The notes below the pieces were generated by a model. That model did no database searches. It saw nothing but the letters and a program-made list of their open reading frames with translations, and was not told where the DNA came from. Position numbers and translations under genes: made by a program. Shown one piece after another: positions 1-64,000 of a DNA stretch of 64,000 nt (the stretch's first letter is position 1; every line of letters begins with the position of its first letter). Origin of the DNA: Nannocystis bainbridge (lineage in GTDB: Bacteria > Myxococcota_A > Polyangia > Nannocystales > Nannocystaceae); contig NZ_JAQNDL010000001.1 in assembly GCF_028368995.1 (NCBI RefSeq), positions 2,688,001-2,752,000 of the forward strand. The letters are read 5' to 3'.

Positions 1-713
1 AGCGGGATCTGCTTCTTGGCCCCCGGATAGAACCCGAAATCGACCAGGAACGCGCCCTGCAGCAGGCGCTGCCGCGGGTCGGCGCCGCGGTAGGCGAGGT
101 TGCCGGAGATCTCGACGCCGATGCTCAGCCAGGGATAGATGACCTCGCCGACGCGAAAAGTACCGCCGCCGCCGACGAACGCATTGGGCGTCGGGAAATC
201 GTTGACCCGGGCGAAGCTGACGCCCGGCCCGAGCGTGACGCCGACGTAAGTCCCGTCGACCCGCGGCGGCTTGACCCCGGTCGCGCTGGCCATCGGCAGG
301 GCCTCGGCCGGCGTCTCCACCGTCGCCGCGTCGGCCGGACCCTCGAGCTTGCGCGCCGATCGCGAGCTGTCCTCGGGGTCAGCCTCCGGGTCCGCGCTGT
401 CCGCCGGAGCGGGCACCACCGGCGCGGAGCCGCCCGCATTCACGGAGGTCGGCGCCGCGGCAGCGCCCGGGCCGCTCGCCGGGCCAGCGGCCGTCGCCGA
501 GCTGTCCGAAGGGGCAGATCCCTCCGGCGCCGCCGCCGAGCTGTCCGAAGGGCCAGGTGCCGGCGCCGCAGCCGCGGCCGCCTCCGCCGACAGCGCGAGG
601 ACCACCGCGATCGCCGACGGCCCGAGCCGGCCGGCGCGACGTCCCGGTGCGAGGACGGGAGCGGGCGCGGGTCGCCGGGGCGGCGCGGGGACGAAGGTCA
701 CGGCGGAGAGCAT
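1..713 (-). CDS. Exported protein with Ala/Pro/Ser-rich N-terminus and probable outer-membrane beta-barrel domain (3' end outside window)
   Basis: Manual translation from ATG at 713: MLSAVTF...SAIAVVLALSAEAAAA...RVDGTYVGVTLGPGVSFARVNDFPTPNAFVGGGGTFRVGEVIYPWLSIGVEISGNLAY...FLVDFGFYP; alternating hydrophobic strands; open to the window edge, so absent from the ORF track. Confidence 0.65.
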   Translation of the reverse strand, partial: MLSAVTFVPAPPRRPAPAPVLAPGRRAGRLGPSAIAVVLALSAEAAAAAAPAPGPSDSSAAAPEGSAPSDSSATAAGPASGPGAAAAPTSVNAGGSAPVVPAPADSADPEADPEDSSRSARKLEGPADAATVETPAEALPMASATGVKPPRVDGTYVGVTLGPGVSFARVNDFPTPNAFVGGGGTFRVGEVIYPWLSIGVEISGNLAYRGADPRQRLLQGAFLVDFGFYPGAKKQIP

Positions 714-791
714 GGACGAGCCCCTGCGTTTGGAGCAAGCGGGTTGCCACCGCCGGGCCGCACGGCTATCGTCCGCGGCACCTTCGGCGAC

Positions 792-2384
792 ATGCAGCGC
801 AGGCGGCTCATCGAGGGCGTCGGGAGCTTTCTCTGCGGCGTCGTGCTCTCGGCGGCGGTGTACGAGACCGGCTTGCGCCAGCCCGTCGTCGGACCCGCGG
901 CCCCCGCGGGCGACGCCGATCCGCCCGCCGACCTCGCCCCGCCCGCGGCCGACCCCGAGGCGCCGGCGATCTCTCCGGAAGACGCCCCGGCCGACGCGCC
1001 CGCGATCGCCGCGGACACGCCCGCCACGCCTGGCGATCCCTACACCCCGGACGCCAACGGCAGCTTCACCGCCTACCCGCCGATCCACGTCCCGCTGCCC
1101 GAGTGGACCCCCGAGCTCGCGGCCAAATATCCCAAGCACGGCCTCGTCACCGGCCTCGCCGCCGTCGTGCGCGAGCGGACCGAGCGCGACGCCCCGATCC
1201 TCGGCATCCTGCGCGCCGGCACCCGCGTGCGCACCGACGCCGAGCTGAGCTTCGGCGGCGGCTGCACCAAGGGCTGGCACAAGGTCTACCCCGGCGGGTG
1301 GATCTGCCTCAACGCCGGGCTCGAGGTCGGCGACCAGCCGCCCGACGACGGCACCGTCGCCACCCCGCGCCCGCGCCTCGACGCCGCCATGCCCTACGAG
1401 TACTGGCGCGTCTCGCACGACGGCACCCCGTTCTTCCACCGCCTGCCCGGCTTCAGCGAGCAGGACCAGGCTGACATGGCCGCCAAGACATGGCTCTCGG
1501 AACATGGCCGATCGCTCATGCCGACCGCGACCGCCGACCGTCCGCCCGAGGTCCCGGCGGTGGTCAAGGAGTACCTCAACGCCGGCTTCTACGTCACCGT
1601 CGCCGGCGAGGCCGTCAAGAGCGAGCGCAAGTTCCTCCGCACCCTGCGCGGCACCTTCGCCCGCAAGTACCAGCTCGAGCAGCGCGAGGGCTCGAACTTC
1701 CAGGGCGTGGTGCTGCGCGGCGAGGAGGACCTGCCGGTCCACTGGATCGTGCGCGAGACCCCGCTGCAGCGCCGCTCGGGCGAGGGCGAGGCGCTGATCA
1801 AGCTCGAGGACAAGAAGCCGGTCCGGCGCTCGCGCTACCCGTTCGTGCGCAAGGTGACGATCGGCACCACTCGCTTCTACGAGGACGCCGAGGGCAACCT
1901 GATGCCCGAGTATGCGATCGGCCAGTCGTACAAGCTGAAGCGCCCGCCCGGCGTCGGCCCCGAGGAGAAGTGGGTCCACGTCGACCTGTCCGAGCAGACC
2001 CTCGTGGCCTACGCCGGCGACCGCCCGGTGTTCACCACCATCATCTCGACCGGCAAAGAGCCCGGCATGACCCCGGTCGGCGTCCACCGCCTGCAGAGCA
2101 AGCACATCGCCACCTCGATGCGCGACCAGCCGGTCGAGGACGACGCTTACTCGATCGAGGACGTGCCGTGGACGCAGTACTTCCACAACAACGTCGCCCT
2201 CCACGGCGCCTTCTGGCACGGCGGCTTCGGCCTGGTGCGCAGCCACGGCTGCGTCAACCTGTCCCCGCCCGACGCCCGCTGGCTGTTCGGCTTCACCGAG
2301 CCGGCGCTGCCCGACGGCTGGCACTCGGTCACCCCCGCGACCGGCCCGTTCGGCAAGGGCTCGGCCGTGGTGGTCACCGAGTGA
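792..2384 (+). CDS. L,D-transpeptidase (YkuD family) with N-terminal membrane anchor and SH3-like segment
   Basis: C-terminal WVHVDLSEQTL...TPVG...ALHGAFWH..FGLVRSHGCVNLSPPDA (YkuD catalytic His/Cys motif); start taken at MQRRRLI (792). Confidence 0.9.
   Translation: MQRRRLIEGVGSFLCGVVLSAAVYETGLRQPVVGPAAPAGDADPPADLAPPAADPEAPAISPEDAPADAPAIAADTPATPGDPYTPDANGSFTAYPPIHVPLPEWTPELAAKYPKHGLVTGLAAVVRERTERDAPILGILRAGTRVRTDAELSFGGGCTKGWHKVYPGGWICLNAGLEVGDQPPDDGTVATPRPRLDAAMPYEYWRVSHDGTPFFHRLPGFSEQDQADMAAKTWLSEHGRSLMPTATADRPPEVPAVVKEYLNAGFYVTVAGEAVKSERKFLRTLRGTFARKYQLEQREGSNFQGVVLRGEEDLPVHWIVRETPLQRRSGEGEALIKLEDKKPVRRSRYPFVRKVTIGTTRFYEDAEGNLMPEYAIGQSYKLKRPPGVGPEEKWVHVDLSEQTLVAYAGDRPVFTTIISTGKEPGMTPVGVHRLQSKHIATSMRDQPVEDDAYSIEDVPWTQYFHNNVALHGAFWHGGFGLVRSHGCVNLSPPDARWLFGFTEPALPDGWHSVTPATGPFGKGSAVVVTE
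1461..1530. repeat. 14-bp-period array inside the L,D-transpeptidase CDS
   Basis: Nodes CAGG 1461, CATG 1475, 1489, 1503, 1517. Confidence 0.85.
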
Positions 2385-2812
2385 TCCGCGCGCGGGTCCA
2401 TGTTCGAGAGCGCGTTGCGACTCGAGCTGCAGCAGCGCGCGGCAGCCGGAGCCGGCGTCGCCGAATCGGTCGCGCGGATCTGCGAGAGCTGTGAAGAACA
2501 CGGCGAGGTCGCCGGCCGCTTCTTCGTCGTCCGCACCATGATCGCCGCGTTCGCGCTGCCTATGCGCCTCGCCCACGACATCGCCCCATGTCTCGAGGAC
2601 CGCGCCTCGTCCTGCGATTCGCTGGATGGCGAACTCGCACCGTACCTCCGCCCCTCTCGCTGAGTCCGATGTCGCCGTTCACCCGACCTCGTGCGCACGG
2701 ACGCGTGCGCACGGCGTTCACCTCGCTGCAGTCATGCGGCCTCGCGCGGACATGCGCGCGACGCTCGTGATACACATGGCGCCCACTTCCTGAAGCAGGA
2801 GACGCGAGTTCG

Positions 2813-3448
2813 ATGAAGGTCTACGGACACCCGATGAGTACGTGTACGCGCAAGGTCCTGATGACGCTGGCCGAGAAGGGCCACCGGGCCGAATTCGTCA
2901 TGGTCGACATCATGAAGGGCGAGGGACACGCCGCCGAGCACCTCGCGCGGCAGCCGTTCGGCCAGATCCCCGTGTTCGAGGACGACGACGGCTGGCAGCT
3001 CTACGAGTCGCGGGCCATCTGCCGCTACCTCGACGCCAAGCTCTCGGGCCCCTCCCTGATGCCCGCCGACCTGCGCCAGCGGGCCCAGGCCGAGCAGTGG
3101 ATCTCGATCGAGACCTCCAACTTCACCGGCCCGGCGATGAAGATCATCTACAACCTCGTGTTCGGCAAGTTCTTCGGCAAGGACCCCGACATGGCCGCCG
3201 TCGAGGAGGGTCGCAAGGGCGTGGCCAAGGCCGTCGCGGTCATGGATCGCCAGCTCGAGGGTCGCAACTTCATGGTCGGCGACGGCTTCACGCTCGCCGA
3301 CATCGGCTTCATGCCGTACATCGAGTACCTCGCCGCCGCCGGCGAGATCGGCCTCATCGACGCCAGCGAGCGCGTCGGTCACTGGTGGCGCCGGATCAGC
3401 GAGCGGCCCACCTGGCAGCAGGTCATCGGCCGCTCCAGCGCCGCGTGA
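2813..3448 (+). CDS. Glutathione S-transferase
   Basis: MKVYGHPMSTCTRKV, QPFGQIP, LYESRAICRYL, FTLADI motifs; 211 aa. Confidence 0.95.
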   Translation: MKVYGHPMSTCTRKVLMTLAEKGHRAEFVMVDIMKGEGHAAEHLARQPFGQIPVFEDDDGWQLYESRAICRYLDAKLSGPSLMPADLRQRAQAEQWISIETSNFTGPAMKIIYNLVFGKFFGKDPDMAAVEEGRKGVAKAVAVMDRQLEGRNFMVGDGFTLADIGFMPYIEYLAAAGEIGLIDASERVGHWWRRISERPTWQQVIGRSSAA

Positions 3449-3481
3449 TTCACCGGGCGCCTGACCTTTCAGCGCCCGCCA

Positions 3482-3526
3482 CGGCCGCGGCCGGACCTGT
3501 CCCTTCAGACATGTCCGCCGCGGCCG
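3482..3526. repeat. GC-rich hairpin centred on a TGTCC-N4-(G/A)GACA site; possible terminator or REP-like element
   Basis: Arms CGGCCGCGGCCGGAC / GTCCGCCGCGGCCG flank TGTCCCTTCAGACA; nodes CCTG 3496 and CATG 3510. Confidence 0.7.
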
Positions 3527-3563
3527 CGCTCGTTTCGCCCCCGTCGCTGCGGTCTCTTCGGAC

Positions 3564-4703
3564 ATGTCCCATCCACCATCCTCGCTCGTCCGACCTGTGC
3601 TCGCGGCCATCCTCGCCTGCGCCCCCGCCTGCGACCGCGCCCCCGAGCCCACGCCCGCGCCTCCGCCTCCGCCTCCGTCGCCGCCCGCGACCGCCGTGCA
3701 GCCGGTCGGCGTCTCCAATTTAAAAACCGACGAGGACCTGCGCCTCTTGCCCGCCCTCGCAGTGCGCGACGGCGACGGCTGGCGCGTCGACCTGCGCGTC
3801 TGGGTGTTCGAGCCCGAGGCTGACTCCTGGCGCCGCGGCGCCGCGGTCGAGGCCTTAGCGACCGCGCTCGAGCTCCCGCCCGGCAGCGCGGCGAGCGAGG
3901 TGTTCCGTAAGCGGGCCCGCACCTTCCTCGTCGACAACGAGAGCGGCAAGCGGGTCGTCGTCCAGATCGGCGGCAAGGTCCACCCCCTCGCCGTCACCGG
4001 CGCCAACGGCCACAGCGTCACCGAGCTGCGCCTCGCCGACGCCGACCTGCCCGCGCCCCTCAACGCCGTGACCGCCGTCCTGCAGCCCGGCGACGCTCGC
4101 AGCTTCGTCGGCACCATCGTCCGCCTCGACCCCGCCGGTATCTCGGTCGTCAGCGACGTCGACGACACCATCAAGCTCAGCGACGTGCGCGACAAGCAGC
4201 GCCTGCTCGAGCGGACCTTTTTAAAAGAGTTCGAGGCCGTGCCGGCGATGGCCGCGACCTATCAGCGCTGGGCCTCGGCCGGCGCCAGCTTCCACTACCT
4301 CTCCGCCAGCCCGTGGCAGCTCCACGACGCCCTGCGCGAGTTCACCGACGCCGCGGGTTTCCCGGCCGGCAGCGCGCACCTCAAGCTGTTCCGCGCCAAG
4401 GACGCGAGCTTCTTCGCCCTGTTTCAGGACCCGCAGGCCTACAAGGCCCCGCTGCTGCGCCAGCTCCTCACCGGCGCGCCGGGCCGGCGCTTCGTGCTCG
4501 TCGGCGACTCGGGCGAGCTCGACCCCGAGGTCTACGGCGCCGCCTACCGTGAGTTCCCCGACCAGGTCGTCGCCATCTACATCCGTGACGTCACCGACGA
4601 GGCCCGCGAGGCCCCGCGCTATCGCACGGCCTTCGAGGGCGTCCCTGCGGCGCGCTGGCAGATCTTCGACGACCCCGCGGAGCTGCCGCCGACCTTGCCC
4701 TGA
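3564..4703 (+). CDS. App1-family phosphatidate phosphatase (DUF2183-like), probable lipoprotein
   Basis: VVSDVDDTIK (HAD DxDDT), FHYLSASPWQL, FVLVGDSGELDPEVY, AIYIRDV. Confidence 0.85.
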   Translation: MSHPPSSLVRPVLAAILACAPACDRAPEPTPAPPPPPPSPPATAVQPVGVSNLKTDEDLRLLPALAVRDGDGWRVDLRVWVFEPEADSWRRGAAVEALATALELPPGSAASEVFRKRARTFLVDNESGKRVVVQIGGKVHPLAVTGANGHSVTELRLADADLPAPLNAVTAVLQPGDARSFVGTIVRLDPAGISVVSDVDDTIKLSDVRDKQRLLERTFLKEFEAVPAMAATYQRWASAGASFHYLSASPWQLHDALREFTDAAGFPAGSAHLKLFRAKDASFFALFQDPQAYKAPLLRQLLTGAPGRRFVLVGDSGELDPEVYGAAYREFPDQVVAIYIRDVTDEAREAPRYRTAFEGVPAARWQIFDDPAELPPTLP

Positions 4704-4772
4704 AGACGACAGCCGGGCACTTCGGTTGACGCGGACTTGCGGGCGCGGCTAGCGTGCTTTGCCAGGAAGTCC

Positions 4773-7697
4773 ATGTTCAGCCGTCTCCTGAGCTCCGCCA
4801 GTCTCGTTGTGATTCTTGCTCTCGGCGCCGCCGGCGAGGCTCAGGCCCGCCGCGTCGAGCCGGGCGCCTGGCAGCCCGCTCCGGGGGTCGGGATGCGCCT
4901 GCAGCGAGCCGTCGACCTCGGGGGTGCCCCGCCACGCGTCGCTGCGGCTGCCTGGCGCCGCCTCGCCGCCGAGCTCGGCCCGACCGCCCAGGCCATCTGG
5001 GACGCCGACACCCACGTCCCCACGCGCGTGTGGGGCGCAGGTCTGCCGGCCGCCGGCGCCGTCACCTCGAGCCTGGTCGCCCGCCGGATCGCCGACGAGT
5101 TCCTCGCCACCCACCTCGACCTGCTCGCCCCTGGCGCCCGGCCGGCCGATCTCGCGCTGATCGGCGACGACCTCTCGGCCGGCATTCGCAGCCTCGGCTT
5201 CGCCCAGACCTACCACGGCCGCCGCGTCGTCGGCGGTCAGCTCAGCCTCCGCTTCAAGGGCGACCGCCTGACCCTGATCGCCAGCGAGGCCCTGCCGCAC
5301 GTGCGAGCTGTCCTTTCGGACAGCCCGATCGCCGACGAGCAGGCCCGCGCCCGCGCCCTCGACTGGCTGCGCGGCGAGTACCCGGCCGCCACCGCCGGCG
5401 CCGTCTCGACCCCCGTCATCCTCCCGCTCGTCGGCCACGGCCCGATCCGCTACCTCGAGGCGCGCGCCGTCGAAGTCGCCTCCGACCAGCCGCTCGGCGG
5501 CTGGACCGTCTACGTCGACGCCGCCACCGGAACCCCGCTGGCCCGCGTCTCGAAGTTCATCTCCGCCACCGGCACCGTCCTCTACGACGTCCCCGAGCGC
5601 AGCCCGAGCTACGGCGAGCGGGTCCTGCGGCCGGCGCCCTTCCTCGACATCACCATCGACGACGTGCCCGCCGTCACCGACGCCGCCGGGACTGTCACGT
5701 TCGACGCCGCCACCGTGCAGGTCGGCCTCGGCGTGCGCGGCCAGTTCGTCCGCATCATCAACAAGGCCGGCGCGCTGGCCAGCCAGGTGTTCGCGCTCGA
5801 CGAGGGCAGCGAGGTCCAGTGGAGCGGCGACGGCGACCCGCACCTCGACGCCCAGCTCACCGCCTACGTCGCCGGCAACTTCGCCAAGGACTACGTGCGG
5901 GCGATCGCCAGCGAGCCGCTCGCCTGGCTCGACGGCCAGGTCGACGTCACCGTCAGCGACAACAGCGGCGCCTGCAACGCGATGTCGAACGGCGACGACC
6001 TGTTCTTCTTCGACGGCAACGAGAACTGCGAGAACACCGCGCGGATCCCCGACGTCGTCTATCACGAGGCCGGTCACAGCGTGCACAACCAGTCGCTGAT
6101 CCCCGGCGTCGGCCTGTTCGAGGGCGCCCTGTCCGAGGGCATCTCCGACTACCTCAGCGCCACCATCACCGGCGACCCGGCGATGGCCCGCGGCTTCTTC
6201 CTCAACAGCCAGCCGCTGCGCGACCTCGACCCCGACGGTTACGAGTGGCACTGGCCCGAGCACCGCGGCGAGTCGCACGACGAGGGCCGCATCATCGGCG
6301 GCACGCTGTGGGACCTGCGGACCGAGCTCATCGCCGAGATGGGCGAGGCCGAGGGCATCGCCCACGCCGACAAGATCTGGTACGAGGCGACCCGCCGCGC
6401 CAGCGACATCCCGACCATGTACCCCGAGGCGCTGCTGGTCGACGACGACGACGGCGACCTCGCCAACGGCACCCCGCACAGCTGTCTCATCGACCAGGTG
6501 TTCTATCGCCACGGCCTGGTCGGCGCCGCCATCCTCGGCGGCGAGGTCCGCACGCTCGCGGCCGAGGCCGACGGCAGCGTCCCGGTCGCGCTCGACATCC
6601 AGGCCGCGCAGAGCTCGTGCATCGACCTCTCGCCGACCGGCGCGAAGCTCGAGTGGCGCGTGCGCGGCACCCCGACGATCACCGAGATCGCGATGACGAG
6701 CACGCCCGAGGGCTTCGCCGGCGCCCTGCCGCCGCAGCAGGACGGCACGGTGATCGAGTACCGCGTGACCGCCGACCTCAGCAACGACACCGAGGCCCAG
6801 TTCCCGGCCAACCCGGCCTATCCGTGGTACCAGCGCTACTACGGCGAGGTCGTGCCGATCTGGTGCGAGGGCTTCGAGGGCGACGTGGCGAGCTGGACGC
6901 TCGGCAGCGAGTGGGAGATCGGTGCACCGCTCGGCAAGTCGGGCGACGCCGATGCCGCGTTCGCCGGCGACAAGGTCGCGGGCATCGACCTCTCGAGCGA
7001 CGGCCGCTACTCGCCGCAGCGGGTCATGAACCTGACCGGCCCGATCGTCGAGCTGCCGCCGGGCTTCGCCTCCTACCGCCTGCAATACCAGCGCTGGCTC
7101 AACGTCGAGGACGCCTACTTCGACCGCGCCGAGATCCTCGTCAACGGCGAGCTCGGGTGGCGCAACTTCAACAGCATGATGGGCGACAACAACAGCGACG
7201 TGCATCATCGCGACAGCGAGTGGAGCTTCCACGACGTCGACATCACCCCGGTCGCGTTCTCCGGCACCGCCCAGCTGGTGTTCCGCCTGTCGTCCGACGG
7301 CGGCCTCGAGCTCGGCGGCTGGAACCTCGACGACGTGTGCATCGTCGGCGTCGAGGAGCCGCCGCCGGCGGTCTGCGGCGACGGGGTGATCGCCGCGGGT
7401 GAGGGATGTGACGACGGGAATTCCGAGGACGGTGACGGATGCAGCGCCACGTGCACCGTCGAATCGCCGGAAGACCCCACCGAAGGGGCCCTGTCGACCA
7501 CCGGCAGCGCCGATCCGGACTCCGACACCGGCACCTCCGACGATTCGGACAGCACCGGCGGCGCGAGCGAAATGGGCGGTTGTGGTTGCCGTGGCGCGGG
7601 GGGCGCGGGTGGCTCCAGCGCATGGATGCTCGGCCTGGTCGGACTGGCCTGGCGGCGGCGGACGCGTCGCCGGCCGACGTCCGCGCTCCGCGCTTGA
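4773..7697 (+). CDS. Secreted gluzincin metallopeptidase (M36/M4-like) with propeptide, Myxococcus Cys-rich repeat and MYXO-CTERM tail
   Basis: VVYHEAGH, ALSEGISD, HDEGRIIGGTLWD; CGDGVIAAGEGCDDGNSEDGDGCSATC; GCGCRG-hydrophobic-RRRTRRR tail. Confidence 0.85.
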   Translation: MFSRLLSSASLVVILALGAAGEAQARRVEPGAWQPAPGVGMRLQRAVDLGGAPPRVAAAAWRRLAAELGPTAQAIWDADTHVPTRVWGAGLPAAGAVTSSLVARRIADEFLATHLDLLAPGARPADLALIGDDLSAGIRSLGFAQTYHGRRVVGGQLSLRFKGDRLTLIASEALPHVRAVLSDSPIADEQARARALDWLRGEYPAATAGAVSTPVILPLVGHGPIRYLEARAVEVASDQPLGGWTVYVDAATGTPLARVSKFISATGTVLYDVPERSPSYGERVLRPAPFLDITIDDVPAVTDAAGTVTFDAATVQVGLGVRGQFVRIINKAGALASQVFALDEGSEVQWSGDGDPHLDAQLTAYVAGNFAKDYVRAIASEPLAWLDGQVDVTVSDNSGACNAMSNGDDLFFFDGNENCENTARIPDVVYHEAGHSVHNQSLIPGVGLFEGALSEGISDYLSATITGDPAMARGFFLNSQPLRDLDPDGYEWHWPEHRGESHDEGRIIGGTLWDLRTELIAEMGEAEGIAHADKIWYEATRRASDIPTMYPEALLVDDDDGDLANGTPHSCLIDQVFYRHGLVGAAILGGEVRTLAAEADGSVPVALDIQAAQSSCIDLSPTGAKLEWRVRGTPTITEIAMTSTPEGFAGALPPQQDGTVIEYRVTADLSNDTEAQFPANPAYPWYQRYYGEVVPIWCEGFEGDVASWTLGSEWEIGAPLGKSGDADAAFAGDKVAGIDLSSDGRYSPQRVMNLTGPIVELPPGFASYRLQYQRWLNVEDAYFDRAEILVNGELGWRNFNSMMGDNNSDVHHRDSEWSFHDVDITPVAFSGTAQLVFRLSSDGGLELGGWNLDDVCIVGVEEPPPAVCGDGVIAAGEGCDDGNSEDGDGCSATCTVESPEDPTEGALSTTGSADPDSDTGTSDDSDSTGGASEMGGCGCRGAGGAGGSSAWMLGLVGLAWRRRTRRRPTSALRA
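5309..5322. repeat. Perfect single TGTCC-N4-GGACA site in CDS
   Basis: TGTCCTTTCGGACA. Confidence 0.7.
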
Positions 7698-7728
7698 CGG
7701 CCTGGTGAGGAGCGCGTAAGCGAGTAAT

Positions 7729-10611
7729 GTGCGTTTAAAGAATATTGCTGCGGGTAGTGTCTCGGCGACGATCGTGACAGCGCTCTGCTGGCTCGCACCG
7801 GAGCCAGCCGAGGCGTTCGCCCCGCAAGCAGGCCGGCGCGCGAGCGTCGAGCTCAGCGCCGCGGCCGGCGGCAGCGCGAGGACCTCGCGCGCCGTGATTC
7901 ACGCCGCCCCGCCGGTCGCCCAGGCCGCCTATCGCCGCTTCGCTGCCGCCCTCGAGCCCGGCGACGTGGTCTGGGATCGGGCCACCGGCGTGCCGCTGCG
8001 GCTGTGGGGCCTGAGGGGCGCGGCTGTCCCGAGGGCCATGCCGAGCCGCGACCTCGAGCTGCGCAGCGCCCACGACCTGCTCGCGCGCCACCTCGACCTG
8101 CTCGCCCCGGGCAGCGCCGCCGCCGACTTCGTGCTCGTCGGCGACGACCTCTCCTCCGGCATCCACAGCCTCGGCTTCGCCCAGCACTACCGCGGCCGCC
8201 CGGTCCTCGGCGGTCAGGTCAGCTTCCGCTTCAAGGCCGGGCGCCTGGCCATGATCGGCAGCGAGGCCCTGCCCAGGGTCCAGGCTGTGCTCACGGACAG
8301 CCCCGTGCCCGAGCCCGTCGCGCGCGAGCGGGCCCGCGAATGGATCGGCGGCGACGCTCGCCCCGATCGCGTCGAGGGCCCCTTCATCCTCCCGCTCGTC
8401 GACGACGAGCGCGTCCGCGGCTACCGCGAGGTCCTGCGGGTCACCGTGCACACCACCGCCCCGATCGGTCGCTGGGCCGTCTACGTCGACGCCGCCACCG
8501 GCGAGCCGCTGGCGCGTGAACAGCTGCTGCGCTTCGCCTCCGGCAACCTCAAGATCGACGCCCCGGTGCGCGGGCCCGGCGGTCAGCGGCTCGAGTTCGC
8601 GGCCGCCAACCTCGGCGTGGTCGTCAACGGCGCCCCCGCCGTCACCACCATCACCGGCGCGGTCAGCTTCGCCGACGGCAGCCCGGCCACCGTCGCCACC
8701 ACCGTGCTCGGCTCGTTCGTCGCCGTCGCCAGCGAGGCCGGCGCCCCGGCGGCCACCAACCTGGCCCTTCCGCCAGGTGGTCAAGCCACCTGGAGCGTCG
8801 CCGCCGACGAGTTCCTCGACGCCCAGCTGACCACCTACGTGCACGCCGACCGGGTCAAGCAGATGGTCCGCGCCATCGCCCCCGACTTCGCCTTCGTCGA
8901 CCAGCAGATGCCGGCGATCGTCAACATCAATGACGTCTGCAACGCCTTCGCCGACGGCGAATCGATCAACTTCTTCCAGTCCGACGCCCAGTGCGAGAAC
9001 ACCGGCCGGATCGCCGACGTGGTCTATCACGAGTTCGGCCACAACGTGCACTTCCAGGGCATCATCCCCGGCGTCGGCTTCCCCGACGGCGCGCTGTCCG
9101 AGGGCATCTCCGACTTCCTGAGCGCGACCATCACCGACTCGCCCGACCTCGCGCCCGGCTTCTTCAAGGGCGACCCCGGCCCGCTGCGCGCCCTCGATCC
9201 GCAGGGCTCCGAGTGGCACTGGCCCGAGGACAACACCGAGATCCACGACGCCGGCCGGATCATCGGCGGCGCCCTCTGGGACCTGCGCAAGGCCCTGCGG
9301 AACAAGCTCGGCGCCGGCCCCGGCGTGGCCCAGGTCAACAAGCTGTGGTTCGAGTCGATCCGCCGCGCGGTCGACATGCCGAGCATGTACCCCGAGGTCT
9401 TGCTGGCCGACGACGACGACGGCGACCTGTCCAACGGGACACCCAACGAGTGCGAGATCAACGTCGCCTTCGACGCCCACGGCCTCGTCGGTCCGTCGGC
9501 GGTCGCGGCCGACGTCGTCACCTCGGCGCCGACCCCCGACGGCGTGCTCGTCGACCTGATCGTGTCGGGCCAGCAAAAGGCCTGTCTCAACCTCAGCCCG
9601 CTCGGCGCCGAGCTGCACTGGCGCGTGCGCGGCGAGCAGCAGAACGGCATGGTGCCGATGAACCCGAGCGCCGGCGGCTTCGCCGGCATCATGCCCAACG
9701 TCGGCGACGGCAAGGTGCTCGAGTATCAGGTGCGCCTCGTGCTGCAGGGCGGCACCACCGTGGTGTTCCCGACCAACGCGGCCGACCCGACCTACGAGCT
9801 CTACCTCGGCCCCGTCACCAACATCTTCTGCGAGGACTTCGAGTCGGGCCCGGCGGCGCAGGGCTGGCAGCTCAACGGCGATTGGGCGTTCGGCCCGCCC
9901 GCCGGTGGCCCCGACCCCGCCGCCGCGTTCAACGGCAGCAGCGTCGCCGGCAACGGCCTGGCCCCGCCCGGCACCTACGAGAGCTTCCTCGAGAGCCACA
10001 TGCTCGGGCCCGTCATCAACGTCGCCGGCCACAACACCGTGCGCCTGCAGCTGCGCCGCTGGCTCGAGGTCGAGGACGCCAACTTCGACCAGGCGCTCGT
10101 GCTCGCCAACGGCAGCGAGGCGTGGCGCAACGCCACCAACGACGCCGGCAAGCTGCACCACATCGACGGCGAGTGGCGGTTCCAGGACATCGACCTCACC
10201 CCGTTCGTCAGCAACGGTCAGGTCCAGCTCGAGTTCATCCTCGAGGGCGACGAGGCGCTCGAGTTCGGCGGCTGGAACATCGACGAGCTGTGCGTCGTCG
10301 GCACCGGCTCCGTCACCCAGGGCGTGTGCGGCGACGGCATCATCAGCGGCATCGAGGCCTGCGACGACGGCAACCTCGACGCCGGCGACGGCTGCAGCCC
10401 GAGCTGCACCATCGAGTCGATCGACCCGACCACCGGCCCCGGCGGCCCCGTCTTCACCGACACCGACACCGACACTGACACCGACACCGACTCGGCCACC
10501 GGCGGCGGCGACAAAGAGTCGGGTTGCGGCTGCAATCAGGGGGCGGGGGACCTCGGCGCCGCCGTGCTCGCCCTCGCCGGCCTCGTCATGCTCCGCCGCC
10601 GTCGCTCGTAG
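7729..10611 (+). CDS. Tandem paralog: secreted gluzincin metallopeptidase with Cys-rich repeat and MYXO-CTERM tail
   Basis: VVYHEFGH, ALSEGISD, HDAGRIIGGALWD, CGDGIISGIEACDDGNLDAGDGCSPSC, (DT)n linker, SGCGCNQG...LRRRRS; collinear with 4773-7697. Confidence 0.85.
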   Translation: MRLKNIAAGSVSATIVTALCWLAPEPAEAFAPQAGRRASVELSAAAGGSARTSRAVIHAAPPVAQAAYRRFAAALEPGDVVWDRATGVPLRLWGLRGAAVPRAMPSRDLELRSAHDLLARHLDLLAPGSAAADFVLVGDDLSSGIHSLGFAQHYRGRPVLGGQVSFRFKAGRLAMIGSEALPRVQAVLTDSPVPEPVARERAREWIGGDARPDRVEGPFILPLVDDERVRGYREVLRVTVHTTAPIGRWAVYVDAATGEPLAREQLLRFASGNLKIDAPVRGPGGQRLEFAAANLGVVVNGAPAVTTITGAVSFADGSPATVATTVLGSFVAVASEAGAPAATNLALPPGGQATWSVAADEFLDAQLTTYVHADRVKQMVRAIAPDFAFVDQQMPAIVNINDVCNAFADGESINFFQSDAQCENTGRIADVVYHEFGHNVHFQGIIPGVGFPDGALSEGISDFLSATITDSPDLAPGFFKGDPGPLRALDPQGSEWHWPEDNTEIHDAGRIIGGALWDLRKALRNKLGAGPGVAQVNKLWFESIRRAVDMPSMYPEVLLADDDDGDLSNGTPNECEINVAFDAHGLVGPSAVAADVVTSAPTPDGVLVDLIVSGQQKACLNLSPLGAELHWRVRGEQQNGMVPMNPSAGGFAGIMPNVGDGKVLEYQVRLVLQGGTTVVFPTNAADPTYELYLGPVTNIFCEDFESGPAAQGWQLNGDWAFGPPAGGPDPAAAFNGSSVAGNGLAPPGTYESFLESHMLGPVINVAGHNTVRLQLRRWLEVEDANFDQALVLANGSEAWRNATNDAGKLHHIDGEWRFQDIDLTPFVSNGQVQLEFILEGDEALEFGGWNIDELCVVGTGSVTQGVCGDGIISGIEACDDGNLDAGDGCSPSCTIESIDPTTGPGGPVFTDTDTDTDTDTDSATGGGDKESGCGCNQGAGDLGAAVLALAGLVMLRRRRS

Positions 10612-10847
10612 AACCGCATCGGCGCGCCGCTCGAGACACTCTCGAGGCGCGCGCCCCCCTGATCCCTCGCGACCCCGACCACACCGGCCGGGGTCGCGTC
10701 GTTTCGCCCTCCGACTGCGCCTGCGCGATCCCAAGCGGCCGATTTCAGCGGCCTGAACCTTGGCTGCGGACACCTGACCGGTATGCTGTCCTCGGCACTA
10801 TTTGCGCAGGGCAACGAGGCCGGGCGAACGCCCGGGAGGAGGTTGGA

Positions 10848-12080
10848 ATGCAGCTGGACATCTTCACCGAGATTCAGGACCCCCGGCCGTGGACGCCGGA
10901 CCACGAGCACCGCCGGATCATGGAGGCGCTCGAGCAGGCCAAGCTGGCCGACGAGATGGGCTACGGGACGTGGTGGCAGGTCGAGCACCACGGGGGCGAG
11001 GAGTTCAGCCTGTCGTCGGCGCCGGAGATCCTGCTGACCGCGATCTCGCAACACACGAAGAACATCCGCCTCGGCCACTCGGCCGCGCTGGCCCCGTACC
11101 GCTTCAACCACCCGATCCGGATCGCCGAGCGGGCCGCCTTCCTCGACCACCTCAGCAACGGTCGCGTCGAGCTCGGCCTGGCCCGCTCGACCATCCCCGA
11201 GTGGCGCACCTTCAACATCGCCGCCGACGAGGCGCGCGACCAGATGCAGCAAGCGTTCGAGATGATCCCGAAGATGTGGACGCAAGAGCGCTTCTCTTGG
11301 AAGAGCCAGTACTTCGACATCAACAACGTGCCGATCGTGCCCAAGCCGCTGCAGAAGCCGCACCCGGCGCTGTGGCAGGCGTGCTCGTCGCCGGCCTCGT
11401 TCGAGCAGGCCGGCCGCAACGGCGTCGGCGCGCTCGGGGTCACGCTGTGGGCCCCGCCCGAGCAGGTCAAGGCGTGGATCGAGCTCTACCGCAAGGCGAT
11501 CGCGCAGTGCACGAAGCCGGTCGGCGAGTTCATCAACGACAAGGTCGCGTTCTTCACCTTCGTCCACTGCGCCGACACCGACGAGGAGGCGATGCAGAAC
11601 GGCGCCGCCACGGCGGCCGCCTGGTACACCAACCGCTCGTTCACCTTCTTCGAGGCCAAGGAGCAGTTCCTGCAGGTCGCCGCCGAGCAGGAGAAGCGGC
11701 TCAAGGACCCGGCCGGCAGCGCCCTGCTCGGCCAATTCCTCAACAATGAGCAGGCCCGCACCGGCGGCCGCGTCAACCGGGCCCAGATCGTCATCGGCCG
11801 CATCATGCAGGGCGAGGAAGTCTCGCCGGCCGAGGTCTACGAGGCGCTCGCCGACCAGGACTCGCTGATCGTCGGCAGCCCCGAGACCTGCCTGCGCAAG
11901 ATGCAGGTCTACGCCGACCTCGGCATCGACCGCCTGATGTGCTTCCAGCAGGTCGGCCAGCTGACCCACGAGCAGGTGATGAAGAGCATCCGCCTGGTCG
12001 GCGGGCTGATCCCCAAGCTGGCGAAACAGCCCGCGCCGGCGCCCCTCCACGGCGAGGGCACGCTGCTCGCCGAGGTGTGA
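10848..12080 (+). CDS. LLM-class flavin-dependent oxidoreductase (luciferase-like)
   Basis: EQAKLADEMGY..WQVEHH, IRLGH, HPIRIAERAAFLDHLSNGRVELG, PKPLQKPHP, IVGSPE; GGAGG upstream of ATG 10848. Confidence 0.93.
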   Translation: MQLDIFTEIQDPRPWTPDHEHRRIMEALEQAKLADEMGYGTWWQVEHHGGEEFSLSSAPEILLTAISQHTKNIRLGHSAALAPYRFNHPIRIAERAAFLDHLSNGRVELGLARSTIPEWRTFNIAADEARDQMQQAFEMIPKMWTQERFSWKSQYFDINNVPIVPKPLQKPHPALWQACSSPASFEQAGRNGVGALGVTLWAPPEQVKAWIELYRKAIAQCTKPVGEFINDKVAFFTFVHCADTDEEAMQNGAATAAAWYTNRSFTFFEAKEQFLQVAAEQEKRLKDPAGSALLGQFLNNEQARTGGRVNRAQIVIGRIMQGEEVSPAEVYEALADQDSLIVGSPETCLRKMQVYADLGIDRLMCFQQVGQLTHEQVMKSIRLVGGLIPKLAKQPAPAPLHGEGTLLAEV

Positions 12081-12222
12081 CCCGCCCGCGCGTCCGCGCC
12101 CGCTCCTGGGGCCGACGAGCCTCGGAGCGGTCGCGGACGCGCGAGATGAATAAATTTTCATGTTCCCCTGGCATCGGCCGGATACCGCTGCCACGCTCAA
12201 CGGAGCAAAGGATCCCTTCGCC

Positions 12223-13206
12223 GTGCAGCGCTCCCTGCTCTCCGCCTTGACCCTGTCGTTCGGCCTCTGTGCCTGTGGCCCCGAGCTCAACCCGCCGCGG
12301 CCGCCCCCGGCCCACAGCGAGCTGGCCCCGGGCGGCGTCTGGGTCGCCTACAACCTCGGCTGCGAGGTCGGCTGCGAGGAGATCAAGCGCGGCGACCGGA
12401 TCCTCGCCGTCGACGGCCGCCCGGTCTCGAGCGGCGCGGAGCTCGACCAGATCAACCTGGCCCGCAGCGCCCCGCTCACCCTGCAGGTCGCCAAGTACGG
12501 CGGCAACGAGATCCGCGACGTCACGATCGTCGCCAAGCCCAACGAGCTGCTGCCGCCGATCGCCGCCGCCCCGCCGCTGTTCACCGTCGGCGCCGACGCC
12601 CTCGACCGCGCCCCCGAGTGGGCCCGCAGCAAGCTGTTCGGCCACGCGATCCCGGCGATCCGCTTCTACCGGGCCGACGAGCCGCGCGGCTACATCAGCG
12701 GCCGCGAGCTGTACGGCCGCGCCGCCCTGCTGGTGATCTGGGAGCTGCCCCAGTACATCGAGGAGTACCGCCGCTCGCTGGTCCTCGCCCCCTCCGTGTA
12801 CGCGCACATGCAGCAGTTCAGCGACGAGCTGGCCGCCGCCGGCGTCGACAGCTACTTCATCACCGACTTCCGCGCCGAGCCGGCCATCCGCGACATGCTG
12901 CGCAAGACCGCAGACCCCGGCCCCGACGGCTTCATCCCGATCTTCCAGCTGTCGTCGGCCCCGAACAACGGCTTCACGGTCGGCCTCGAGGGCCCCGCCG
13001 CCGACATCCGCGAGTCGATCTTCGACTACTCCCAAGCCCCGGTGGTCCTCATCTTCGACCGCCGCGGCATCGTCCGCTTCCACACCCGCGGCTTCCCGGC
13101 CGGCCCCGTCGACACCCTGTCCGTCGCCATCGACTTCGCCCTCCACTCCCTCACCGACGCCCCCACCCCCGCCGCGCTGGCCTCGATCCCGTCCGGCGCG
13201 CAGTGA
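12223..13206 (+). CDS. Lipoprotein with PDZ domain and C-terminal redoxin-like fold
   Basis: Lipobox GLCAC; IKRGDRILAVDGRPV (PDZ); GRAALLVIW...APVVLIFDRRGIVRF (TlpA-like, no CxxC). Confidence 0.65.
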   Translation: MQRSLLSALTLSFGLCACGPELNPPRPPPAHSELAPGGVWVAYNLGCEVGCEEIKRGDRILAVDGRPVSSGAELDQINLARSAPLTLQVAKYGGNEIRDVTIVAKPNELLPPIAAAPPLFTVGADALDRAPEWARSKLFGHAIPAIRFYRADEPRGYISGRELYGRAALLVIWELPQYIEEYRRSLVLAPSVYAHMQQFSDELAAAGVDSYFITDFRAEPAIRDMLRKTADPGPDGFIPIFQLSSAPNNGFTVGLEGPAADIRESIFDYSQAPVVLIFDRRGIVRFHTRGFPAGPVDTLSVAIDFALHSLTDAPTPAALASIPSGAQ

Positions 13207-13264
13207 AGGCGTCTCCTCGCGCCGGCCTCGGTCTCGTCCGGCGCGCAGTGAGGGTGTCCTCGAG
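13175..13264 (+). repeat. 45-bp imperfect tandem duplication of a gene 3' end including the stop codon
   Basis: GGCCTCGATCCCGTCCGGCGCGCAGTGA and GGCCTCGGTCTCGTCCGGCGCGCAGTGA; CAGTGA at 13201 and 13246. Confidence 0.8.
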
Positions 13265-13336
13265 AGCATGTCCGAGGGAACATGCCTGAGAGACCATGTC
13301 TTTCAGGACATGACGTATAGTACATACTCTCAAGCA
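13253..13336. repeat. Intergenic 14-bp-period array
   Basis: Nodes GGTG 13253, CATG 13267, 13281, 13295, 13309, CATA 13323. Confidence 0.9.
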
Positions 13337-13452
13337 TTGCTCTAAACGCCGCCTTCCATGCGGCGACGAGTGACGAGCCTCGGCTGCCCCGAACACGGCC
13401 GGCCCGCGCCGGCCTCCGAGTCACCCTGCCCAGGGCAGCGAGCGCCGCCGGT

Positions 13453-14628
13453 TCACGACAAGCGACCGCCGCGCCAGCGCACGCGATGCTTCTTGTCGAT
13501 CGCCCGGGCTCGCTCGCCCGGGGCGAGCCCGAGGAATTCGACCTCGCCCGCGTCCCTCCACGCGTTTAGCCAGTCCTTGACGTCGGCCAGGCAGGTCATC
13601 GGTAGCCGCAAGCCGTCCCCGACGAGCGTGGGGAATTCGACCTCGCCGGCGTCGCGCAACCGGTCCGCCAGCGCCGCGCGGGCCCTCCGGTGATAGCGCT
13701 GCTGCAGCTCGGCCATGTACGACGTCTCCATCACGGGCGCCTCGAACATCTCGGTCTGCCCTCTTTGCAGCCGCTCGCGCTGCTTCGCCTCGGCCCGCGC
13801 CGCTCGTTGCTCGGGCGTCACCTCTCGCTCGGTGTCACGAAACGCGACCAGGCCGTGAAGGCTTCGCGTCGCGTAGACCAGGTGATAACAGGTCCGATCG
13901 TGGCGCGGGTTGAGCACGACCGTCGGCACGCAGTGCGCGAAGCCTCCCGCCCTGAGCACCCGATCGCAGTACGTCTCGACGATCCGGTCCTCCCGGTCGA
14001 GGTCCGCCAATCCCCGCCACGCCTCGCGGTAGGTCGCGTCGCCGAACAGGTCGATGAACGACTGGAGCGCGACCGACTCACCGTCGTCGACGAAGCGGGT
14101 GATGTCCTTGGTCATGAAGTTGATCAGCACCTCGCTGCGGCGGATCTTCAGCAGCGGCGTGATCGCCTTCAGCCCGTAGCCCGTCCAGCCGGTCGGATCG
14201 ATGAAGACGAAGGCGAACGGCTGCGGTCCCTGCTCGGCGAACCGACACGCCTGCTGGATATGCGCCTCGAACTCGCCGTTGTGGGCCGCGCTCTCGACCG
14301 ACGCGAATTGCTCGTCCAGTAACCCCTGCAGCAGCGCAAACGCCTCGCGGCCGGTCTCGACGAACATCCCGCGGACCCGCAGCTCGATCTGCCGCGCCCG
14401 CAACAGGTCTCGCGCCGCGCACAGCTGGGTGAGCGCCACGTGCGGCGAGGTGTCCCGCAGCGCCTCGGTGGCCTGCTGCCACGGCCCCGAGAACCCGTCG
14501 ATATAGTTGAGCGTCGTCCCCGGTCGGTAATGCCCGATCTTCAGGGCGAGCTGCTGCAGATAGTGCTCGAGCACGTAATGTTTGACATACGCCTGCTCGC
14601 GGCGTCGATAGTCTTGACGATGTACCAC
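13453..14628 (-). CDS. tcmP: Three-Cys-motif partner protein TcmP (methyltransferase-like fold)
   Basis: KHYVLEHYL, YIDGFSGPW, FVFIDPTGW, EVLINFM, YHLVYAT; directly downstream of a DUF5131 gene. Confidence 0.8.
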   Translation of the reverse strand: MVHRQDYRRREQAYVKHYVLEHYLQQLALKIGHYRPGTTLNYIDGFSGPWQQATEALRDTSPHVALTQLCAARDLLRARQIELRVRGMFVETGREAFALLQGLLDEQFASVESAAHNGEFEAHIQQACRFAEQGPQPFAFVFIDPTGWTGYGLKAITPLLKIRRSEVLINFMTKDITRFVDDGESVALQSFIDLFGDATYREAWRGLADLDREDRIVETYCDRVLRAGGFAHCVPTVVLNPRHDRTCYHLVYATRSLHGLVAFRDTEREVTPEQRAARAEAKQRERLQRGQTEMFEAPVMETSYMAELQQRYHRRARAALADRLRDAGEVEFPTLVGDGLRLPMTCLADVKDWLNAWRDAGEVEFLGLAPGERARAIDKKHRVRWRGGRLS

Positions 14629-14649
14629 GGCCCCCTCCAGGGAACCCGA

Positions 14650-15441
14650 TCATGCTAGCACTTCGAGACGCACGGGCTCGCGCGACCGGACCGGGCGCGC
14701 CTGCGAGCGCTCGCGGGCGCTCGCGGGCAGCTCGTCGAAAGTCCGACCGAGCAGCGTGCGACCGTGACGGCTCTTCTGCACGCCGCCCCACTGCTTGAAG
14801 AAGAACGGCACTCCGGCGTCGCGCGCCTGCTCGAGCAGCGAGAGGACCCACGCTTCCTGCATCGGCCGCGCCTTTGGGCCGCTCTCACCGCCGACGATTA
14901 CCCAGTCGATCCCGCGCAGGTCGACCCGCCCGAGATCCTCGAGCAGCGGCTCGATCGAGAGGAAGCGCAGCGCCGCCGGCGTCTCGCGCAGCACGTCGAT
15001 CCGCGGCAGCCCGAACTTGCGATCCTCGACGCTGACCCCGAGCCAGATCTGCGGCTGTCGGACCAGCGCATCCGGCAACTCCGAGCACACCTGCCGCATG
15101 CGTGCGGCTCGCTTGGTCAGCACCTGGTACGTGTGCCACGGCGCCCGGTTCATCGTCGTGAACACGCTGCGGATGAACTCGATCGGCACGCCCTCCTGAA
15201 ACAGGTCGCTCATCGAGTTGACGAAGATCCGCCGGCTCTTGCGCCACCGCAGCGGCTCCGCCAACTTCTCGGGCACGAGCCGCAGATCGAACCCCTGGCC
15301 GTACGGATGATCCGGCAGGCCGCGCCAGCGCTCGGCGAACGTCTCGGCGTAGCAGTGCTTGCAGCCCGGGCTGATCTTGGTGCACCCCCGCACCGGGTTC
15401 CAGGTGGCGTCGGTCCACTCGATCGCGCTGCCGTCGCTCAT
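14650..15441 (-). CDS. DUF5131 / phage Gp37-Gp68 family protein
   Basis: IEWTDATWNPVRGCTKISPGCKHCYAE, IFVNSMSDLF, YQVLTKR, FLSIEPLL, WVIVGGESG, FFFKQWGG. Confidence 0.93.
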   Translation of the reverse strand: MSDGSAIEWTDATWNPVRGCTKISPGCKHCYAETFAERWRGLPDHPYGQGFDLRLVPEKLAEPLRWRKSRRIFVNSMSDLFQEGVPIEFIRSVFTTMNRAPWHTYQVLTKRAARMRQVCSELPDALVRQPQIWLGVSVEDRKFGLPRIDVLRETPAALRFLSIEPLLEDLGRVDLRGIDWVIVGGESGPKARPMQEAWVLSLLEQARDAGVPFFFKQWGGVQKSRHGRTLLGRTFDELPASARERSQARPVRSREPVRLEVLA

Positions 15442-15671
15442 TCGTCGGGGATAGCACAGGCCCCGGATCGGCACGAGGTCGCAGCGAGCTGAGCAAACAC
15501 GCGAAGTCTCGTGGGGCCCCCCCAGCGCACCTTGCTGGACCCATTGAAGCGAGCGCGACGACGATCGCTCGCAGATGACGCGAGACCGACGCGCGGGCAT
15601 ACTCTTCGAGCTGCATCACGGCCGCTATGCCGACGCTGCAGCATCCGCTATCCCCGCCCCGAACACCGCTC

Positions 15672-16376
15672 ATGCCCCACGCTCTCGCCCGCCTCGACCT
15701 CCTCGCCGTCACGCTGCTCGCCGTCCTCCCCGCCTGTCCCGGCGCCGAGAAGACGACCGCCGGCGACGCCACCAGCGACACCTCGACCACCACCACCGGC
15801 ACACCGACCTCGACCGGCACCCCGACCTCGACTGACGCCTCGACCGACACCGACGCCGGCACCGGCACCGAGACCGGCGAGCCGAGCGCGCTGTGCCCTG
15901 ACCACACCGTCGCCGACGCCTGTTGCTGCTTCGAGGCCCACGTCAACCTCTCCTCCACCGTCGAGAACGTGTGTGGCACCACCAGCCTGTGTCCGGCGGT
16001 CGAGTTCGAGTGCAGCGACATCGACCAGACCTGCGCCGCCGCCGACGAGGCCGCCGTGAATTGCGTGCTCGAGGCGCTCGCCGACGGCACCGCGATCGGC
16101 TCGCTGAGCGTGCACTACGACATCGACAACGGCTACGGCCAGCGCAAGATCGACGTCTACCTGCAGGGCGACCGCACCGCCTACGTCGCCCACAAGGAGG
16201 AGCTCGACGCCAGCGGCTATTTTAAAGATGTCGGCCGCTATGAGCTCCGCGACGCCGCGCACTTCGACGACTGCCGGGCCGAGGTCGACATCCAGGCCAA
16301 GGCCGACTGCCTCGAGGAGGTCGTCAGCGGCGAGGTCGGCGAGGTCTGTATCGCGTCGTTCGGGTACGAGACCTGA
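15672..16376 (+). CDS. Hypothetical Cys-rich lipoprotein with Thr-rich linker
   Basis: Signal ending VLPAC, T/D/G-rich linker, Cys-rich C-terminal domain, GC3-biased codons. Confidence 0.75.
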   Translation: MPHALARLDLLAVTLLAVLPACPGAEKTTAGDATSDTSTTTTGTPTSTGTPTSTDASTDTDAGTGTETGEPSALCPDHTVADACCCFEAHVNLSSTVENVCGTTSLCPAVEFECSDIDQTCAAADEAAVNCVLEALADGTAIGSLSVHYDIDNGYGQRKIDVYLQGDRTAYVAHKEELDASGYFKDVGRYELRDAAHFDDCRAEVDIQAKADCLEEVVSGEVGEVCIASFGYET

Positions 16377-16569
16377 CCGCAGCCCGTGGCGTGGAGCGCG
16401 ACGGTCCTCCGCGCACCGCCGCCTGCCTGGCGACGCGAGCGTCCCGAGCTGCCGCGCCTCGCGTCGTGGGCGCCGCATCCCGCACCGCGTGCCCCGCGTC
16501 CGCGTGACGCGAAGCCTCGCCCGGCCATGGCCCCGCCGCGCGCGCTCCGCCTGTCACGCCTCGCATCCC

Positions 16570-16674
16570 GCATCCCACGTGACGCCAGCCGCGCGCGCAG
16601 GCATGCCCACGCGTGACGCCAGCGCCGCGCGCATGCATGCCCACGCGTGACGTCAGCCCTGCGCGCAGGCATGC
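16570..16674 (+). repeat. Tandem repeat of about 34 bp, 3 copies
   Basis: Units start at 16570, 16601 and 16635; core GCATGCCCACGCGTGACG(C/T)CAGC. Confidence 0.8.
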
Positions 16675-16683
16675 TCGAAGTGC

Positions 16684-17127
16684 CTGCCCGACTTCGCCGC
16701 CCTGCTCCCGCCCGCCGAGGCCTCGCTGCTGGTGCTGCTGGTCGTCAGCTTCCTCGCGGCCACGCTCGTGCCGCTCGCCTCCGAGGTGTGGCTGCTCGCG
16801 CTCCTGGCGGCCCGGCCCGATCTATGGCCCGCGGCCCTCGCCGTCGCCACCCTCGGCAACACGGCCGGCAGCCTCACCACCTACGCGCTCGGTCGGCTCG
16901 GCCGTGTCGCAATCGACCCTGCCAGGCTCGCCTCGCGCCCGGCCCGGTGGCTGCAGCGCCGCGGCGCCCCGGTGCTCCTGCTCGCCTGGCTCCCGTTCGG
17001 CGGCGACGCCCTGTGCCTGGTCGCAGGCTGGCTCAAGCTGCCCGTCCTGCCCGCCCTGCTGTGGATCGCCCTCGGCAAGCTGGCCCGCTACGCCGCCCTC
17101 GTCTGGCTCTGTTTGACAGCGGCCTGA
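16684..17127 (+). CDS. YqaA/DedA (VTT domain) membrane protein; start uncertain
   Basis: SFLAATLVPLASE, ATLGNTAGSLTTYALGR, LLAWLPFGGDALCLVAGWLK, GKLARY. Confidence 0.85.
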   Translation: MPDFAALLPPAEASLLVLLVVSFLAATLVPLASEVWLLALLAARPDLWPAALAVATLGNTAGSLTTYALGRLGRVAIDPARLASRPARWLQRRGAPVLLLAWLPFGGDALCLVAGWLKLPVLPALLWIALGKLARYAALVWLCLTAA

Positions 17128-17214
17128 CGCACGCTCACCGCGCGATCAGACTTCACGTCGACACCCGCTGCTCGCGTCTCGCCTCACGCAGGTCAGGCCC
17201 GACCGCGATCATGA

Positions 17215-17298
17215 CCTGCCTGTTCGGTCATGGCCTCGAGGACATGCCTTTAAAAGCATGTCCATGAGCACATGGCCTTTCGAACATGCCTGAACGGT
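17215..17298. repeat. Intergenic 14-bp-period array between convergent genes
   Basis: Nodes CCTG 17215, CATG 17229, 17243, 17257, 17271, 17285. Confidence 0.92.
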
Positions 17299-18278
17299 CA
17301 GCTGACCTTGTCGCGTCCCAGGCTGCTGTACACGTCTTCGAGGTCCGAGCGGACCTTGCTCAGCGAGATCACCTCGACATCGCCCAGCACCAGTTCCTTG
17401 AGCAGGTGGGCCGCCCGCTCCTCGCTGCCGTGGATCCGCACGCGCAGCAGCCCGCGCTCGTCCTTCTCCGGGTCCGGCTGGACCTCGCCCTTGTGCAGCG
17501 GCAGCACCGCCTCGATCAGGCCCTCGTGCTTGCGCAGGATCTCGATCGCGCGCCCCAGCCCGCGCGTCACCTGCACCTCGTGCAGGCGGCGGCCCACCTC
17601 GTAGCGGTTGATCACCTCGTCGACCGGCCCGTGGACCTCGAGCTTGCCCTGCTGGATCACCGCTACCGCGTCGCAGAAGCCGTCGAGCTCGCGCAGGATG
17701 TGGCTGCTGATCACGATCCCGACCCCCTCGCCGGCGACCTGGCGCAGCACCTCGCGCAGCTGCCTGCGCGCCAGTGGGTCGAGGCCGTCGGCTGGCTCGT
17801 CGAGCAGCAGCAATTCCGGCCGGTGGACCAGCGTGCGCGCGATCGCCAGCCGCTGGCGCATGCCCTTGCTCATGTCGGACACGCGCGCGTGCGCCTTGCT
17901 GGCGAGGTCGAACACCTGCAGCAGCTCGTCGACGCGCGCCTTCGCGGCCTTGTCGTCCTGGCCGTAGCACTCGGCGAAGAACGTCAGGTAGCCGGCCGCG
18001 GTCATGCCCGGGTAGAGCGCGGTGCCGTCGCCGAGGAAGCCGATCTTCTGGCGGATCGCGTAGCGTTCGCCCCAGGCGTCGCGGCCGTCCCACAGCACCG
18101 TCCCGCGGTCGGGCTTCTGCAGGGTGGCGAGGATCCGCAGCGTCGTGCTCTTGCCGGCGCCGTTGGGGCCGATGAGGGCCAGCACTTCGCCGGCGCGGAT
18201 CTCGAGGCGGAGGTCGCGGACGGCGTCGCGGACCCCGTCGTACGAGTGATTGACATCGACACAGACGACGCGCTGCAT
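17298..18278 (-). CDS. ABC transporter ATP-binding protein
   Basis: GPNGAGKST Walker A, MSKGMRQR signature, LLLLDEP Walker B, SSH switch. Confidence 0.93.
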   Translation of the reverse strand: MQRVVCVDVNHSYDGVRDAVRDLRLEIRAGEVLALIGPNGAGKSTTLRILATLQKPDRGTVLWDGRDAWGERYAIRQKIGFLGDGTALYPGMTAAGYLTFFAECYGQDDKAAKARVDELLQVFDLASKAHARVSDMSKGMRQRLAIARTLVHRPELLLLDEPADGLDPLARRQLREVLRQVAGEGVGIVISSHILRELDGFCDAVAVIQQGKLEVHGPVDEVINRYEVGRRLHEVQVTRGLGRAIEILRKHEGLIEAVLPLHKGEVQPDPEKDERGLLRVRIHGSEERAAHLLKELVLGDVEVISLSKVRSDLEDVYSSLGRDKVS

Positions 18279-18387
18279 AGGTCTTGGGCTCCCGTGGTGG
18301 TTCGCGGAGAAGACGCGGCCGCCGCCGGCCGATGTTCCCGCCAGCCTACCAGGCATCATCCGCGCTCGCGCGGTACACTGGCGGCCG

Positions 18388-19803
18388 ATGCCGCGTCCCT
18401 CGCTCCGCACCGCGCTCCTCGGCGCCTCGCTCGCGCTCCTGTCCTGCTCGCGCCCCAAGGCGAGCGCCGAGGCCCCCGCGGAGGCGCAGGCGACCGGCGA
18501 GAGCCCGCTGGCGCAGGCCGCCGCCGGGCTGCCCGGCTTCGAGACCGGCGGCATCGCGCGCGACGTGCCCCACGAGCGCTTCTACGTCGAGGTCGGCGAC
18601 GCGCCGGTGCGCGGGCCCGCCGACGCCCCCGTCACCATCGTCGCCTTCTCCGACTTCGAGTGCCCCTACTGCGAGAAGGGCCACCGGAGCATGCTCGCGC
18701 TCGAGCAGGAGTTCGCCGGCCAGCTGCGCTTCGCCTACAAGGCCTTCCCGCTCGAGTTCCACGGCTACGCCCTCGTCGCCGCGCTGATGGCCCGCTCCGC
18801 GCTCGAGCAGGGCAAGTTCTGGGGCTTCTACGACCGCATCTTCGGCCAGAAGGGCATGGACCTCGAGAGCCTGCAGGACGCCGCGCGCGCCGCCGAGCTC
18901 GACCTGAGCAAGATCCAGGACGACCTCGAGGCCCTGCGCTGGGGCACCGCCGTGCAGAAAGACCTGCGTCAGGGCCGGCGCCTCGGCGTCACCGGCACCC
19001 CGGCCTACTTCATCAACGGCCGCCACATCAACGGCGCCAAGCCGCTCGAGCTGCTGCGCTCGGTCGTCCGCGAGGAGCTCGAGCTGGCCGCCAAGTGGCG
19101 CGAGCAGGGCGTCAAGCCCGACCGGATCTACGCCCACGCCATCCAGGACGGCTACCGCGAGGTCCAGGTGCGCAAGCCTCGGCCCGGGCTCAAGCCGGAC
19201 GTCATTTATCCGGTGCCGATCGACGACTCGCCGCAGCGCGGCCCGGCCACCGCCCTGGTCACCATCGTCGAGTTCGCCGACTTCGAGTGCGGCTTCTGCG
19301 TGCGCGGCCACGAGACCGTGGAGAAGCTGCGCCGCCGCTACGGCGACAAGGTCCGCGTGGTGTTCAAGCACTACCCGCTGCCGTTCCACAGCCACGCGTT
19401 CATGGCCGCGCGCGCGGCCATGGCGGCCCAGGCCGAGGGCAAGTTCTGGGAGTTCCACGACCGCCTCTACGGCGAAAAGGCCCGGTTCGACGAGGACACG
19501 CTGCTGCAGATCGCCCGCGAGCTGAAGCTCGACCCCAAGAAGTTCAAGCAGCGTCTGCACGGCGCCGAGGCCGACGCGCGGATCGTCACCGACCAGGATC
19601 TCGGCACCACCCTTGGGGTCCGCGGCACGCCGGCGTACTTCGTCAACGGCCGCGCGGTCGACGGCGCCGTGCCGGAGCTCGAGTTCCGCCTCGTCATCCA
19701 GGAGGAGCTCGAGCGCGCCGAGGCCCTGCTGCGCGAGGGAGTCCCCCCGGCGGCCCTGTATCACCGCCTGGTGACGCCACCGGCCCCGAGCGCGGCCCGC
19801 TGA
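18388..19803 (+). CDS. Double-domain DsbA/thioredoxin lipoprotein
   Basis: Two domains: FSDFECPYC...GVTGTPAYFINGR and FADFECGFC...GVRGTPAYFVNGR; lipobox LLSC. Confidence 0.92.
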   Translation: MPRPSLRTALLGASLALLSCSRPKASAEAPAEAQATGESPLAQAAAGLPGFETGGIARDVPHERFYVEVGDAPVRGPADAPVTIVAFSDFECPYCEKGHRSMLALEQEFAGQLRFAYKAFPLEFHGYALVAALMARSALEQGKFWGFYDRIFGQKGMDLESLQDAARAAELDLSKIQDDLEALRWGTAVQKDLRQGRRLGVTGTPAYFINGRHINGAKPLELLRSVVREELELAAKWREQGVKPDRIYAHAIQDGYREVQVRKPRPGLKPDVIYPVPIDDSPQRGPATALVTIVEFADFECGFCVRGHETVEKLRRRYGDKVRVVFKHYPLPFHSHAFMAARAAMAAQAEGKFWEFHDRLYGEKARFDEDTLLQIARELKLDPKKFKQRLHGAEADARIVTDQDLGTTLGVRGTPAYFVNGRAVDGAVPELEFRLVIQEELERAEALLREGVPPAALYHRLVTPPAPSAAR

Positions 19804-19884
19804 TCCGGCGCGGAACCGCCCCGCGCGGCCTTGCGCCGGCCGCCCGCGGCGCGAAGCGGCCGCCGATTGGGTGATACTTCCGCG

Positions 19885-22800
19885 GTGCCGGACACACCGA
19901 CTGCGCAGCTGCCGGGCGTGCAGCTCCTCGAGGAGGTCGGCCGCAGCGCGCGGAGCGTGGTCTATCGGGCCCGGCGCGGCGACTTCGTGGTCGCGGTCAA
20001 GCTGCTGCGCACCGACGCCGGCGAGCTCGAGACCGCGGCGCTGAGCTTCCGCCGCGAGGCCGCCACTCTGGCGACGCTGTCGCACCCGTGCGTGGTCCAG
20101 GTGTTCGAGATCGGCGACGCCGCCGGCCTGCCGTACGTGATCATGGAGTACGTCGAGGGCCGGACCCTGGCCGCGCGGCTGGCCGCCGGCCCGCTGTCCG
20201 AGGCCGAGGCGATCCAGCTCGGCCTGCAGCTCGCCGGCGTGCTCGGCGAGATCCACCGCCGGCGCCTGCTCCACCGCGAGATGCGGCCGCAGAACGTGCT
20301 GCTGCTGCCGAACGCCAGCGGCCTGGTCAAGCTGGTCGACTTCGACCTCCGCGACGGCGCGCCGCCGGGCGCCGCCGGGCCCGCGGCCTATCGCGCGCCC
20401 GAGCAGGGCGGCCTGCTCGACCGCACCGTCGACGCCCGCTCCGACCTCTACGCGCTCGGGGCCATGCTGTTCGAGGCGGTCTCCGGCCGCCCGCCGTTCC
20501 TCGCCCGCGAGCCCGACGAGCTGCTGCGCCAGCACGCCGTGCTCGCCCCGCCGCCGCTGCGCGAGCTGGTCCCGCGCTGCTCGCCCGCGTTCGCGGCGGT
20601 GGTCGCCCGCCTGCTGGCCAAGGACCCGGACGACCGGTTCCAGACCGGCGAGGCCACCGCCGCCGCCCTGCTGGCGATCGACGAGTCCATTGGGACAGGT
20701 CCCTTCGGACATTTCGCAAAGGACAGGCTCGACGGCCCGCTGGTCGGCCGCGAGCCCGAGCTCCGCCGGCTCGAGGAGGCTCACGCGCGCGCCCGCGAGG
20801 GCCTCGGCGGCGGCGTGCTCGTCACCGGCGAGCCGGGCAGCGGCAAGTCGCGGCTGCTCGCCGCGTTCGCGGCCGCGCGCGCGGGCGACGGCGTGCCTGT
20901 CCTTTCAGTCAGGTGCCAGCCCGACGCGCGCCCGCTCGCCGGCCTGCGCGCCGCCGTCGACCCGCACCTGCGGCGGCTGCGGCCCGACACCGCGGCCCTG
21001 GCCGGCGGCGACGGCGGCGAGCTGGTGTCGGCCACCGTCGACGCGCTGGCCCTGATCGCCGAGGCCAACCCGGGCGCGGTGCTGTGGGTCGACGACGCCG
21101 AGGTCATCGACGACGCCACCCTCGCCGCCCTGCGCCTGCTCGTCGGCCGGATCGCCGAGCTGCCGCTCCTGCTGGTCACCGTCGGCCGGTTCGAGCGCTG
21201 GGCCGGCGAGCTCGATCGCGACGGCGCCTGCGAATTTTTGGCCCTCGAGGCGCTGTCCGAGCCCGCCGTCGCCGCCTTGATGGCGGCCATGCTCGGCCAG
21301 CGGCGCGTCGACGACGAGCTGGTGCGCCTGGTCGAGAGCCGCAGCGGCGGCCTGCCGCTCGGCGTCATCGAGTACGTGCGCGCCATGCTCGACGGCGGGG
21401 TCCTGCGGCCGTTCTGGGACGTCTGGCAGGTCGAGGTCGCCGGCCTCGCCAACCTCCACCTGCCTGGCGACGTCCAGCAGTTGCTGCTCACCCGCGTCGC
21501 CCGCCTGCGCGAGCGCACCCGCGACGCCCTGCGCGCCGCCGCGGTGCTCGGGCCCGACGTGAAGCCGGCGCTGCTGGCCCGCGTGCTCGGCCGCGACCCG
21601 CTCGGCGTGTCGCAGGCGCTGTCCGAGGCCGCCGCCGCCCGCCTGCTCGAGCGCGGCCCGCTCGGCGACTACGTGTTCGTCCACAACCGCGTGCGCGAGG
21701 CCCTGCTGGCCGGCCTCGACGGCGCCGGCCTGGCCTCGTACCACCAGCGCGTCGCCGAGGCGCTCGACAATGTCGACATCGACGGCGACGGCCTGCACCG
21801 CCTGGCCCACCACTACCTCGCCGGCGACCACTCCAAGCCCGAGCGCGCGATCGAGGTCTGCCTGCGCGCCGGTCGCCTGGCCCAGGCCGAATCGGCCGAC
21901 GAGGACGCCTACCGCTACTTCCGCCGCGCCGACGAGCTGCGCGCCCGCGTCGGCCTGCCGCCCGACCCGCGCCTCGACGAGGGCCTCAGCGAGGTCTGCA
22001 GCCGCACCGGTCGCCACGAAGAGGCCGAAGTACATGTCTCTCGGGCCATGTCGCAAGAGACAGACCCGGCCCGGCGCGCCCAGCTGCTGCGCCGGCGCGC
22101 CCGCGTCGAGCTGTTCCGGCTCGAGCACAAGCGCGCCCTCGCCAGCCTGGCCGCCGCGTTCGCCGAGGTCGGCGCGACCATGCCGTCGCGCAGCCCGCTG
22201 GCGCTGCTGCTCAGCTTCGGCATGGTCCTCGCCGCCGCGCTGATCGCCGCCACCGGGGTCGGCCGCGCCGTCGGTCCGCGCCGCGCCCGCGCCACCCTGC
22301 TCGCCCAGCTCTACGACGACGCCGTGCGCGTCGCCTACTTCGACATCCGCACCGCCACCCTGCTGCAGGCCGTCGGCCGCCTGCGCTACTACGGCGAGCG
22401 CCTCGGCCCATCGGCCGAGCTGGCGCGGGCCAAGATCGCCCTCGGCATCATCTACGCCGCCGTCGGCCGCTCGCACGCCGCCCGCCGCTGCGCCGCCGAG
22501 GGCGTGGCCATGGCCACCGCCGTCGGCGACCGCCGCACCCTCGCGCGCGTCAGCTTCTACGCCGCCGCGATCCACGAGTCGTGCGGCGACGTGCTGGCCT
22601 CCGAGCAGATGCTCGCGCGCACCCTCGCCGATCATCACCGCTGGCTCGAGAACTGGGGCCTGGTGTTCACCCACCAGCTGCTCGCGCTCAACCTGTGGGT
22701 GCGCGGGCACGACGGCCGGGCCCTCGCCGTCCTGCGCCGCCTGACCGCCGAGCTCGAGCTCGAGGGCGACCGCACCACCCGCCAGGCCACCGTCTTCACG

Positions 22801-25155
22801 CACGGCCTGCACGCCGTCGTCCTGGCCGGCACCGGCCGCCGCGACGACGCCTTGCGCCACCTCGGTCGGGCCCGCGGCGGCGCGGCCAGCTTCGCCGAGG
22901 ACCGCGGCCAGCTGGCCAACCTCTACGGCCTCGAGGTCGTCACGCTCGTCCTCCTCGGCGAGACCTCGGCCGTCGTCGACGACGCCATCGCCCGCTTCGA
23001 CGCCCTGTCGCTGCGCCCGCGCGAGGTCCCCTACCACGTCCGCTACGCCTACGCCTTCGTCGTCCACGCCCGCCTCCACCAGGCCCTGGCCGCCCCGCCG
23101 GCCCTGCGCGGGCCTCACCTCGTCCGCCTGCGCGCCGCCCTCGACACCCTCACCCTGCTGCCGAACCACCCGGTCCTGCGCGGCTTCCTCCTACTTGGCC
23201 GATCGGGCATGTCCTGGATGACAGGTCTCTTCGACCATGCCCTCACGGACCTGTCCGAAGCGGAGCAGCTCGCGTTCGCCAGCGAGAACCGGTGGCTGCG
23301 CTGCGAGGCGCTGCACCACCGGGCCCACGCGCTGTGCGGCGCCGGGCGGGTCGACGCCGGCCGCCGCGAGGCCCGGGCCGCCGCCGCGCTGGCCGAGGAG
23401 CTGGGCTGGCGCCCGCGCGCCGAGGCCATCCGCCGCACCTTCGACCTCGGCGCCGTCCACGAGCCGCGGGGCACCAGCGACGGCCACCTCGGCGACGTCC
23501 AGGCCGCCCGCCTGCGCCGGCACCTCGACGCATTGCTCGAGCTCAGCCTCGCCTCCGCCACCGCGCGCGCCTTCGAGGAGCAGGCGCGGATCGCCATCGA
23601 CGAGCTCGCGCGCCTGCTGGCCGCCGAGCGCTGCGCCCTGTTCCTGTGCGACGACACCGGCAAGCTCGAGTTCAAGGTCGGCCGCGACGCCCGCGGCGGC
23701 GAGCTCGCGGCCGACTTCGGCGTCGTCCGCGACGTCGTCGAGCAGGTCCAGAGCACGCGCGAGCCGATCGTCGTGTCCGGCGAGGACCGCGGCGGCCGCG
23801 GCCGTCACAGCGCCATGGCGGCCCCGCTGATCCTCAAGGATCGCATGATCGGCATCGTCTACCTCGACAACCGCCTGGTCCGCGGCGCCTTCACCAGCGG
23901 TGACGTCGAGATCTTGTGCGCCATCGCCGGTCACATCGCCATCGCCCTCGAGACCGCCCGCGCCGCCCAGCTCGAGGCCCAGGTCGTCGCCGCCGCGCAG
24001 GAGAAGTCCGCCCTGCTCGAGCACGCCACCAGCGCCGTCGGCATCGGCATCGCCGTCCTCCAGCCCGACGGCGAGCTCGCCCGGCACAGCCCGATCCTCG
24101 CCGACATGACCAGCCGCTGGCCCTCCGTCGCCGACTGGTGGGCCGGCGCCGCCCGTCAGCTGCTCCTGCCCGAGCCGCGCCCGTGCCCCCACTGCGGCGA
24201 GGTCCAGTCGCTCGGCCGCAGCGTCGCCGACCTCGTCCAGGACGGCGAGCGCCAGGTGTTCGAGATCACCTTCACCGGCCACTTCCACGAGCTCGACCTC
24301 GCCACCCCCGGACATGTCCTTTTGGTCAGCGACATCACCTCGCGCAAGATCTCCGAGGAGAACCTGCTGCGGCTCAACGAGGAGCTGACCTCCGCGCGCG
24401 ACCAGGCCCTGGCCGCCAGCCGGGCCAAGAGCACCTTCCTCGCCAACATGAGCCACGAGCTGCGGACCCCGCTCAACGCCATCATCGGCTTCAGCGAGAT
24501 GTTGGTCGAGGACGCCGAGCACGTCGGCAGCCGGCAGATGGTCACCGACCTCGGCAAGATCCGCATGTCGGGCTCGCACCTGCTCGACCTCATCAGCACC
24601 ATCCTCGACCTCTCCAAGGTCGAGACCGGCAAGATGCAGCTCGAGATCGTCGAGTTCTCGCTGCCCGCGCTGGTCGCCCGGGTCGCCGCCATGATCACGC
24701 CGATGATCGCCAAGAACCGCAACATGCTGGCACAGGCGATCCAGACCGACATCCACACCATGGTCGGCGACGAGACCAAGGTGAAGCAGATCCTCTTCAA
24801 CCTGCTGTCGAACGCCGCCAAGTTCACCACCGACGGCGTCATCACGCTCGGGGTCGAGCACGAGTTCGACGAGGCCCTGGGGCGCGACGACATCGTCTTC
24901 ACCGTCGAGGACACTGGCATCGGGTTCCGCCCCGACCAGATCGACAAGCTGTTCCAGGACTTCTACCAGGCCGACATGTCGACCACCCGCAAGTACGGCG
25001 GCACCGGCCTCGGACTCGCCATCGTCCATCGCTTCTGTCGCCTCATGGGCGGCGAGATCGGCGTGTCGAGCGAGCCCGGGATCGGCTCGACCTTCCGCGT
25101 CCGGTTGCCGCGCCACCTGGTCGAAGTGCCGCACAGCGAGGCGCCCGCGGCCTGA
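19885..25155 (+). CDS. Multidomain signalling protein: Ser/Thr (pseudo)kinase + AAA ATPase + helical repeats + GAF + histidine kinase
   Basis: VAVK, APEQ, SDLYALG; GEPGSGKS Walker A; IGIVYLDN (GAF); [38 protein letters not shown]. Confidence 0.9.
20682..20730. repeat. 14-bp-period array in kinase-AAA linker
   Basis: Nodes CGAG 20682, CAGG 20696, CATT 20710, CAGG 20724 (e.g. GGTCCCTTCGGACA). Confidence 0.7.
22033..22064. repeat. 14-bp-period array in CDS
   Basis: CATG 22033, CATG 22047, CAGA 22061. Confidence 0.7.
23194..23263. repeat. 14-bp-period array in CDS
   Basis: CTTG 23194, CATG 23208, CAGG 23222, CATG 23236, CCTG 23250. Confidence 0.82.
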
Positions 25156-25285
25156 AGGGCGGCGCGCGCACCCGTCGCGCTGCGCCGGACCCGCAGCCTG
25201 GAGAAAGCCCGCGAGGGACCTCCCGTGGCCGCACGAGCGGACACTAGTCCGCGAGGGCCTCTTTTGGCGACAATCTCAGGGCCTG

Positions 25286-26707
<1,422 letters not shown>

Positions 26708-26814
26708 GCCCCGTTCTGCCTCCGGGTGCGCCCGGCTCGCCGTCCTCGCCCTGTGTGCTGGGGCACGAGTCCGCGCGTGACCCTCTCCGCTCCGCCTGGT
26801 AGATTCCGCGCGCC

Positions 26815-28008
26815 ATGACGAAGGGCACCACGTCGCTGCTCCTCCTCGCCTGCTTCACCGTCGCTGCCGGAGCCGCGGCGTGCAAGCGCCCCAACACCGG
26901 CTACGCGCTGTCGCCCTGGGACGCCACCGCGATGGCGAGCTGCGACCAGCACGGCCAGCTCGCGCGCACCTGCAACGAGTGTAACGGCCGCGACCTCAAG
27001 GCCTGCCTCACCGTCGCCCACGACTACGAGGCGCGCCACGACGTCTCGCGCGGCTATCGCGACCTCAACACCGCGATCAGCTTCTACGGCCGCGCCTGCG
27101 AGCTCAACTACATCCCGGCCTGCGTGCTGCTCGGCAATCACTACTCGGTGGTCCGCCCCGAGCCGCCGGCCCGCCAGGACGCGGTCAAGGTGCGTGACGA
27201 GTCGTGCGCCGAGGTGGCCGCCGCGTGCAACAAGAAGGACGCGCTCGCCTGCCGGATCGAGGGCATGTGTCTGAGCGACGACTGGCACGCTCGCAAGAGC
27301 CCGCTGGATATCCCGAAGGCCATCACCGCCCTGACCTCCGCCTGCGACCTCGGCGACGCCATCGGCTGCGCTCGCCTCGGCTGGCTGCAAGCCGCCGAAA
27401 GCAAGGACGAGTCGGGCCTGACCCAGGCGTACGGCGCCTACCAAAAGTCCTGCGACCTCGGGCTCGCCGAGGGCTGCATCGGCCTCGCCGCCTACCTGCA
27501 ACACGGCATCGGCACCCCCGCCGATCCCGACAAGGCCCGCGCCATCGCCAGCGAGTGGTGCGCCCGCGGCTCGCGCGAGGCCTGCCACGCCGAGTCGGGC
27601 CACTACACCGCCCTGTGGGCCCTGCTGACCGACGACGCCGCCACCAAGACCTGGGCCCCGCCGGACGCCAAGCGCCTGGGCGCGCTCGACCTGCAGGTCG
27701 CCTGGTCGCAGGGCATCGGCCGCACCGGCTTCTGCATCGAGTCCACCGGCGCCGTCGACAAGATCACCACCCTCGACTCGGTCGGTGACCCGGCCGTCGA
27801 CCAGGTCCTGCGCGACACCGTCAAGGCGTGGAAATTCCCGCGCCACCCGAGCACCCCGATCTGCGTCACCCACGAGCACAACTTCGTGTTCGCGGTGCGC
27901 CCGTGGATCTTCCGCTCGTACTACATCGTCACGAACCAGTGGGTCACCGCCCGCGGCGGCGTCACGATGCTCGACCACGACTGGCAGCGCCCCGCCCGCA
28001 ACCGCTGA
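26815..28008 (+). CDS. Exported Cys-rich Sel1-like repeat protein with TonB-C-like C-terminal domain
   Basis: FYGRACELNYIPACVLLG, ACDLGDAIGCARLG, SCDLGLAEGCIGLA; FCIESTGAVDKITTLDSVGDPAVDQVLRDTVKAWKF. Confidence 0.7.
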   Translation: MTKGTTSLLLLACFTVAAGAAACKRPNTGYALSPWDATAMASCDQHGQLARTCNECNGRDLKACLTVAHDYEARHDVSRGYRDLNTAISFYGRACELNYIPACVLLGNHYSVVRPEPPARQDAVKVRDESCAEVAAACNKKDALACRIEGMCLSDDWHARKSPLDIPKAITALTSACDLGDAIGCARLGWLQAAESKDESGLTQAYGAYQKSCDLGLAEGCIGLAAYLQHGIGTPADPDKARAIASEWCARGSREACHAESGHYTALWALLTDDAATKTWAPPDAKRLGALDLQVAWSQGIGRTGFCIESTGAVDKITTLDSVGDPAVDQVLRDTVKAWKFPRHPSTPICVTHEHNFVFAVRPWIFRSYYIVTNQWVTARGGVTMLDHDWQRPARNR

Positions 28009-28176
28009 GCGCCCGCCTCCTCGCGGCCGCGTCCTCGCGGCTGCGTCTGCGCCCCGCATCCCGCTCGCCGAGCGGGAGGCCCGCCGCGACTGTCGTGCTC
28101 CCATGCTCCGCCTGCCCCGGCTCGGGCCCGCGAGCTGGACACGCCGCGAGCTCGCGTGCTCCCATGAGCGTCGCCC

Positions 28177-31017
28177 ATGTCCGCGCTCGCGCAGCGACTG
28201 GCCGAGTTCGCGGCCCGCGTCGGCTCGCTCGTGGGCGCCGGGCCGGGCGACGCCCGGGCCTTCTGCGACGGCCTGCTGCGCGCCTTCGGCTGGCCTGACC
28301 TTCACCATGCCGGCGGCCAGTTCGAGCCGCCGAACCGGCTGCTCCTCGGCTCGACCTTGCTGCTCGAGCTGCACCCGCGCGGCACCGACCTCGCCCGCCA
28401 TCGCGCGCCGCTGTTCGAGCACTGGCAGTATCACACCGCCCACCCGCGCTACGTCGCCCTGTGCGAGTTCACCGGGCTCGAGCTCCACGAGTTCGCCGTG
28501 CAGCTGCACGAGCCCGTCGATCGCCTCGCCGTCGCCGACCTCCCGCGCGACCACGCCGCCCTGACCTTCCTCCTGCCCGAGCCGCAGCCGCCGCGGTTTC
28601 GCAACGATCGCGTCGCCGTCACCCGCGACGCTGCCGCGCGGATCACCGCCGTGTTCGACCGGCTCGTCGCCCGCGGCGTCGACCGCGACCGCGCCCGCCG
28701 CTGCAGCCTGCGCATCGTCCACGCCCTGTTCGCCGCCGACCTCGGCCTCCTCCCGCGCACGTCCCTCGAGTCGCACCTGCACGAAGACGCCGCTCTCGAC
28801 CCCCTCTCGGCCGACGAGCGCGACCTGCTCGCCCACGCCGCCGCTGCCGACTGGTCGCGCGTCCAGCTGCCCGTGTTCGGCGCCCTGTTTCAGGCCGGCA
28901 TGGACCCAGGCCGCCGCCACGCCCAGGGCGCGCACTTCACCGGCGAGGCCGACATCCAGCGCCTCGTCCTGCCGACCCTCGTCCGTCCCTGGCGCGAGCG
29001 CATCGCCGCCGCCGACTCGCCTGCGGCCTGGCTCGCCCTCCACGCCGAGCTCACCGCCCTGCGCGTGCTCGACCCCGCGTGCGGCAGCGGCGACATCCTC
29101 CACGTCGCCTACCGCGAGCTGCTCCGGCTCGAGGCCGAGCTGCTGGCCCGGCTCCACGCCGAGCTCGGCCCCGTCCCGCTCCCGGCCCGCGTCTCGCTGG
29201 CCAACCTCGCCGGCATCGACCGCGACCCCTTCGCCATCGAGCTCGCGCGCACCACCCTGCACCTCGCCGACGCCTATGCCCGCCGCGACCCCGGCCTGTC
29301 CCTCGAGACATCTGATTCCCGCGAGCTCGGCCTGTCCCTCGAGACATCTGATACCCGCGACCCCGGCCTGTCCCTCGAGACATCTGATGCCCGCGAGCTC
29401 GCCCTGTCCCTCGAGACATCTGATTCCAGCGTGCCCGGCGACCTCCGCCGCGCCGACGCTCGCCACGCGATCGGCCTGTCCCGGGAGACATCCGCGCGCC
29501 CCGACCTGCGGATCGCCGACGCCCTCTTCACCGACTGGCCCCCTGCCTCCGTGATCCTCGGCAACCCGCCGTTTCAGGCCAAGAACAAGATGCAGCGCGC
29601 CTTCGGCCCCGAGTATCTCCGCCGCCTGCGCGCCGCCTACCCGCAGGTCTCCGGCCGCGCCGACTACTGCGTCTACTGGTTCCGCAGGGCCCACGACCTG
29701 CTGCCGCCTGGCGGTCGCGCCGGCCTCGTCGGCACCAACACCATCCGTCAGAACGAATCACGCGACGGCGGCCTCGGCCACATCGTCGCCACCGGCAGCA
29801 TCACCGAGGCCGTCGCCGCCGAGGTGTGGTCCGGCGACGCCGCCGTCAACGTCTCCATCGTCAGCTGGGTCAAGCAGAGCGAAGTCCGCGGGAAAAAATA
29901 CCTCTCGTGGCAGACCGGCGACGCCGCCCACAGCCCGTGGCAGACCGTCATCGTCGACCGCATCGGCCCCGCGCTCAGCCCCGACACCGACGTCAGCGCC
30001 GCCACCCCGCTGCGCGCCAACCTCGTCGCCGGCTGCTATCAGGGCCAGACCGTCGGCCACGACGGCTTCCTGCTCGCGCCTGCCGAGGCCCGCCGCATGC
30101 TCGCCGGGGCCCCTGGCGACGCCGCAGTGCTGTTCCCCTACCTCGGCGGCGACGACCTGCTCGGCCGCAAGGACGGCGGCCCTGGCCGCTGCGTCATCGA
30201 CTTCGGCGAGCGCGACCTGCCCGCGGCCCGGGCCTTCGCCGCCCCGTTCGCGCGCGTCGCCGCGGCCGTCTTGCCCGACCGTCGCCGCGCCGCCGCCGAT
30301 GAGCTGCGGCGCAACGCCGAGGTCGCGCAGGGCCACCCTCGCGCCCGCGTCAATCGCCACCACGCCGGCTTCCTCGATCGCTGGTGGCAGCTGTCCTGGC
30401 GGCGCGGCGAGATGCTGGCCGCGATCGCTGCGCTGACCCGCTTCATCGCCTGCGTGCGCGTCACCCGGCGCCCGATCTTCGAGTTCGTCAGCCCGCAGAT
30501 CCGTCCGAGCGACGCCCTGGTGGTGTTCGCCCGCGACGACGACTACTCGTTCGGCGTCCTGCAATCGGCCCTGCACTGGCAGTGGTTCGCTGCCCGCGGC
30601 TCCACCCTCAAGCGCGACTCTCGTTACACCTCGAGCACCGTGTGGGGCGCCTTCCCCTGGCCGCAGGCCCCGAGCGCCGCGCAGGTCCGCCAGATCGCCG
30701 TGGCCGCCCGCCAGCTCCGCACGATCCGCGCCGCCGCCCTGCAGCAGCACAGCCTGTCGCGCCGCCAGCTCTACCGCACGCTCGACCGCCCCGACCGCAC
30801 CCCGCTGCGCGACGCCCACGAGGCGCTCGACGCGGCCGTGCGCGCCGCCTACGACCTGCGCGGCGACCCGCTCGGATTCCTCCTCGAGCTCAACCGCGAC
30901 CTCGCCGCCCAGGAAGCGTCCGGCGCCGCGATCGTCGGCCCCGGCCTCGACGCCCTGAGCCCGAGCCCCGAGCTACGCGCCGCCTGCACCTCGAGCGACT
31001 GCATCACCCCGGCCTGA
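28177..31017 (+). CDS. MmeI-like (type IIL) adenine DNA methyltransferase with degenerate N-terminal nuclease domain
   Basis: GAHFTGEADIQRLV, VLDPACGSG (motif I), ILGNPPF (motif IV), ADYCVYWFRRAH, GLVGTNTIRQ, FGVLQSALHWQW, RYTSSTVWGAFPWP. Confidence 0.88.
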   Translation: MSALAQRLAEFAARVGSLVGAGPGDARAFCDGLLRAFGWPDLHHAGGQFEPPNRLLLGSTLLLELHPRGTDLARHRAPLFEHWQYHTAHPRYVALCEFTGLELHEFAVQLHEPVDRLAVADLPRDHAALTFLLPEPQPPRFRNDRVAVTRDAAARITAVFDRLVARGVDRDRARRCSLRIVHALFAADLGLLPRTSLESHLHEDAALDPLSADERDLLAHAAAADWSRVQLPVFGALFQAGMDPGRRHAQGAHFTGEADIQRLVLPTLVRPWRERIAAADSPAAWLALHAELTALRVLDPACGSGDILHVAYRELLRLEAELLARLHAELGPVPLPARVSLANLAGIDRDPFAIELARTTLHLADAYARRDPGLSLETSDSRELGLSLETSDTRDPGLSLETSDARELALSLETSDSSVPGDLRRADARHAIGLSRETSARPDLRIADALFTDWPPASVILGNPPFQAKNKMQRAFGPEYLRRLRAAYPQVSGRADYCVYWFRRAHDLLPPGGRAGLVGTNTIRQNESRDGGLGHIVATGSITEAVAAEVWSGDAAVNVSIVSWVKQSEVRGKKYLSWQTGDAAHSPWQTVIVDRIGPALSPDTDVSAATPLRANLVAGCYQGQTVGHDGFLLAPAEARRMLAGAPGDAAVLFPYLGGDDLLGRKDGGPGRCVIDFGERDLPAARAFAAPFARVAAAVLPDRRRAAADELRRNAEVAQGHPRARVNRHHAGFLDRWWQLSWRRGEMLAAIAALTRFIACVRVTRRPIFEFVSPQIRPSDALVVFARDDDYSFGVLQSALHWQWFAARGSTLKRDSRYTSSTVWGAFPWPQAPSAAQVRQIAVAARQLRTIRAAALQQHSLSRRQLYRTLDRPDRTPLRDAHEALDAAVRAAYDLRGDPLGFLLELNRDLAAQEASGAAIVGPGLDALSPSPELRAACTSSDCITPA
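29284..29499 (+). repeat. In-frame 36-bp tandem repeat (4 copies + 1 degenerate) in the methyltransferase, each carrying TGTCCCTCGAGACA
   Basis: RDPGLSLETSDS/RELGLSLETSDT/RDPGLSLETSDA/RELALSLETSDS; motif at 29297, 29333, 29369, 29405; variant TGTCCCGGGAGACA at 29477. Confidence 0.95.
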
Positions 31018-31248
31018 CTCGCTCGACCGTTCCGACCCACGACCGATCGGCATGCGCACCCTCGCAGCCCGACCCGAACTCGTGTCGCCTGCGAATCACC
31101 CTCGGCCCGCCCAGCCACGGGCTCCGAAGTCGTGCCGACCGTGAATCCGTCGCGCGCGCCTCACGGCCCCACACCGGGCCGCCCGTGCATCCGACTCTCG
31201 GGCCTCGCGCCCTCCACCAAACCCGCGAATCGCCCGCTCGCGGCCCGC

Positions 31249-31944
31249 TCAGCCGCGGGGCCACATCTTCGTGCCCTTGCGGCCCCACACGAACGACACC
31301 CCGAACGTGAACTCGCCGTGGTGCCCGTAGCTCAGCTCTCCGCCGGCCGCCTTCGCGTACGACGGCGTCACGATGTCGCGGCCGTCGACGCGGATCGCCA
31401 CCCACTTGCTGACGTAGATCTTCAGGCCGCCGCCGACGTGGAGCGCCCCGTCGACCTTCTTGCCGATCAGCTCGTCCTTCGACGAGCCGCCGAACATCCC
31501 GCCGCCGGCCACCAGGAACGGCGTGATGCGGGTCGGCAGCTGCAGGATCACGTGGGCGCGCAAGCCGAACAGCACCGCTCGCTTGCCGTCCTCGACGTCG
31601 ACCTTGGTCGGCGACACGTTGCCCTCGACCTCGACGCCGACGAAGCGGACCGGCAGGTACGCCAGGCGCAGGCCGATGTCGAAGCCGGTCTTGAACGGGC
31701 GCGCCGGGATCGGCGGCTCGACCCCGTAGAGCCCGTGGTCCTTGGCCGGGAACAGCGCCCCCATCAGCCAGCCGACCTCGATCATGTGCAGCTCTTTGCG
31801 CCACGCCGGCAGCGGCTTCTCGGGCTTGGCCTCGACCTCCGCTTCGGCCTCTGCGGCCGGCTCGTCGGCGCGGGCCAGCGACGGCAGGGCCAGGGCGGGA
31901 ACCAGGACGGAGGCCAGTACGAGGACTTTCGGCATTCGCGGCAT
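31249..31944 (-). CDS. Outer-membrane beta-barrel protein (OmpA-like transmembrane domain)
   Basis: Signal peptide; GLRLAYLP, VGVEVEG, TPFLVAGGG, HVGGGLKIY, AIRVDGRD, EFTFGVSFVW. Confidence 0.8.
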   Translation of the reverse strand: MPRMPKVLVLASVLVPALALPSLARADEPAAEAEAEVEAKPEKPLPAWRKELHMIEVGWLMGALFPAKDHGLYGVEPPIPARPFKTGFDIGLRLAYLPVRFVGVEVEGNVSPTKVDVEDGKRAVLFGLRAHVILQLPTRITPFLVAGGGMFGGSSKDELIGKKVDGALHVGGGLKIYVSKWVAIRVDGRDIVTPSYAKAAGGELSYGHHGEFTFGVSFVWGRKGTKMWPRG

Positions 31945-32033
31945 GCGGGCTCCGGGCGAGGCGGACCATCATGTACCGCGAAGCCGGGCAAAAGACGAGC
32001 CCCCACGCGCCCGCAGCCGCACCGCGGACCGGT

Positions 32034-32795
32034 TTATGCGCCTTCGAGCCGGAACTTGACCTCGGCCGTCGCCGGCTGAGGCCCTGGCACCGTCGCCTGC
32101 TCGCGGCACAGCGTCCAGCCGTCGGCCCCGACCAGCAGCGCCGTCGACACGCGCGTGCCGTAGCCCGGCATGGCGATGCACAGCGGCGACAGGGCCCGCT
32201 CGAGCTCGAGCCCGACGCCCGTGTCGGGCAACTCCGCGTCGGCCGCCGGGGTCGTATCGGCCAGCATCGCCGCGATCGCCGACGGACTCATCCCCTCGCC
32301 CGCCAGCAACCCCGCCAGCCCCGCCTTGCCGCGCACCACCTTCGGCCATGGCGTATCGAGGGCCGCGTTGCTGAGCCCGTACAGGCCCGGGCCCAGGCGC
32401 CGCCGCTCACCTGTCTTGTTGTTCATGTACCAAACGCCATCCCGGTCGCCGCACACCAGGTTGAACCCGGCGTAGCGCTCGCCGGCGATCGCCGCCACGT
32501 ACTCCCCGGACCCCGCGCCCCCGCGCAGGTAGTCGGCCACCAGCGCCCCGCGCGAGACGACGCCCGCGCGCACGTCGGCCGGGTCGCGCACGTTCGTCAG
32601 CGCCGCCCAGCGGCCCGCGCGGGTCACCCCGCACCACGTCCCGCCGGCCTGCAGGTCGCGCCCGGCGAACAGCTGCGGGGCCTCGCGCCACCACCCCGCC
32701 GGCGCCGTCTCGCGGGCGTAGAACTCGTCGCGGTTGGCCGCCAGCACCAGCGGGTAGCGCGGGTGGACCCCCACCGCGAACAGCAGCGTGCACAT
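32034..32795 (-). CDS. NRDE / TANGO2 family protein
   Basis: MCTLL...LAANRDEFYARET, GRDLQAGGTW, SRGALV, GLSNAALDTPWPKV, YGTRVST. Confidence 0.93.
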   Translation of the reverse strand: MCTLLFAVGVHPRYPLVLAANRDEFYARETAPAGWWREAPQLFAGRDLQAGGTWCGVTRAGRWAALTNVRDPADVRAGVVSRGALVADYLRGGAGSGEYVAAIAGERYAGFNLVCGDRDGVWYMNNKTGERRRLGPGLYGLSNAALDTPWPKVVRGKAGLAGLLAGEGMSPSAIAAMLADTTPAADAELPDTGVGLELERALSPLCIAMPGYGTRVSTALLVGADGWTLCREQATVPGPQPATAEVKFRLEGA

Positions 32796-35700
32796 TCAGC
32801 CCTCGCCCTTCTGCCCGCGCAGCCGCCGGCTCAGCCGCGTCAGCGCGGTCCCGGCGTCATCGAACAGCGAGTACGCGACCGGCACGATCAGCAGCGTGAT
32901 CAGCAGCGACAGCGCCTGCCCGCCGATGATCACCTTCGCCATCGACGCCCGCGAGGCCGCCCCTGGGCCCTTGCCGAGCGCGATCGGGATCATGCCGGCG
33001 ATCAGCGTGATCGTCGTCATCAAGATCGGCCGCAGGCGGGTCTTGTTGGCCTCGACGATCGCCACGTCGCGCGCCTCGCCGCGCGCGCGCAGCGTATTGG
33101 TGTAGTCGACCTGCAGGATCCCGTTCTTCTTGATGATCCCGAACAGCATGAACACGCCGAACGTCGAGTAGATGTTGAGCGTGTCGCCGAGCAGCATCAG
33201 CGACAGCAGCGCGAACGGCAGCGACAGCGGCAGCGACAGCATGATCGTCACCGGGTGCAGCAGGCTCTCGAACTGCGCCGCCAGGACCATGTACATGAAC
33301 AGGAACGACAGCGCGAGCGCCCCGAGGAAGCTCGTGATCGTCTCGCTCATCGTCTTGGCGCGGCCGCTGAACACCACCTCGTACTCGGGCGGCAGGTCGA
33401 GCGTGGCGACCATCGCCTTGACCCTGTCGACCGCGTCGCCGAGCGGCAGCCCGTCGAGGTTGGCCCCGATCTCGACCTGACGGATCCGCCCCAGCCGATC
33501 GATCTGCGCCGGCCCGCGCTCGCGCTCGAACTCCGCCAGCGCCTCGAGCCGGATCAGCCCTCCGCGCGCCTGCATCGGCAGCCCGCGCAGCGAGTCGAGG
33601 TCGCGCCGGTCCTCCGGCCGCAGGCGCAGCCACAGGTCGTACTGCTCGGCGCCCTCGCGGATCTTCGAGATCGGCTCGCCGCCGACCATCGTCCGCAGCG
33701 CCGCCGCGATCTCGCCGGCGCGGACCCCGAGGTCGGCCGCGCGGTCGCGGTCGATCTTGACCCGCACCTCCGGCTTGCGCACCGCCGCCGACGAGTCGAT
33801 GTCGACGAGGCCGGGGATCTCCCGCATCTTCGCCAGGATCGTCGCGGTGTACTCGCCGAGCTGGTCGAGGTCCGGCCCGCGCAGCGAGAAAGCCAGCTGC
33901 GTGTTGCGCCCGCCGCCGCCCATGCCGCCCAGGTCCTGCACGCTCGGGCGCAGGTCGGGGTACGGCCGCAGCGCCTCGCGGGCCTGCTTCTGCACCGCCA
34001 TCAGCGGGTAGTCGCGCTTCTCGATGTCGATGACCTGGACGTAGATCTGGACCTCGGTGACGTCGTCGCCGCCGCGGGCCGCGCCGATGCTGGTGAACAT
34101 CCGCTCGACCCCGCGGAGCTCGCGGAGGTGGCCCTCGATGCGCGCCGCCATCGCCGAGCTCGCCGCCAGGCTCGAGCCCTCGGGCATCGTCAGCACCACC
34201 ATGAACTCGCTGGTGTCGTCCTTGGGGATGAAGTCCTTGCCGATGCGCTGGCCCAGCGGCACCACCGTCGCCACCGTCGCCAGCGAGGCCGCCACCACCA
34301 GCCAGCGCCACTGCAGCGACCAGCGGACCAGCCAGGCGTAGCCGCGGTCGAGCCCGTCGTTGAGGCGCGCGACCAGGCTCGGCTTCGCGTTCGTCCTCGG
34401 CTTCGGCGGCTTCAGCAGGCGCGCGCACAGCATCGGCGTCAGCGTCAGCGACACGAACAGCGACACCGCGATCGAGAACGCCGTGGTGATGCCGAAGCTG
34501 CGCCAGAACCGGCCCACGCGGCCCTCCATGAACGCCGTCGGCAGGAAGATGACGATCAGCGAAAGCGTGGTGGCGAACACCGCCAGGGTGATCTCGCGGG
34601 TGCCCGCGATCGCGGCGGCCACCGGCGGCTCGCCGTGCTCGACCCGGCGGTACACGTTCTCGAGCACCACGATCGCGTCGTCGATGACGATGCCGACCGC
34701 CAGCGTCAGCGCCAGCAGGGTGAAGTTGTTGAGCGTGTAGTCGAGCGCGCGCAGGACCGCGAAGGTCGTGATGATCGAGCACGGGATCGCCAGCGCCGCG
34801 ATCAGGGTCGAGCGGATCGAGCCCATGAACAGCAGCACCGACACGCTGGCCAGCAGGGCCCCGAGGACCAGGTGGAGCTCGACCTCGTGGATCGAGCGGC
34901 GGATGAAGCGCGAGGCGTCGCGGATCGGCGTGACCTCGATGTCGGCCGGCAGGCCGCGCTGCAGCGTGCCGATGCGCTTGAAGATCGAGTCGACGACCTC
35001 GACGGTGTTGGTGCCGGCCTGCTTCTGGACCACCAGCGCGACCGCGTTCTCGCCGTCGAGCCGCGACAGCGAGCGCGGGTCCTCGGTGCTGTCCTCGACC
35101 TCGGCGATCTGCCCGAGCACCACCGGCGCGCCCTGCCGCTCGGCCACCACCAGCCGCCGCAGCTCGCGCGCGTCCTGCACGCGGGCCATCGTCCGCAGCA
35201 CCTCCTCGCGCCCCGAGCTCTCGAGCCGCCCGCCCGGCAGCTCGAGGTTCTGCTGCTCGATCGCCTGCCGCACCTGCTGGATCGACAGCCCCTGGGCCGC
35301 CAGCGCGTCGGCGTCGAGCAGCACGTTGAAGGCCCGCCGCTGGCCGCCGACCAGCTGGATCTGCCCGACCCCCGCGACCCCCTGCAGCGGCTCCAGCACC
35401 TGCTTGCGCGCCATCTCGGTGACCTCGCGCAGGTCGCGGCGGTCCGACGAGACCACCAGCGTGATCACCGGGATCGCCGTCGTGTCGAAGCGGGTGACCA
35501 CCGGCGGGTCTGTCCCTTCGGGCAGGTTCTTGAGCGCCGCCGCGACCTTGTCGCGCACGTCCTGGGTCGCCTGGTCGCGGTCGCGGTCGAGCAGGAAGTT
35601 GATCGTGACCACCGACACGCCCTCGAGCGACGTCGAGCGCAGCTCGTCGATGCCCTCGGCGGTGCTGACCGCGTCCTCGACGATCTTCGAGACCTGGGTC

Positions 35701-35879
35701 TCGATCTCCTCCGGGCTGGCCCCGCGCAGGGTGGTCGTCACCGTGACCACCGGGATCTCGACGTCCGGGAACTGGTCGACCCCGAGCGTGCGGAACGACA
35801 GCACCCCGAAGGTCACGCACGCGAGGATCAGCATCAGGGTGAAGACCGGCCGGCGGACGCAGATCTCCGACAGCGTCAC
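32796..35879 (-). CDS. RND efflux transporter permease (AcrB/MdtBC family)
   Basis: RRPVF, GASPEEIE, VGIVIDDAIVVLEN, LAAQFES, KNGILQVD, RLRPILMTT. Confidence 0.95.
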   Translation of the reverse strand: MTLSEICVRRPVFTLMLILACVTFGVLSFRTLGVDQFPDVEIPVVTVTTTLRGASPEEIETQVSKIVEDAVSTAEGIDELRSTSLEGVSVVTINFLLDRDRDQATQDVRDKVAAALKNLPEGTDPPVVTRFDTTAIPVITLVVSSDRRDLREVTEMARKQVLEPLQGVAGVGQIQLVGGQRRAFNVLLDADALAAQGLSIQQVRQAIEQQNLELPGGRLESSGREEVLRTMARVQDARELRRLVVAERQGAPVVLGQIAEVEDSTEDPRSLSRLDGENAVALVVQKQAGTNTVEVVDSIFKRIGTLQRGLPADIEVTPIRDASRFIRRSIHEVELHLVLGALLASVSVLLFMGSIRSTLIAALAIPCSIITTFAVLRALDYTLNNFTLLALTLAVGIVIDDAIVVLENVYRRVEHGEPPVAAAIAGTREITLAVFATTLSLIVIFLPTAFMEGRVGRFWRSFGITTAFSIAVSLFVSLTLTPMLCARLLKPPKPRTNAKPSLVARLNDGLDRGYAWLVRWSLQWRWLVVAASLATVATVVPLGQRIGKDFIPKDDTSEFMVVLTMPEGSSLAASSAMAARIEGHLRELRGVERMFTSIGAARGGDDVTEVQIYVQVIDIEKRDYPLMAVQKQAREALRPYPDLRPSVQDLGGMGGGGRNTQLAFSLRGPDLDQLGEYTATILAKMREIPGLVDIDSSAAVRKPEVRVKIDRDRAADLGVRAGEIAAALRTMVGGEPISKIREGAEQYDLWLRLRPEDRRDLDSLRGLPMQARGGLIRLEALAEFERERGPAQIDRLGRIRQVEIGANLDGLPLGDAVDRVKAMVATLDLPPEYEVVFSGRAKTMSETITSFLGALALSFLFMYMVLAAQFESLLHPVTIMLSLPLSLPFALLSLMLLGDTLNIYSTFGVFMLFGIIKKNGILQVDYTNTLRARGEARDVAIVEANKTRLRPILMTTITLIAGMIPIALGKGPGAASRASMAKVIIGGQALSLLITLLIVPVAYSLFDDAGTALTRLSRRLRGQKGEG

Positions 35880-37117
35880 GGCGCCTTCCCCTTCTCACCT
35901 GCCCCTGCGGGCATGTCCTTCGCGACAGGCACCGCCGCCGGCCCCGCGGCCTTCGTCTCCGCGCTTTTCTCGGCTGCCCCTGGGGGCATGTCCTTCGCGC
36001 CCTGTCCCTCGGGACCTGTCGCTGCGGGCATGTCCTTCATCGCGCTCGGGGCCACCGGCGTGCCCGGGGCGATCGTCGCCGGCCCGCGCACGATCACCGA
36101 CGCGCCCGGCGCCAGCCCGAGCACGATCGCGTCGCCGCCGTCCTCGGCGATCAGGTCGACGTCGTGCGCCACCGCGACCCCGTCCTCGACCCGCATCACC
36201 CGGTCGCGGCCGAGCACGTGGAACACGGCCGCCCGCGGCACGCGCACGCTGCCCGGCTCTTGCCCGAGCGACAGCGTCGCCACCGTGAACATGCCCGGGC
36301 GCAGCACGCTGCCCGCCGGCGAGAACACCGCCTCGACCGTGAACGTGCGCGTCGTCGGCGACACCACCGGCGACACCCGCGTGACCGCGGCCTGGGCCGC
36401 GCCGGAGCCCTCGGCGATCTTCGCCCCGGCCTCGCCGGGCTCGCCGACCAGCGAGTCCTTGAGCGTGATCGTCGCCGGCGTGCCGACCTGGACCAGCGCC
36501 GCGTAGCGCTCGGGCACCTCGACGGTGAGCCGCAGGCGATCGTCGGCGACCAGGTCGAACAGCGCCGTGCCCGGCTTCACGTAGGTCCCCGGGGCCACGT
36601 GGCGGGCCGCGATCGCCCCGGCGAACGGCGCCCGCACGGTCGTATCGCCGAGCTGCCGCGACGCCTGCGAGCGCTGCGCCCTGGCCCCCGCCAGCCGCGT
36701 CCGCGCCCGCTCGAGCTCCTCCTGCGTCGCCACCCCGCCGAGGCTCTCGAGCCGCTTCACGTCGCTGTCCGCCTGCGCCAGCGAGGCCTCGACCTCCGAC
36801 ACCCGCGCGCGGTAGTCGATCGGCCGGATCGCCGCCAGCTCTTGCTCGCGGACCACGCGATCGCCGAGGTCGACCTTCACCTCCGTGATCGGCCCCTCGA
36901 CCCGCGCCGCCACCTGCACCTTCTCGAGCGCCGCCAACGTGCCCGAGAGCGTCAAAATTCGCGGATGCGGCGCGGCCCGGGCCTCCGCCACCTCGACCGC
37001 CCGCGGCTGCGGCCCGGAGGCCGTCTTGCCGGCGTCGGCCGGCGCGCTCGTGCACGCGGCGGCCAGCACGGCTGCGAGCAGGACGACGCGCGCGGGGGCG
37101 AGCGGCACGGCCCTCAC
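35876..37117 (-). CDS. RND periplasmic adaptor (membrane fusion protein), lipoprotein
   Basis: LAAAC lipobox, VAARVEGPI, VRAPFAGAI, TRTFTVEA, LRPGMF; start estimated at GTG 37117. Confidence 0.88.
   Translation of the reverse strand: MRAVPLAPARVVLLAAVLAAACTSAPADAGKTASGPQPRAVEVAEARAAPHPRILTLSGTLAALEKVQVAARVEGPITEVKVDLGDRVVREQELAAIRPIDYRARVSEVEASLAQADSDVKRLESLGGVATQEELERARTRLAGARAQRSQASRQLGDTTVRAPFAGAIAARHVAPGTYVKPGTALFDLVADDRLRLTVEVPERYAALVQVGTPATITLKDSLVGEPGEAGAKIAEGSGAAQAAVTRVSPVVSPTTRTFTVEAVFSPAGSVLRPGMFTVATLSLGQEPGSVRVPRAAVFHVLGRDRVMRVEDGVAVAHDVDLIAEDGGDAIVLGLAPGASVIVRGPATIAPGTPVAPSAMKDMPAATGPEGQGAKDMPPGAAEKSAETKAAGPAAVPVAKDMPAGAGEKGKAP
35898..36040. repeat. Two 14-bp-period arrays encoding the adaptor's C-terminal tail
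   Basis: Nodes 35898/35912/35926 and 35973/35987/36001/36015/36029; three GGGCATGTCCTTC copies give KDMP x3. Confidence 0.82.
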
Positions 37118-37267
37118 ACTGTCCCGCGGCGCCGCCGCGGTCAAGCGGGAGCCGCCCCTGCGACCACGCGCACCGCCCCGATCGGCGCGACGTCGCGTCC
37201 GCCGCGCTCCGGCCTCATCCGTCGCCGCCACCGACGAACGACAAGTCGCGACGCTCGGCGAGTCGGA

Positions 37268-37460
37268 CGCGAGCCCACGATCCGTCCGAGTCAGCACGCG
37301 CGACGACCATCCTCGCGACAGCCGCCGAGGCCTGTCCTGGCCGTGGGTACCTTCCACTTCGGGACGAAAAATAGCGCCGCTGCGGCGAGCCAGCGCGAGC
37401 GAGCGATCCGTCCCGGCCATGCGCGGCGACCATCCTCGTGATGAGCGCCGAGGTCTATGC
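37268..37460 (+). repeat. Imperfect direct repeat pair of about 65 bp in a divergent intergenic region
   Basis: CGCGAGC...CGATCCGTCC...GCGCG(A/G)CGACCATCCTCG...CGCCGAGG starting at 37268 and 37394. Confidence 0.65.
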
Positions 37461-37468
37461 TCGCGGCG

Positions 37469-38044
37469 ATGCCCCGCCTCCTCGTCGTCCCGCGCTGGGC
37501 CGGGACCCCGCGCTCCGACTTCTACCCGTGGCTCGTCGAGGCCCTCGCGTCCGCGCCCGGGCGACCGCTCGACCCCGTGATCGTCGCCGACCTGCCGAAC
37601 CCCGGCAGCCCGCGCCTCGACACCTGGCCGCCGGCGATCGCCGGGCTGCTCGGCGACGACCCGGCTGTCCTTCGGGACACCTTCGTCCTCGGCCACAGCG
37701 TCGGCTGCCAGGCCGCCCTGCACGCCCTCGCCGCCCTGCCGGCCGGGTCGCAGATCGCCGGCATGCTCGCGGTCGCCGGCTGGTGGACCGTCGACGAGCC
37801 GTGGCCGGCGATCCGCCCCTGGCAGAACAACCTCCCCGAGCTCGAGCGCGTGCGCGCGGCGGTGCCGAGGTTGACCGTCCTCCTGTCCGACAACGACGGC
37901 TTCACCCGCGACCACGCGAGCAACGCCGCGCTGTGGCGCGAGCGCCTCGGCGCGCAGATCGAGCTCGCCCCGGGCGCCCGCCACTTTAATTCCATCGAGG
38001 CGCCGCCCGTGCTCGCCGCCCTGCTGCGCCTCGTGGCCGCCTGA
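37469..38044 (+). CDS. RBBP9/YdeN-family alpha/beta hydrolase
   Basis: GHSVG nucleophile elbow, LSDND, GARHF. Confidence 0.85.
   Translation: MPRLLVVPRWAGTPRSDFYPWLVEALASAPGRPLDPVIVADLPNPGSPRLDTWPPAIAGLLGDDPAVLRDTFVLGHSVGCQAALHALAALPAGSQIAGMLAVAGWWTVDEPWPAIRPWQNNLPELERVRAAVPRLTVLLSDNDGFTRDHASNAALWRERLGAQIELAPGARHFNSIEAPPVLAALLRLVAA
37666..37679. repeat. Perfect single TGTCC-N4-GGACA site in CDS
   Basis: TGTCCTTCGGGACA. Confidence 0.7.
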
Positions 38045-38058
38045 TTCTTTTTAAGAAT

Positions 38059-38225
38059 GACGCCTCATGAGACATGCCTCATAGGACATGTCCTTTGGTA
38101 CACACGAATCATGCGCCTTGTCGCTCACCGACGCGCCTGCTGCTACCCGTGGCCACGACCCCCCTACGCGGCCGGGGCACGGATCTGCGCGGCGCTCCGC
38201 CGTCCATGTCCCTTCGGACATGTCA
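38059..38225. repeat. Two intergenic 14-bp-period arrays
   Basis: GACG 38059, CATG 38073, CATG 38087, CACA 38101; CATG 38205, CATG 38219 (TGTCCCTTCGGACA). Confidence 0.85.
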
Positions 38226-38284
38226 TTCTCGTACGGGGGCGCCGGAGCTTGACGCGCCGGTCGGCCTCGCGGGATACCCGGCCC

Positions 38285-39844
38285 ATGGCTTCTCCCCGCC
38301 TTGTTCCCCTGCTCCTGGTCGTCGCGGCCGCCTGCGGTGACGACGGCACGGCCAGCGCCGGCGCCTCCGACTCCGACTCCGGCGCCACCACGACCGGCAC
38401 GCCCACCGGCACCACCGGCCCTGGCGCCACCGACACCGTGGTCCCGACCACCGGGGACGCCGGCTCGGACAGCGCCTCCGACAGCGAGACCGGTGCTTCG
38501 ACCACCACCGGCACCAGCGAAGCCACGGCCGTCAGCGCCTCCGAGGCGAGCGCGACCGAGACCACCGCGAGCACCGTCACCGACGGCACCACCGACACCA
38601 CCGACACCACCACCAGCACCACCGACATCGACACCACCGGCTGCGTCGACGCCTGCGAGGACGGCGTCACCCAGTGCGTCGGCGACGGCGCCGTGCACAC
38701 CTGCAGCCTCGCTCGCGGCGGCTGCCTGGAGTGGTCCGATCCCCAGCCGTGCGCCGCCGACGAGACCTGTCAGGACGGCGCCTGCGTGACCGGCTGCGTC
38801 GACGCTTGCGACGCGGGAGCCAGCCAGTGCAGCGGCGGCGGCATCAGCGAGTGCGTCGACGACCCGGACACCGGGTGCACCGTGTGGAGCGACGCGGCCG
38901 CCTGCGGCCCCGGCCAGGTGTGCCAGCAGGGCGCGTGCGTCATGCCGGCCCCGGCCTGCCTCGACGACTGCGTCTTCACCAAGCAGAGCGTGCCCGGAGC
39001 CGTCGATTTTTACAGCGTGTGGGGCAGCGACGCCAAGGACGTGTGGGTCGTCGGCGCCAGCGGCACCGCCCTGCACCACAACGGCGTCAATTGGAAATCG
39101 ATCGACAGCGGCGTCGGCAAGCGGCTCGAGTGCGTGCACGGCAGCGCCGCTCATGACGTGTACGCGATCGCGGCCGACGGCGCGATCATCCGCTGGGACG
39201 GCCTCGAGTGGCTGCCCTACGCCGACCTCAACCCGATCTGGGAGTCCTCCGCCTGCCTTTCGGTGCTCGGCGAGGAGGACCTGCTCGCCCTCGTCTACGA
39301 CGAGAACGGCGAGAAGCAGGTGCTCTATCGCGTCACCGGCGGGGTCAAGACCCAGCTCGCCGTCTACACCCCGCAGGCCGTCTACACCCCCGACGGCAGC
39401 AAGGCGCGCACGATCTCGATCCACGCCTTCTCGGCCGACGACGCCTACATCACGGCCGATCGGGCCCTGCGCTGGAACGGCGCCGCCATCACCAACATGG
39501 CCTCGCCCAACCCCTCGTTCGGCCTGTGGGTCCTGAGCCCGCAGCTCGCCTACGCCGCCGCCCCGCACAGCGGCATCGGCCACCGCTGGGACGGCCAGGC
39601 GTGGAAGATCGTCAACCCCGGCCACAGCGGCTACCTCCACATGTTCACCGGCACCGCCGCCGCGCGCGTGTTCGCCGTCGGCGAGACGCTCACCGGCGTG
39701 GCCGCGGTCGTCGCCTTCGACGGCATCGGCTGGGGCCCCGTCGCCACCCCTGCCGACGCCAAGGCGCTGTTCGCTGCATGGTCCGCGCCGACCGGCGAGG
39801 TGTTCGCCGCGGGCAAGGCCGGCACCGTGCTGATCGGCCAATGA
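38285..39844 (+). CDS. Lipoprotein with Thr-rich linker, Cys-rich repeats and beta-propeller-like C-terminus
   Basis: VAAACGDD lipobox; CVDAC repeats; SVWGSDAKDVWVVGASG..LHHNG..W / RWDG..W repeats. Confidence 0.8.
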   Translation: MASPRLVPLLLVVAAACGDDGTASAGASDSDSGATTTGTPTGTTGPGATDTVVPTTGDAGSDSASDSETGASTTTGTSEATAVSASEASATETTASTVTDGTTDTTDTTTSTTDIDTTGCVDACEDGVTQCVGDGAVHTCSLARGGCLEWSDPQPCAADETCQDGACVTGCVDACDAGASQCSGGGISECVDDPDTGCTVWSDAAACGPGQVCQQGACVMPAPACLDDCVFTKQSVPGAVDFYSVWGSDAKDVWVVGASGTALHHNGVNWKSIDSGVGKRLECVHGSAAHDVYAIAADGAIIRWDGLEWLPYADLNPIWESSACLSVLGEEDLLALVYDENGEKQVLYRVTGGVKTQLAVYTPQAVYTPDGSKARTISIHAFSADDAYITADRALRWNGAAITNMASPNPSFGLWVLSPQLAYAAAPHSGIGHRWDGQAWKIVNPGHSGYLHMFTGTAAARVFAVGETLTGVAAVVAFDGIGWGPVATPADAKALFAAWSAPTGEVFAAGKAGTVLIGQ

Positions 39845-40803
39845 TTCCCTCGCCGTCCATCGCCTGTCGCATGATTCGCCCACCCATCATGGCACCGCGC
39901 GCCTCCTGCCTCGCACCTCGGCGTTCGTCCCCGATCGTCGGCGTCCTGCTCGCGGCCGTCCTGTTGCACATCCTCGCCCCGCGCCCCGCGGCGGCCTGCA
40001 GCAAGCGCCATCAGACCCCGTTCGAGCTGTTCGACCAGGCCGCGCGGGTCGCCGAGGTTCGCGTCGAGCAGACCCCCGGGCCGCGTCAGGCCGGCATGGC
40101 CCGGCTCCGCGTGCTGCGGACCCTCAAGGGCTCGCCGCGCGCCACCCTCGAGGCCGAGGAGACCAACACCAGCTGCCGGATCGGCTACCGCGCCGGCCGC
40201 CGCGCCCTCGTGTTCCTCGGCCCGCGCGGCCAGTCGTTCGGCCTCTACGAGGGTTATCTCGAGGCTCGCGCCGACTCCCCGCAGCTCCGCGCGCTGCGGG
40301 CCTACGCCGCCGCCAACGACCCCGCGGCCCGCGTGCGCGTCCTCGTCGACGCCATCGCCGAGGGCCCCCAGGACCTGCGAGACGAGGCCGCCCTCTACCT
40401 CGCCGATCGCCCCGAGCTGCTGGCCCACCTCGACCTGCCTGCGCGCGCGCGCCTGCTCGCCGCCGCCGACGCGCGTGACCAGCCGCTGTACCTCGTGCTC
40501 GCGCGGCTCGAGCTCGAGGTCCCGCAGCCGCCGCCGAGCCACGGCCGTAATTACTTCGCCGAGCTCGCCGCTCTCGTGCGCCCGCGCGACGAGCTCGACG
40601 ACCTCGGCGCCGCCGCCCTCGCCGACCAGATCGACCTCGGCAACGACGGCTACGACCCGCGGCGGATCCGCGCCATGGACCGCTGCGAGCGGCTCCACGG
40701 GCGCACGCTCCACCCGCTCACCTGGTACGGCCACGGCGTCGCCAGCCACTTCTGGCCCAAGCTCGCCGCCGCCTGCCGCACCGGCGAGCCGGTCACTTTC
40801 TAA
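39841..40803 (+). CDS. Hypothetical exported protein, possible TIMP/NTR-like N-terminal domain plus helical region
   Basis: ATGA overlap with upstream stop; signal ...PAAA|CSK; RVLRTLKG...TNTSCRIGYRAGRRALVF; start could be 39889. Confidence 0.6.
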   Translation: MIPSPSIACRMIRPPIMAPRASCLAPRRSSPIVGVLLAAVLLHILAPRPAAACSKRHQTPFELFDQAARVAEVRVEQTPGPRQAGMARLRVLRTLKGSPRATLEAEETNTSCRIGYRAGRRALVFLGPRGQSFGLYEGYLEARADSPQLRALRAYAAANDPAARVRVLVDAIAEGPQDLRDEAALYLADRPELLAHLDLPARARLLAAADARDQPLYLVLARLELEVPQPPPSHGRNYFAELAALVRPRDELDDLGAAALADQIDLGNDGYDPRRIRAMDRCERLHGRTLHPLTWYGHGVASHFWPKLAAACRTGEPVTF

Positions 40804-40808
40804 AAGAA

Positions 40809-40854
40809 GAAGTCCTTCGGGACATGCCCTTTCGCGCATGTCCCGAAGTACGCA
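40809..40854. repeat. 14-bp-period array forming a 13-bp perfect inverted repeat between convergent genes
   Basis: CTTCGGGACATGC ... GCATGTCCCGAAG; nodes GAAG 40809, CATG 40823, CATG 40837. Confidence 0.85.
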
Positions 40855-40856
40855 AA

Positions 40857-41549
40857 TTATTCGGCAGGGCCCATGTCCTCGACGCCGCCCGGGTACACGA
40901 ACGAGTCGCGCGGCGAGTAGAAGCTCGCCGCCGGCAGCACCTGCAGCGGCGACGCCGGGCGCAGCGCGTAGACCGGGTGGGTCTTGTCGAGGAACTCGAT
41001 CGACTGGACCACGAACTCGTCGACCAGCTCGCCGATGTACGGGTAGTTGCCGCCGACCAGGCGGTCGCCGATGCGAGTGACGTACTTGAGGTGCCCGGCC
41101 ACCGTCGTGCCGATCTTCTTGCTGACCTTGGCCCGCGTGCGGATCAGCGGCTTGCCGGCGATCGAAGTCGTGGCCGTCAGCGTGTGCGCGTGCAGCTCGA
41201 GCTCGGTGCTGCCCGGGCTGGCCGGCACCCCGCGCTCGCTGACGTAGGCGCGCACGATCGACGACGAGTTGAAGTAATGGGTGAAGAACCGGGCCGGCGT
41301 GACCCCGTCGGGCGCGAACGAGTCGAGGTCGAGCCCGAGGTAGGTCAGCGTGTAAGCGCCGAAGTTGACCGACTGCTCGGCCGAATCGACGACGTATTGA
41401 TTCATGTACACGGCGCCGTTCGGGGCGGGACGCAGGGCGGGCGGCAAGAGGTCGCGGCACGCACCAGGATCGGCGGGGATCCAGCTGGTATAGAGCATCC
41501 GGCTGTTGACGACGAGCTGCGGCGCGGCGAGCTTCGGGAGTTCGGACAT
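40857..41549 (-). CDS. Acetoacetate-decarboxylase-like family protein
   Basis: DLLPPAL, FGAYTLTYLG, ERGVP pattern and size fit the ADC-like fold; weak call. Confidence 0.55.
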   Translation of the reverse strand: MSELPKLAAPQLVVNSRMLYTSWIPADPGACRDLLPPALRPAPNGAVYMNQYVVDSAEQSVNFGAYTLTYLGLDLDSFAPDGVTPARFFTHYFNSSSIVRAYVSERGVPASPGSTELELHAHTLTATTSIAGKPLIRTRAKVSKKIGTTVAGHLKYVTRIGDRLVGGNYPYIGELVDEFVVQSIEFLDKTHPVYALRPASPLQVLPAASFYSPRDSFVYPGGVEDMGPAE

Positions 41550-41768
41550 GGTGGCCCTCTCTGCTCGCGCTAAACCACAATCCGCGAGCATCGCCAGCTT
41601 AGGCAGTCGGCGCCGCGGTGAAAAGTGCCGCCGCCGCGCGCGGCCCCGCCCGCGCGGGACGACAGGCCACGGTCATGGCATTGGCCCGGGCGCGGAACGG
41701 CGGTCACGCGCCGTTCATGAGCCCAGGACGCCAATTTGACGGACTGCGGTCCGAAGACCGCAATCGCC

Positions 41769-42788
41769 TCACTCGCCCGCGGCGGCCAGCGCTTCGACGG
41801 CGCGGCGCGTGTACACGCGGATCATGTCGCGGCGATAGGCCGCCTCGTAGGGCACGTTCTCGAGCGGCTTGCACTGCGCGTAGGCGGCGTCGGCGACCAT
41901 GCGCGCCACGGCCGGGTCGGCGAGCTTCTTGCCGGCGACGTCGTCGAGCTTGCTGAGCGTGCGCGGCTTGGAGCCGAGCACCCCGACGACCACCTTGACC
42001 GCGGCGACGGTCGCCTCGTCCTCGCCGAGGTCGAAGCGCACGGCCACGCTGACCAGCGGGAAGTCGATGCTCTTGCGCACCGACCACTTGATGTACTGCG
42101 ACCGCCGCGGACCCTTCGGCAGCGGCACGCGCAGCTCGGTCGTCACCTCGCCCGGCTTGGCGTTGGTGTGGGCCAGACCGTCGGCCTTGTAAAATTCCTC
42201 GATCGGCAGCGCGCGCACGCCCTCGGGGCCCGCCTGCACGATCGTCGCGTCGAGCGAGATGAGCACCGGCACGTTGTCCGAGCTCATCGCCGCCACGCAG
42301 TTGCGGCCGCCGGGGACCACGTGACACACGTTGCCCTCCGACTTGAGGCAGCCGCCGCCGAGCGCCTCGCGCCAGAAGTGGGTCTGGTTGACGTAGCGGC
42401 AGCGGGTGTCGAGGTTGACGTTGCCGCCGATGGTCCCCATGTTGCGGATCGGCGGGCTCGCCACCGCACCTGCGCTTTGGGACAGGCTGGGGAAGCGCCG
42501 CTGGACCTCGGGGTGCTCGCTCAATTGTGACAGCGTCACCCCGCTGCCGATGCGCAGCACGCCCGCGGCCTCGTCGAGCACGAGCCCGCGCAGGGCCGTC
42601 ACGCGCGACAGGCTCACCAGCACCGGCGGCAGCTCGGCGGGGTGCGCCGGCGTGCCGAGGTGGTGCTTGAGGTTGGGCAGGATGTCGGTGCCGCCGGCGA
42701 TGACGCGCGCGCCGGGCCGCTGCAGCGCGGTCACGACTTCGGCGACGCTCTCGGGGGCGACGACCTCGAATTGCGGCAGGCGCAGCAT
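41769..42788 (-). CDS. hcrB: 4-hydroxybenzoyl-CoA reductase beta-like FAD subunit with [4Fe-4S] insert
   Basis: IAGGTDILPNLK, IRNMGTIGGN, insert DTRCRYVNQTHFWR...CLK...CHVV...C (4 Cys), DFPL. Confidence 0.75.
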   Translation of the reverse strand: MLRLPQFEVVAPESVAEVVTALQRPGARVIAGGTDILPNLKHHLGTPAHPAELPPVLVSLSRVTALRGLVLDEAAGVLRIGSGVTLSQLSEHPEVQRRFPSLSQSAGAVASPPIRNMGTIGGNVNLDTRCRYVNQTHFWREALGGGCLKSEGNVCHVVPGGRNCVAAMSSDNVPVLISLDATIVQAGPEGVRALPIEEFYKADGLAHTNAKPGEVTTELRVPLPKGPRRSQYIKWSVRKSIDFPLVSVAVRFDLGEDEATVAAVKVVVGVLGSKPRTLSKLDDVAGKKLADPAVARMVADAAYAQCKPLENVPYEAAYRRDMIRVYTRRAVEALAAAGE

Positions 42789-45227
42789 CAGGCGCTCCTC
42801 CGGGAGTTCAGATCCGCGGGCTTGTGCGGGGCGACCTGGCCGGCCCGCTCCTTCTCCTCGCGCTCGCGCAGCGCCGCGAGCACGGCCTGCGGCGTGAACG
42901 GCAGGCGGTCGAGGCGGACGCCGACGGCGTCGTAGATCGCGTTGGCGATCGCCGGGATGCTCGAGTGCAGCGGGCCCTCGCCGGCCTCCTTGGCGCCGTA
43001 GGGCCCGTTGGCGTCGGGCGCCTCGACGATCATCGCCTCGAGCTCGGGCGTGTCGAGGAAGGTCGGCATGCGGTAGTCGAGCAGGCTGGGGCCGATGTGC
43101 ACGCCGCGGTGGCCCGGGTCGACCGCGTGGCGCTCCATCAACGCCTCGCCGAAGCCCATGTACGTCGAGCCTTCGATCTGGCCCTCGACGATCTTGCGCG
43201 ACAGCGCCTTGCCGCAGTCGTGGGCGATCCAGATCGTCTTGACCTCGACGAGCCCGGTCTCGCGGTCGACCTCGACCTCGGCCACGTGGGCGGTGAACGA
43301 GTACGCCGGCGAGGCGCCGATCGTGCCGCCGCGGTACTCGCCGTGGCGGTCCTTCGGGGTGTTGTAGCTGCCGGTCTCACCGAGCAGGCCGTGGTCGGCC
43401 TCGGCCCACTGGAACGCCTGCGCGCTGTCGACGTGGCGCGACGGGTCCTCGCGGTCGATCGCCATGCGCCCGGCCAGGGTGACGCGCTGACGCGGGACGC
43501 CCCAGCGCTTGGCCACGCTGGAGCACACCTTGCGGCGCAGCCGCTGCGCGCCGTCGAGGCAGGCGTTGCCGACCATCAGGGTGATGCGCGACGAGTAGGC
43601 CCCGAGGTCGACCGGGCACAGGTCGGTGTCGGCCGACAGCACGCGGATGTCCTCGAGCGGGATCCCGAGCTCCTCCGACACGATCACCGCCAGCATCGTG
43701 TTGCTGCCCTGACCGATGTCGTTGGCGCCGCTGAACACCCGCGCCCGGCCGCTGCGGTCGAGGCAGATCTGGACCGCCGCCTGCGGCATCTCGTTGGGGT
43801 AGATCGGGTAGTTGGTGCCGCTGATGTAGGTCGAGCCGGCGATGCCGATCCCGCGGCCGTGAGGCAGCCCGCGCCGCTTCTCGACCCACCCCGACGAGCG
43901 CTCGACCTTCTCGAGGCACTCGAGGAAGCCCGACGAGCCGACGGTGAACTCGTTGACGGTCTTCTCGCCGGCCTTGATCGCGTTGCGGCGGCGCAGCTCG
44001 ATCGGGTCGAGGCCCAGGGCCGTCGCCGCCTTGTCGAGCTGGATCTCCATCGCGAACCGCGGCTGCACCGAGCCGTGGCCGCGCTTCGGTCCGCACGCCG
44101 GCTTGTTGGTGTAGGCGCGCGTGCTGTCGAACCGGTAGGCCGGGAACACGTACGGCGCGCACATCAACTGGCCCGAATAATACGTGGTGACCAGGCCGAA
44201 GCTCGAGTAGGCGCCGCCGTCGAGCAGCGTGCGCGCGTCGACGCCGAGCAGGCCGCCGTCCCTGGTGAAGCCCGTGCGGTGCTTCATCTTCATCGGGTGG
44301 CGGCCGCGGTGGGCGTAGAACACCTCTTCGCGGGTGTACAGCAGCTTGACCGGCCGACCTGTCTTCATGGCCAGCTTGGCGACCACGAACTCGAGGTCGA
44401 ACGGCTCGCTCTTGCCGCCGAAGGCCCCGCCGAGCGGCGGCTGGATCACGCGGATCTTGTGCGCCGGCAGCTCGAGCACCTTGGCCAGCTCGCGGTGCAG
44501 GTAGTGCGACACCTGCGTCGCCGACCACACGGTCAGGATCCCGCCGCCGTCGACGTGGGCGAGCGCGCAGTGAGGCTCGATCGCGCCGTGGGTGGTGCCC
44601 TCGAAGAAATACTCGCTCTCGATCACCAGGTCGGCGCGGGCCAGCTCGGCGTCGATGTCGCCGAACTCGAGCAGCACGTGCTTCGACACGTTGCCCTTGC
44701 GCGCGTACGGGTTGATCGTGCCCTCGCGGTCGCGGACCTTGAGCGCCTCTTCGGGGTCGAAGTACGGCTTCAGGACGTCGTACTCGACCTTGATCGCGCG
44801 CAGGGCCGCGTTGGCGGTGTCCTCGTCGACGGCCGCGATCGCGGCCAGGCCGTCGCCGACGTGGCACACCTTGTCGACCGCGAGCGCGTTCTCGTCGGGC
44901 GTCCACGGGATGATGCCGTAGGGGATCTTGAAGTCCTGGCCGGTGACGACCGCGAACACCCCGGGCATGGCCAGCGCGGCCGAGCTGTCGATCGACTTGA
45001 TGCGCGCGTGCGCGTGCGGGCTGCGCAAGATCTTGGCGTGCAGCATGCCCGGCAGCTTGAGGTCGTCGGTGTAGCGGGTGACGCCCCGCATGCGCTCCAT
45101 CGCGTCGACCTTGCGGTGCGACTTGCCGAGCTGCCACGCGATCCGGTCGCGCTCGGCCTGCTCGCTGGCCGCGTCGCCCGCGTCGCCCGTGTCGATGCCG
45201 ACGTCCGTCGCCTCGCGCTCCCCGTCG

Positions 45228-45238
<11 letters not shown>
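42788..45238 (-). CDS. hcrA: Xanthine-oxidase-family molybdopterin subunit, 4-hydroxybenzoyl-CoA reductase alpha-like
   Basis: LRSPHAHARI, GGAFGGK, RGHG, CLEKVERSSGW...LPHGRGIG, DIGQGSNTM, GAYSSR, GPYGAKEAGE. Confidence 0.75.
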
Positions 45239-45743
<505 letters not shown>

Positions 45744-45935
45744 GCTTCGACTTTTGCCCGACCCCCCCGGGCCGCGCAAGCGCGCCCCCGGCTCCAGACC
45801 GTGCGTAACCTCGCCGCAGCGCCCGCTGGGCCCGGTCCGCCGCGAAGCCCGAGTGCGCGCCGCGCCGCACGCTGCCCGTCACGCCCGCCGCGAGCCCGCC
45901 GGCGCGAGCGGTCCGCGTGATATGCTCGCGCGTCC

Positions 45936-47240
45936 ATGACGGCTGCGCAGGCTCGCGGATCTCGCCGGCACGGCCGTCGCGGCAAGGCAGGGCCGAGCAC
46001 GCTCCGCCCGGTCCTCGCGGTCCTCATGACGACGCTGGCCGCCTGCGCGATCGAGCGCGGCAAGCCGTGGGGGCCGCCGGTGGTGCCCGCGGTGCCGGCT
46101 GTCCCGGAGGTCAGCCTGGTCCTGCTCGGCGACGTGGGCGCGCGCGGCGGGGCGGGCCAGGCGACGGCGGTCGAGCTGCAGCGCGTGCTGGCCGAACACA
46201 AGCGGCGCGGCCGACCCGCGGTGGTGCTCTGGCTCGGCGACAACATCGGCCCGGTCGGCCCCGGCGACCTCGGCCGCTGCACCCCGGTGTCCGCCGCGTG
46301 GCAACAGAAGGGCCCGGCCGCGCTGGCGCGGGTGGTCCGCGACCACGTCGCCGCCGGCGGCGCGGTGCTGGCCGCGCTCGGCGAGCAGGACTGGCGCTGC
46401 GGCCAGCCCGAGCTCGAGCTGCAGTCCGAGCCCGACAAGGGCCCGCACCCGTGGGCCATGCCGGGCCACAACTACGCGTTCGCCGTCTATCCCGACGGAC
46501 ATGTCCGTGTGACCATGTCCTGTGCGACAGGTCTTTGCGCACCGGGCCCCAAGGACATGTCCCCCGAGACATCTCCGCTGGTCGAGCTGGTGGTGGTCGA
46601 CAGCGCCGCCTGGCTGGCGCCGCCGCCCGTCGCCACCCCGGCGGCCGCGCGCGCCGACCAGAGCCTGGCCGAGCAGGAGGCGCTGCTGGCCGCGCTGACG
46701 GCTTCACCGACCGCGTGGCCGCGCCTGCTCGTCAGCCACCACCCGCTCGAGAGCGCCGGCCCGCACGGCGTCGGCGGGATGTACAGCGACAGCGGCTTCT
46801 ACCTCCACGCCGCGCCGGTGCGCCGGGCCGTCGACGCCGGGCTGTTCGCCGGGGCGCTGTCGGCCCACGACCGCATGCTGCTGGCGACCGCCGACATCGG
46901 CGCGGCGACCAAGCGCTCGAGCCGCTACTGGCTCAAGCACCCGGTGTTCCAGGTCGTGTCGGGCTCGGCCTCGGCCCCCGACAGCCGCGCCGGGGCCCGC
47001 GGCGCCTGGTACTTCCAGAGCACGACGCTGCGGGCCGAAATGCAGACCCAGCGCCCCGGCTTCGCCGAGCTCTACGTGCGCGAGGACAGCGTGACCGCGG
47101 TGCTCCGCCGCCGCCGCGCCGGCCGCTGGGGCGCAGGCACGCTGACGATCCCGCTCGGACGCCCGCCCCACCCGGCCGAGACGCCGTCGCCGGTGATGGA
47201 CCCCTGCCTGTACTGCGACCCGGTCCCGCCGCGCCAGTGA
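45936..47240 (+). CDS. Calcineurin-like metallophosphoesterase-fold lipoprotein with altered metal ligands
   Basis: LLGDVG, WLGDNI, ALGEQDW (for GNHD), VSHHP, LSAHDR (for GHDH), QVVSGS. Confidence 0.65.
   Translation: MTAAQARGSRRHGRRGKAGPSTLRPVLAVLMTTLAACAIERGKPWGPPVVPAVPAVPEVSLVLLGDVGARGGAGQATAVELQRVLAEHKRRGRPAVVLWLGDNIGPVGPGDLGRCTPVSAAWQQKGPAALARVVRDHVAAGGAVLAALGEQDWRCGQPELELQSEPDKGPHPWAMPGHNYAFAVYPDGHVRVTMSCATGLCAPGPKDMSPETSPLVELVVVDSAAWLAPPPVATPAAARADQSLAEQEALLAALTASPTAWPRLLVSHHPLESAGPHGVGGMYSDSGFYLHAAPVRRAVDAGLFAGALSAHDRMLLATADIGAATKRSSRYWLKHPVFQVVSGSASAPDSRAGARGAWYFQSTTLRAEMQTQRPGFAELYVREDSVTAVLRRRRAGRWGAGTLTIPLGRPPHPAETPSPVMDPCLYCDPVPPRQ
46497..46576. repeat. Six-node 14-bp-period array inside CDS
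   Basis: CATG 46500, CATG 46514, CAGG 46528, CCGG 46542, CATG 46556, CATC 46570. Confidence 0.88.
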
Positions 47241-47291
47241 GGCTGTCCCGGCCTCACGTGGGCGCAGCGAGCACCTGTCCCGAGCGCCAGC

Positions 47292-48482
47292 TCAGGGCTT
47301 CATCTCGCAGTCCTTCTCCGGCATGGCGCCGATCCAGTCGCGGATCAGCTGGACCCCGTGCGCGTCGATCACCCGGTTCGGCAGCTCGGGCATCTTGATC
47401 TCCGGGTCGAGCGAGTCCATGCGGAACATGACGATGCTGTCGTCCGGCTTGCCCGGGACGATGTCGTGGTAGCGGCCCCCGGCGCCAGGGCCCGCGGCGG
47501 CCGGCACCTTGCACACGCCATACTTGGCCGGATCGCCCTCCCAGCCGAGGAACACCAGCCCGCTCTTGCCCGCGCCCGCGCCGAGGCGGTGGCAGTGCGA
47601 GCAATTGGCGTGCAGGTACGAGCGGGCCCGGTCGTCGAGCGAGGCGTCGCCGAACGGGTCGACGAACCGCGGCATCGCCTGCATGTCGGGCAGCGACCCC
47701 GCGAACATGTCCTGGGCGGCGAGCCACTCGATCTGGTTGACGGCCTGCCCGTCGACGCTCACCTGCATGTTGAGCTGATGGGTGATCACCCCCAGCAGGT
47801 GGGTGGTGTCGTCGCGCTCGTGGCAGCTCTCGCACTGGTCGAGGTTGGGCACGATGTACTCCTCGACCTGGGCCTCGCCGTCCTCGTCGATGAACTCGAC
47901 GTCGACCCGCTTGCCGATCTTGTGCAGCGTGGCCTCGGTCTGCTCGTCGTTCCACAGGTACGTCACCGACTGCCACGCGCCGGCCTCGAGGTACAGGAGG
48001 CGCGTCTCGATCATCCGCCGCCCCGCGGCCGGGTCGCGGCGGTCGTGGTCGAACCAGAAGTTCTTGATGATCACGGAGCCGTCCGGGAAGCTCCAGTCCT
48101 CGCCGTCGGTGAAGCCGATCGCGCCGCCCTCCGGCAGGACGATGAAGCGGCCCTTGCCGGCCGCGTCGGACCACAGCGGCGCGACCACCGTGTAGGGCAC
48201 CACGCCGTCCTTCGGCCCCAGGTCGACCATCGGGTCGCCGAAGAAATCGTAGTCGCTGAGCTTCGGCAGCGGCCACGGGCCCTCGAGCGGGCAGCGCGTG
48301 GACCCGGCGCACGGGTCGCCGGTGGTCGGCGCGGTCGTGTCGCCGGAGCCGGTGCCGGTGCCGGACGTCGTCTCGGTCCCGCCGGCCGTCTCGGTGTCCG
48401 CCTTGCCGGCCTCGCCGCAGCCGGCACCGACGATCAAGATGGCCGCAAGACCATGTCCTCGCATCCATGTCCTCCGGGGCAT
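47292..48482 (-). CDS. Diheme c-type cytochrome lipoprotein (SO2930/HNE_0200-like)
   Basis: CESCH and ARSYLHANCSHCH; KLSDYDFF, PLWSDAAGKGRF, IETRLL, KMPEL. Confidence 0.85.
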   Translation of the reverse strand: MPRRTWMRGHGLAAILIVGAGCGEAGKADTETAGGTETTSGTGTGSGDTTAPTTGDPCAGSTRCPLEGPWPLPKLSDYDFFGDPMVDLGPKDGVVPYTVVAPLWSDAAGKGRFIVLPEGGAIGFTDGEDWSFPDGSVIIKNFWFDHDRRDPAAGRRMIETRLLYLEAGAWQSVTYLWNDEQTEATLHKIGKRVDVEFIDEDGEAQVEEYIVPNLDQCESCHERDDTTHLLGVITHQLNMQVSVDGQAVNQIEWLAAQDMFAGSLPDMQAMPRFVDPFGDASLDDRARSYLHANCSHCHRLGAGAGKSGLVFLGWEGDPAKYGVCKVPAAAGPGAGGRYHDIVPGKPDDSIVMFRMDSLDPEIKMPELPNRVIDAHGVQLIRDWIGAMPEKDCEMKP

Positions 48483-48486
48483 GTCG
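48438..48486. repeat. 14-bp-period array over the cytochrome start region
   Basis: GATG 48438, CATG 48452, 48466, 48480. Confidence 0.82.
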
Positions 48487-48495
48487 GGTCTCCGT

Positions 48496-49884
48496 TCAGC
48501 CGGCCGGCAGCTCGGGCAGGCTGATGCCCTCGCAGGTGACCGGGCCCAGGTCGGTGCTCTTGTCGGCGAGGCCGCCGCACAGGTCGAAGTTCATGTAGTC
48601 GGCGTCGCCGTTCTGCCACAGGCAGTTGACCAGCGCCGGGTCCATCGCCATCGCGTCGGGGTCGAGGCAACCGTCGAAGATGATGTCGGGCGTGGGCACG
48701 CCGACCACCCCGTCGATCGGCGTGGCGGGCATCGTCCCGTTGTCCTCGAAGCTGTTGTCGTGGATGTAGTTGCCCTCGGCGTACTGATCGAAGTTGGGGT
48801 CCTCGGCCGGCTCGAGCCCGATCGCCTCGTTGTAGCTGACGAGGATCACGCCGGTGGTGCGGTTGCCGCGGATGATGTTGTCGCGGATCTCGTTCTCGTC
48901 GGCGGCCAGGACCATGAAGCCGATGCCCGGCGGGACCGCGGCCACCGAGGTGCCGGGGATGCCGAAGTTGTTGCCGTTGTTGTTCTCGACGATGTTCTCG
49001 TAGCAGAGCGTGTGCTTGCCGTCCTGGACCGGCAGGCCCGGGAGGTTGAAGATCAGGATGCCGGCGGTGTTGTCGTGGGTGTGGTTGCGGCGCACCGTCG
49101 CCCCGGTCGAGTTCTCGATCTCGATGCCGGCGACGTTGTCGTAGGCCTCGTTGTCCTCGACCAAAATGTTCGTCGACTGGCCGACGTAGATCCCCGCGTC
49201 GCGGGCGCCGATGACCCGCGAGTTGCGGATCACCACGCCGGTGGAGCCGACCGGGTAGAAGCCGTAGGCGCCGCTCTCCTCCGACTCCTTGGCGGCCCAC
49301 TCGACCGAGATGTCGTCGAAGGTGATGTCGGCGACGTCGTCGCCGCGGATGCCGTCGCCCGGCGTCTCCTTCACGGTGAACGACTTCACGGTGACGCCGT
49401 CGCCGCTGATCTTGATGCCGTTGGCGCCGAGGTCCTGGGTGCTGAAGTCGAGGATCGTCAGGTCGCGGCCGGCGCCGCGCAGGGTCAGGTTGTCGGCCGA
49501 GATCGAGATCTCGGTGTTGAGCGAGAAGGTGCCCTCGGCCATGCAGACGACGTCGCCGTCGGCCGCGTCGAGCAGCGCGCCTTGCAGCGCCGCAACGTCG
49601 TCGTCGCTCGGGCTGACGAGCGCGTCGCAGTCGGCCGGAATCGGCTCGCCGGTGGTCGGCTCGGTGCCCTGCGTACCGTCAGTCGTGGTCGGCTCGGTCC
49701 CCTGCGTGCCGTCGGTCCCCTGCGTGCCGTCGGTCCCCTGCGTGCCGGCGGTCGAGTCGGTGGTGTCGGTGTCGCCCTTGTCGTCGCCACCACATGCCCC
49801 GAGGGACAGGCTGAGCGCGAGGCCGGCGGCGGCGCGCGCGAAGGAGAGGGAGCGACAGGGACCAGGAGACTTCATGCCAGGCAT
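48496..49884 (-). CDS. Parallel beta-helix domain lipoprotein (usual partner of the diheme cytochrome)
   Basis: [43 protein letters not shown]; lipobox LGAC. Confidence 0.88.
49660..49750 (-). repeat. 18-bp in-frame tandem repeat (GTQGTD/E) in lipoprotein linker
   Basis: CCTGCGTGCCGTCGGTCC repeated on the + strand. Confidence 0.75.
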
Positions 49885-50066
49885 TTCACACCTTCATACC
49901 CGATGCGAGGACCGCGTCGCCAGATCGACGGTCGCGTGACGTCTTCTTCACGCACTGCACCGCGCACGCCGCCGCCGTGATGAGCCGCGGCAAAACGCAC
50001 GGGGCGCGGACCCGCGAGCGTCTGCGCAGACTGCGATAGAGTCGCCGACGGGGAGCCACTGACTCA

Positions 50067-52301
50067 ATGACTCAACGATTTTCTCGCCGCCAATTCTTGC
50101 GTGCGACGCTCGTCAGCGTCGTCTCCGCCGGCCTGTCCGCCTGCAAGGGCGACGGCGACGGGGTCACCGACAGCGACGGCTCGACGGGCACGGACGGCAC
50201 CGAACCGACCGGCAGCACCGCGCCGACGACCGGCGCCGAGGAGCCGCTGCTCGACGGTGAGGCGTACTTTCCCCAGTCGGTGGCGTCCGGCGACCCGCGG
50301 CCCGACAGCGTGATCCTGTGGACCCGCATCGACGACGCTGCGGCGGGCGACGGTGATCTCGAGCTCACCGTGGAGGTGGCGACCGACCCCGAATTCACGG
50401 TGCGCGTCGACCTCGACGCGGCCAGCGCGGCGGTCCCGTCCCGCGCGATGTTCGACCGCTGCGCCAAGGCCAAGATCAAGGGCCTCGAGCCCGCGACCAC
50501 CTATTATTATAGATTCGTTCACAATCGCGAAGACGGCCGATACGCCAGCCAGGTCGGCAAAACCCGCACTGCGCCGGCTCCTGAGGCCGATGTCGCGGTC
50601 CGCTTCGCCTACGCGTCGTGCCAGGATTTCAACGGCCGCTATTATAATAGCTACCGCGGCCTGCTGGCCGAGCCGGATCTGGACTTCTTCGTTCACCTCG
50701 GTGACTACATCTACGAAACTACCGGCGACCCGACGTTCCAGGCGGCCGGCCGCGGGATCGCGTTCTCGGACACGGCCGGGGCGATCGTGTTCAACGAGGG
50801 CACCGAGACCGAGTACTTCGCGGCCAAGAGCCTCAGCAATTACCGCGAGCTGTACCGCGGCTATCGCTCCGACCCGGCGCTGCGGCGCGTGCACGAGAGC
50901 CTGGCGATGATCGCGGTGTGGGACGACCACGAGTTCAGCGACGACTGCTTCGGCGCGACCGCGACCTACTTCGACGGCCGCGTCGACGAGCACGACGAGG
51001 CCCGCCGCAAGCACGCCAACCAGGCGTGGTTCGAGTACATGCCGATCGACTTCGGCGACGACGAATTCGTGTACGACCCGAGCAAGCCGTACCCGCAGGA
51101 CATCAAGATCTACCGCGATTTCCGGTTCGGCAAGCACCTCCACCTGGTGATGACCGACCTCCGCAGCTATCGCCCCGACCACCTGATCCCCGAGGACGGG
51201 TTCCCCGGCGCAGTGGTGCTCGACGAGGCCGCGCTGGTCGAGCAATTCGGCTCGCTGCCCGAGTTCGCCGGGCCGTACGTCGACGACATCGACACCTACC
51301 AGGACGGCGTCTACAAGGACGCGCTGACCGCCGCCGCCGCCGCGCTCGGCTTCGACCCCGCGCTCGTCACCGGCAAGATCGACGCGAACTTCATCAACAA
51401 CACCCTGGCCGCGGTCGACGATGCGACCCCGCCGATCGACGAGGCCGAGCTGGCGACGCTGCCGCGCGGGCTGTCGTTCCTCGGCCTCGGCAAGCGCGGC
51501 ATCCACGGCTCGATCGGCGCCCGCTACTTCGTCGTCAAGCCGGCCTTCGACGCCTGGGCGGCGGCCCGCGCCAAGGCGGAGCCGGCCTCGGTCGACGTCA
51601 TGGGCGCGGCCCAGCGCGAGTGGTTCCTGCAGACCATGAAGGGCTCGACGGCGACGTGGAAGGTGTGGGGCACCGAGTACACGCTGATGCCGCTGGTGAT
51701 CGACCTGACGTCGTTCCCGATCGAGCCGTTCAACCAGCTCTACTACATCAACGTCGACCAGTGGGACGGCTTCAACCCGGCCCGCGACGCGCTGCTCGGC
51801 GAGCTGCAGGCGGTCGACAACGTGGTCGCCATCACCGGTGACATCCACGCCTTCTACGCCGGCACGCCGATGGTCGCCGGCGCGCCCGACGAGAAGATCG
51901 TCGAGCTGGTCGGCGCGGGCATCAGCTCGACGCCGTTCCAGTCGCTGCTGGTGCTGCAGGTCGCGGCCGACCCGACCCTCAGCAGCCTGCCGGGCGCCGG
52001 CATGCTGGCCGCGGCGATCGACGCCCTGTTCACCGGCACGACCACCAACCCGCACCTCGCCTTCGCCGACTCGAGCCGCAACGGCTTCGTCAGCGTGGTC
52101 GTCGACGGGGCCGGGTTCGACGCGACCTTCCACATGCTGAGCGAGAGCGAGTCGCTGATCGACTACGAGGGCATGGACGACGCCCTGGCCGGCAAGTTCA
52201 AGCGCGAGAAGTTCCAGGTCAAGCCCGGCGGGCGCGACCTCTACCGCGACTTCGCCGGCACCTACAAGCGCTGGGACCCGACCACCAACACGTGGGTCTG
52301 A
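50067..52301 (+). CDS. phoD: Alkaline phosphatase D, Tat-exported lipoprotein
   Basis: SRRQFLR Tat motif + LSAC; FPQSVASGDP, ILWTR, ASCQ, HLGDYIYE, WDDHE, DQWDGF, TGDIH. Confidence 0.92.
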   Translation: MTQRFSRRQFLRATLVSVVSAGLSACKGDGDGVTDSDGSTGTDGTEPTGSTAPTTGAEEPLLDGEAYFPQSVASGDPRPDSVILWTRIDDAAAGDGDLELTVEVATDPEFTVRVDLDAASAAVPSRAMFDRCAKAKIKGLEPATTYYYRFVHNREDGRYASQVGKTRTAPAPEADVAVRFAYASCQDFNGRYYNSYRGLLAEPDLDFFVHLGDYIYETTGDPTFQAAGRGIAFSDTAGAIVFNEGTETEYFAAKSLSNYRELYRGYRSDPALRRVHESLAMIAVWDDHEFSDDCFGATATYFDGRVDEHDEARRKHANQAWFEYMPIDFGDDEFVYDPSKPYPQDIKIYRDFRFGKHLHLVMTDLRSYRPDHLIPEDGFPGAVVLDEAALVEQFGSLPEFAGPYVDDIDTYQDGVYKDALTAAAAALGFDPALVTGKIDANFINNTLAAVDDATPPIDEAELATLPRGLSFLGLGKRGIHGSIGARYFVVKPAFDAWAAARAKAEPASVDVMGAAQREWFLQTMKGSTATWKVWGTEYTLMPLVIDLTSFPIEPFNQLYYINVDQWDGFNPARDALLGELQAVDNVVAITGDIHAFYAGTPMVAGAPDEKIVELVGAGISSTPFQSLLVLQVAADPTLSSLPGAGMLAAAIDALFTGTTTNPHLAFADSSRNGFVSVVVDGAGFDATFHMLSESESLIDYEGMDDALAGKFKREKFQVKPGGRDLYRDFAGTYKRWDPTTNTWV

Positions 52302-52342
52302 CCTTTCGGACATGGCCGATCGGGCATGTCCGAAGCGACACC
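52297..52342. repeat. 14-bp-period array immediately after the phoD stop
   Basis: TCTG 52297, CATG 52311, CATG 52325, CACC 52339. Confidence 0.75.
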
Positions 52343-52350
52343 CGATCCGC

Positions 52351-52387
52351 AAAATAAAACGCGGCCACCGCCGATGCGGTGGCCGCG
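52351..52387 (-). terminator. Rho-independent terminator for the minus-strand lipoprotein gene
   Basis: CGCGGCCACCGC-CGAT-GCGGTGGCCGCG hairpin preceded by AAAATAAAA on + (U-tract on -). Confidence 0.8.
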
Positions 52388-52430
52388 GTGGGCCGCCCCG
52401 GGCTCCCTCCCCGGGACGCGCTCACGGAGC

Positions 52431-53477
52431 TCAGAGCACGTTGAAGATGAGGGCGAAGACGGCCGCCTTGGCGCTGCCGGCGGTGCCCGTCAGCCCGGTG
52501 GCGGCGCCGTCGACCTCGACGGTGAACTTCTCGGCGATCGACGGGTTCAGCAGGATGAACACGCCGTTGCTGCTGGTGCCGTCGATGTTGAAGCCCATGC
52601 CGTCCTCGTCGAGGTAGCGGATCGGCGCGGTCGAGCCGTCGCTCTCCGGAATGACCCGCGCGCCGGCGACCGGGGCGCCGTCCTTGCGCACGAGGCCGAC
52701 CACGCCGCCGTTTTCGCCGAGCGGCAGGGCGTCGAGGACCGCCTGGTCGGCGTCGGCCTCGAGGTAACCTGACCATTCGGTCAGCTTGGCGGTGGGCACG
52801 GTCCAGATGTCGTGGATGCCGTTGAGCGGCGGGTACAGCGTGGTGCCCTCGTAGGGCTGGGCCAGGCCGGTGGCGGTGAGGTAGTAGTCGCCGCCGCCGA
52901 CGACGCCGATGACGCCGATGCCGGTGTTGACCGGGGTCTCGGAGGTGGCGTCGATGCGGCCGTCAGCGCCGGAGGTGACCTTGACGATGTCGACCGCGCT
53001 GTCGATGCCCTGAATGGCAGCCAGGGCGCCGACGACCCGCAGCTCGGCGCCGGCGATCGGCGCACCGGTGGCGAAGTCGGTCAGCGTGCCGATGAAGCGG
53101 GTGTTGCCGCACTCGGCCCGCGCGCCGCAGACGGCGTCGGTCTGGCTGTCGGTCCACTTGACGCACGACTCGGACTCGCAGTCGGCGTTGGCGGTGCACG
53201 GCGAACCCTCGGCGCCGGCGCCCGGCATCTGCATGCCATCCTCGCACGCGCCGCTGGTGGTGGTCGGCGTGGTCGTGCCCGCGGTGTCGTCGGTCGTCGC
53301 GGTCCCGTCCGTGGCGTCGGTCGTCGTCGTCGTCGGCGTCGTGCCGGCGGTCGACTCGGTGCTCTCGGAGGTGCCCGTCGACGCGTCGGTCGCGGTGGTG
53401 CCTTTGTCGTCGCCACAGCCGACCGTCGCAACGAGCGCGGTCAGCAAACTCAGAGTAACCAGGGAAGTGCGCTGCAT
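52431..53477 (-). CDS. Lipoprotein with Thr-rich linker, Cys knot and carboxypeptidase-regulatory-like beta-sandwich
   Basis: TVGCGDD lipobox; CTANADCESESC; GTLTDFATGAPIAGAEL; GAPVAGARV. Confidence 0.75.
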   Translation of the reverse strand: MQRTSLVTLSLLTALVATVGCGDDKGTTATDASTGTSESTESTAGTTPTTTTTDATDGTATTDDTAGTTTPTTTSGACEDGMQMPGAGAEGSPCTANADCESESCVKWTDSQTDAVCGARAECGNTRFIGTLTDFATGAPIAGAELRVVGALAAIQGIDSAVDIVKVTSGADGRIDATSETPVNTGIGVIGVVGGGDYYLTATGLAQPYEGTTLYPPLNGIHDIWTVPTAKLTEWSGYLEADADQAVLDALPLGENGGVVGLVRKDGAPVAGARVIPESDGSTAPIRYLDEDGMGFNIDGTSSNGVFILLNPSIAEKFTVEVDGAATGLTGTAGSAKAAVFALIFNVL

Positions 53478-53616
53478 GGTCGTAGTCGGCGCCACGGTAC
53501 ACAGGCGAGACCCGCCGCGCAACCGACGCCGGCAGCACGATCGCTTCCGCAAACGCGAGCGGGCCCGCACGCTGCGCGCGCGGGCCCGGGACCTCACCGC
53601 GGACTTGAAGCCGCGA

Positions 53617-54369
53617 TCACTGCCGCGTCTCGACGTAACCCTTCGGCACCGCGTACTTGAAGTCCTTGGCCGCCAGGTTCTGGTTGCTGGCGACGTCGGT
53701 CAGCACGAAATGGTTGGTGCTGTTGTCCTGCGCCCGGACCACGAACGAGTCGACCCGGCCCGTGAGGTCGTCGACGATCAGCAGCAGCGACTTGTAGTGC
53801 GGGTTCTGCTCCTTGGGCTTGAGCTCGATGACCTTGTGCCCCGGCATGCCGTAGCTCTTGGTCGGCTGCTCGGGCGCCATCCGCACCTTGAACTCCTTGA
53901 TCAGCTTCTGCCCGCCGAACAGGAACTTCATCGCGCCGGCGAGGTTCGAGTTGCCCTCGACCTTCTGGCTGACGACCTGCCGCGTGTCGTGCTCGACCAC
54001 CCACAGCTTCTGGCCGTCGACATAAAAGTCGGGGTCGGCCTTGCCCTCGTAGTCCCACACCATCATGCCGGGCTTCTTGAGCCGGAGGTCGCCGTTGCTG
54101 ACCGTGCGCGTGCCGTAGACCGGGTGCACGTAGGTCTGCTTGAACTTGCAGACGAGGTCGGTGGTGCCGTCGTAGAACGACTGCACCGAAGCGAGCACAG
54201 CCGAAGCGGACGGTTTCACGTCGGGCGCCGCGACCGGCGCAGCGGCCGCTTGTGCGGAGGCCCCCTGGGTCACGCTCAGGGGCAGCAGCGGAGCATCCAT
54301 CGCGTCGGCGAGAGCAACATCGCTGCAGAAGAGGCCGAGAGAGAGCGCGCAGATCGTGAAGGCTTCCAT
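53617..54369 (-). CDS. lolA: Outer-membrane lipoprotein carrier LolA
   Basis: FKQTY...GDLRLKKPGMMVWDY...FYVDGQKLW; directly downstream of ftsK (conserved synteny). Confidence 0.88.
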   Translation of the reverse strand: MEAFTICALSLGLFCSDVALADAMDAPLLPLSVTQGASAQAAAAPVAAPDVKPSASAVLASVQSFYDGTTDLVCKFKQTYVHPVYGTRTVSNGDLRLKKPGMMVWDYEGKADPDFYVDGQKLWVVEHDTRQVVSQKVEGNSNLAGAMKFLFGGQKLIKEFKVRMAPEQPTKSYGMPGHKVIELKPKEQNPHYKSLLLIVDDLTGRVDSFVVRAQDNSTNHFVLTDVASNQNLAAKDFKYAVPKGYVETRQ

Positions 54370-54532
54370 GTTTGTGCTCCTGGGGCGGTGCCCCGTGGCC
54401 GTGAAGACGGGCGGTGGCTGGGGGCGATTCACCGCCGCGCCGTCGCCGCGAGCGCCGCCGCGCAGGGCCGCGCCGCGAGATTCCTAGCACACTTCCAGGC
54501 GTGCAGGCCCGGGCAGCGGAGATCTCGCCGAC

Positions 54533-57478
<2,946 letters not shown>

Positions 57479-57590
57479 TTTCTCTGTGATCTCGCTGCGT
57501 TATGGCCCGAATGCCGGGCCCGGACCGCGAGGGTAAGCCCCGAACACGAGATGCGTCAAAAATTTGGCCGGCATGGGATAGCCTTCCGCC

Positions 57591-58409
57591 ATGCGCAAGC
57601 TCGCCGTCCTCACGCTCCTGTCCACGCTGGCCCTGACCGGCTGCAAACGCAAAGAACTCGAGGCAGCCCTCGCCGAGACGCAGGCCAAGCTGTCGAAGAC
57701 CGAGGGCGATCTGCGGAGCGAGCAGGGCAAGAACAAGCAGTTGAACGAGGAGAACACCTCGCTCAAGGACAAGATCGCCCAGCTCGAGAAGGACGTGGCG
57801 CGCCTCGGCAACGAGATCAAGGTGCTCGAGGAGCAGAACGCCGACCTCGCGCGCAAGGCCGGCGCGACCGCCGACGAGCTCAAGAAGCTGCGCGACGAGA
57901 AGGCCAAGCGCCTGGCCGAGCTGCAGGTCTACAAGGACCTGTTCGCCAAGCTCAAGTCGCTCATCGACGCCGGCACGATCCAGGTCGAGGTCCGCAAGGG
58001 CCGCTTCGTCGTCAAGCTGGCCAGCAGCATCCTGTTCGACTCCGGCAAGACCGACCTCAAGCCCGAGGGTCAGGCCGCGCTTTCGAACCTCGCCGGCGCG
58101 CTCAAGAGCCTCAACGATCGCGAGTGGCTGGTCGCCGGCCACACCGACAACGTCCCGATCAAGACCGCCAAGTTCAAGAACAACTGGGAGCTGTCGACCG
58201 CCCGCTCGGTCGAGGTCGTGCAGTTCCTCGTCACCCAGGGCATGCCGCAGGGCACCCTCGGCGCCGCTGGTTACGGCGACGTCGACCCGGTCGCCGACAA
58301 CACCAGCGAGGACGGCAAGGCCAAGAACCGCCGCATCGAGATCGTCCTGATGCCGCTGCTCGGCGAGATCCCCGGCCTCAAGGAGATGCTCACCGGCGGC
58401 CAGAGCTGA
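57591..58409 (+). CDS. OmpA/MotB-family peptidoglycan-binding lipoprotein with coiled coil
   Basis: LTGC lipobox; ILFDSG, VAGHTDNVP, NWELSTARS, AAGYG, NRRIEI. Confidence 0.92.
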   Translation: MRKLAVLTLLSTLALTGCKRKELEAALAETQAKLSKTEGDLRSEQGKNKQLNEENTSLKDKIAQLEKDVARLGNEIKVLEEQNADLARKAGATADELKKLRDEKAKRLAELQVYKDLFAKLKSLIDAGTIQVEVRKGRFVVKLASSILFDSGKTDLKPEGQAALSNLAGALKSLNDREWLVAGHTDNVPIKTAKFKNNWELSTARSVEVVQFLVTQGMPQGTLGAAGYGDVDPVADNTSEDGKAKNRRIEIVLMPLLGEIPGLKEMLTGGQS

Positions 58410-58431
58410 GCCCCGGTTCGCCCCGCCCACG

Positions 58432-58459
58432 CGGCCGCCTCCGGGCGGCCGTCTTCGTT
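58432..58459 (+). terminator. Probable intrinsic terminator
   Basis: CGGCCGCC-TCCG-GGCGGCCG followed by TCTTCGTT. Confidence 0.55.
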
Positions 58460-58508
58460 GGGTCACCGGCGTGCGCTCGGCGTGCGCGACGGGCTCGCCG
58501 CGCTCGCC

Positions 58509-58994
58509 TCACGCCAGCACGCGCAGGTGCTTGCGCTCGATCAGGTCGAGCTGCACCCGCAGGTTGGCCTGGCCGGCCACGTGCCAGCGGTCGCCGGGCG
58601 TCGATGGTTGCACCTGCAAGAGCGGCGTCCCGGGCATCTCGGTCAGCTCGCCGTCGTCGTCGCGCACGTGGTAGAGCGCGGCGTAGGGCGCGTTGGCGAT
58701 CGAGCCATGGATGATGAGCTGGACGTCGAGCACCCCGCGGCGCGCGGCGACCCGCAGGACCTCGGTGCAGCGGCTGCGCGGCACCCGGTACAGCCGCGGC
58801 GCCGGCTCGAGCTCGCGGCGGTAGGCGATCGTCGGGCCCAGCACCGCGTTGCGGTTGAGCTGCAGCTCGACGCGGATCCCCTGCGACGGCGGCGCCTCCG
58901 GCGACAGCGGCCGCTCGAGCGACACCCAGCGCAGCCAGACCACGAACGCGTCGCGGTCGAGATCGAAGGCGAGGCGCGGGTAGACGACCTCCAC
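58509..58994 (-). CDS. Hypothetical protein (start uncertain)
   Basis: Balanced composition and GC3-biased codons; fills the gap between motB-like and ligase genes. Confidence 0.55.
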   Translation of the reverse strand: MEVVYPRLAFDLDRDAFVVWLRWVSLERPLSPEAPPSQGIRVELQLNRNAVLGPTIAYRRELEPAPRLYRVPRSRCTEVLRVAARRGVLDVQLIIHGSIANAPYAALYHVRDDDGELTEMPGTPLLQVQPSTPGDRWHVAGQANLRVQLDLIERKHLRVLA

Positions 58995-59125
58995 GGGGCG
59001 GGGAACATACCGCAGCTCGCCCGCCTGTGGGGGCGCGGCGGCGCGGCGGCCGGGGCTCCGTGAGGCCTCGCACCCGCCCGCGGCTGCCCGTGCGCGCGGC
59101 CCTTGTGGGATTTTGCCCGCGCCCC

Positions 59126-60706
59126 ATGCCTGCACCGATCGTCGTCCCCGATCGCCTCAACATGGTCGAGTGGTTCCTCGACGCCCGCGTCGCCGAGGGC
59201 CTCGGCGACAAGACCGCGATCTACTGCGGCGACGCGCAGGTGACCTACCGCGAGCTGGTGGCCGCGTCGTGTCGCGTCACCAACCTGCTGCGCTCGCTCG
59301 GCCTGCGCATCGAGGATCGCGTGCAGCTGCTGCTGCTCGACACCCCGGAGTTCGCGGCCGCGTACTTCGGCGTGTTGCGGGCCGGCTGCGTGGCGGTGCC
59401 GACCAACACCTGGCTGCTGCCGGCCGACTACGCCTACTACCTCGAGTACGCGCGGCCGCGGGTGGTGATCGTCGACGCCGAGATCTACCCGCAGCTCGAG
59501 CCCGTGTGGCGCGAAGCGCCCTACCCGCCGATCGTGATCGTCGTCGACCGTGCCGGCGAACCTGTCCCGAAGGACACCCTCGACTGGCACGCCGAGCTGG
59601 CCCGCCAGCCCGACACCGCGCGCACCGAGCCGACCTATCGCGACGACTTCTCGACCTGGCTCTCGTCGTCGGGCTCGACCGGCAAGCCCAAGTGCGTCGT
59701 CCACATGCACCACGATTTCGTGTGGAACACCGTCGCCTACGCCCAGCGGACCCTCGGCATCACCCGCGACGACATCACGATCTCCGCGCCCAAGCTGTTC
59801 TTCGGCTACGCGCTGGCCAGCAACATGCTGTTCCCGTTCAGCGTCGGCGGCAGCTGCGTGATGGTGCCCGAGCGCGTCGCGCCCGAGCGCTGGTACGGCC
59901 TGATCGAGCGGTACCGCGCGACCCAGTTCGTGACCGTGCCGACGACGATCGCCAAGATGCTCGACCACCTCGACGAGGCCGGGCGGCGCGACCTGTCGTC
60001 GCTGCACTCGCTGGTCAGCGCCGGCGAGGCGCTGCCGTCGCGGCTGTACCGGCTGTGGAAGCAGTCGACCGGGGTCGAGATCTTCGACGGCATCGGCTCG
60101 GCCGAGATGTTCCACGTCTACATCACCAACCGCCCCGGCGACGTCAAGGACGGCAGCCTCGGCAAGCTCGTCGACGGCTACACCTACCGCCTGATCGACG
60201 ACGACGGGCGCGACGTGCCGCCCGGCGAGATCGGCACCCTCGTGATCACCGGGCCCTCGGCCGGCCAGGGCTACTGGCGCATGCGCGACCAGAGCCGCGC
60301 GACCTTCTGGGGCGACTCGGTCAAGGGCGCCGACAAGTTCCACGTCGACAGCGACGGCTACTTCTGGTTCTGCGGCCGCGGCGACGACATGCTCAAGTGC
60401 TCGGGCGTGTACGTCTCGCCGGTCGAGGTCGAGAACTGCCTCCTCGGCCACCCGGCCGTGCACGAGGCCGGGGTGGTCGGCTACCGCGACGCCGACGGGC
60501 TCGAGCGCGCGGTCGCCTACGTCGAGCTGGCCGCCGGGCACGCCGCCGGCGAGGCGCTGGCCGCCGAGATCCTGGCCCACGCCCGTGCCAACATCGCCGC
60601 CTTCAAGGCCCCGCGCCGGGTCGAGTTCATCGCCACCCTGCCGCGCACCGAGACCGGCAAGATCAAGCGCGGCGAGCTGCGCAAGCTGGCCGCCGCGCTC
60701 ACCTGA
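59126..60706 (+). CDS. Benzoate/4-hydroxybenzoate-CoA ligase family protein
   Basis: SSGSTGKPK, SAPKLFFGYAL, SAGEALP, DGIGSAEMFHVY, GRGDDMLK, PRTETGKIKR. Confidence 0.88.
   Translation: MPAPIVVPDRLNMVEWFLDARVAEGLGDKTAIYCGDAQVTYRELVAASCRVTNLLRSLGLRIEDRVQLLLLDTPEFAAAYFGVLRAGCVAVPTNTWLLPADYAYYLEYARPRVVIVDAEIYPQLEPVWREAPYPPIVIVVDRAGEPVPKDTLDWHAELARQPDTARTEPTYRDDFSTWLSSSGSTGKPKCVVHMHHDFVWNTVAYAQRTLGITRDDITISAPKLFFGYALASNMLFPFSVGGSCVMVPERVAPERWYGLIERYRATQFVTVPTTIAKMLDHLDEAGRRDLSSLHSLVSAGEALPSRLYRLWKQSTGVEIFDGIGSAEMFHVYITNRPGDVKDGSLGKLVDGYTYRLIDDDGRDVPPGEIGTLVITGPSAGQGYWRMRDQSRATFWGDSVKGADKFHVDSDGYFWFCGRGDDMLKCSGVYVSPVEVENCLLGHPAVHEAGVVGYRDADGLERAVAYVELAAGHAAGEALAAEILAHARANIAAFKAPRRVEFIATLPRTETGKIKRGELRKLAAALT
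59563..59576. repeat. Perfect single TGTCC-N4-GGACA site in CDS
   Basis: TGTCCCGAAGGACA. Confidence 0.7.
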
Positions 60707-60761
60707 ACCTTTCGACATGTCCTGAAGGACCTGGCCTGAGTACCATGACCGAAAAGACACC
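60702..60761. repeat. 14-bp-period array spanning stop codon, spacer and next start codon
   Basis: CCTG 60702, CATG 60716, CCTG 60730, CATG 60744, CACC 60758. Confidence 0.85.
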
Positions 60762-61521
60762 CGGCCTCTACGTCCGCTTCGCCGAGCTGAGCTACCCCGA
60801 GGTCGAGCGGCTGCTGGCGCTGCCGCAGCCGAAGATCGCCCTGCTGCCGGTCGGCAGCACCGAGGCCCACGGCCCGCACCTGCCGCTGGCGACCGACAGC
60901 CTGATCGGCGAGGCGGTGGTCGGCCTGGCCGCCGGCGAGCTGGCGGCCCGCGGGCACCTGGCGGCCGCGCTGCCGCCGATCCACTACGCGGTGACCGAGT
61001 GGGCCAAGGAGTTCGCCGGCTCGACGTCGATCGACGCCGAGGTCGCGATCGGCCTGGTCCTCGGGACCTGTCGGGCGATGCGGGCGATGGGCTTCGACCG
61101 CGTGGTGGTGTTCACCGCCCACCTCGAGCCCGACCACATCGGCTCGCTGCGGGAGGTCGCGCGCCGCTATCAGGCCGAGACCGGTGACGTGCTGCTGTTC
61201 GTCGACACCACCCGACGCGCGCTCGCGGCCCGGTTGACGCCGGAGTTCCAGAGCGGCTCGTGTCACGCCGGCCGCTACGAGACCAGCCTGGTCCTGGCGA
61301 TCCGCCCCGACCTGGTGCGCATGGACCTGGCGGCCGCGCTGCCCGAGCACCCGGTCGCGCTCGCCGAGCACATCCGCGCCGGCAAGCGCGGCTTCCTCGA
61401 GTGCGACATGCCGCGGGCCTACTGCGGCGCTCCGGCCGACGCGACCGCCGACGAGGGCCGCGAGATCTTGGCGACCCTCGCCACCCTCGTCGTCGAGGCA
61501 GTGGTCGGCTCGCTGGCGTGA
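60745..61521 (+). CDS. Creatininase-family amidohydrolase
   Basis: LPVGSTEAHGPHLPLATD, HAGRYETS. Confidence 0.88.
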   Translation: MTEKTPGLYVRFAELSYPEVERLLALPQPKIALLPVGSTEAHGPHLPLATDSLIGEAVVGLAAGELAARGHLAAALPPIHYAVTEWAKEFAGSTSIDAEVAIGLVLGTCRAMRAMGFDRVVVFTAHLEPDHIGSLREVARRYQAETGDVLLFVDTTRRALAARLTPEFQSGSCHAGRYETSLVLAIRPDLVRMDLAAALPEHPVALAEHIRAGKRGFLECDMPRAYCGAPADATADEGREILATLATLVVEAVVGSLA

Positions 61522-61524
61522 ACC

Positions 61525-61833
61525 TCAGCGCTCGACGCTGCGGTAGCGGGCGAACCGCGGCTCGTGCAGCAGCAGCGGCGACAGCCGGGCCAGCAGCACC
61601 TTCACGTGCGGGCTGCGCATGTGAGCGTCGGCCGCGACCTCGCTGTCCCAGCGCTCGACGGTGACGAGCTGGCCCGGGTCGGCCGCCTGCTGCAGCACCT
61701 CGAAGCGCGAGCAGCCGCGCTCCGATCGGCTGCGCTCGGCCAGATCCTGGAGGAGGGAGATCGCGGTCACCAGAGCGGCGCGGTCGACGGTCAACTGCAC
61801 GACGACGAGGAGCGATGGATTGAACACGGGCAT
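61525..61833 (-). CDS. ABM-domain (putative quinol monooxygenase) protein
   Basis: SRSERGC..FE, VERWDS..AADAHMRSPH. Confidence 0.82.
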   Translation of the reverse strand: MPVFNPSLLVVVQLTVDRAALVTAISLLQDLAERSRSERGCSRFEVLQQAADPGQLVTVERWDSEVAADAHMRSPHVKVLLARLSPLLLHEPRFARYRSVER

Positions 61834-61840
61834 ACGACTC

Positions 61841-62224
61841 TCAGCGCAGCGCGGCGCGCATGCGGGTGATGGCGTCCGGGAGGACGACGCTGACCATGAT
61901 GCCGAGCTGGGCGCGGGTGCAGTCGAGCGCCATGCCCATGCGGTACTTGTCGGACAGATCGACGACGATGATCATGACCTCCCCGTCCTCGCCGAGCCGC
62001 AGCATGGTCTGGTGCATGGTCTCGGGCACCGGCAGGCCGGTCCGCTTGAGCGTGTCGCCGATGCGGTCGAACAGGATGTTGAACAGCGCGCACGCCCGCG
62101 GCGAGGTGCGCAGGCCGGCGACCGACCTGCCCGAGTTCTTGGCGAACACGTCGATCGCGGCCAGGCCGCCGAGCATCGTGTCCTCCATCTCGCTGAGGGT
62201 CGCGTGGATCTCCGGCAGGTTCAT
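61841..62224 (-). CDS. Small hypothetical protein, possible roadblock/LC7-like fold
   Basis: 127 aa; GGLAAIDVF...ACALFN...AQLGIMVSVVLP; helix/strand pattern; GAGGAG upstream. Confidence 0.65.
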   Translation of the reverse strand: MNLPEIHATLSEMEDTMLGGLAAIDVFAKNSGRSVAGLRTSPRACALFNILFDRIGDTLKRTGLPVPETMHQTMLRLGEDGEVMIIVVDLSDKYRMGMALDCTRAQLGIMVSVVLPDAITRMRAALR

Positions 62225-62238
62225 GGCGCTCCTCGGGG

Positions 62239-62538
62239 TCAGGCCACGCGTACGTGGCGGACGATCGCCGACGGCTGCTCGAGCAAGGGGCCGATCGCCA
62301 CGAAGGTCTGCTCGGTGTGGTCCGCGCCGAGGTGCGCGTCCGCGGCCTCGTCGCTGTCCCACGCCTCGATGACCACGAACTCGCGCGGGTCCGAGGTGCC
62401 CTGGTAGGCCTCGAAGCGGCGGTTGCCGGGCAGCTCCCGGCCGGCCTCGACCAGCGAGCGCATGGCGCCGGCGAACGTCTCCGGGGCCTGCGGCCGGGTC
62501 ATCATGGTCGTGACGACGTGGACCGTTCGTTCTTCCAT
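62239..62538 (-). CDS. ABM-domain (putative quinol monooxygenase) protein
   Basis: ELPGNRRFEAYQ, FVVIEAWDSDEAADAHLGADH. Confidence 0.85.
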   Translation of the reverse strand: MEERTVHVVTTMMTRPQAPETFAGAMRSLVEAGRELPGNRRFEAYQGTSDPREFVVIEAWDSDEAADAHLGADHTEQTFVAIGPLLEQPSAIVRHVRVA

Positions 62539-62716
62539 GCCCGCAAGTTGCGGGCCGCCCGCCGGGCTGTCGATTGCTGATTTCGTCGCTCGCCCCGGCG
62601 CCCGCGGGCCGGGCACTCGCGAATTTCCGCGACCGCCCGCCGTGGCCGCGTCGAAGAGCCAAGATGGGTTCTTGCGGCCGCTGCGAGCCGGGCGACGCAC
62701 GGGCGGCCTTTGTGTC

Positions 62717-62730
62717 TGTCCTCCGGGACA
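62717..62730. promoter_or_regulatory. Perfect TGTCC-N4-GGACA site in a divergent promoter region (identical copy at 63120-63133 in CDS)
   Basis: TGTCCTCCGGGACA at both positions. Confidence 0.65.
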
Positions 62731-62830
62731 GGTGTTCTCCGGCGCCGTCGCTTGTCGATATCCTTCAGCGGGCGACCGGGCGCGCGCGGCCGCTCGCTCG
62801 CGCCGGCTGCCGCGGTGTATCCTGGCCGCG

Positions 62831-63655
62831 ATGACGCGCCCTGCCCTGTCCTGCCTCGTCCTGCTGCTGGCCGCCTGCGACGGCGGCGCCGCCAAGCCCG
62901 CGGGCCCGCCGGCCGAGCCGGCCGAGAAGGTCGCGGTCGCCCCGCCGACCAGGGCCGAGCCGGAGGCGCCGCCGACCCCGAAGTACCCGCAGGGCGAGGC
63001 CGACGAGGCGTGCACGAAGATCGTGGTGGTCGCCTGGCAGGGGGCCGAGGACGCCGAAGCGACGATCACCCGCGACAAGGCGGCCGCGCAGGCGCGCGCC
63101 GGGGAGCTGCAGAAGAAGCTGTCCTCCGGGACAGCCTTCGCCGAGCTGGCCGCCGAGTCCGACGAGCCGAAGACGAAGGCCAAGGGCGGGGCGATGGGCA
63201 CCTACGCCAGGGACAATTGGCCGGACAAGTACGCGCCGCTCAAGGACGTGGTGTTCGCGCTCGGCATCGGCGAGACCTCGGCCGCGGTCGAGCACCCGCA
63301 CGGCTTCGTGGTCGCCCAGCGCTGCAAGGTCGAGAAGGTGCACACGCGGCACATCCTGGTCCGCTACGCCGGGGCGCGGAACGCCGAGGCGAAGCTCAAG
63401 CGCACCAAGGAGCAGGCGCAGAAGCTGGCGACGGAGATCCACGTCGCTGCCAGCGAGCCCGGGGCCGACTTCGAGGCGCTGGCCAAGAAGCGCAGCGAGG
63501 ACGGCTCGGCCGAGCGCGGCGGCGACCTCGGCGCGGTCGGCCGCGGCATGTTCGCCCCGGCCTACGAGGCCGCCGCGTTCGCGCTGAAGCCCGGCGAGCT
63601 CAGCGCGGTGGTCGAGAGCGACTTCGGCTTCCACGTGATCCAGCGGATCGAGTGA
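62831..63655 (+). CDS. Two-domain parvulin (PpiC-type) peptidyl-prolyl isomerase lipoprotein
   Basis: LAAC lipobox; FAELAAESDE..KGGAMG; RHILV, FEALAKKRSED.SAERGGDLG, FGFHVI. Confidence 0.92.
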   Translation: MTRPALSCLVLLLAACDGGAAKPAGPPAEPAEKVAVAPPTRAEPEAPPTPKYPQGEADEACTKIVVVAWQGAEDAEATITRDKAAAQARAGELQKKLSSGTAFAELAAESDEPKTKAKGGAMGTYARDNWPDKYAPLKDVVFALGIGETSAAVEHPHGFVVAQRCKVEKVHTRHILVRYAGARNAEAKLKRTKEQAQKLATEIHVAASEPGADFEALAKKRSEDGSAERGGDLGAVGRGMFAPAYEAAAFALKPGELSAVVESDFGFHVIQRIE

Positions 63656-63671
63656 CGGGCTGGGGCGGCAT

Positions 63672-63748
63672 GCTGTCCTGGACGACATGCCCTCGCGGGC
63701 ATGTCCTCTACAACATGCCCCCTCGGACATGTCACTCAGGACATGTGC
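63672..63748. repeat. Six-node 14-bp-period array between convergent genes
   Basis: GCTG 63672, CATG 63686, 63700, 63714, 63728, 63742. Confidence 0.93.
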
Positions 63749-64000
63749 AATCGAGCAGCCCGAGCTCGGTCGCCAGCGCGTGCACGCCGACGTCGTGCGG
63801 CTCCACGGGCAGCGTCTCGACCAGCTCGTCGGCGAAGCACAGGCCCACGCGGACCGGGCGCGAGGCGCTGCGCAGCGGGGCGGTCGCGCCGTCGTAGTGG
63901 CCCTTGCCGTAGCCGAGGCGGACGCCGGCGCGGGTGAAGGCGAGGCCGGGCATCAGCACCAGGTCGACGTCGGCGTCGGCCAGGGTGACGCCGGGACCGT
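63732..64000 (-). CDS. 5-formyltetrahydrofolate cyclo-ligase (5' part outside window)
   Basis: DLVLMPGLAFTRAGVRLGYGKGHYD...LPVEPHDV. Confidence 0.9.
   Translation of the reverse strand, partial: GPGVTLADADVDLVLMPGLAFTRAGVRLGYGKGHYDGATAPLRSASRPVRVGLCFADELVETLPVEPHDVGVHALATELGLLDCTCPE

Follow-up and report, generated by a model that had tools for sequence, protein, structure and literature searches.

The question raised by this stretch of Nannocystis bainbridge DNA (the window, i.e., all 64,000 nucleotides analyzed) is whether the short palindromes recurring in it exactly 14 bp apart constitute a genuine lattice and, if so, what kind of element they form and what keeps them in phase.

Reality and extent of the lattice

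The lattice is confirmed as real and far beyond chance. Within the window, 23 CATG–CATG pairs have a spacing of 14 bp versus 0.56 ± 0.72 expected from 100 dinucleotide-preserving shuffles, none of which attains 23, and spacings of 13 and 15 bp yield 1 and 0 pairs, respectively (0.60 and 0.42 expected). The distance peaks at 14, 28 and 42 bp that an earlier note had predicted are found, with counts of 23, 14 and 16, all remaining distances between 1 and 60 occurring 0–6 times each, and every 14-bp array listed in that note is present where it had been placed. The CATG-N10-CATG pairs start at 1475/1489/1503, 13267/13281/13295, 17229/17243/17257/17271, 22033, 38073, 38205, 40823, 46500, 48452/48466, 52311, 56405 and 63686/63700/63714/63728; further chain nodes lie at 46556 and at 60716/60744, in chains with degenerate (CCTG/CAGG) middle nodes. 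Seven of 23 CATG chains (e.g., 2733/2775, 9648/9690 and 61895/61937) were left uncounted as array evidence because, being joined solely via a 28- or 42-bp step between CATGs devoid of a unit, they look like chance. A position-weight-matrix scan of the window with a threshold of 8 bits gives 16 arrays, 9 intergenic and 7 coding according to a crude gene map. The individual features are as follows.

1472–1526: four units (CATG at 1475, 1489, 1503 and 1517) inside the open frame 3–2384 of a YkuD L,D-transpeptidase-domain protein (Pfam match); kept without indels in three congeners
3493–3569: two units (3493–3516) plus one exact decamer at 3560, co-directional intergenic
13264–13315: four units between the convergent gene ends 12160–13206 (+) and 13453–14628 (−)
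17226–17294: five units between convergent gene ends, adjoining the stop of the ABC-ATPase gene 17298–18554 (−); folding −38.8 kcal/mol, z −4.8
20693–20716: two degenerate units inside the Ser/Thr kinase-AAA-GAF-histidine kinase gene 19885–25155
22030–22053: two units inside the same kinase gene
23205–23256: four-unit span inside the same kinase gene; almost unchanged in four species
35984–36035: four-unit span within the 3′ portion of a coding frame on the minus strand
38070–38093: two units directly 3′ of the stop of gene 37457–38044 (+)
38202–38225: two units in an intergenic or 5′ region shared with the preceding array
40820–40843: two units between convergent gene ends; hairpin with a 13-bp stem that includes the outer spacers, −25.7 kcal/mol, z −5.8
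46497–46576: six-unit span inside the coding frame 45936–47240 (+); kept without indels
48449–48486: three units between two minus-strand genes
52308–52331: two units beginning 7 bases past the stop (52299–52301) of gene 50097–52301 (+), this stop being in phase within a preceding degenerate unit; folding −22.2 kcal/mol
56402–56425: two units in the FtsK gene (54533–57478, −), within its low-complexity linker
60713–60750: three units occupying the 38-base gap that separates an AMP-ligase gene, with its stop at 60706, from the following gene, whose predicted start codon is the ATG in the third unit (60745)
63683–63748: five units flanked by convergent genes, of which the minus-strand one has its stop (63732–63734) in phase inside a unit; folding −53.7 kcal/mol with z −4.8 (+) and −59.3 kcal/mol with z −5.8 (−)
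5309–5322: isolated TGTCC-N4-GGACA junction palindrome (7 matches in the window versus 0.09 expected)
9428, 37666, 38207, 59563, 62717 and 63120: starts of the further TGTCC-N4-GGACA matches, those at 9428 and 38207 being additions to the five single sites already reported

Beyond the window, the lattice is genome-wide. Its unit consists of the 10-base palindrome GGACATGTCC and a variable, A/T-enriched spacer of 4 bases. The 11-Mb genome contains 3,736 CATG pairs 14 bp apart, versus roughly 70–260 for neighboring spacings, with harmonics at 28, 42, 56 and 70 bp, and altogether 2,332 arrays of 2–11 units each; exact decamers number 956 (0–26 for control decamers), and unit pairs 3,882 at 14 bp versus 41 at 13 and 27 at 15 bp. 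All five contigs carry arrays (17–26 per 100 kb), a strain-specific segment of 48 kb having 2 where about 10 are expected. The earlier contention that spacing and half-sites are conserved, as opposed to a copied and pasted sequence, holds: 228 of the 256 possible spacer tetramers are used, the spacers of 20 exact doublets are almost all different and the flanks of array copies are mutually unrelated. Adjacent spacers resemble each other slightly more than random ones do (1.35 versus 1.11 identical bases), and the composition of unit and spacer is strand-symmetric even when oriented by transcription.

Placement and inheritance

The arrays sit mainly directly after protein-coding genes, the stop codon often being in phase in the first unit. 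On a gene map from a home-made codon-score caller, whose starts are imprecise, 1,781 of the 2,332 arrays are intergenic, 550 lie in called genes and one at a contig edge, so that the dispersal of palindromes inside genes invoked earlier is not the chief pattern. An array is found in 682/1,425 convergent (48%), 682/4,302 co-directional (16%) and 125/1,446 divergent (9%) intergenic regions; the densities per kb, from array counts, are 2.56, 0.83 and 0.27, respectively, and 0.06 in genes, making convergent intergenic DNA ~40-fold denser in arrays than genes. Divergent regions hold 141 arrays, and 338 of the ~550 genic ones have a strong coding signal on both flanks. Arrays lie a median of 40 bases from the stop upstream of them versus 183 from the start downstream; stop codons are often abutted or overlapped, with sharp offset peaks that place TGA at unit positions 6–8 or 1–3. 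Arrays in convergent gaps span 3.6 units on average, those in co-directional gaps 3.0, typical spans being four to five and two units, respectively. An array lies ≤100 bases downstream of only 4/102 tRNA genes versus 1,719/7,942 protein genes, i.e., arrays are about five times scarcer after the former. Twenty genes flanked on each side by an array have ordinary metabolic functions.

Comparison with a congener covered 129 arrays in 474 kb, 77 of them with a recoverable orthologous region; the 53 intergenic regions among these contain an array in 32 cases, a single unit in 11 and nothing in 10. Orthologous identity is 0.73–0.81 for CATG, 0.60–0.68 for the remaining decamer and 0.37–0.48 for the spacers: between species, spacers are scrambled in sequence, while CATG stays at the core and the spacing at 4 bases. 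Genic arrays are likewise conserved across congeners, with cores better kept than spacers. The orthologous place of the 17226–17294 array holds an array in four congeners (the region being extractable in 4 of the 5 fetched), with differing unit numbers and spacers, and the 60713–60750 array is present in four named Nannocystis genomes; it is missing from Nannocystis MAGs of greater distance and from other genera, the two genes there directly adjoining or overlapping each other.

Among the genomes searched, the element is confined to Nannocystaceae. It is hugely amplified in large-genome Nannocystis, whose copy number is about 50-fold apart from that of small-genome Nannocystis, and other Nannocystaceae genera, one of them with 60% GC, carry the GGACATGTCC unit in low copy number; triple-CATG matches number 107 in one other-genus genome versus 2–17 in the other six. 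Long arrays contain higher-order repeats of 14, 28 and 42 bp, the mark of slippage, and thus grow and shrink by one, two or three units; arrays in general presumably lengthen and shorten in the same way.

Hairpin pairing and strand sense

The unit equals its reverse complement, so that neighboring units can always pair, forming a 10–12-bp stem with the spacer as tetraloop, and longer arrays can adopt several overlapping hairpin registers. Neighboring units co-vary compensatorily at inner and outer stem positions with z up to 7.6 (e.g., C8:G3, 330 observed versus 233 expected; T9:A2, 168 versus 107). Same-position identity among units is hardly raised, so that subfamilies of arrays cannot account for this co-variation, and no positive within-unit symmetry co-variation was seen. 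In two-unit arrays the outer spacers are complementary (1.38 versus 1.07 paired bases, z 10), and spacers two apart tend toward complementarity. Of eight strand-folds computed on seven window arrays, seven have z between −2.6 and −5.8, that of 60700–60760 having z −0.27. The source of the unit co-variation could, however, be quasipalindrome template switching instead of selection.

On the sense strand, G–T exceed C–A mismatches ~1.5-fold after factoring out replication skew, the ratio being just 1.05–1.07 in the spacers of the same arrays. Within convergent arrays, each gene-adjacent half favors G–T on the sense strand of that gene (left half 229/235 versus right half 163/290). This bias could derive in part from transcription-linked mutation. 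The loops have no strand preference (TTCG 40 versus CGAA 38) and the oriented spacers are reverse-complement symmetric in composition, a symmetry unlike that of RNA loops under selection.

As in intrinsic (Rho-independent) terminators, a stable GC-rich hairpin is found shortly past the stop codon; unlike these, a single stem sequence recurs at thousands of sites and no T-tract was found following the arrays. The two coexist, as with the hairpin-plus-T terminator at 52360–52387 adjoining the array at 52308, and the positive association of arrays with canonical terminators (13.3% versus 7.2%) indicates that the former do not simply replace the latter.

Possible nature of the arrays

The arrays look like an undescribed relative of repetitive extragenic palindromes (REPs), lacking the usual transposase; as the earlier note had supposed, no match to a described system emerged from our literature searches. 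The interpretation that we favor, albeit tentatively, is that the lattice consists of RAYT-less, REP-like hairpin arrays at mRNA 3′ ends which need a sequence-specific factor. REP hairpins near stop codons affect mRNA stability and translation; the Nannocystis arrays would similarly be transcribed as mRNA 3′ ends, where their hairpins may block 3′ exonucleases and read-through and, when no more than about 15 bases from the stop, may modulate ribosome release. A trans-acting factor reading unit sequence and geometry is implied by the persistence across genera of the CATG core and rigid 4-base spacing despite scrambled spacers. On the other hand, the effect sizes supporting this interpretation are modest, and a 3′-end role leaves ~550 genic and 141 divergent arrays unexplained. 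It is also weakened by the finding that the spacing stays 4 even where the spacer is the linker between hairpins; hairpins alone do not require this constancy, which counts against a reading based on hairpins only.

A live rival, possible though doubtful, is that the arrays are operators in duplex DNA, a dimeric Nannocystaceae protein binding each GGACATGTCC box cooperatively at 14 bp to form filaments that would organize the nucleoid, insulate or terminate transcription as a road-block, sited so as to spare promoters. The strong constraint on spacing, next to near-saturated spacer sequence, is the kind expected of a protein that reads neighboring units, and to this extent the operator proposal of the earlier note stands. 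The core kept across genera of differing GC content, the strand symmetry, the persistence within genes, where cores are better kept than spacers, and the presence on all five contigs also agree with it. The architecture resembles that of ribbon-helix-helix repressor operators (MetJ met-boxes, omega heptads), in which short head-to-tail boxes are repeated at an exact, non-integral-turn spacing and dimers on neighboring boxes contact each other; these operators, however, occur in few promoters, whereas the 2,332 arrays avoid the promoter-rich divergent gaps (125/1,446). CdbA, a ribbon-helix-helix nucleoid protein of Myxococcus xanthus, has >500 sites, genic as well as intergenic, with little effect on transcription; the motif, mostly within genes, is a direct repeat rich in GC whose copies are 4 bp apart (PMC7156744). 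The arrays, if operators, would be a comparable sequence-biased myxobacterial DNA-binding system, but consist of a CATG palindrome in tandem after genes. A pure duplex-operator model is nevertheless not supported, for it predicts neither the co-variation of units, the direction of the G–T/C–A bias nor the scarcity behind tRNA genes (4/102). Co-variation among neighboring units and among flanking spacers would be unexpected of independent dimer sites. Also against the model are the lack of positive within-unit symmetry co-variation, the switch of side of the sense-strand G–T preference within a single array and the dependence of array size on the number of gene ends facing the gap; no cognate protein was identified.

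It is unlikely that the arrays have no host function and, driven by mutational or selfish processes such as minisatellite-type slippage, quasipalindrome template switching or uptake-signal-like recombination bias, accumulate where least harmful. The order of densities (convergent > co-directional > divergent > genic) is that predicted by harm avoidance, and the complementarity of spacers two apart that predicted by templated inverted copying; fresh 14-, 28- and 42-bp duplications, the slight likeness of neighboring spacers, the uneven copy numbers within and outside Nannocystis and the array-poor 48-kb segment point the same way. So do the unrelated flanks, as in the uptake sequences DUS (Neisseria) and USS (Pasteurellaceae), family-specific 10–12-mers with thousands of copies, often in inverted-repeat pairs giving hairpins after genes, tolerated in coding DNA and conserved in orthologous places. 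Family specificity, high copy number, hairpins after genes, genic tolerance and orthologous conservation are shared with the Nannocystis motif which, unlike DUS/USS, is palindromic and forms phased arrays in which as many as 11 units follow one another, always 4 bases apart; uptake signals are not known to occur in phased tandem arrays. Furthermore, a neutral core should decay like the spacers and indels should accumulate, yet CATG identity is far higher and spacer length is retained; harm avoidance alone does not account for the rarity behind tRNA genes, the doubly flanked genes are ordinary, and no mobilizing enzyme is evident (Y1 transposase in 0/6 genomes).

Ordinary REP/REPIN elements mobilized by a RAYT transposase, suggested by the high-copy extragenic hairpin palindromes close to the 3′ ends of genes and by their vertical inheritance in orthologous places, are highly improbable and already contradicted by the lack of RAYT (Y1_Tnp, PF01797, found in 0/6 Nannocystis genomes, the same search being positive in 6/14 control genomes) and by loops and flanks not common to copies.

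The family of RAYT-less hairpin arrays is best read as lineage-specific and functionally nearest to REP/BIME/REPIN of Enterobacteria and Pseudomonas, with which it shares hundreds to thousands of extragenic hairpin palindromes, lineage specificity, vertical inheritance and concentration behind gene 3′ ends and inside operons. It is differently built, the unrelated loops and flanks implying no copy-paste master sequence: REPs are 20–40 nt with variable linkers, whereas the Nannocystis unit is just 14 bp, itself palindromic and in strict 14-bp tandem phase, with several hundred conserved copies within genes.

The 14-bp register in the window and in the genome

The arrays found in this DNA are shown to be a family-restricted, massively amplified and vertically maintained repeat, with a sequence-specific core, a rigid register, co-variation between neighbours that can pair and a strong bias toward the 3' side of protein genes. 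Each unit consists of a 10-base palindrome, hereafter the decamer, and of a variable 4-base spacer, and at least two units in 14-bp phase make an array.

In the window, the runs of CATG exactly 14 bp apart reported in the earlier note are present where it had placed them, and the excess that it attributed to this spacing is borne out: CATG-N10-CATG occurs 23 times vs 0.56 ± 0.72 in dinucleotide-preserving shuffles, and the off-register N9 and N11 controls occur once (0.60 expected) and not at all (0.42 expected), respectively. The spectrum of CATG–CATG distances has the predicted shape, with 23 pairs at 14 bp, 14 at 28 bp and 16 at 42 bp, as against 0–6 at any other distance up to 60 bp. The isolated copies of the junction palindrome TGTCC-N4-GGACA are likewise there (7 matches vs 0.09 expected) and the decamer, with at most one mismatch, is found 24 times (1.95 expected); the shuffles exclude chance or base composition as the source of the lattice.

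The host genome (11.05 Mb in 5 contigs, 71.5% GC) contains 39,940 CATG, which form 3,736 pairs at 14 bp, 2,073 at 28, 1,586 at 42, 751 at 56 and 383 at 70, vs 72 at 13 and 262 at 15. The logo built from 5,802 phased units reads GGACATGTCC, after which come four A/T-enriched positions under weak constraint (Y-W-W-R). The genome-wide matrix scan that had been proposed, carried out with a position-weight matrix at a cut-off of 8 bits, yielded 16,044 units, 6,665 of which are chained into 2,332 arrays, approximately one per 4.7 kb, spanning 2 (1,276 arrays), 3 (309), 4 (324), 5 (261), 6 (118), 7 (32) or 8–11 (12) units. The unit-to-unit distance is 14 bp in 3,882 pairs and 12, 13, 15 or 16 bp in only 18, 41, 27 and 12, respectively, while the exact decamer is present in 956 copies vs 0–26 for seven control decamers of like composition. 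The variability claimed for the four central bases is confirmed, the spacers occupying 228 of the 256 possible tetramers.

Array density is 17–26 per 100 kb on all five contigs. Some 100-kb bins of contig C1 (1.1–1.3 Mb and 0.5–0.6 Mb) have 0–3 arrays vs a mean of 22, and may correspond to giant synthase genes or recently acquired DNA; a strain-specific 48-kb segment has 2 arrays. An identical 7-unit array is found three times, at or near contig ends of the host genome (C2:839-926, C5:711216-711303 and C5:716603-716690), suggesting that the assembly broke at a long repeat.

Distribution and conservation in the Nannocystaceae

The nearest genomes retrieved by protein search as named records are those of Nannocystis punicea, N. 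exedens, N. pusilla and Nannocystis sp. RBIL2. Runs of three CATG in 14-bp register number 1,670 in the host genome, 1,005–1,162 in another five large Nannocystis genomes, 2–62 in five smaller genomes filed under Nannocystis, 0–17 in four other Nannocystaceae genera (one genome having 107) and 0–4 in the remaining genera; with the reversed control pattern the count is 0–2. No more than 4 hits, mostly plain tandem repeats, were found in any of 200 genomes sampled elsewhere in the phylum. The genome with 107 hits (G061, from another genus of the family) has six genus-mates with 2–17, and its surplus may represent an independent amplification. Examples from two other genera (73–76% and 59–62% GC) display the same (A/G)GACATGTC(C/T)-plus-4 unit in intergenic arrays of 3–5 units, several of which, in the 73–76% GC genus where frames could be called, lie between convergent stops. 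IMG/VR returned one contig with a single 2-unit element, which is uninformative, and four metagenome contig sets from soil, root and wetland gave pieces 90–99% alike, from related organisms and devoid of usable ends.

Vertical maintenance was followed over 474 kb of synteny with one congener, comprising 129 arrays, 77 of which have a recoverable orthologous region. Where this region is intergenic (53 cases) it contains an array in 32, a single unit in 11 and nothing in 10, the corresponding figures for the 24 genic regions being 20, 3 and 1. In the intergenic arrays identity amounts to 0.73–0.81 for CATG, 0.60–0.68 for the rest of the decamer and 0.37–0.48 for the spacers; in the genic arrays it is 0.81–0.94 for the decamer and 0.65–0.75 for the spacers, the flanking coding DNA being at 0.86. 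Of the 32 shared intergenic arrays, 17 are of unequal length in the two genomes (−3 to +2 units). Array length is thus altered by slippage, to judge from fresh 14-, 28- and 42-bp higher-order repeats in long arrays and from a slight resemblance between adjacent spacers. At the AMP-ligase junction (60706-60745) the array is present in the four named Nannocystis genomes, and in farther Nannocystis MAGs and in other genera the genes abut or overlap.

Placement with respect to genes and terminators

On a gene map made with a home-made codon log-odds caller (7,943 genes covering 83% of the genome, with imprecise starts), 803 arrays fall in convergent gaps, 837 in co-directional gaps, 141 in divergent gaps and 550 within called genes, 1,781 of the 2,332 arrays being intergenic. 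Arrays occupy 682 of 1,425 convergent, 682 of 4,302 co-directional and 125 of 1,446 divergent gaps; those in convergent gaps have on average 3.6 units (4 and 5 being common) and those in co-directional gaps 3.0 (mostly 2). In the latter, the array edge lies at a median distance of 40 bases from the stop codon of the gene before it and of 183 from the called start of the gene after it, and a unit lies within 100 bases downstream of 1,719 of 7,942 protein genes vs only 4 of 102 tRNA genes. Stop offsets display sharp peaks at −7 and +7 (22 and 123 genes), with TGA on unit positions 6–8, and at −2 and +12 (42 and 96 genes), with TGA on positions 1–3, so that the arrays extend up to the stop codon and in phase over it; each of the three stop codons is used proportionately. 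A role in start codons or leaderless mRNAs was rejected: of 335 cases, the ATG of the nearest unit shares the frame of the downstream gene in 131, vs the expected one third, and coincides with the called start in 45, a minor feature.

Nine of the 16 arrays of the window are intergenic and seven genic; features of these and of a neighbouring terminator are as follows:

13264, 17240, 40820, 52308 and 63683: arrays at convergent gene ends (five of the nine intergenic arrays)
FtsK linker, giant kinase gene and YkuD-protein frame: included among the genic arrays, from matrix scan and domain matches
52360-52387, minus strand: intrinsic terminator with a 12-bp GC stem and a 4-base loop, TTTTATTTT, kept in three congeners

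The giant kinase gene (19885-25155, plus strand) encodes a protein of 1,756 residues in which Ser/Thr kinase, AAA ATPase, GAF and histidine kinase domains are fused, and has three separate arrays in an inter-domain region. Other repeats were also noticed. The linker of the minus-strand FtsK gene contains, at 56729-56843, about 13 copies of a 9/15-bp CTC/CTT-rich repeat, 300 bases from the two-unit array 56402. A 36-bp tandem repeat (29283-29439, 4.4 copies, 88% match) within the coding frame 28177-31017 includes a TGTCC-N4-AGACA-like stretch similar to one array junction. Two repeats are, by eye, unlike the 14-bp unit: two copies of a 45-bp direct repeat (13173-13262) directly to the left of array 13264, and 2.9 copies of a 34-bp repeat (16578-16674) in the gap upstream of gene 16732-17127.

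An intrinsic terminator consists of a GC-rich hairpin with a T tract directly behind it; the arrays have the former but not the latter. In 837 oriented arrays, the frequency of T over the 40 bases that follow the final unit is 0.07–0.34, and the logo oriented by the upstream gene displays neither a T tract 3' of the arrays nor a unit direction. Oriented spacer words are as frequent as their reverse complements (TTCG 40 and CGAA 38, CTTC 47 and GAAG 41), and selection for UUCG or GNRA RNA tetraloops was discarded in view of this lack of strand bias in the loop words. Hairpin-plus-T terminators are found at only ~8.5% of the host genes and are commoner after genes with arrays (228 of 1,719) than after the others (448 of 6,223); since they are more, not less, frequent beside arrays, the possibility that the latter replace canonical terminators found no support. 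The textbook terminator at 52360-52387, which serves a minus-strand gene and lies 30 bases from array 52308, indicates that the organism uses canonical terminators.

Pairing of neighbouring units and kinship of the arrays

The decamer is identical to its reverse complement, so that two neighbouring units can form a hairpin whose stem is 10 bp long and whose loop is the spacer. In the 3,259 extragenic neighbour pairs, position k of one unit is complementary to position 11-k of the following unit more often than expected at each of the three variable positions (z of 2.6, 4.5 and 7.6 on the inner side and 4.4, 4.8 and 6.9 on the outer side), and non-consensus Watson-Crick pairs are enriched (C8:G3, 330 vs 233; T9:A2, 168 vs 107; T10:A1, 110 vs 61). 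Same-position identity of neighbouring units is barely increased (z −0.3 to 3.3) and array subtypes are therefore not the source of the co-variation. The outer spacers of 882 two-unit arrays have 1.38 complementary bases vs 1.07 (z 10) and spacers two apart in larger arrays 1.16–1.36; a long nested hairpin over the whole array was rejected, given that spacers four or six apart (1.00–1.18 vs 1.07) are not complementary. Eight strand-folds were computed for seven window arrays: seven are at −13 to −59 kcal/mol (z −2.6 to −5.8) and that of the 60700-60760 array, with z −0.27, is no different from shuffles.

The sense strand of co-directional gaps contains 1,253 G-T vs 886 C-A mismatches; when split by replication skew this ratio becomes 2.92 and 0.77, corresponding to a transcription-direction effect of ~1.5, compared with only 1.05–1.07 for the spacers of the same arrays. 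GC skew is strong in this genome (about ±0.05 to 0.10) and gene orientation is unbiased relative to it (3,120 plus vs 2,974 minus genes in negative-skew parts). The 322 convergent arrays of at least four units served as an internal strand control: counted on the plus strand, the pair adjoining the plus-strand gene has 229 G-T and 235 C-A and that adjoining the minus-strand gene 163 and 290, respectively (chi-square ~17, our own calculation). This side-dependent bias is compatible with pairing at the RNA level, which tolerates G-U, or with a mutation gradient linked to transcription and, under either reading, it fits a situation in which each array end is mostly transcribed from its own adjoining gene. 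Although statistically clear, both the co-variation and the mismatch asymmetries are of modest size, and mutational processes are an alternative source for them.

The REP/BIME/REPIN class is the closest known kind of element. Like REPs, the arrays are high-copy extragenic imperfect palindromes able to form hairpins (1,781 of the 2,332 being intergenic). REP/REPIN systems require a RAYT, i.e., a Y1 (IS200/IS605-type) transposase, whereas PF01797, the family of this enzyme, was found neither in the host nor in five congener Nannocystis genomes, the same search being positive in 6 of 14 well-known genomes. Furthermore, REP copies share a master sequence that includes the loop, unlike these arrays with their 228 spacer tetramers. 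A larger mobile element was rejected because the flanks of 193 solitary decamers are unrelated, save for a few local duplicates, and the 20 genes examined out of 21 tightly flanked by arrays encode ordinary enzymes and transporters and no transposase. We tentatively regard the arrays as a RAYT-less analogue of REP, which may quite possibly act as mRNA 3'-end hairpins.

Hairpins alone leave unexplained the conserved CATG, the fixed spacer length and the conserved genic copies, which point to a factor reading the units. These same features keep alive the model of the earlier note, namely a duplex operator bound cooperatively by a dimeric protein, which we nevertheless consider rather unlikely. 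The arrays share with the tandem boxes of MetJ and omega an exact spacing (3,882 pairs at 14 bp), but those operators lie in the promoters of a regulon, while divergent gaps are here the poorest intergenic class (125 of 1,446). Anti-symmetry within the unit (positions 3 and 8) was abandoned as an argument against dimer binding, simulation having shown it to be mostly a thresholding artefact. No cognate binding protein was identified, and CdbA was set aside since its published motif (PMC7156744) differs. The sites matS, SBS, NBS and parS, which number in the tens within one macrodomain or origin region, are set apart by number and spread from 2,332 arrays on five contigs. Compared by sequence traits alone, the arrays are DUS/USS-like in their 956 decamers vs 0–26 controls, unrelated flanks, and genic as well as terminator-like inverted pairs. 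Rfam 15 at gathering score gave no match on either strand of the 64-kb window. Among the literature matches listed, nothing concerned such repeats in bacteria, be it for the decamer, whose top-ranked matches are p53 response elements, or for palindromic repeats of Nannocystis or myxobacteria.

A mutational or selfish drive lacking a host function would account for array placement and slippage but fails to explain why core and register are kept while the spacers saturate, and appears improbable.

One could further imagine, with considerable doubt, that a Nannocystaceae factor reads phased GGACATGTCC units, whether displayed by duplex DNA or by stacked RNA hairpins whose tetraloop geometry is fixed, and assembles on them cooperatively; the arrays would then be, for roughly one gene in five, a sequence-coded, factor-dependent mark of transcript ends that serves as terminator, insulator and mRNA-end system. 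If true, this would define a new class of bacterial extragenic repeat, REP-like in abundance, having a rigid 14-bp register and neither RAYT nor copy-paste signature. The question posed is what, at thousands of loci, preserves the 10-base word and the length of the 4-base gap amid drift, be it a novel nucleic-acid-binding factor or a novel mutational drive, and it bears on how mRNA 3' ends are defined in very GC-rich bacteria, poor in canonical terminators. As to annotation, the arrays yield false ATG-started frames, stop and start codons being embedded in the units; they may also be used as Nannocystis typing markers and in expression engineering of natural-product producers.

An AT-rich site with three CATG 14 bp apart was dismissed as a clue to the arrays, since two homologues of the adjoining gene in the host genome are devoid of it. 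All 8 genomes of another Nannocystaceae genus have a single, conserved copy of it, located in the divergent promoter of the gene for a small winged-helix regulator (around position 3000 in sequences L147, L148 and L149); it is probably the operator of that regulator itself, unrelated to the arrays.
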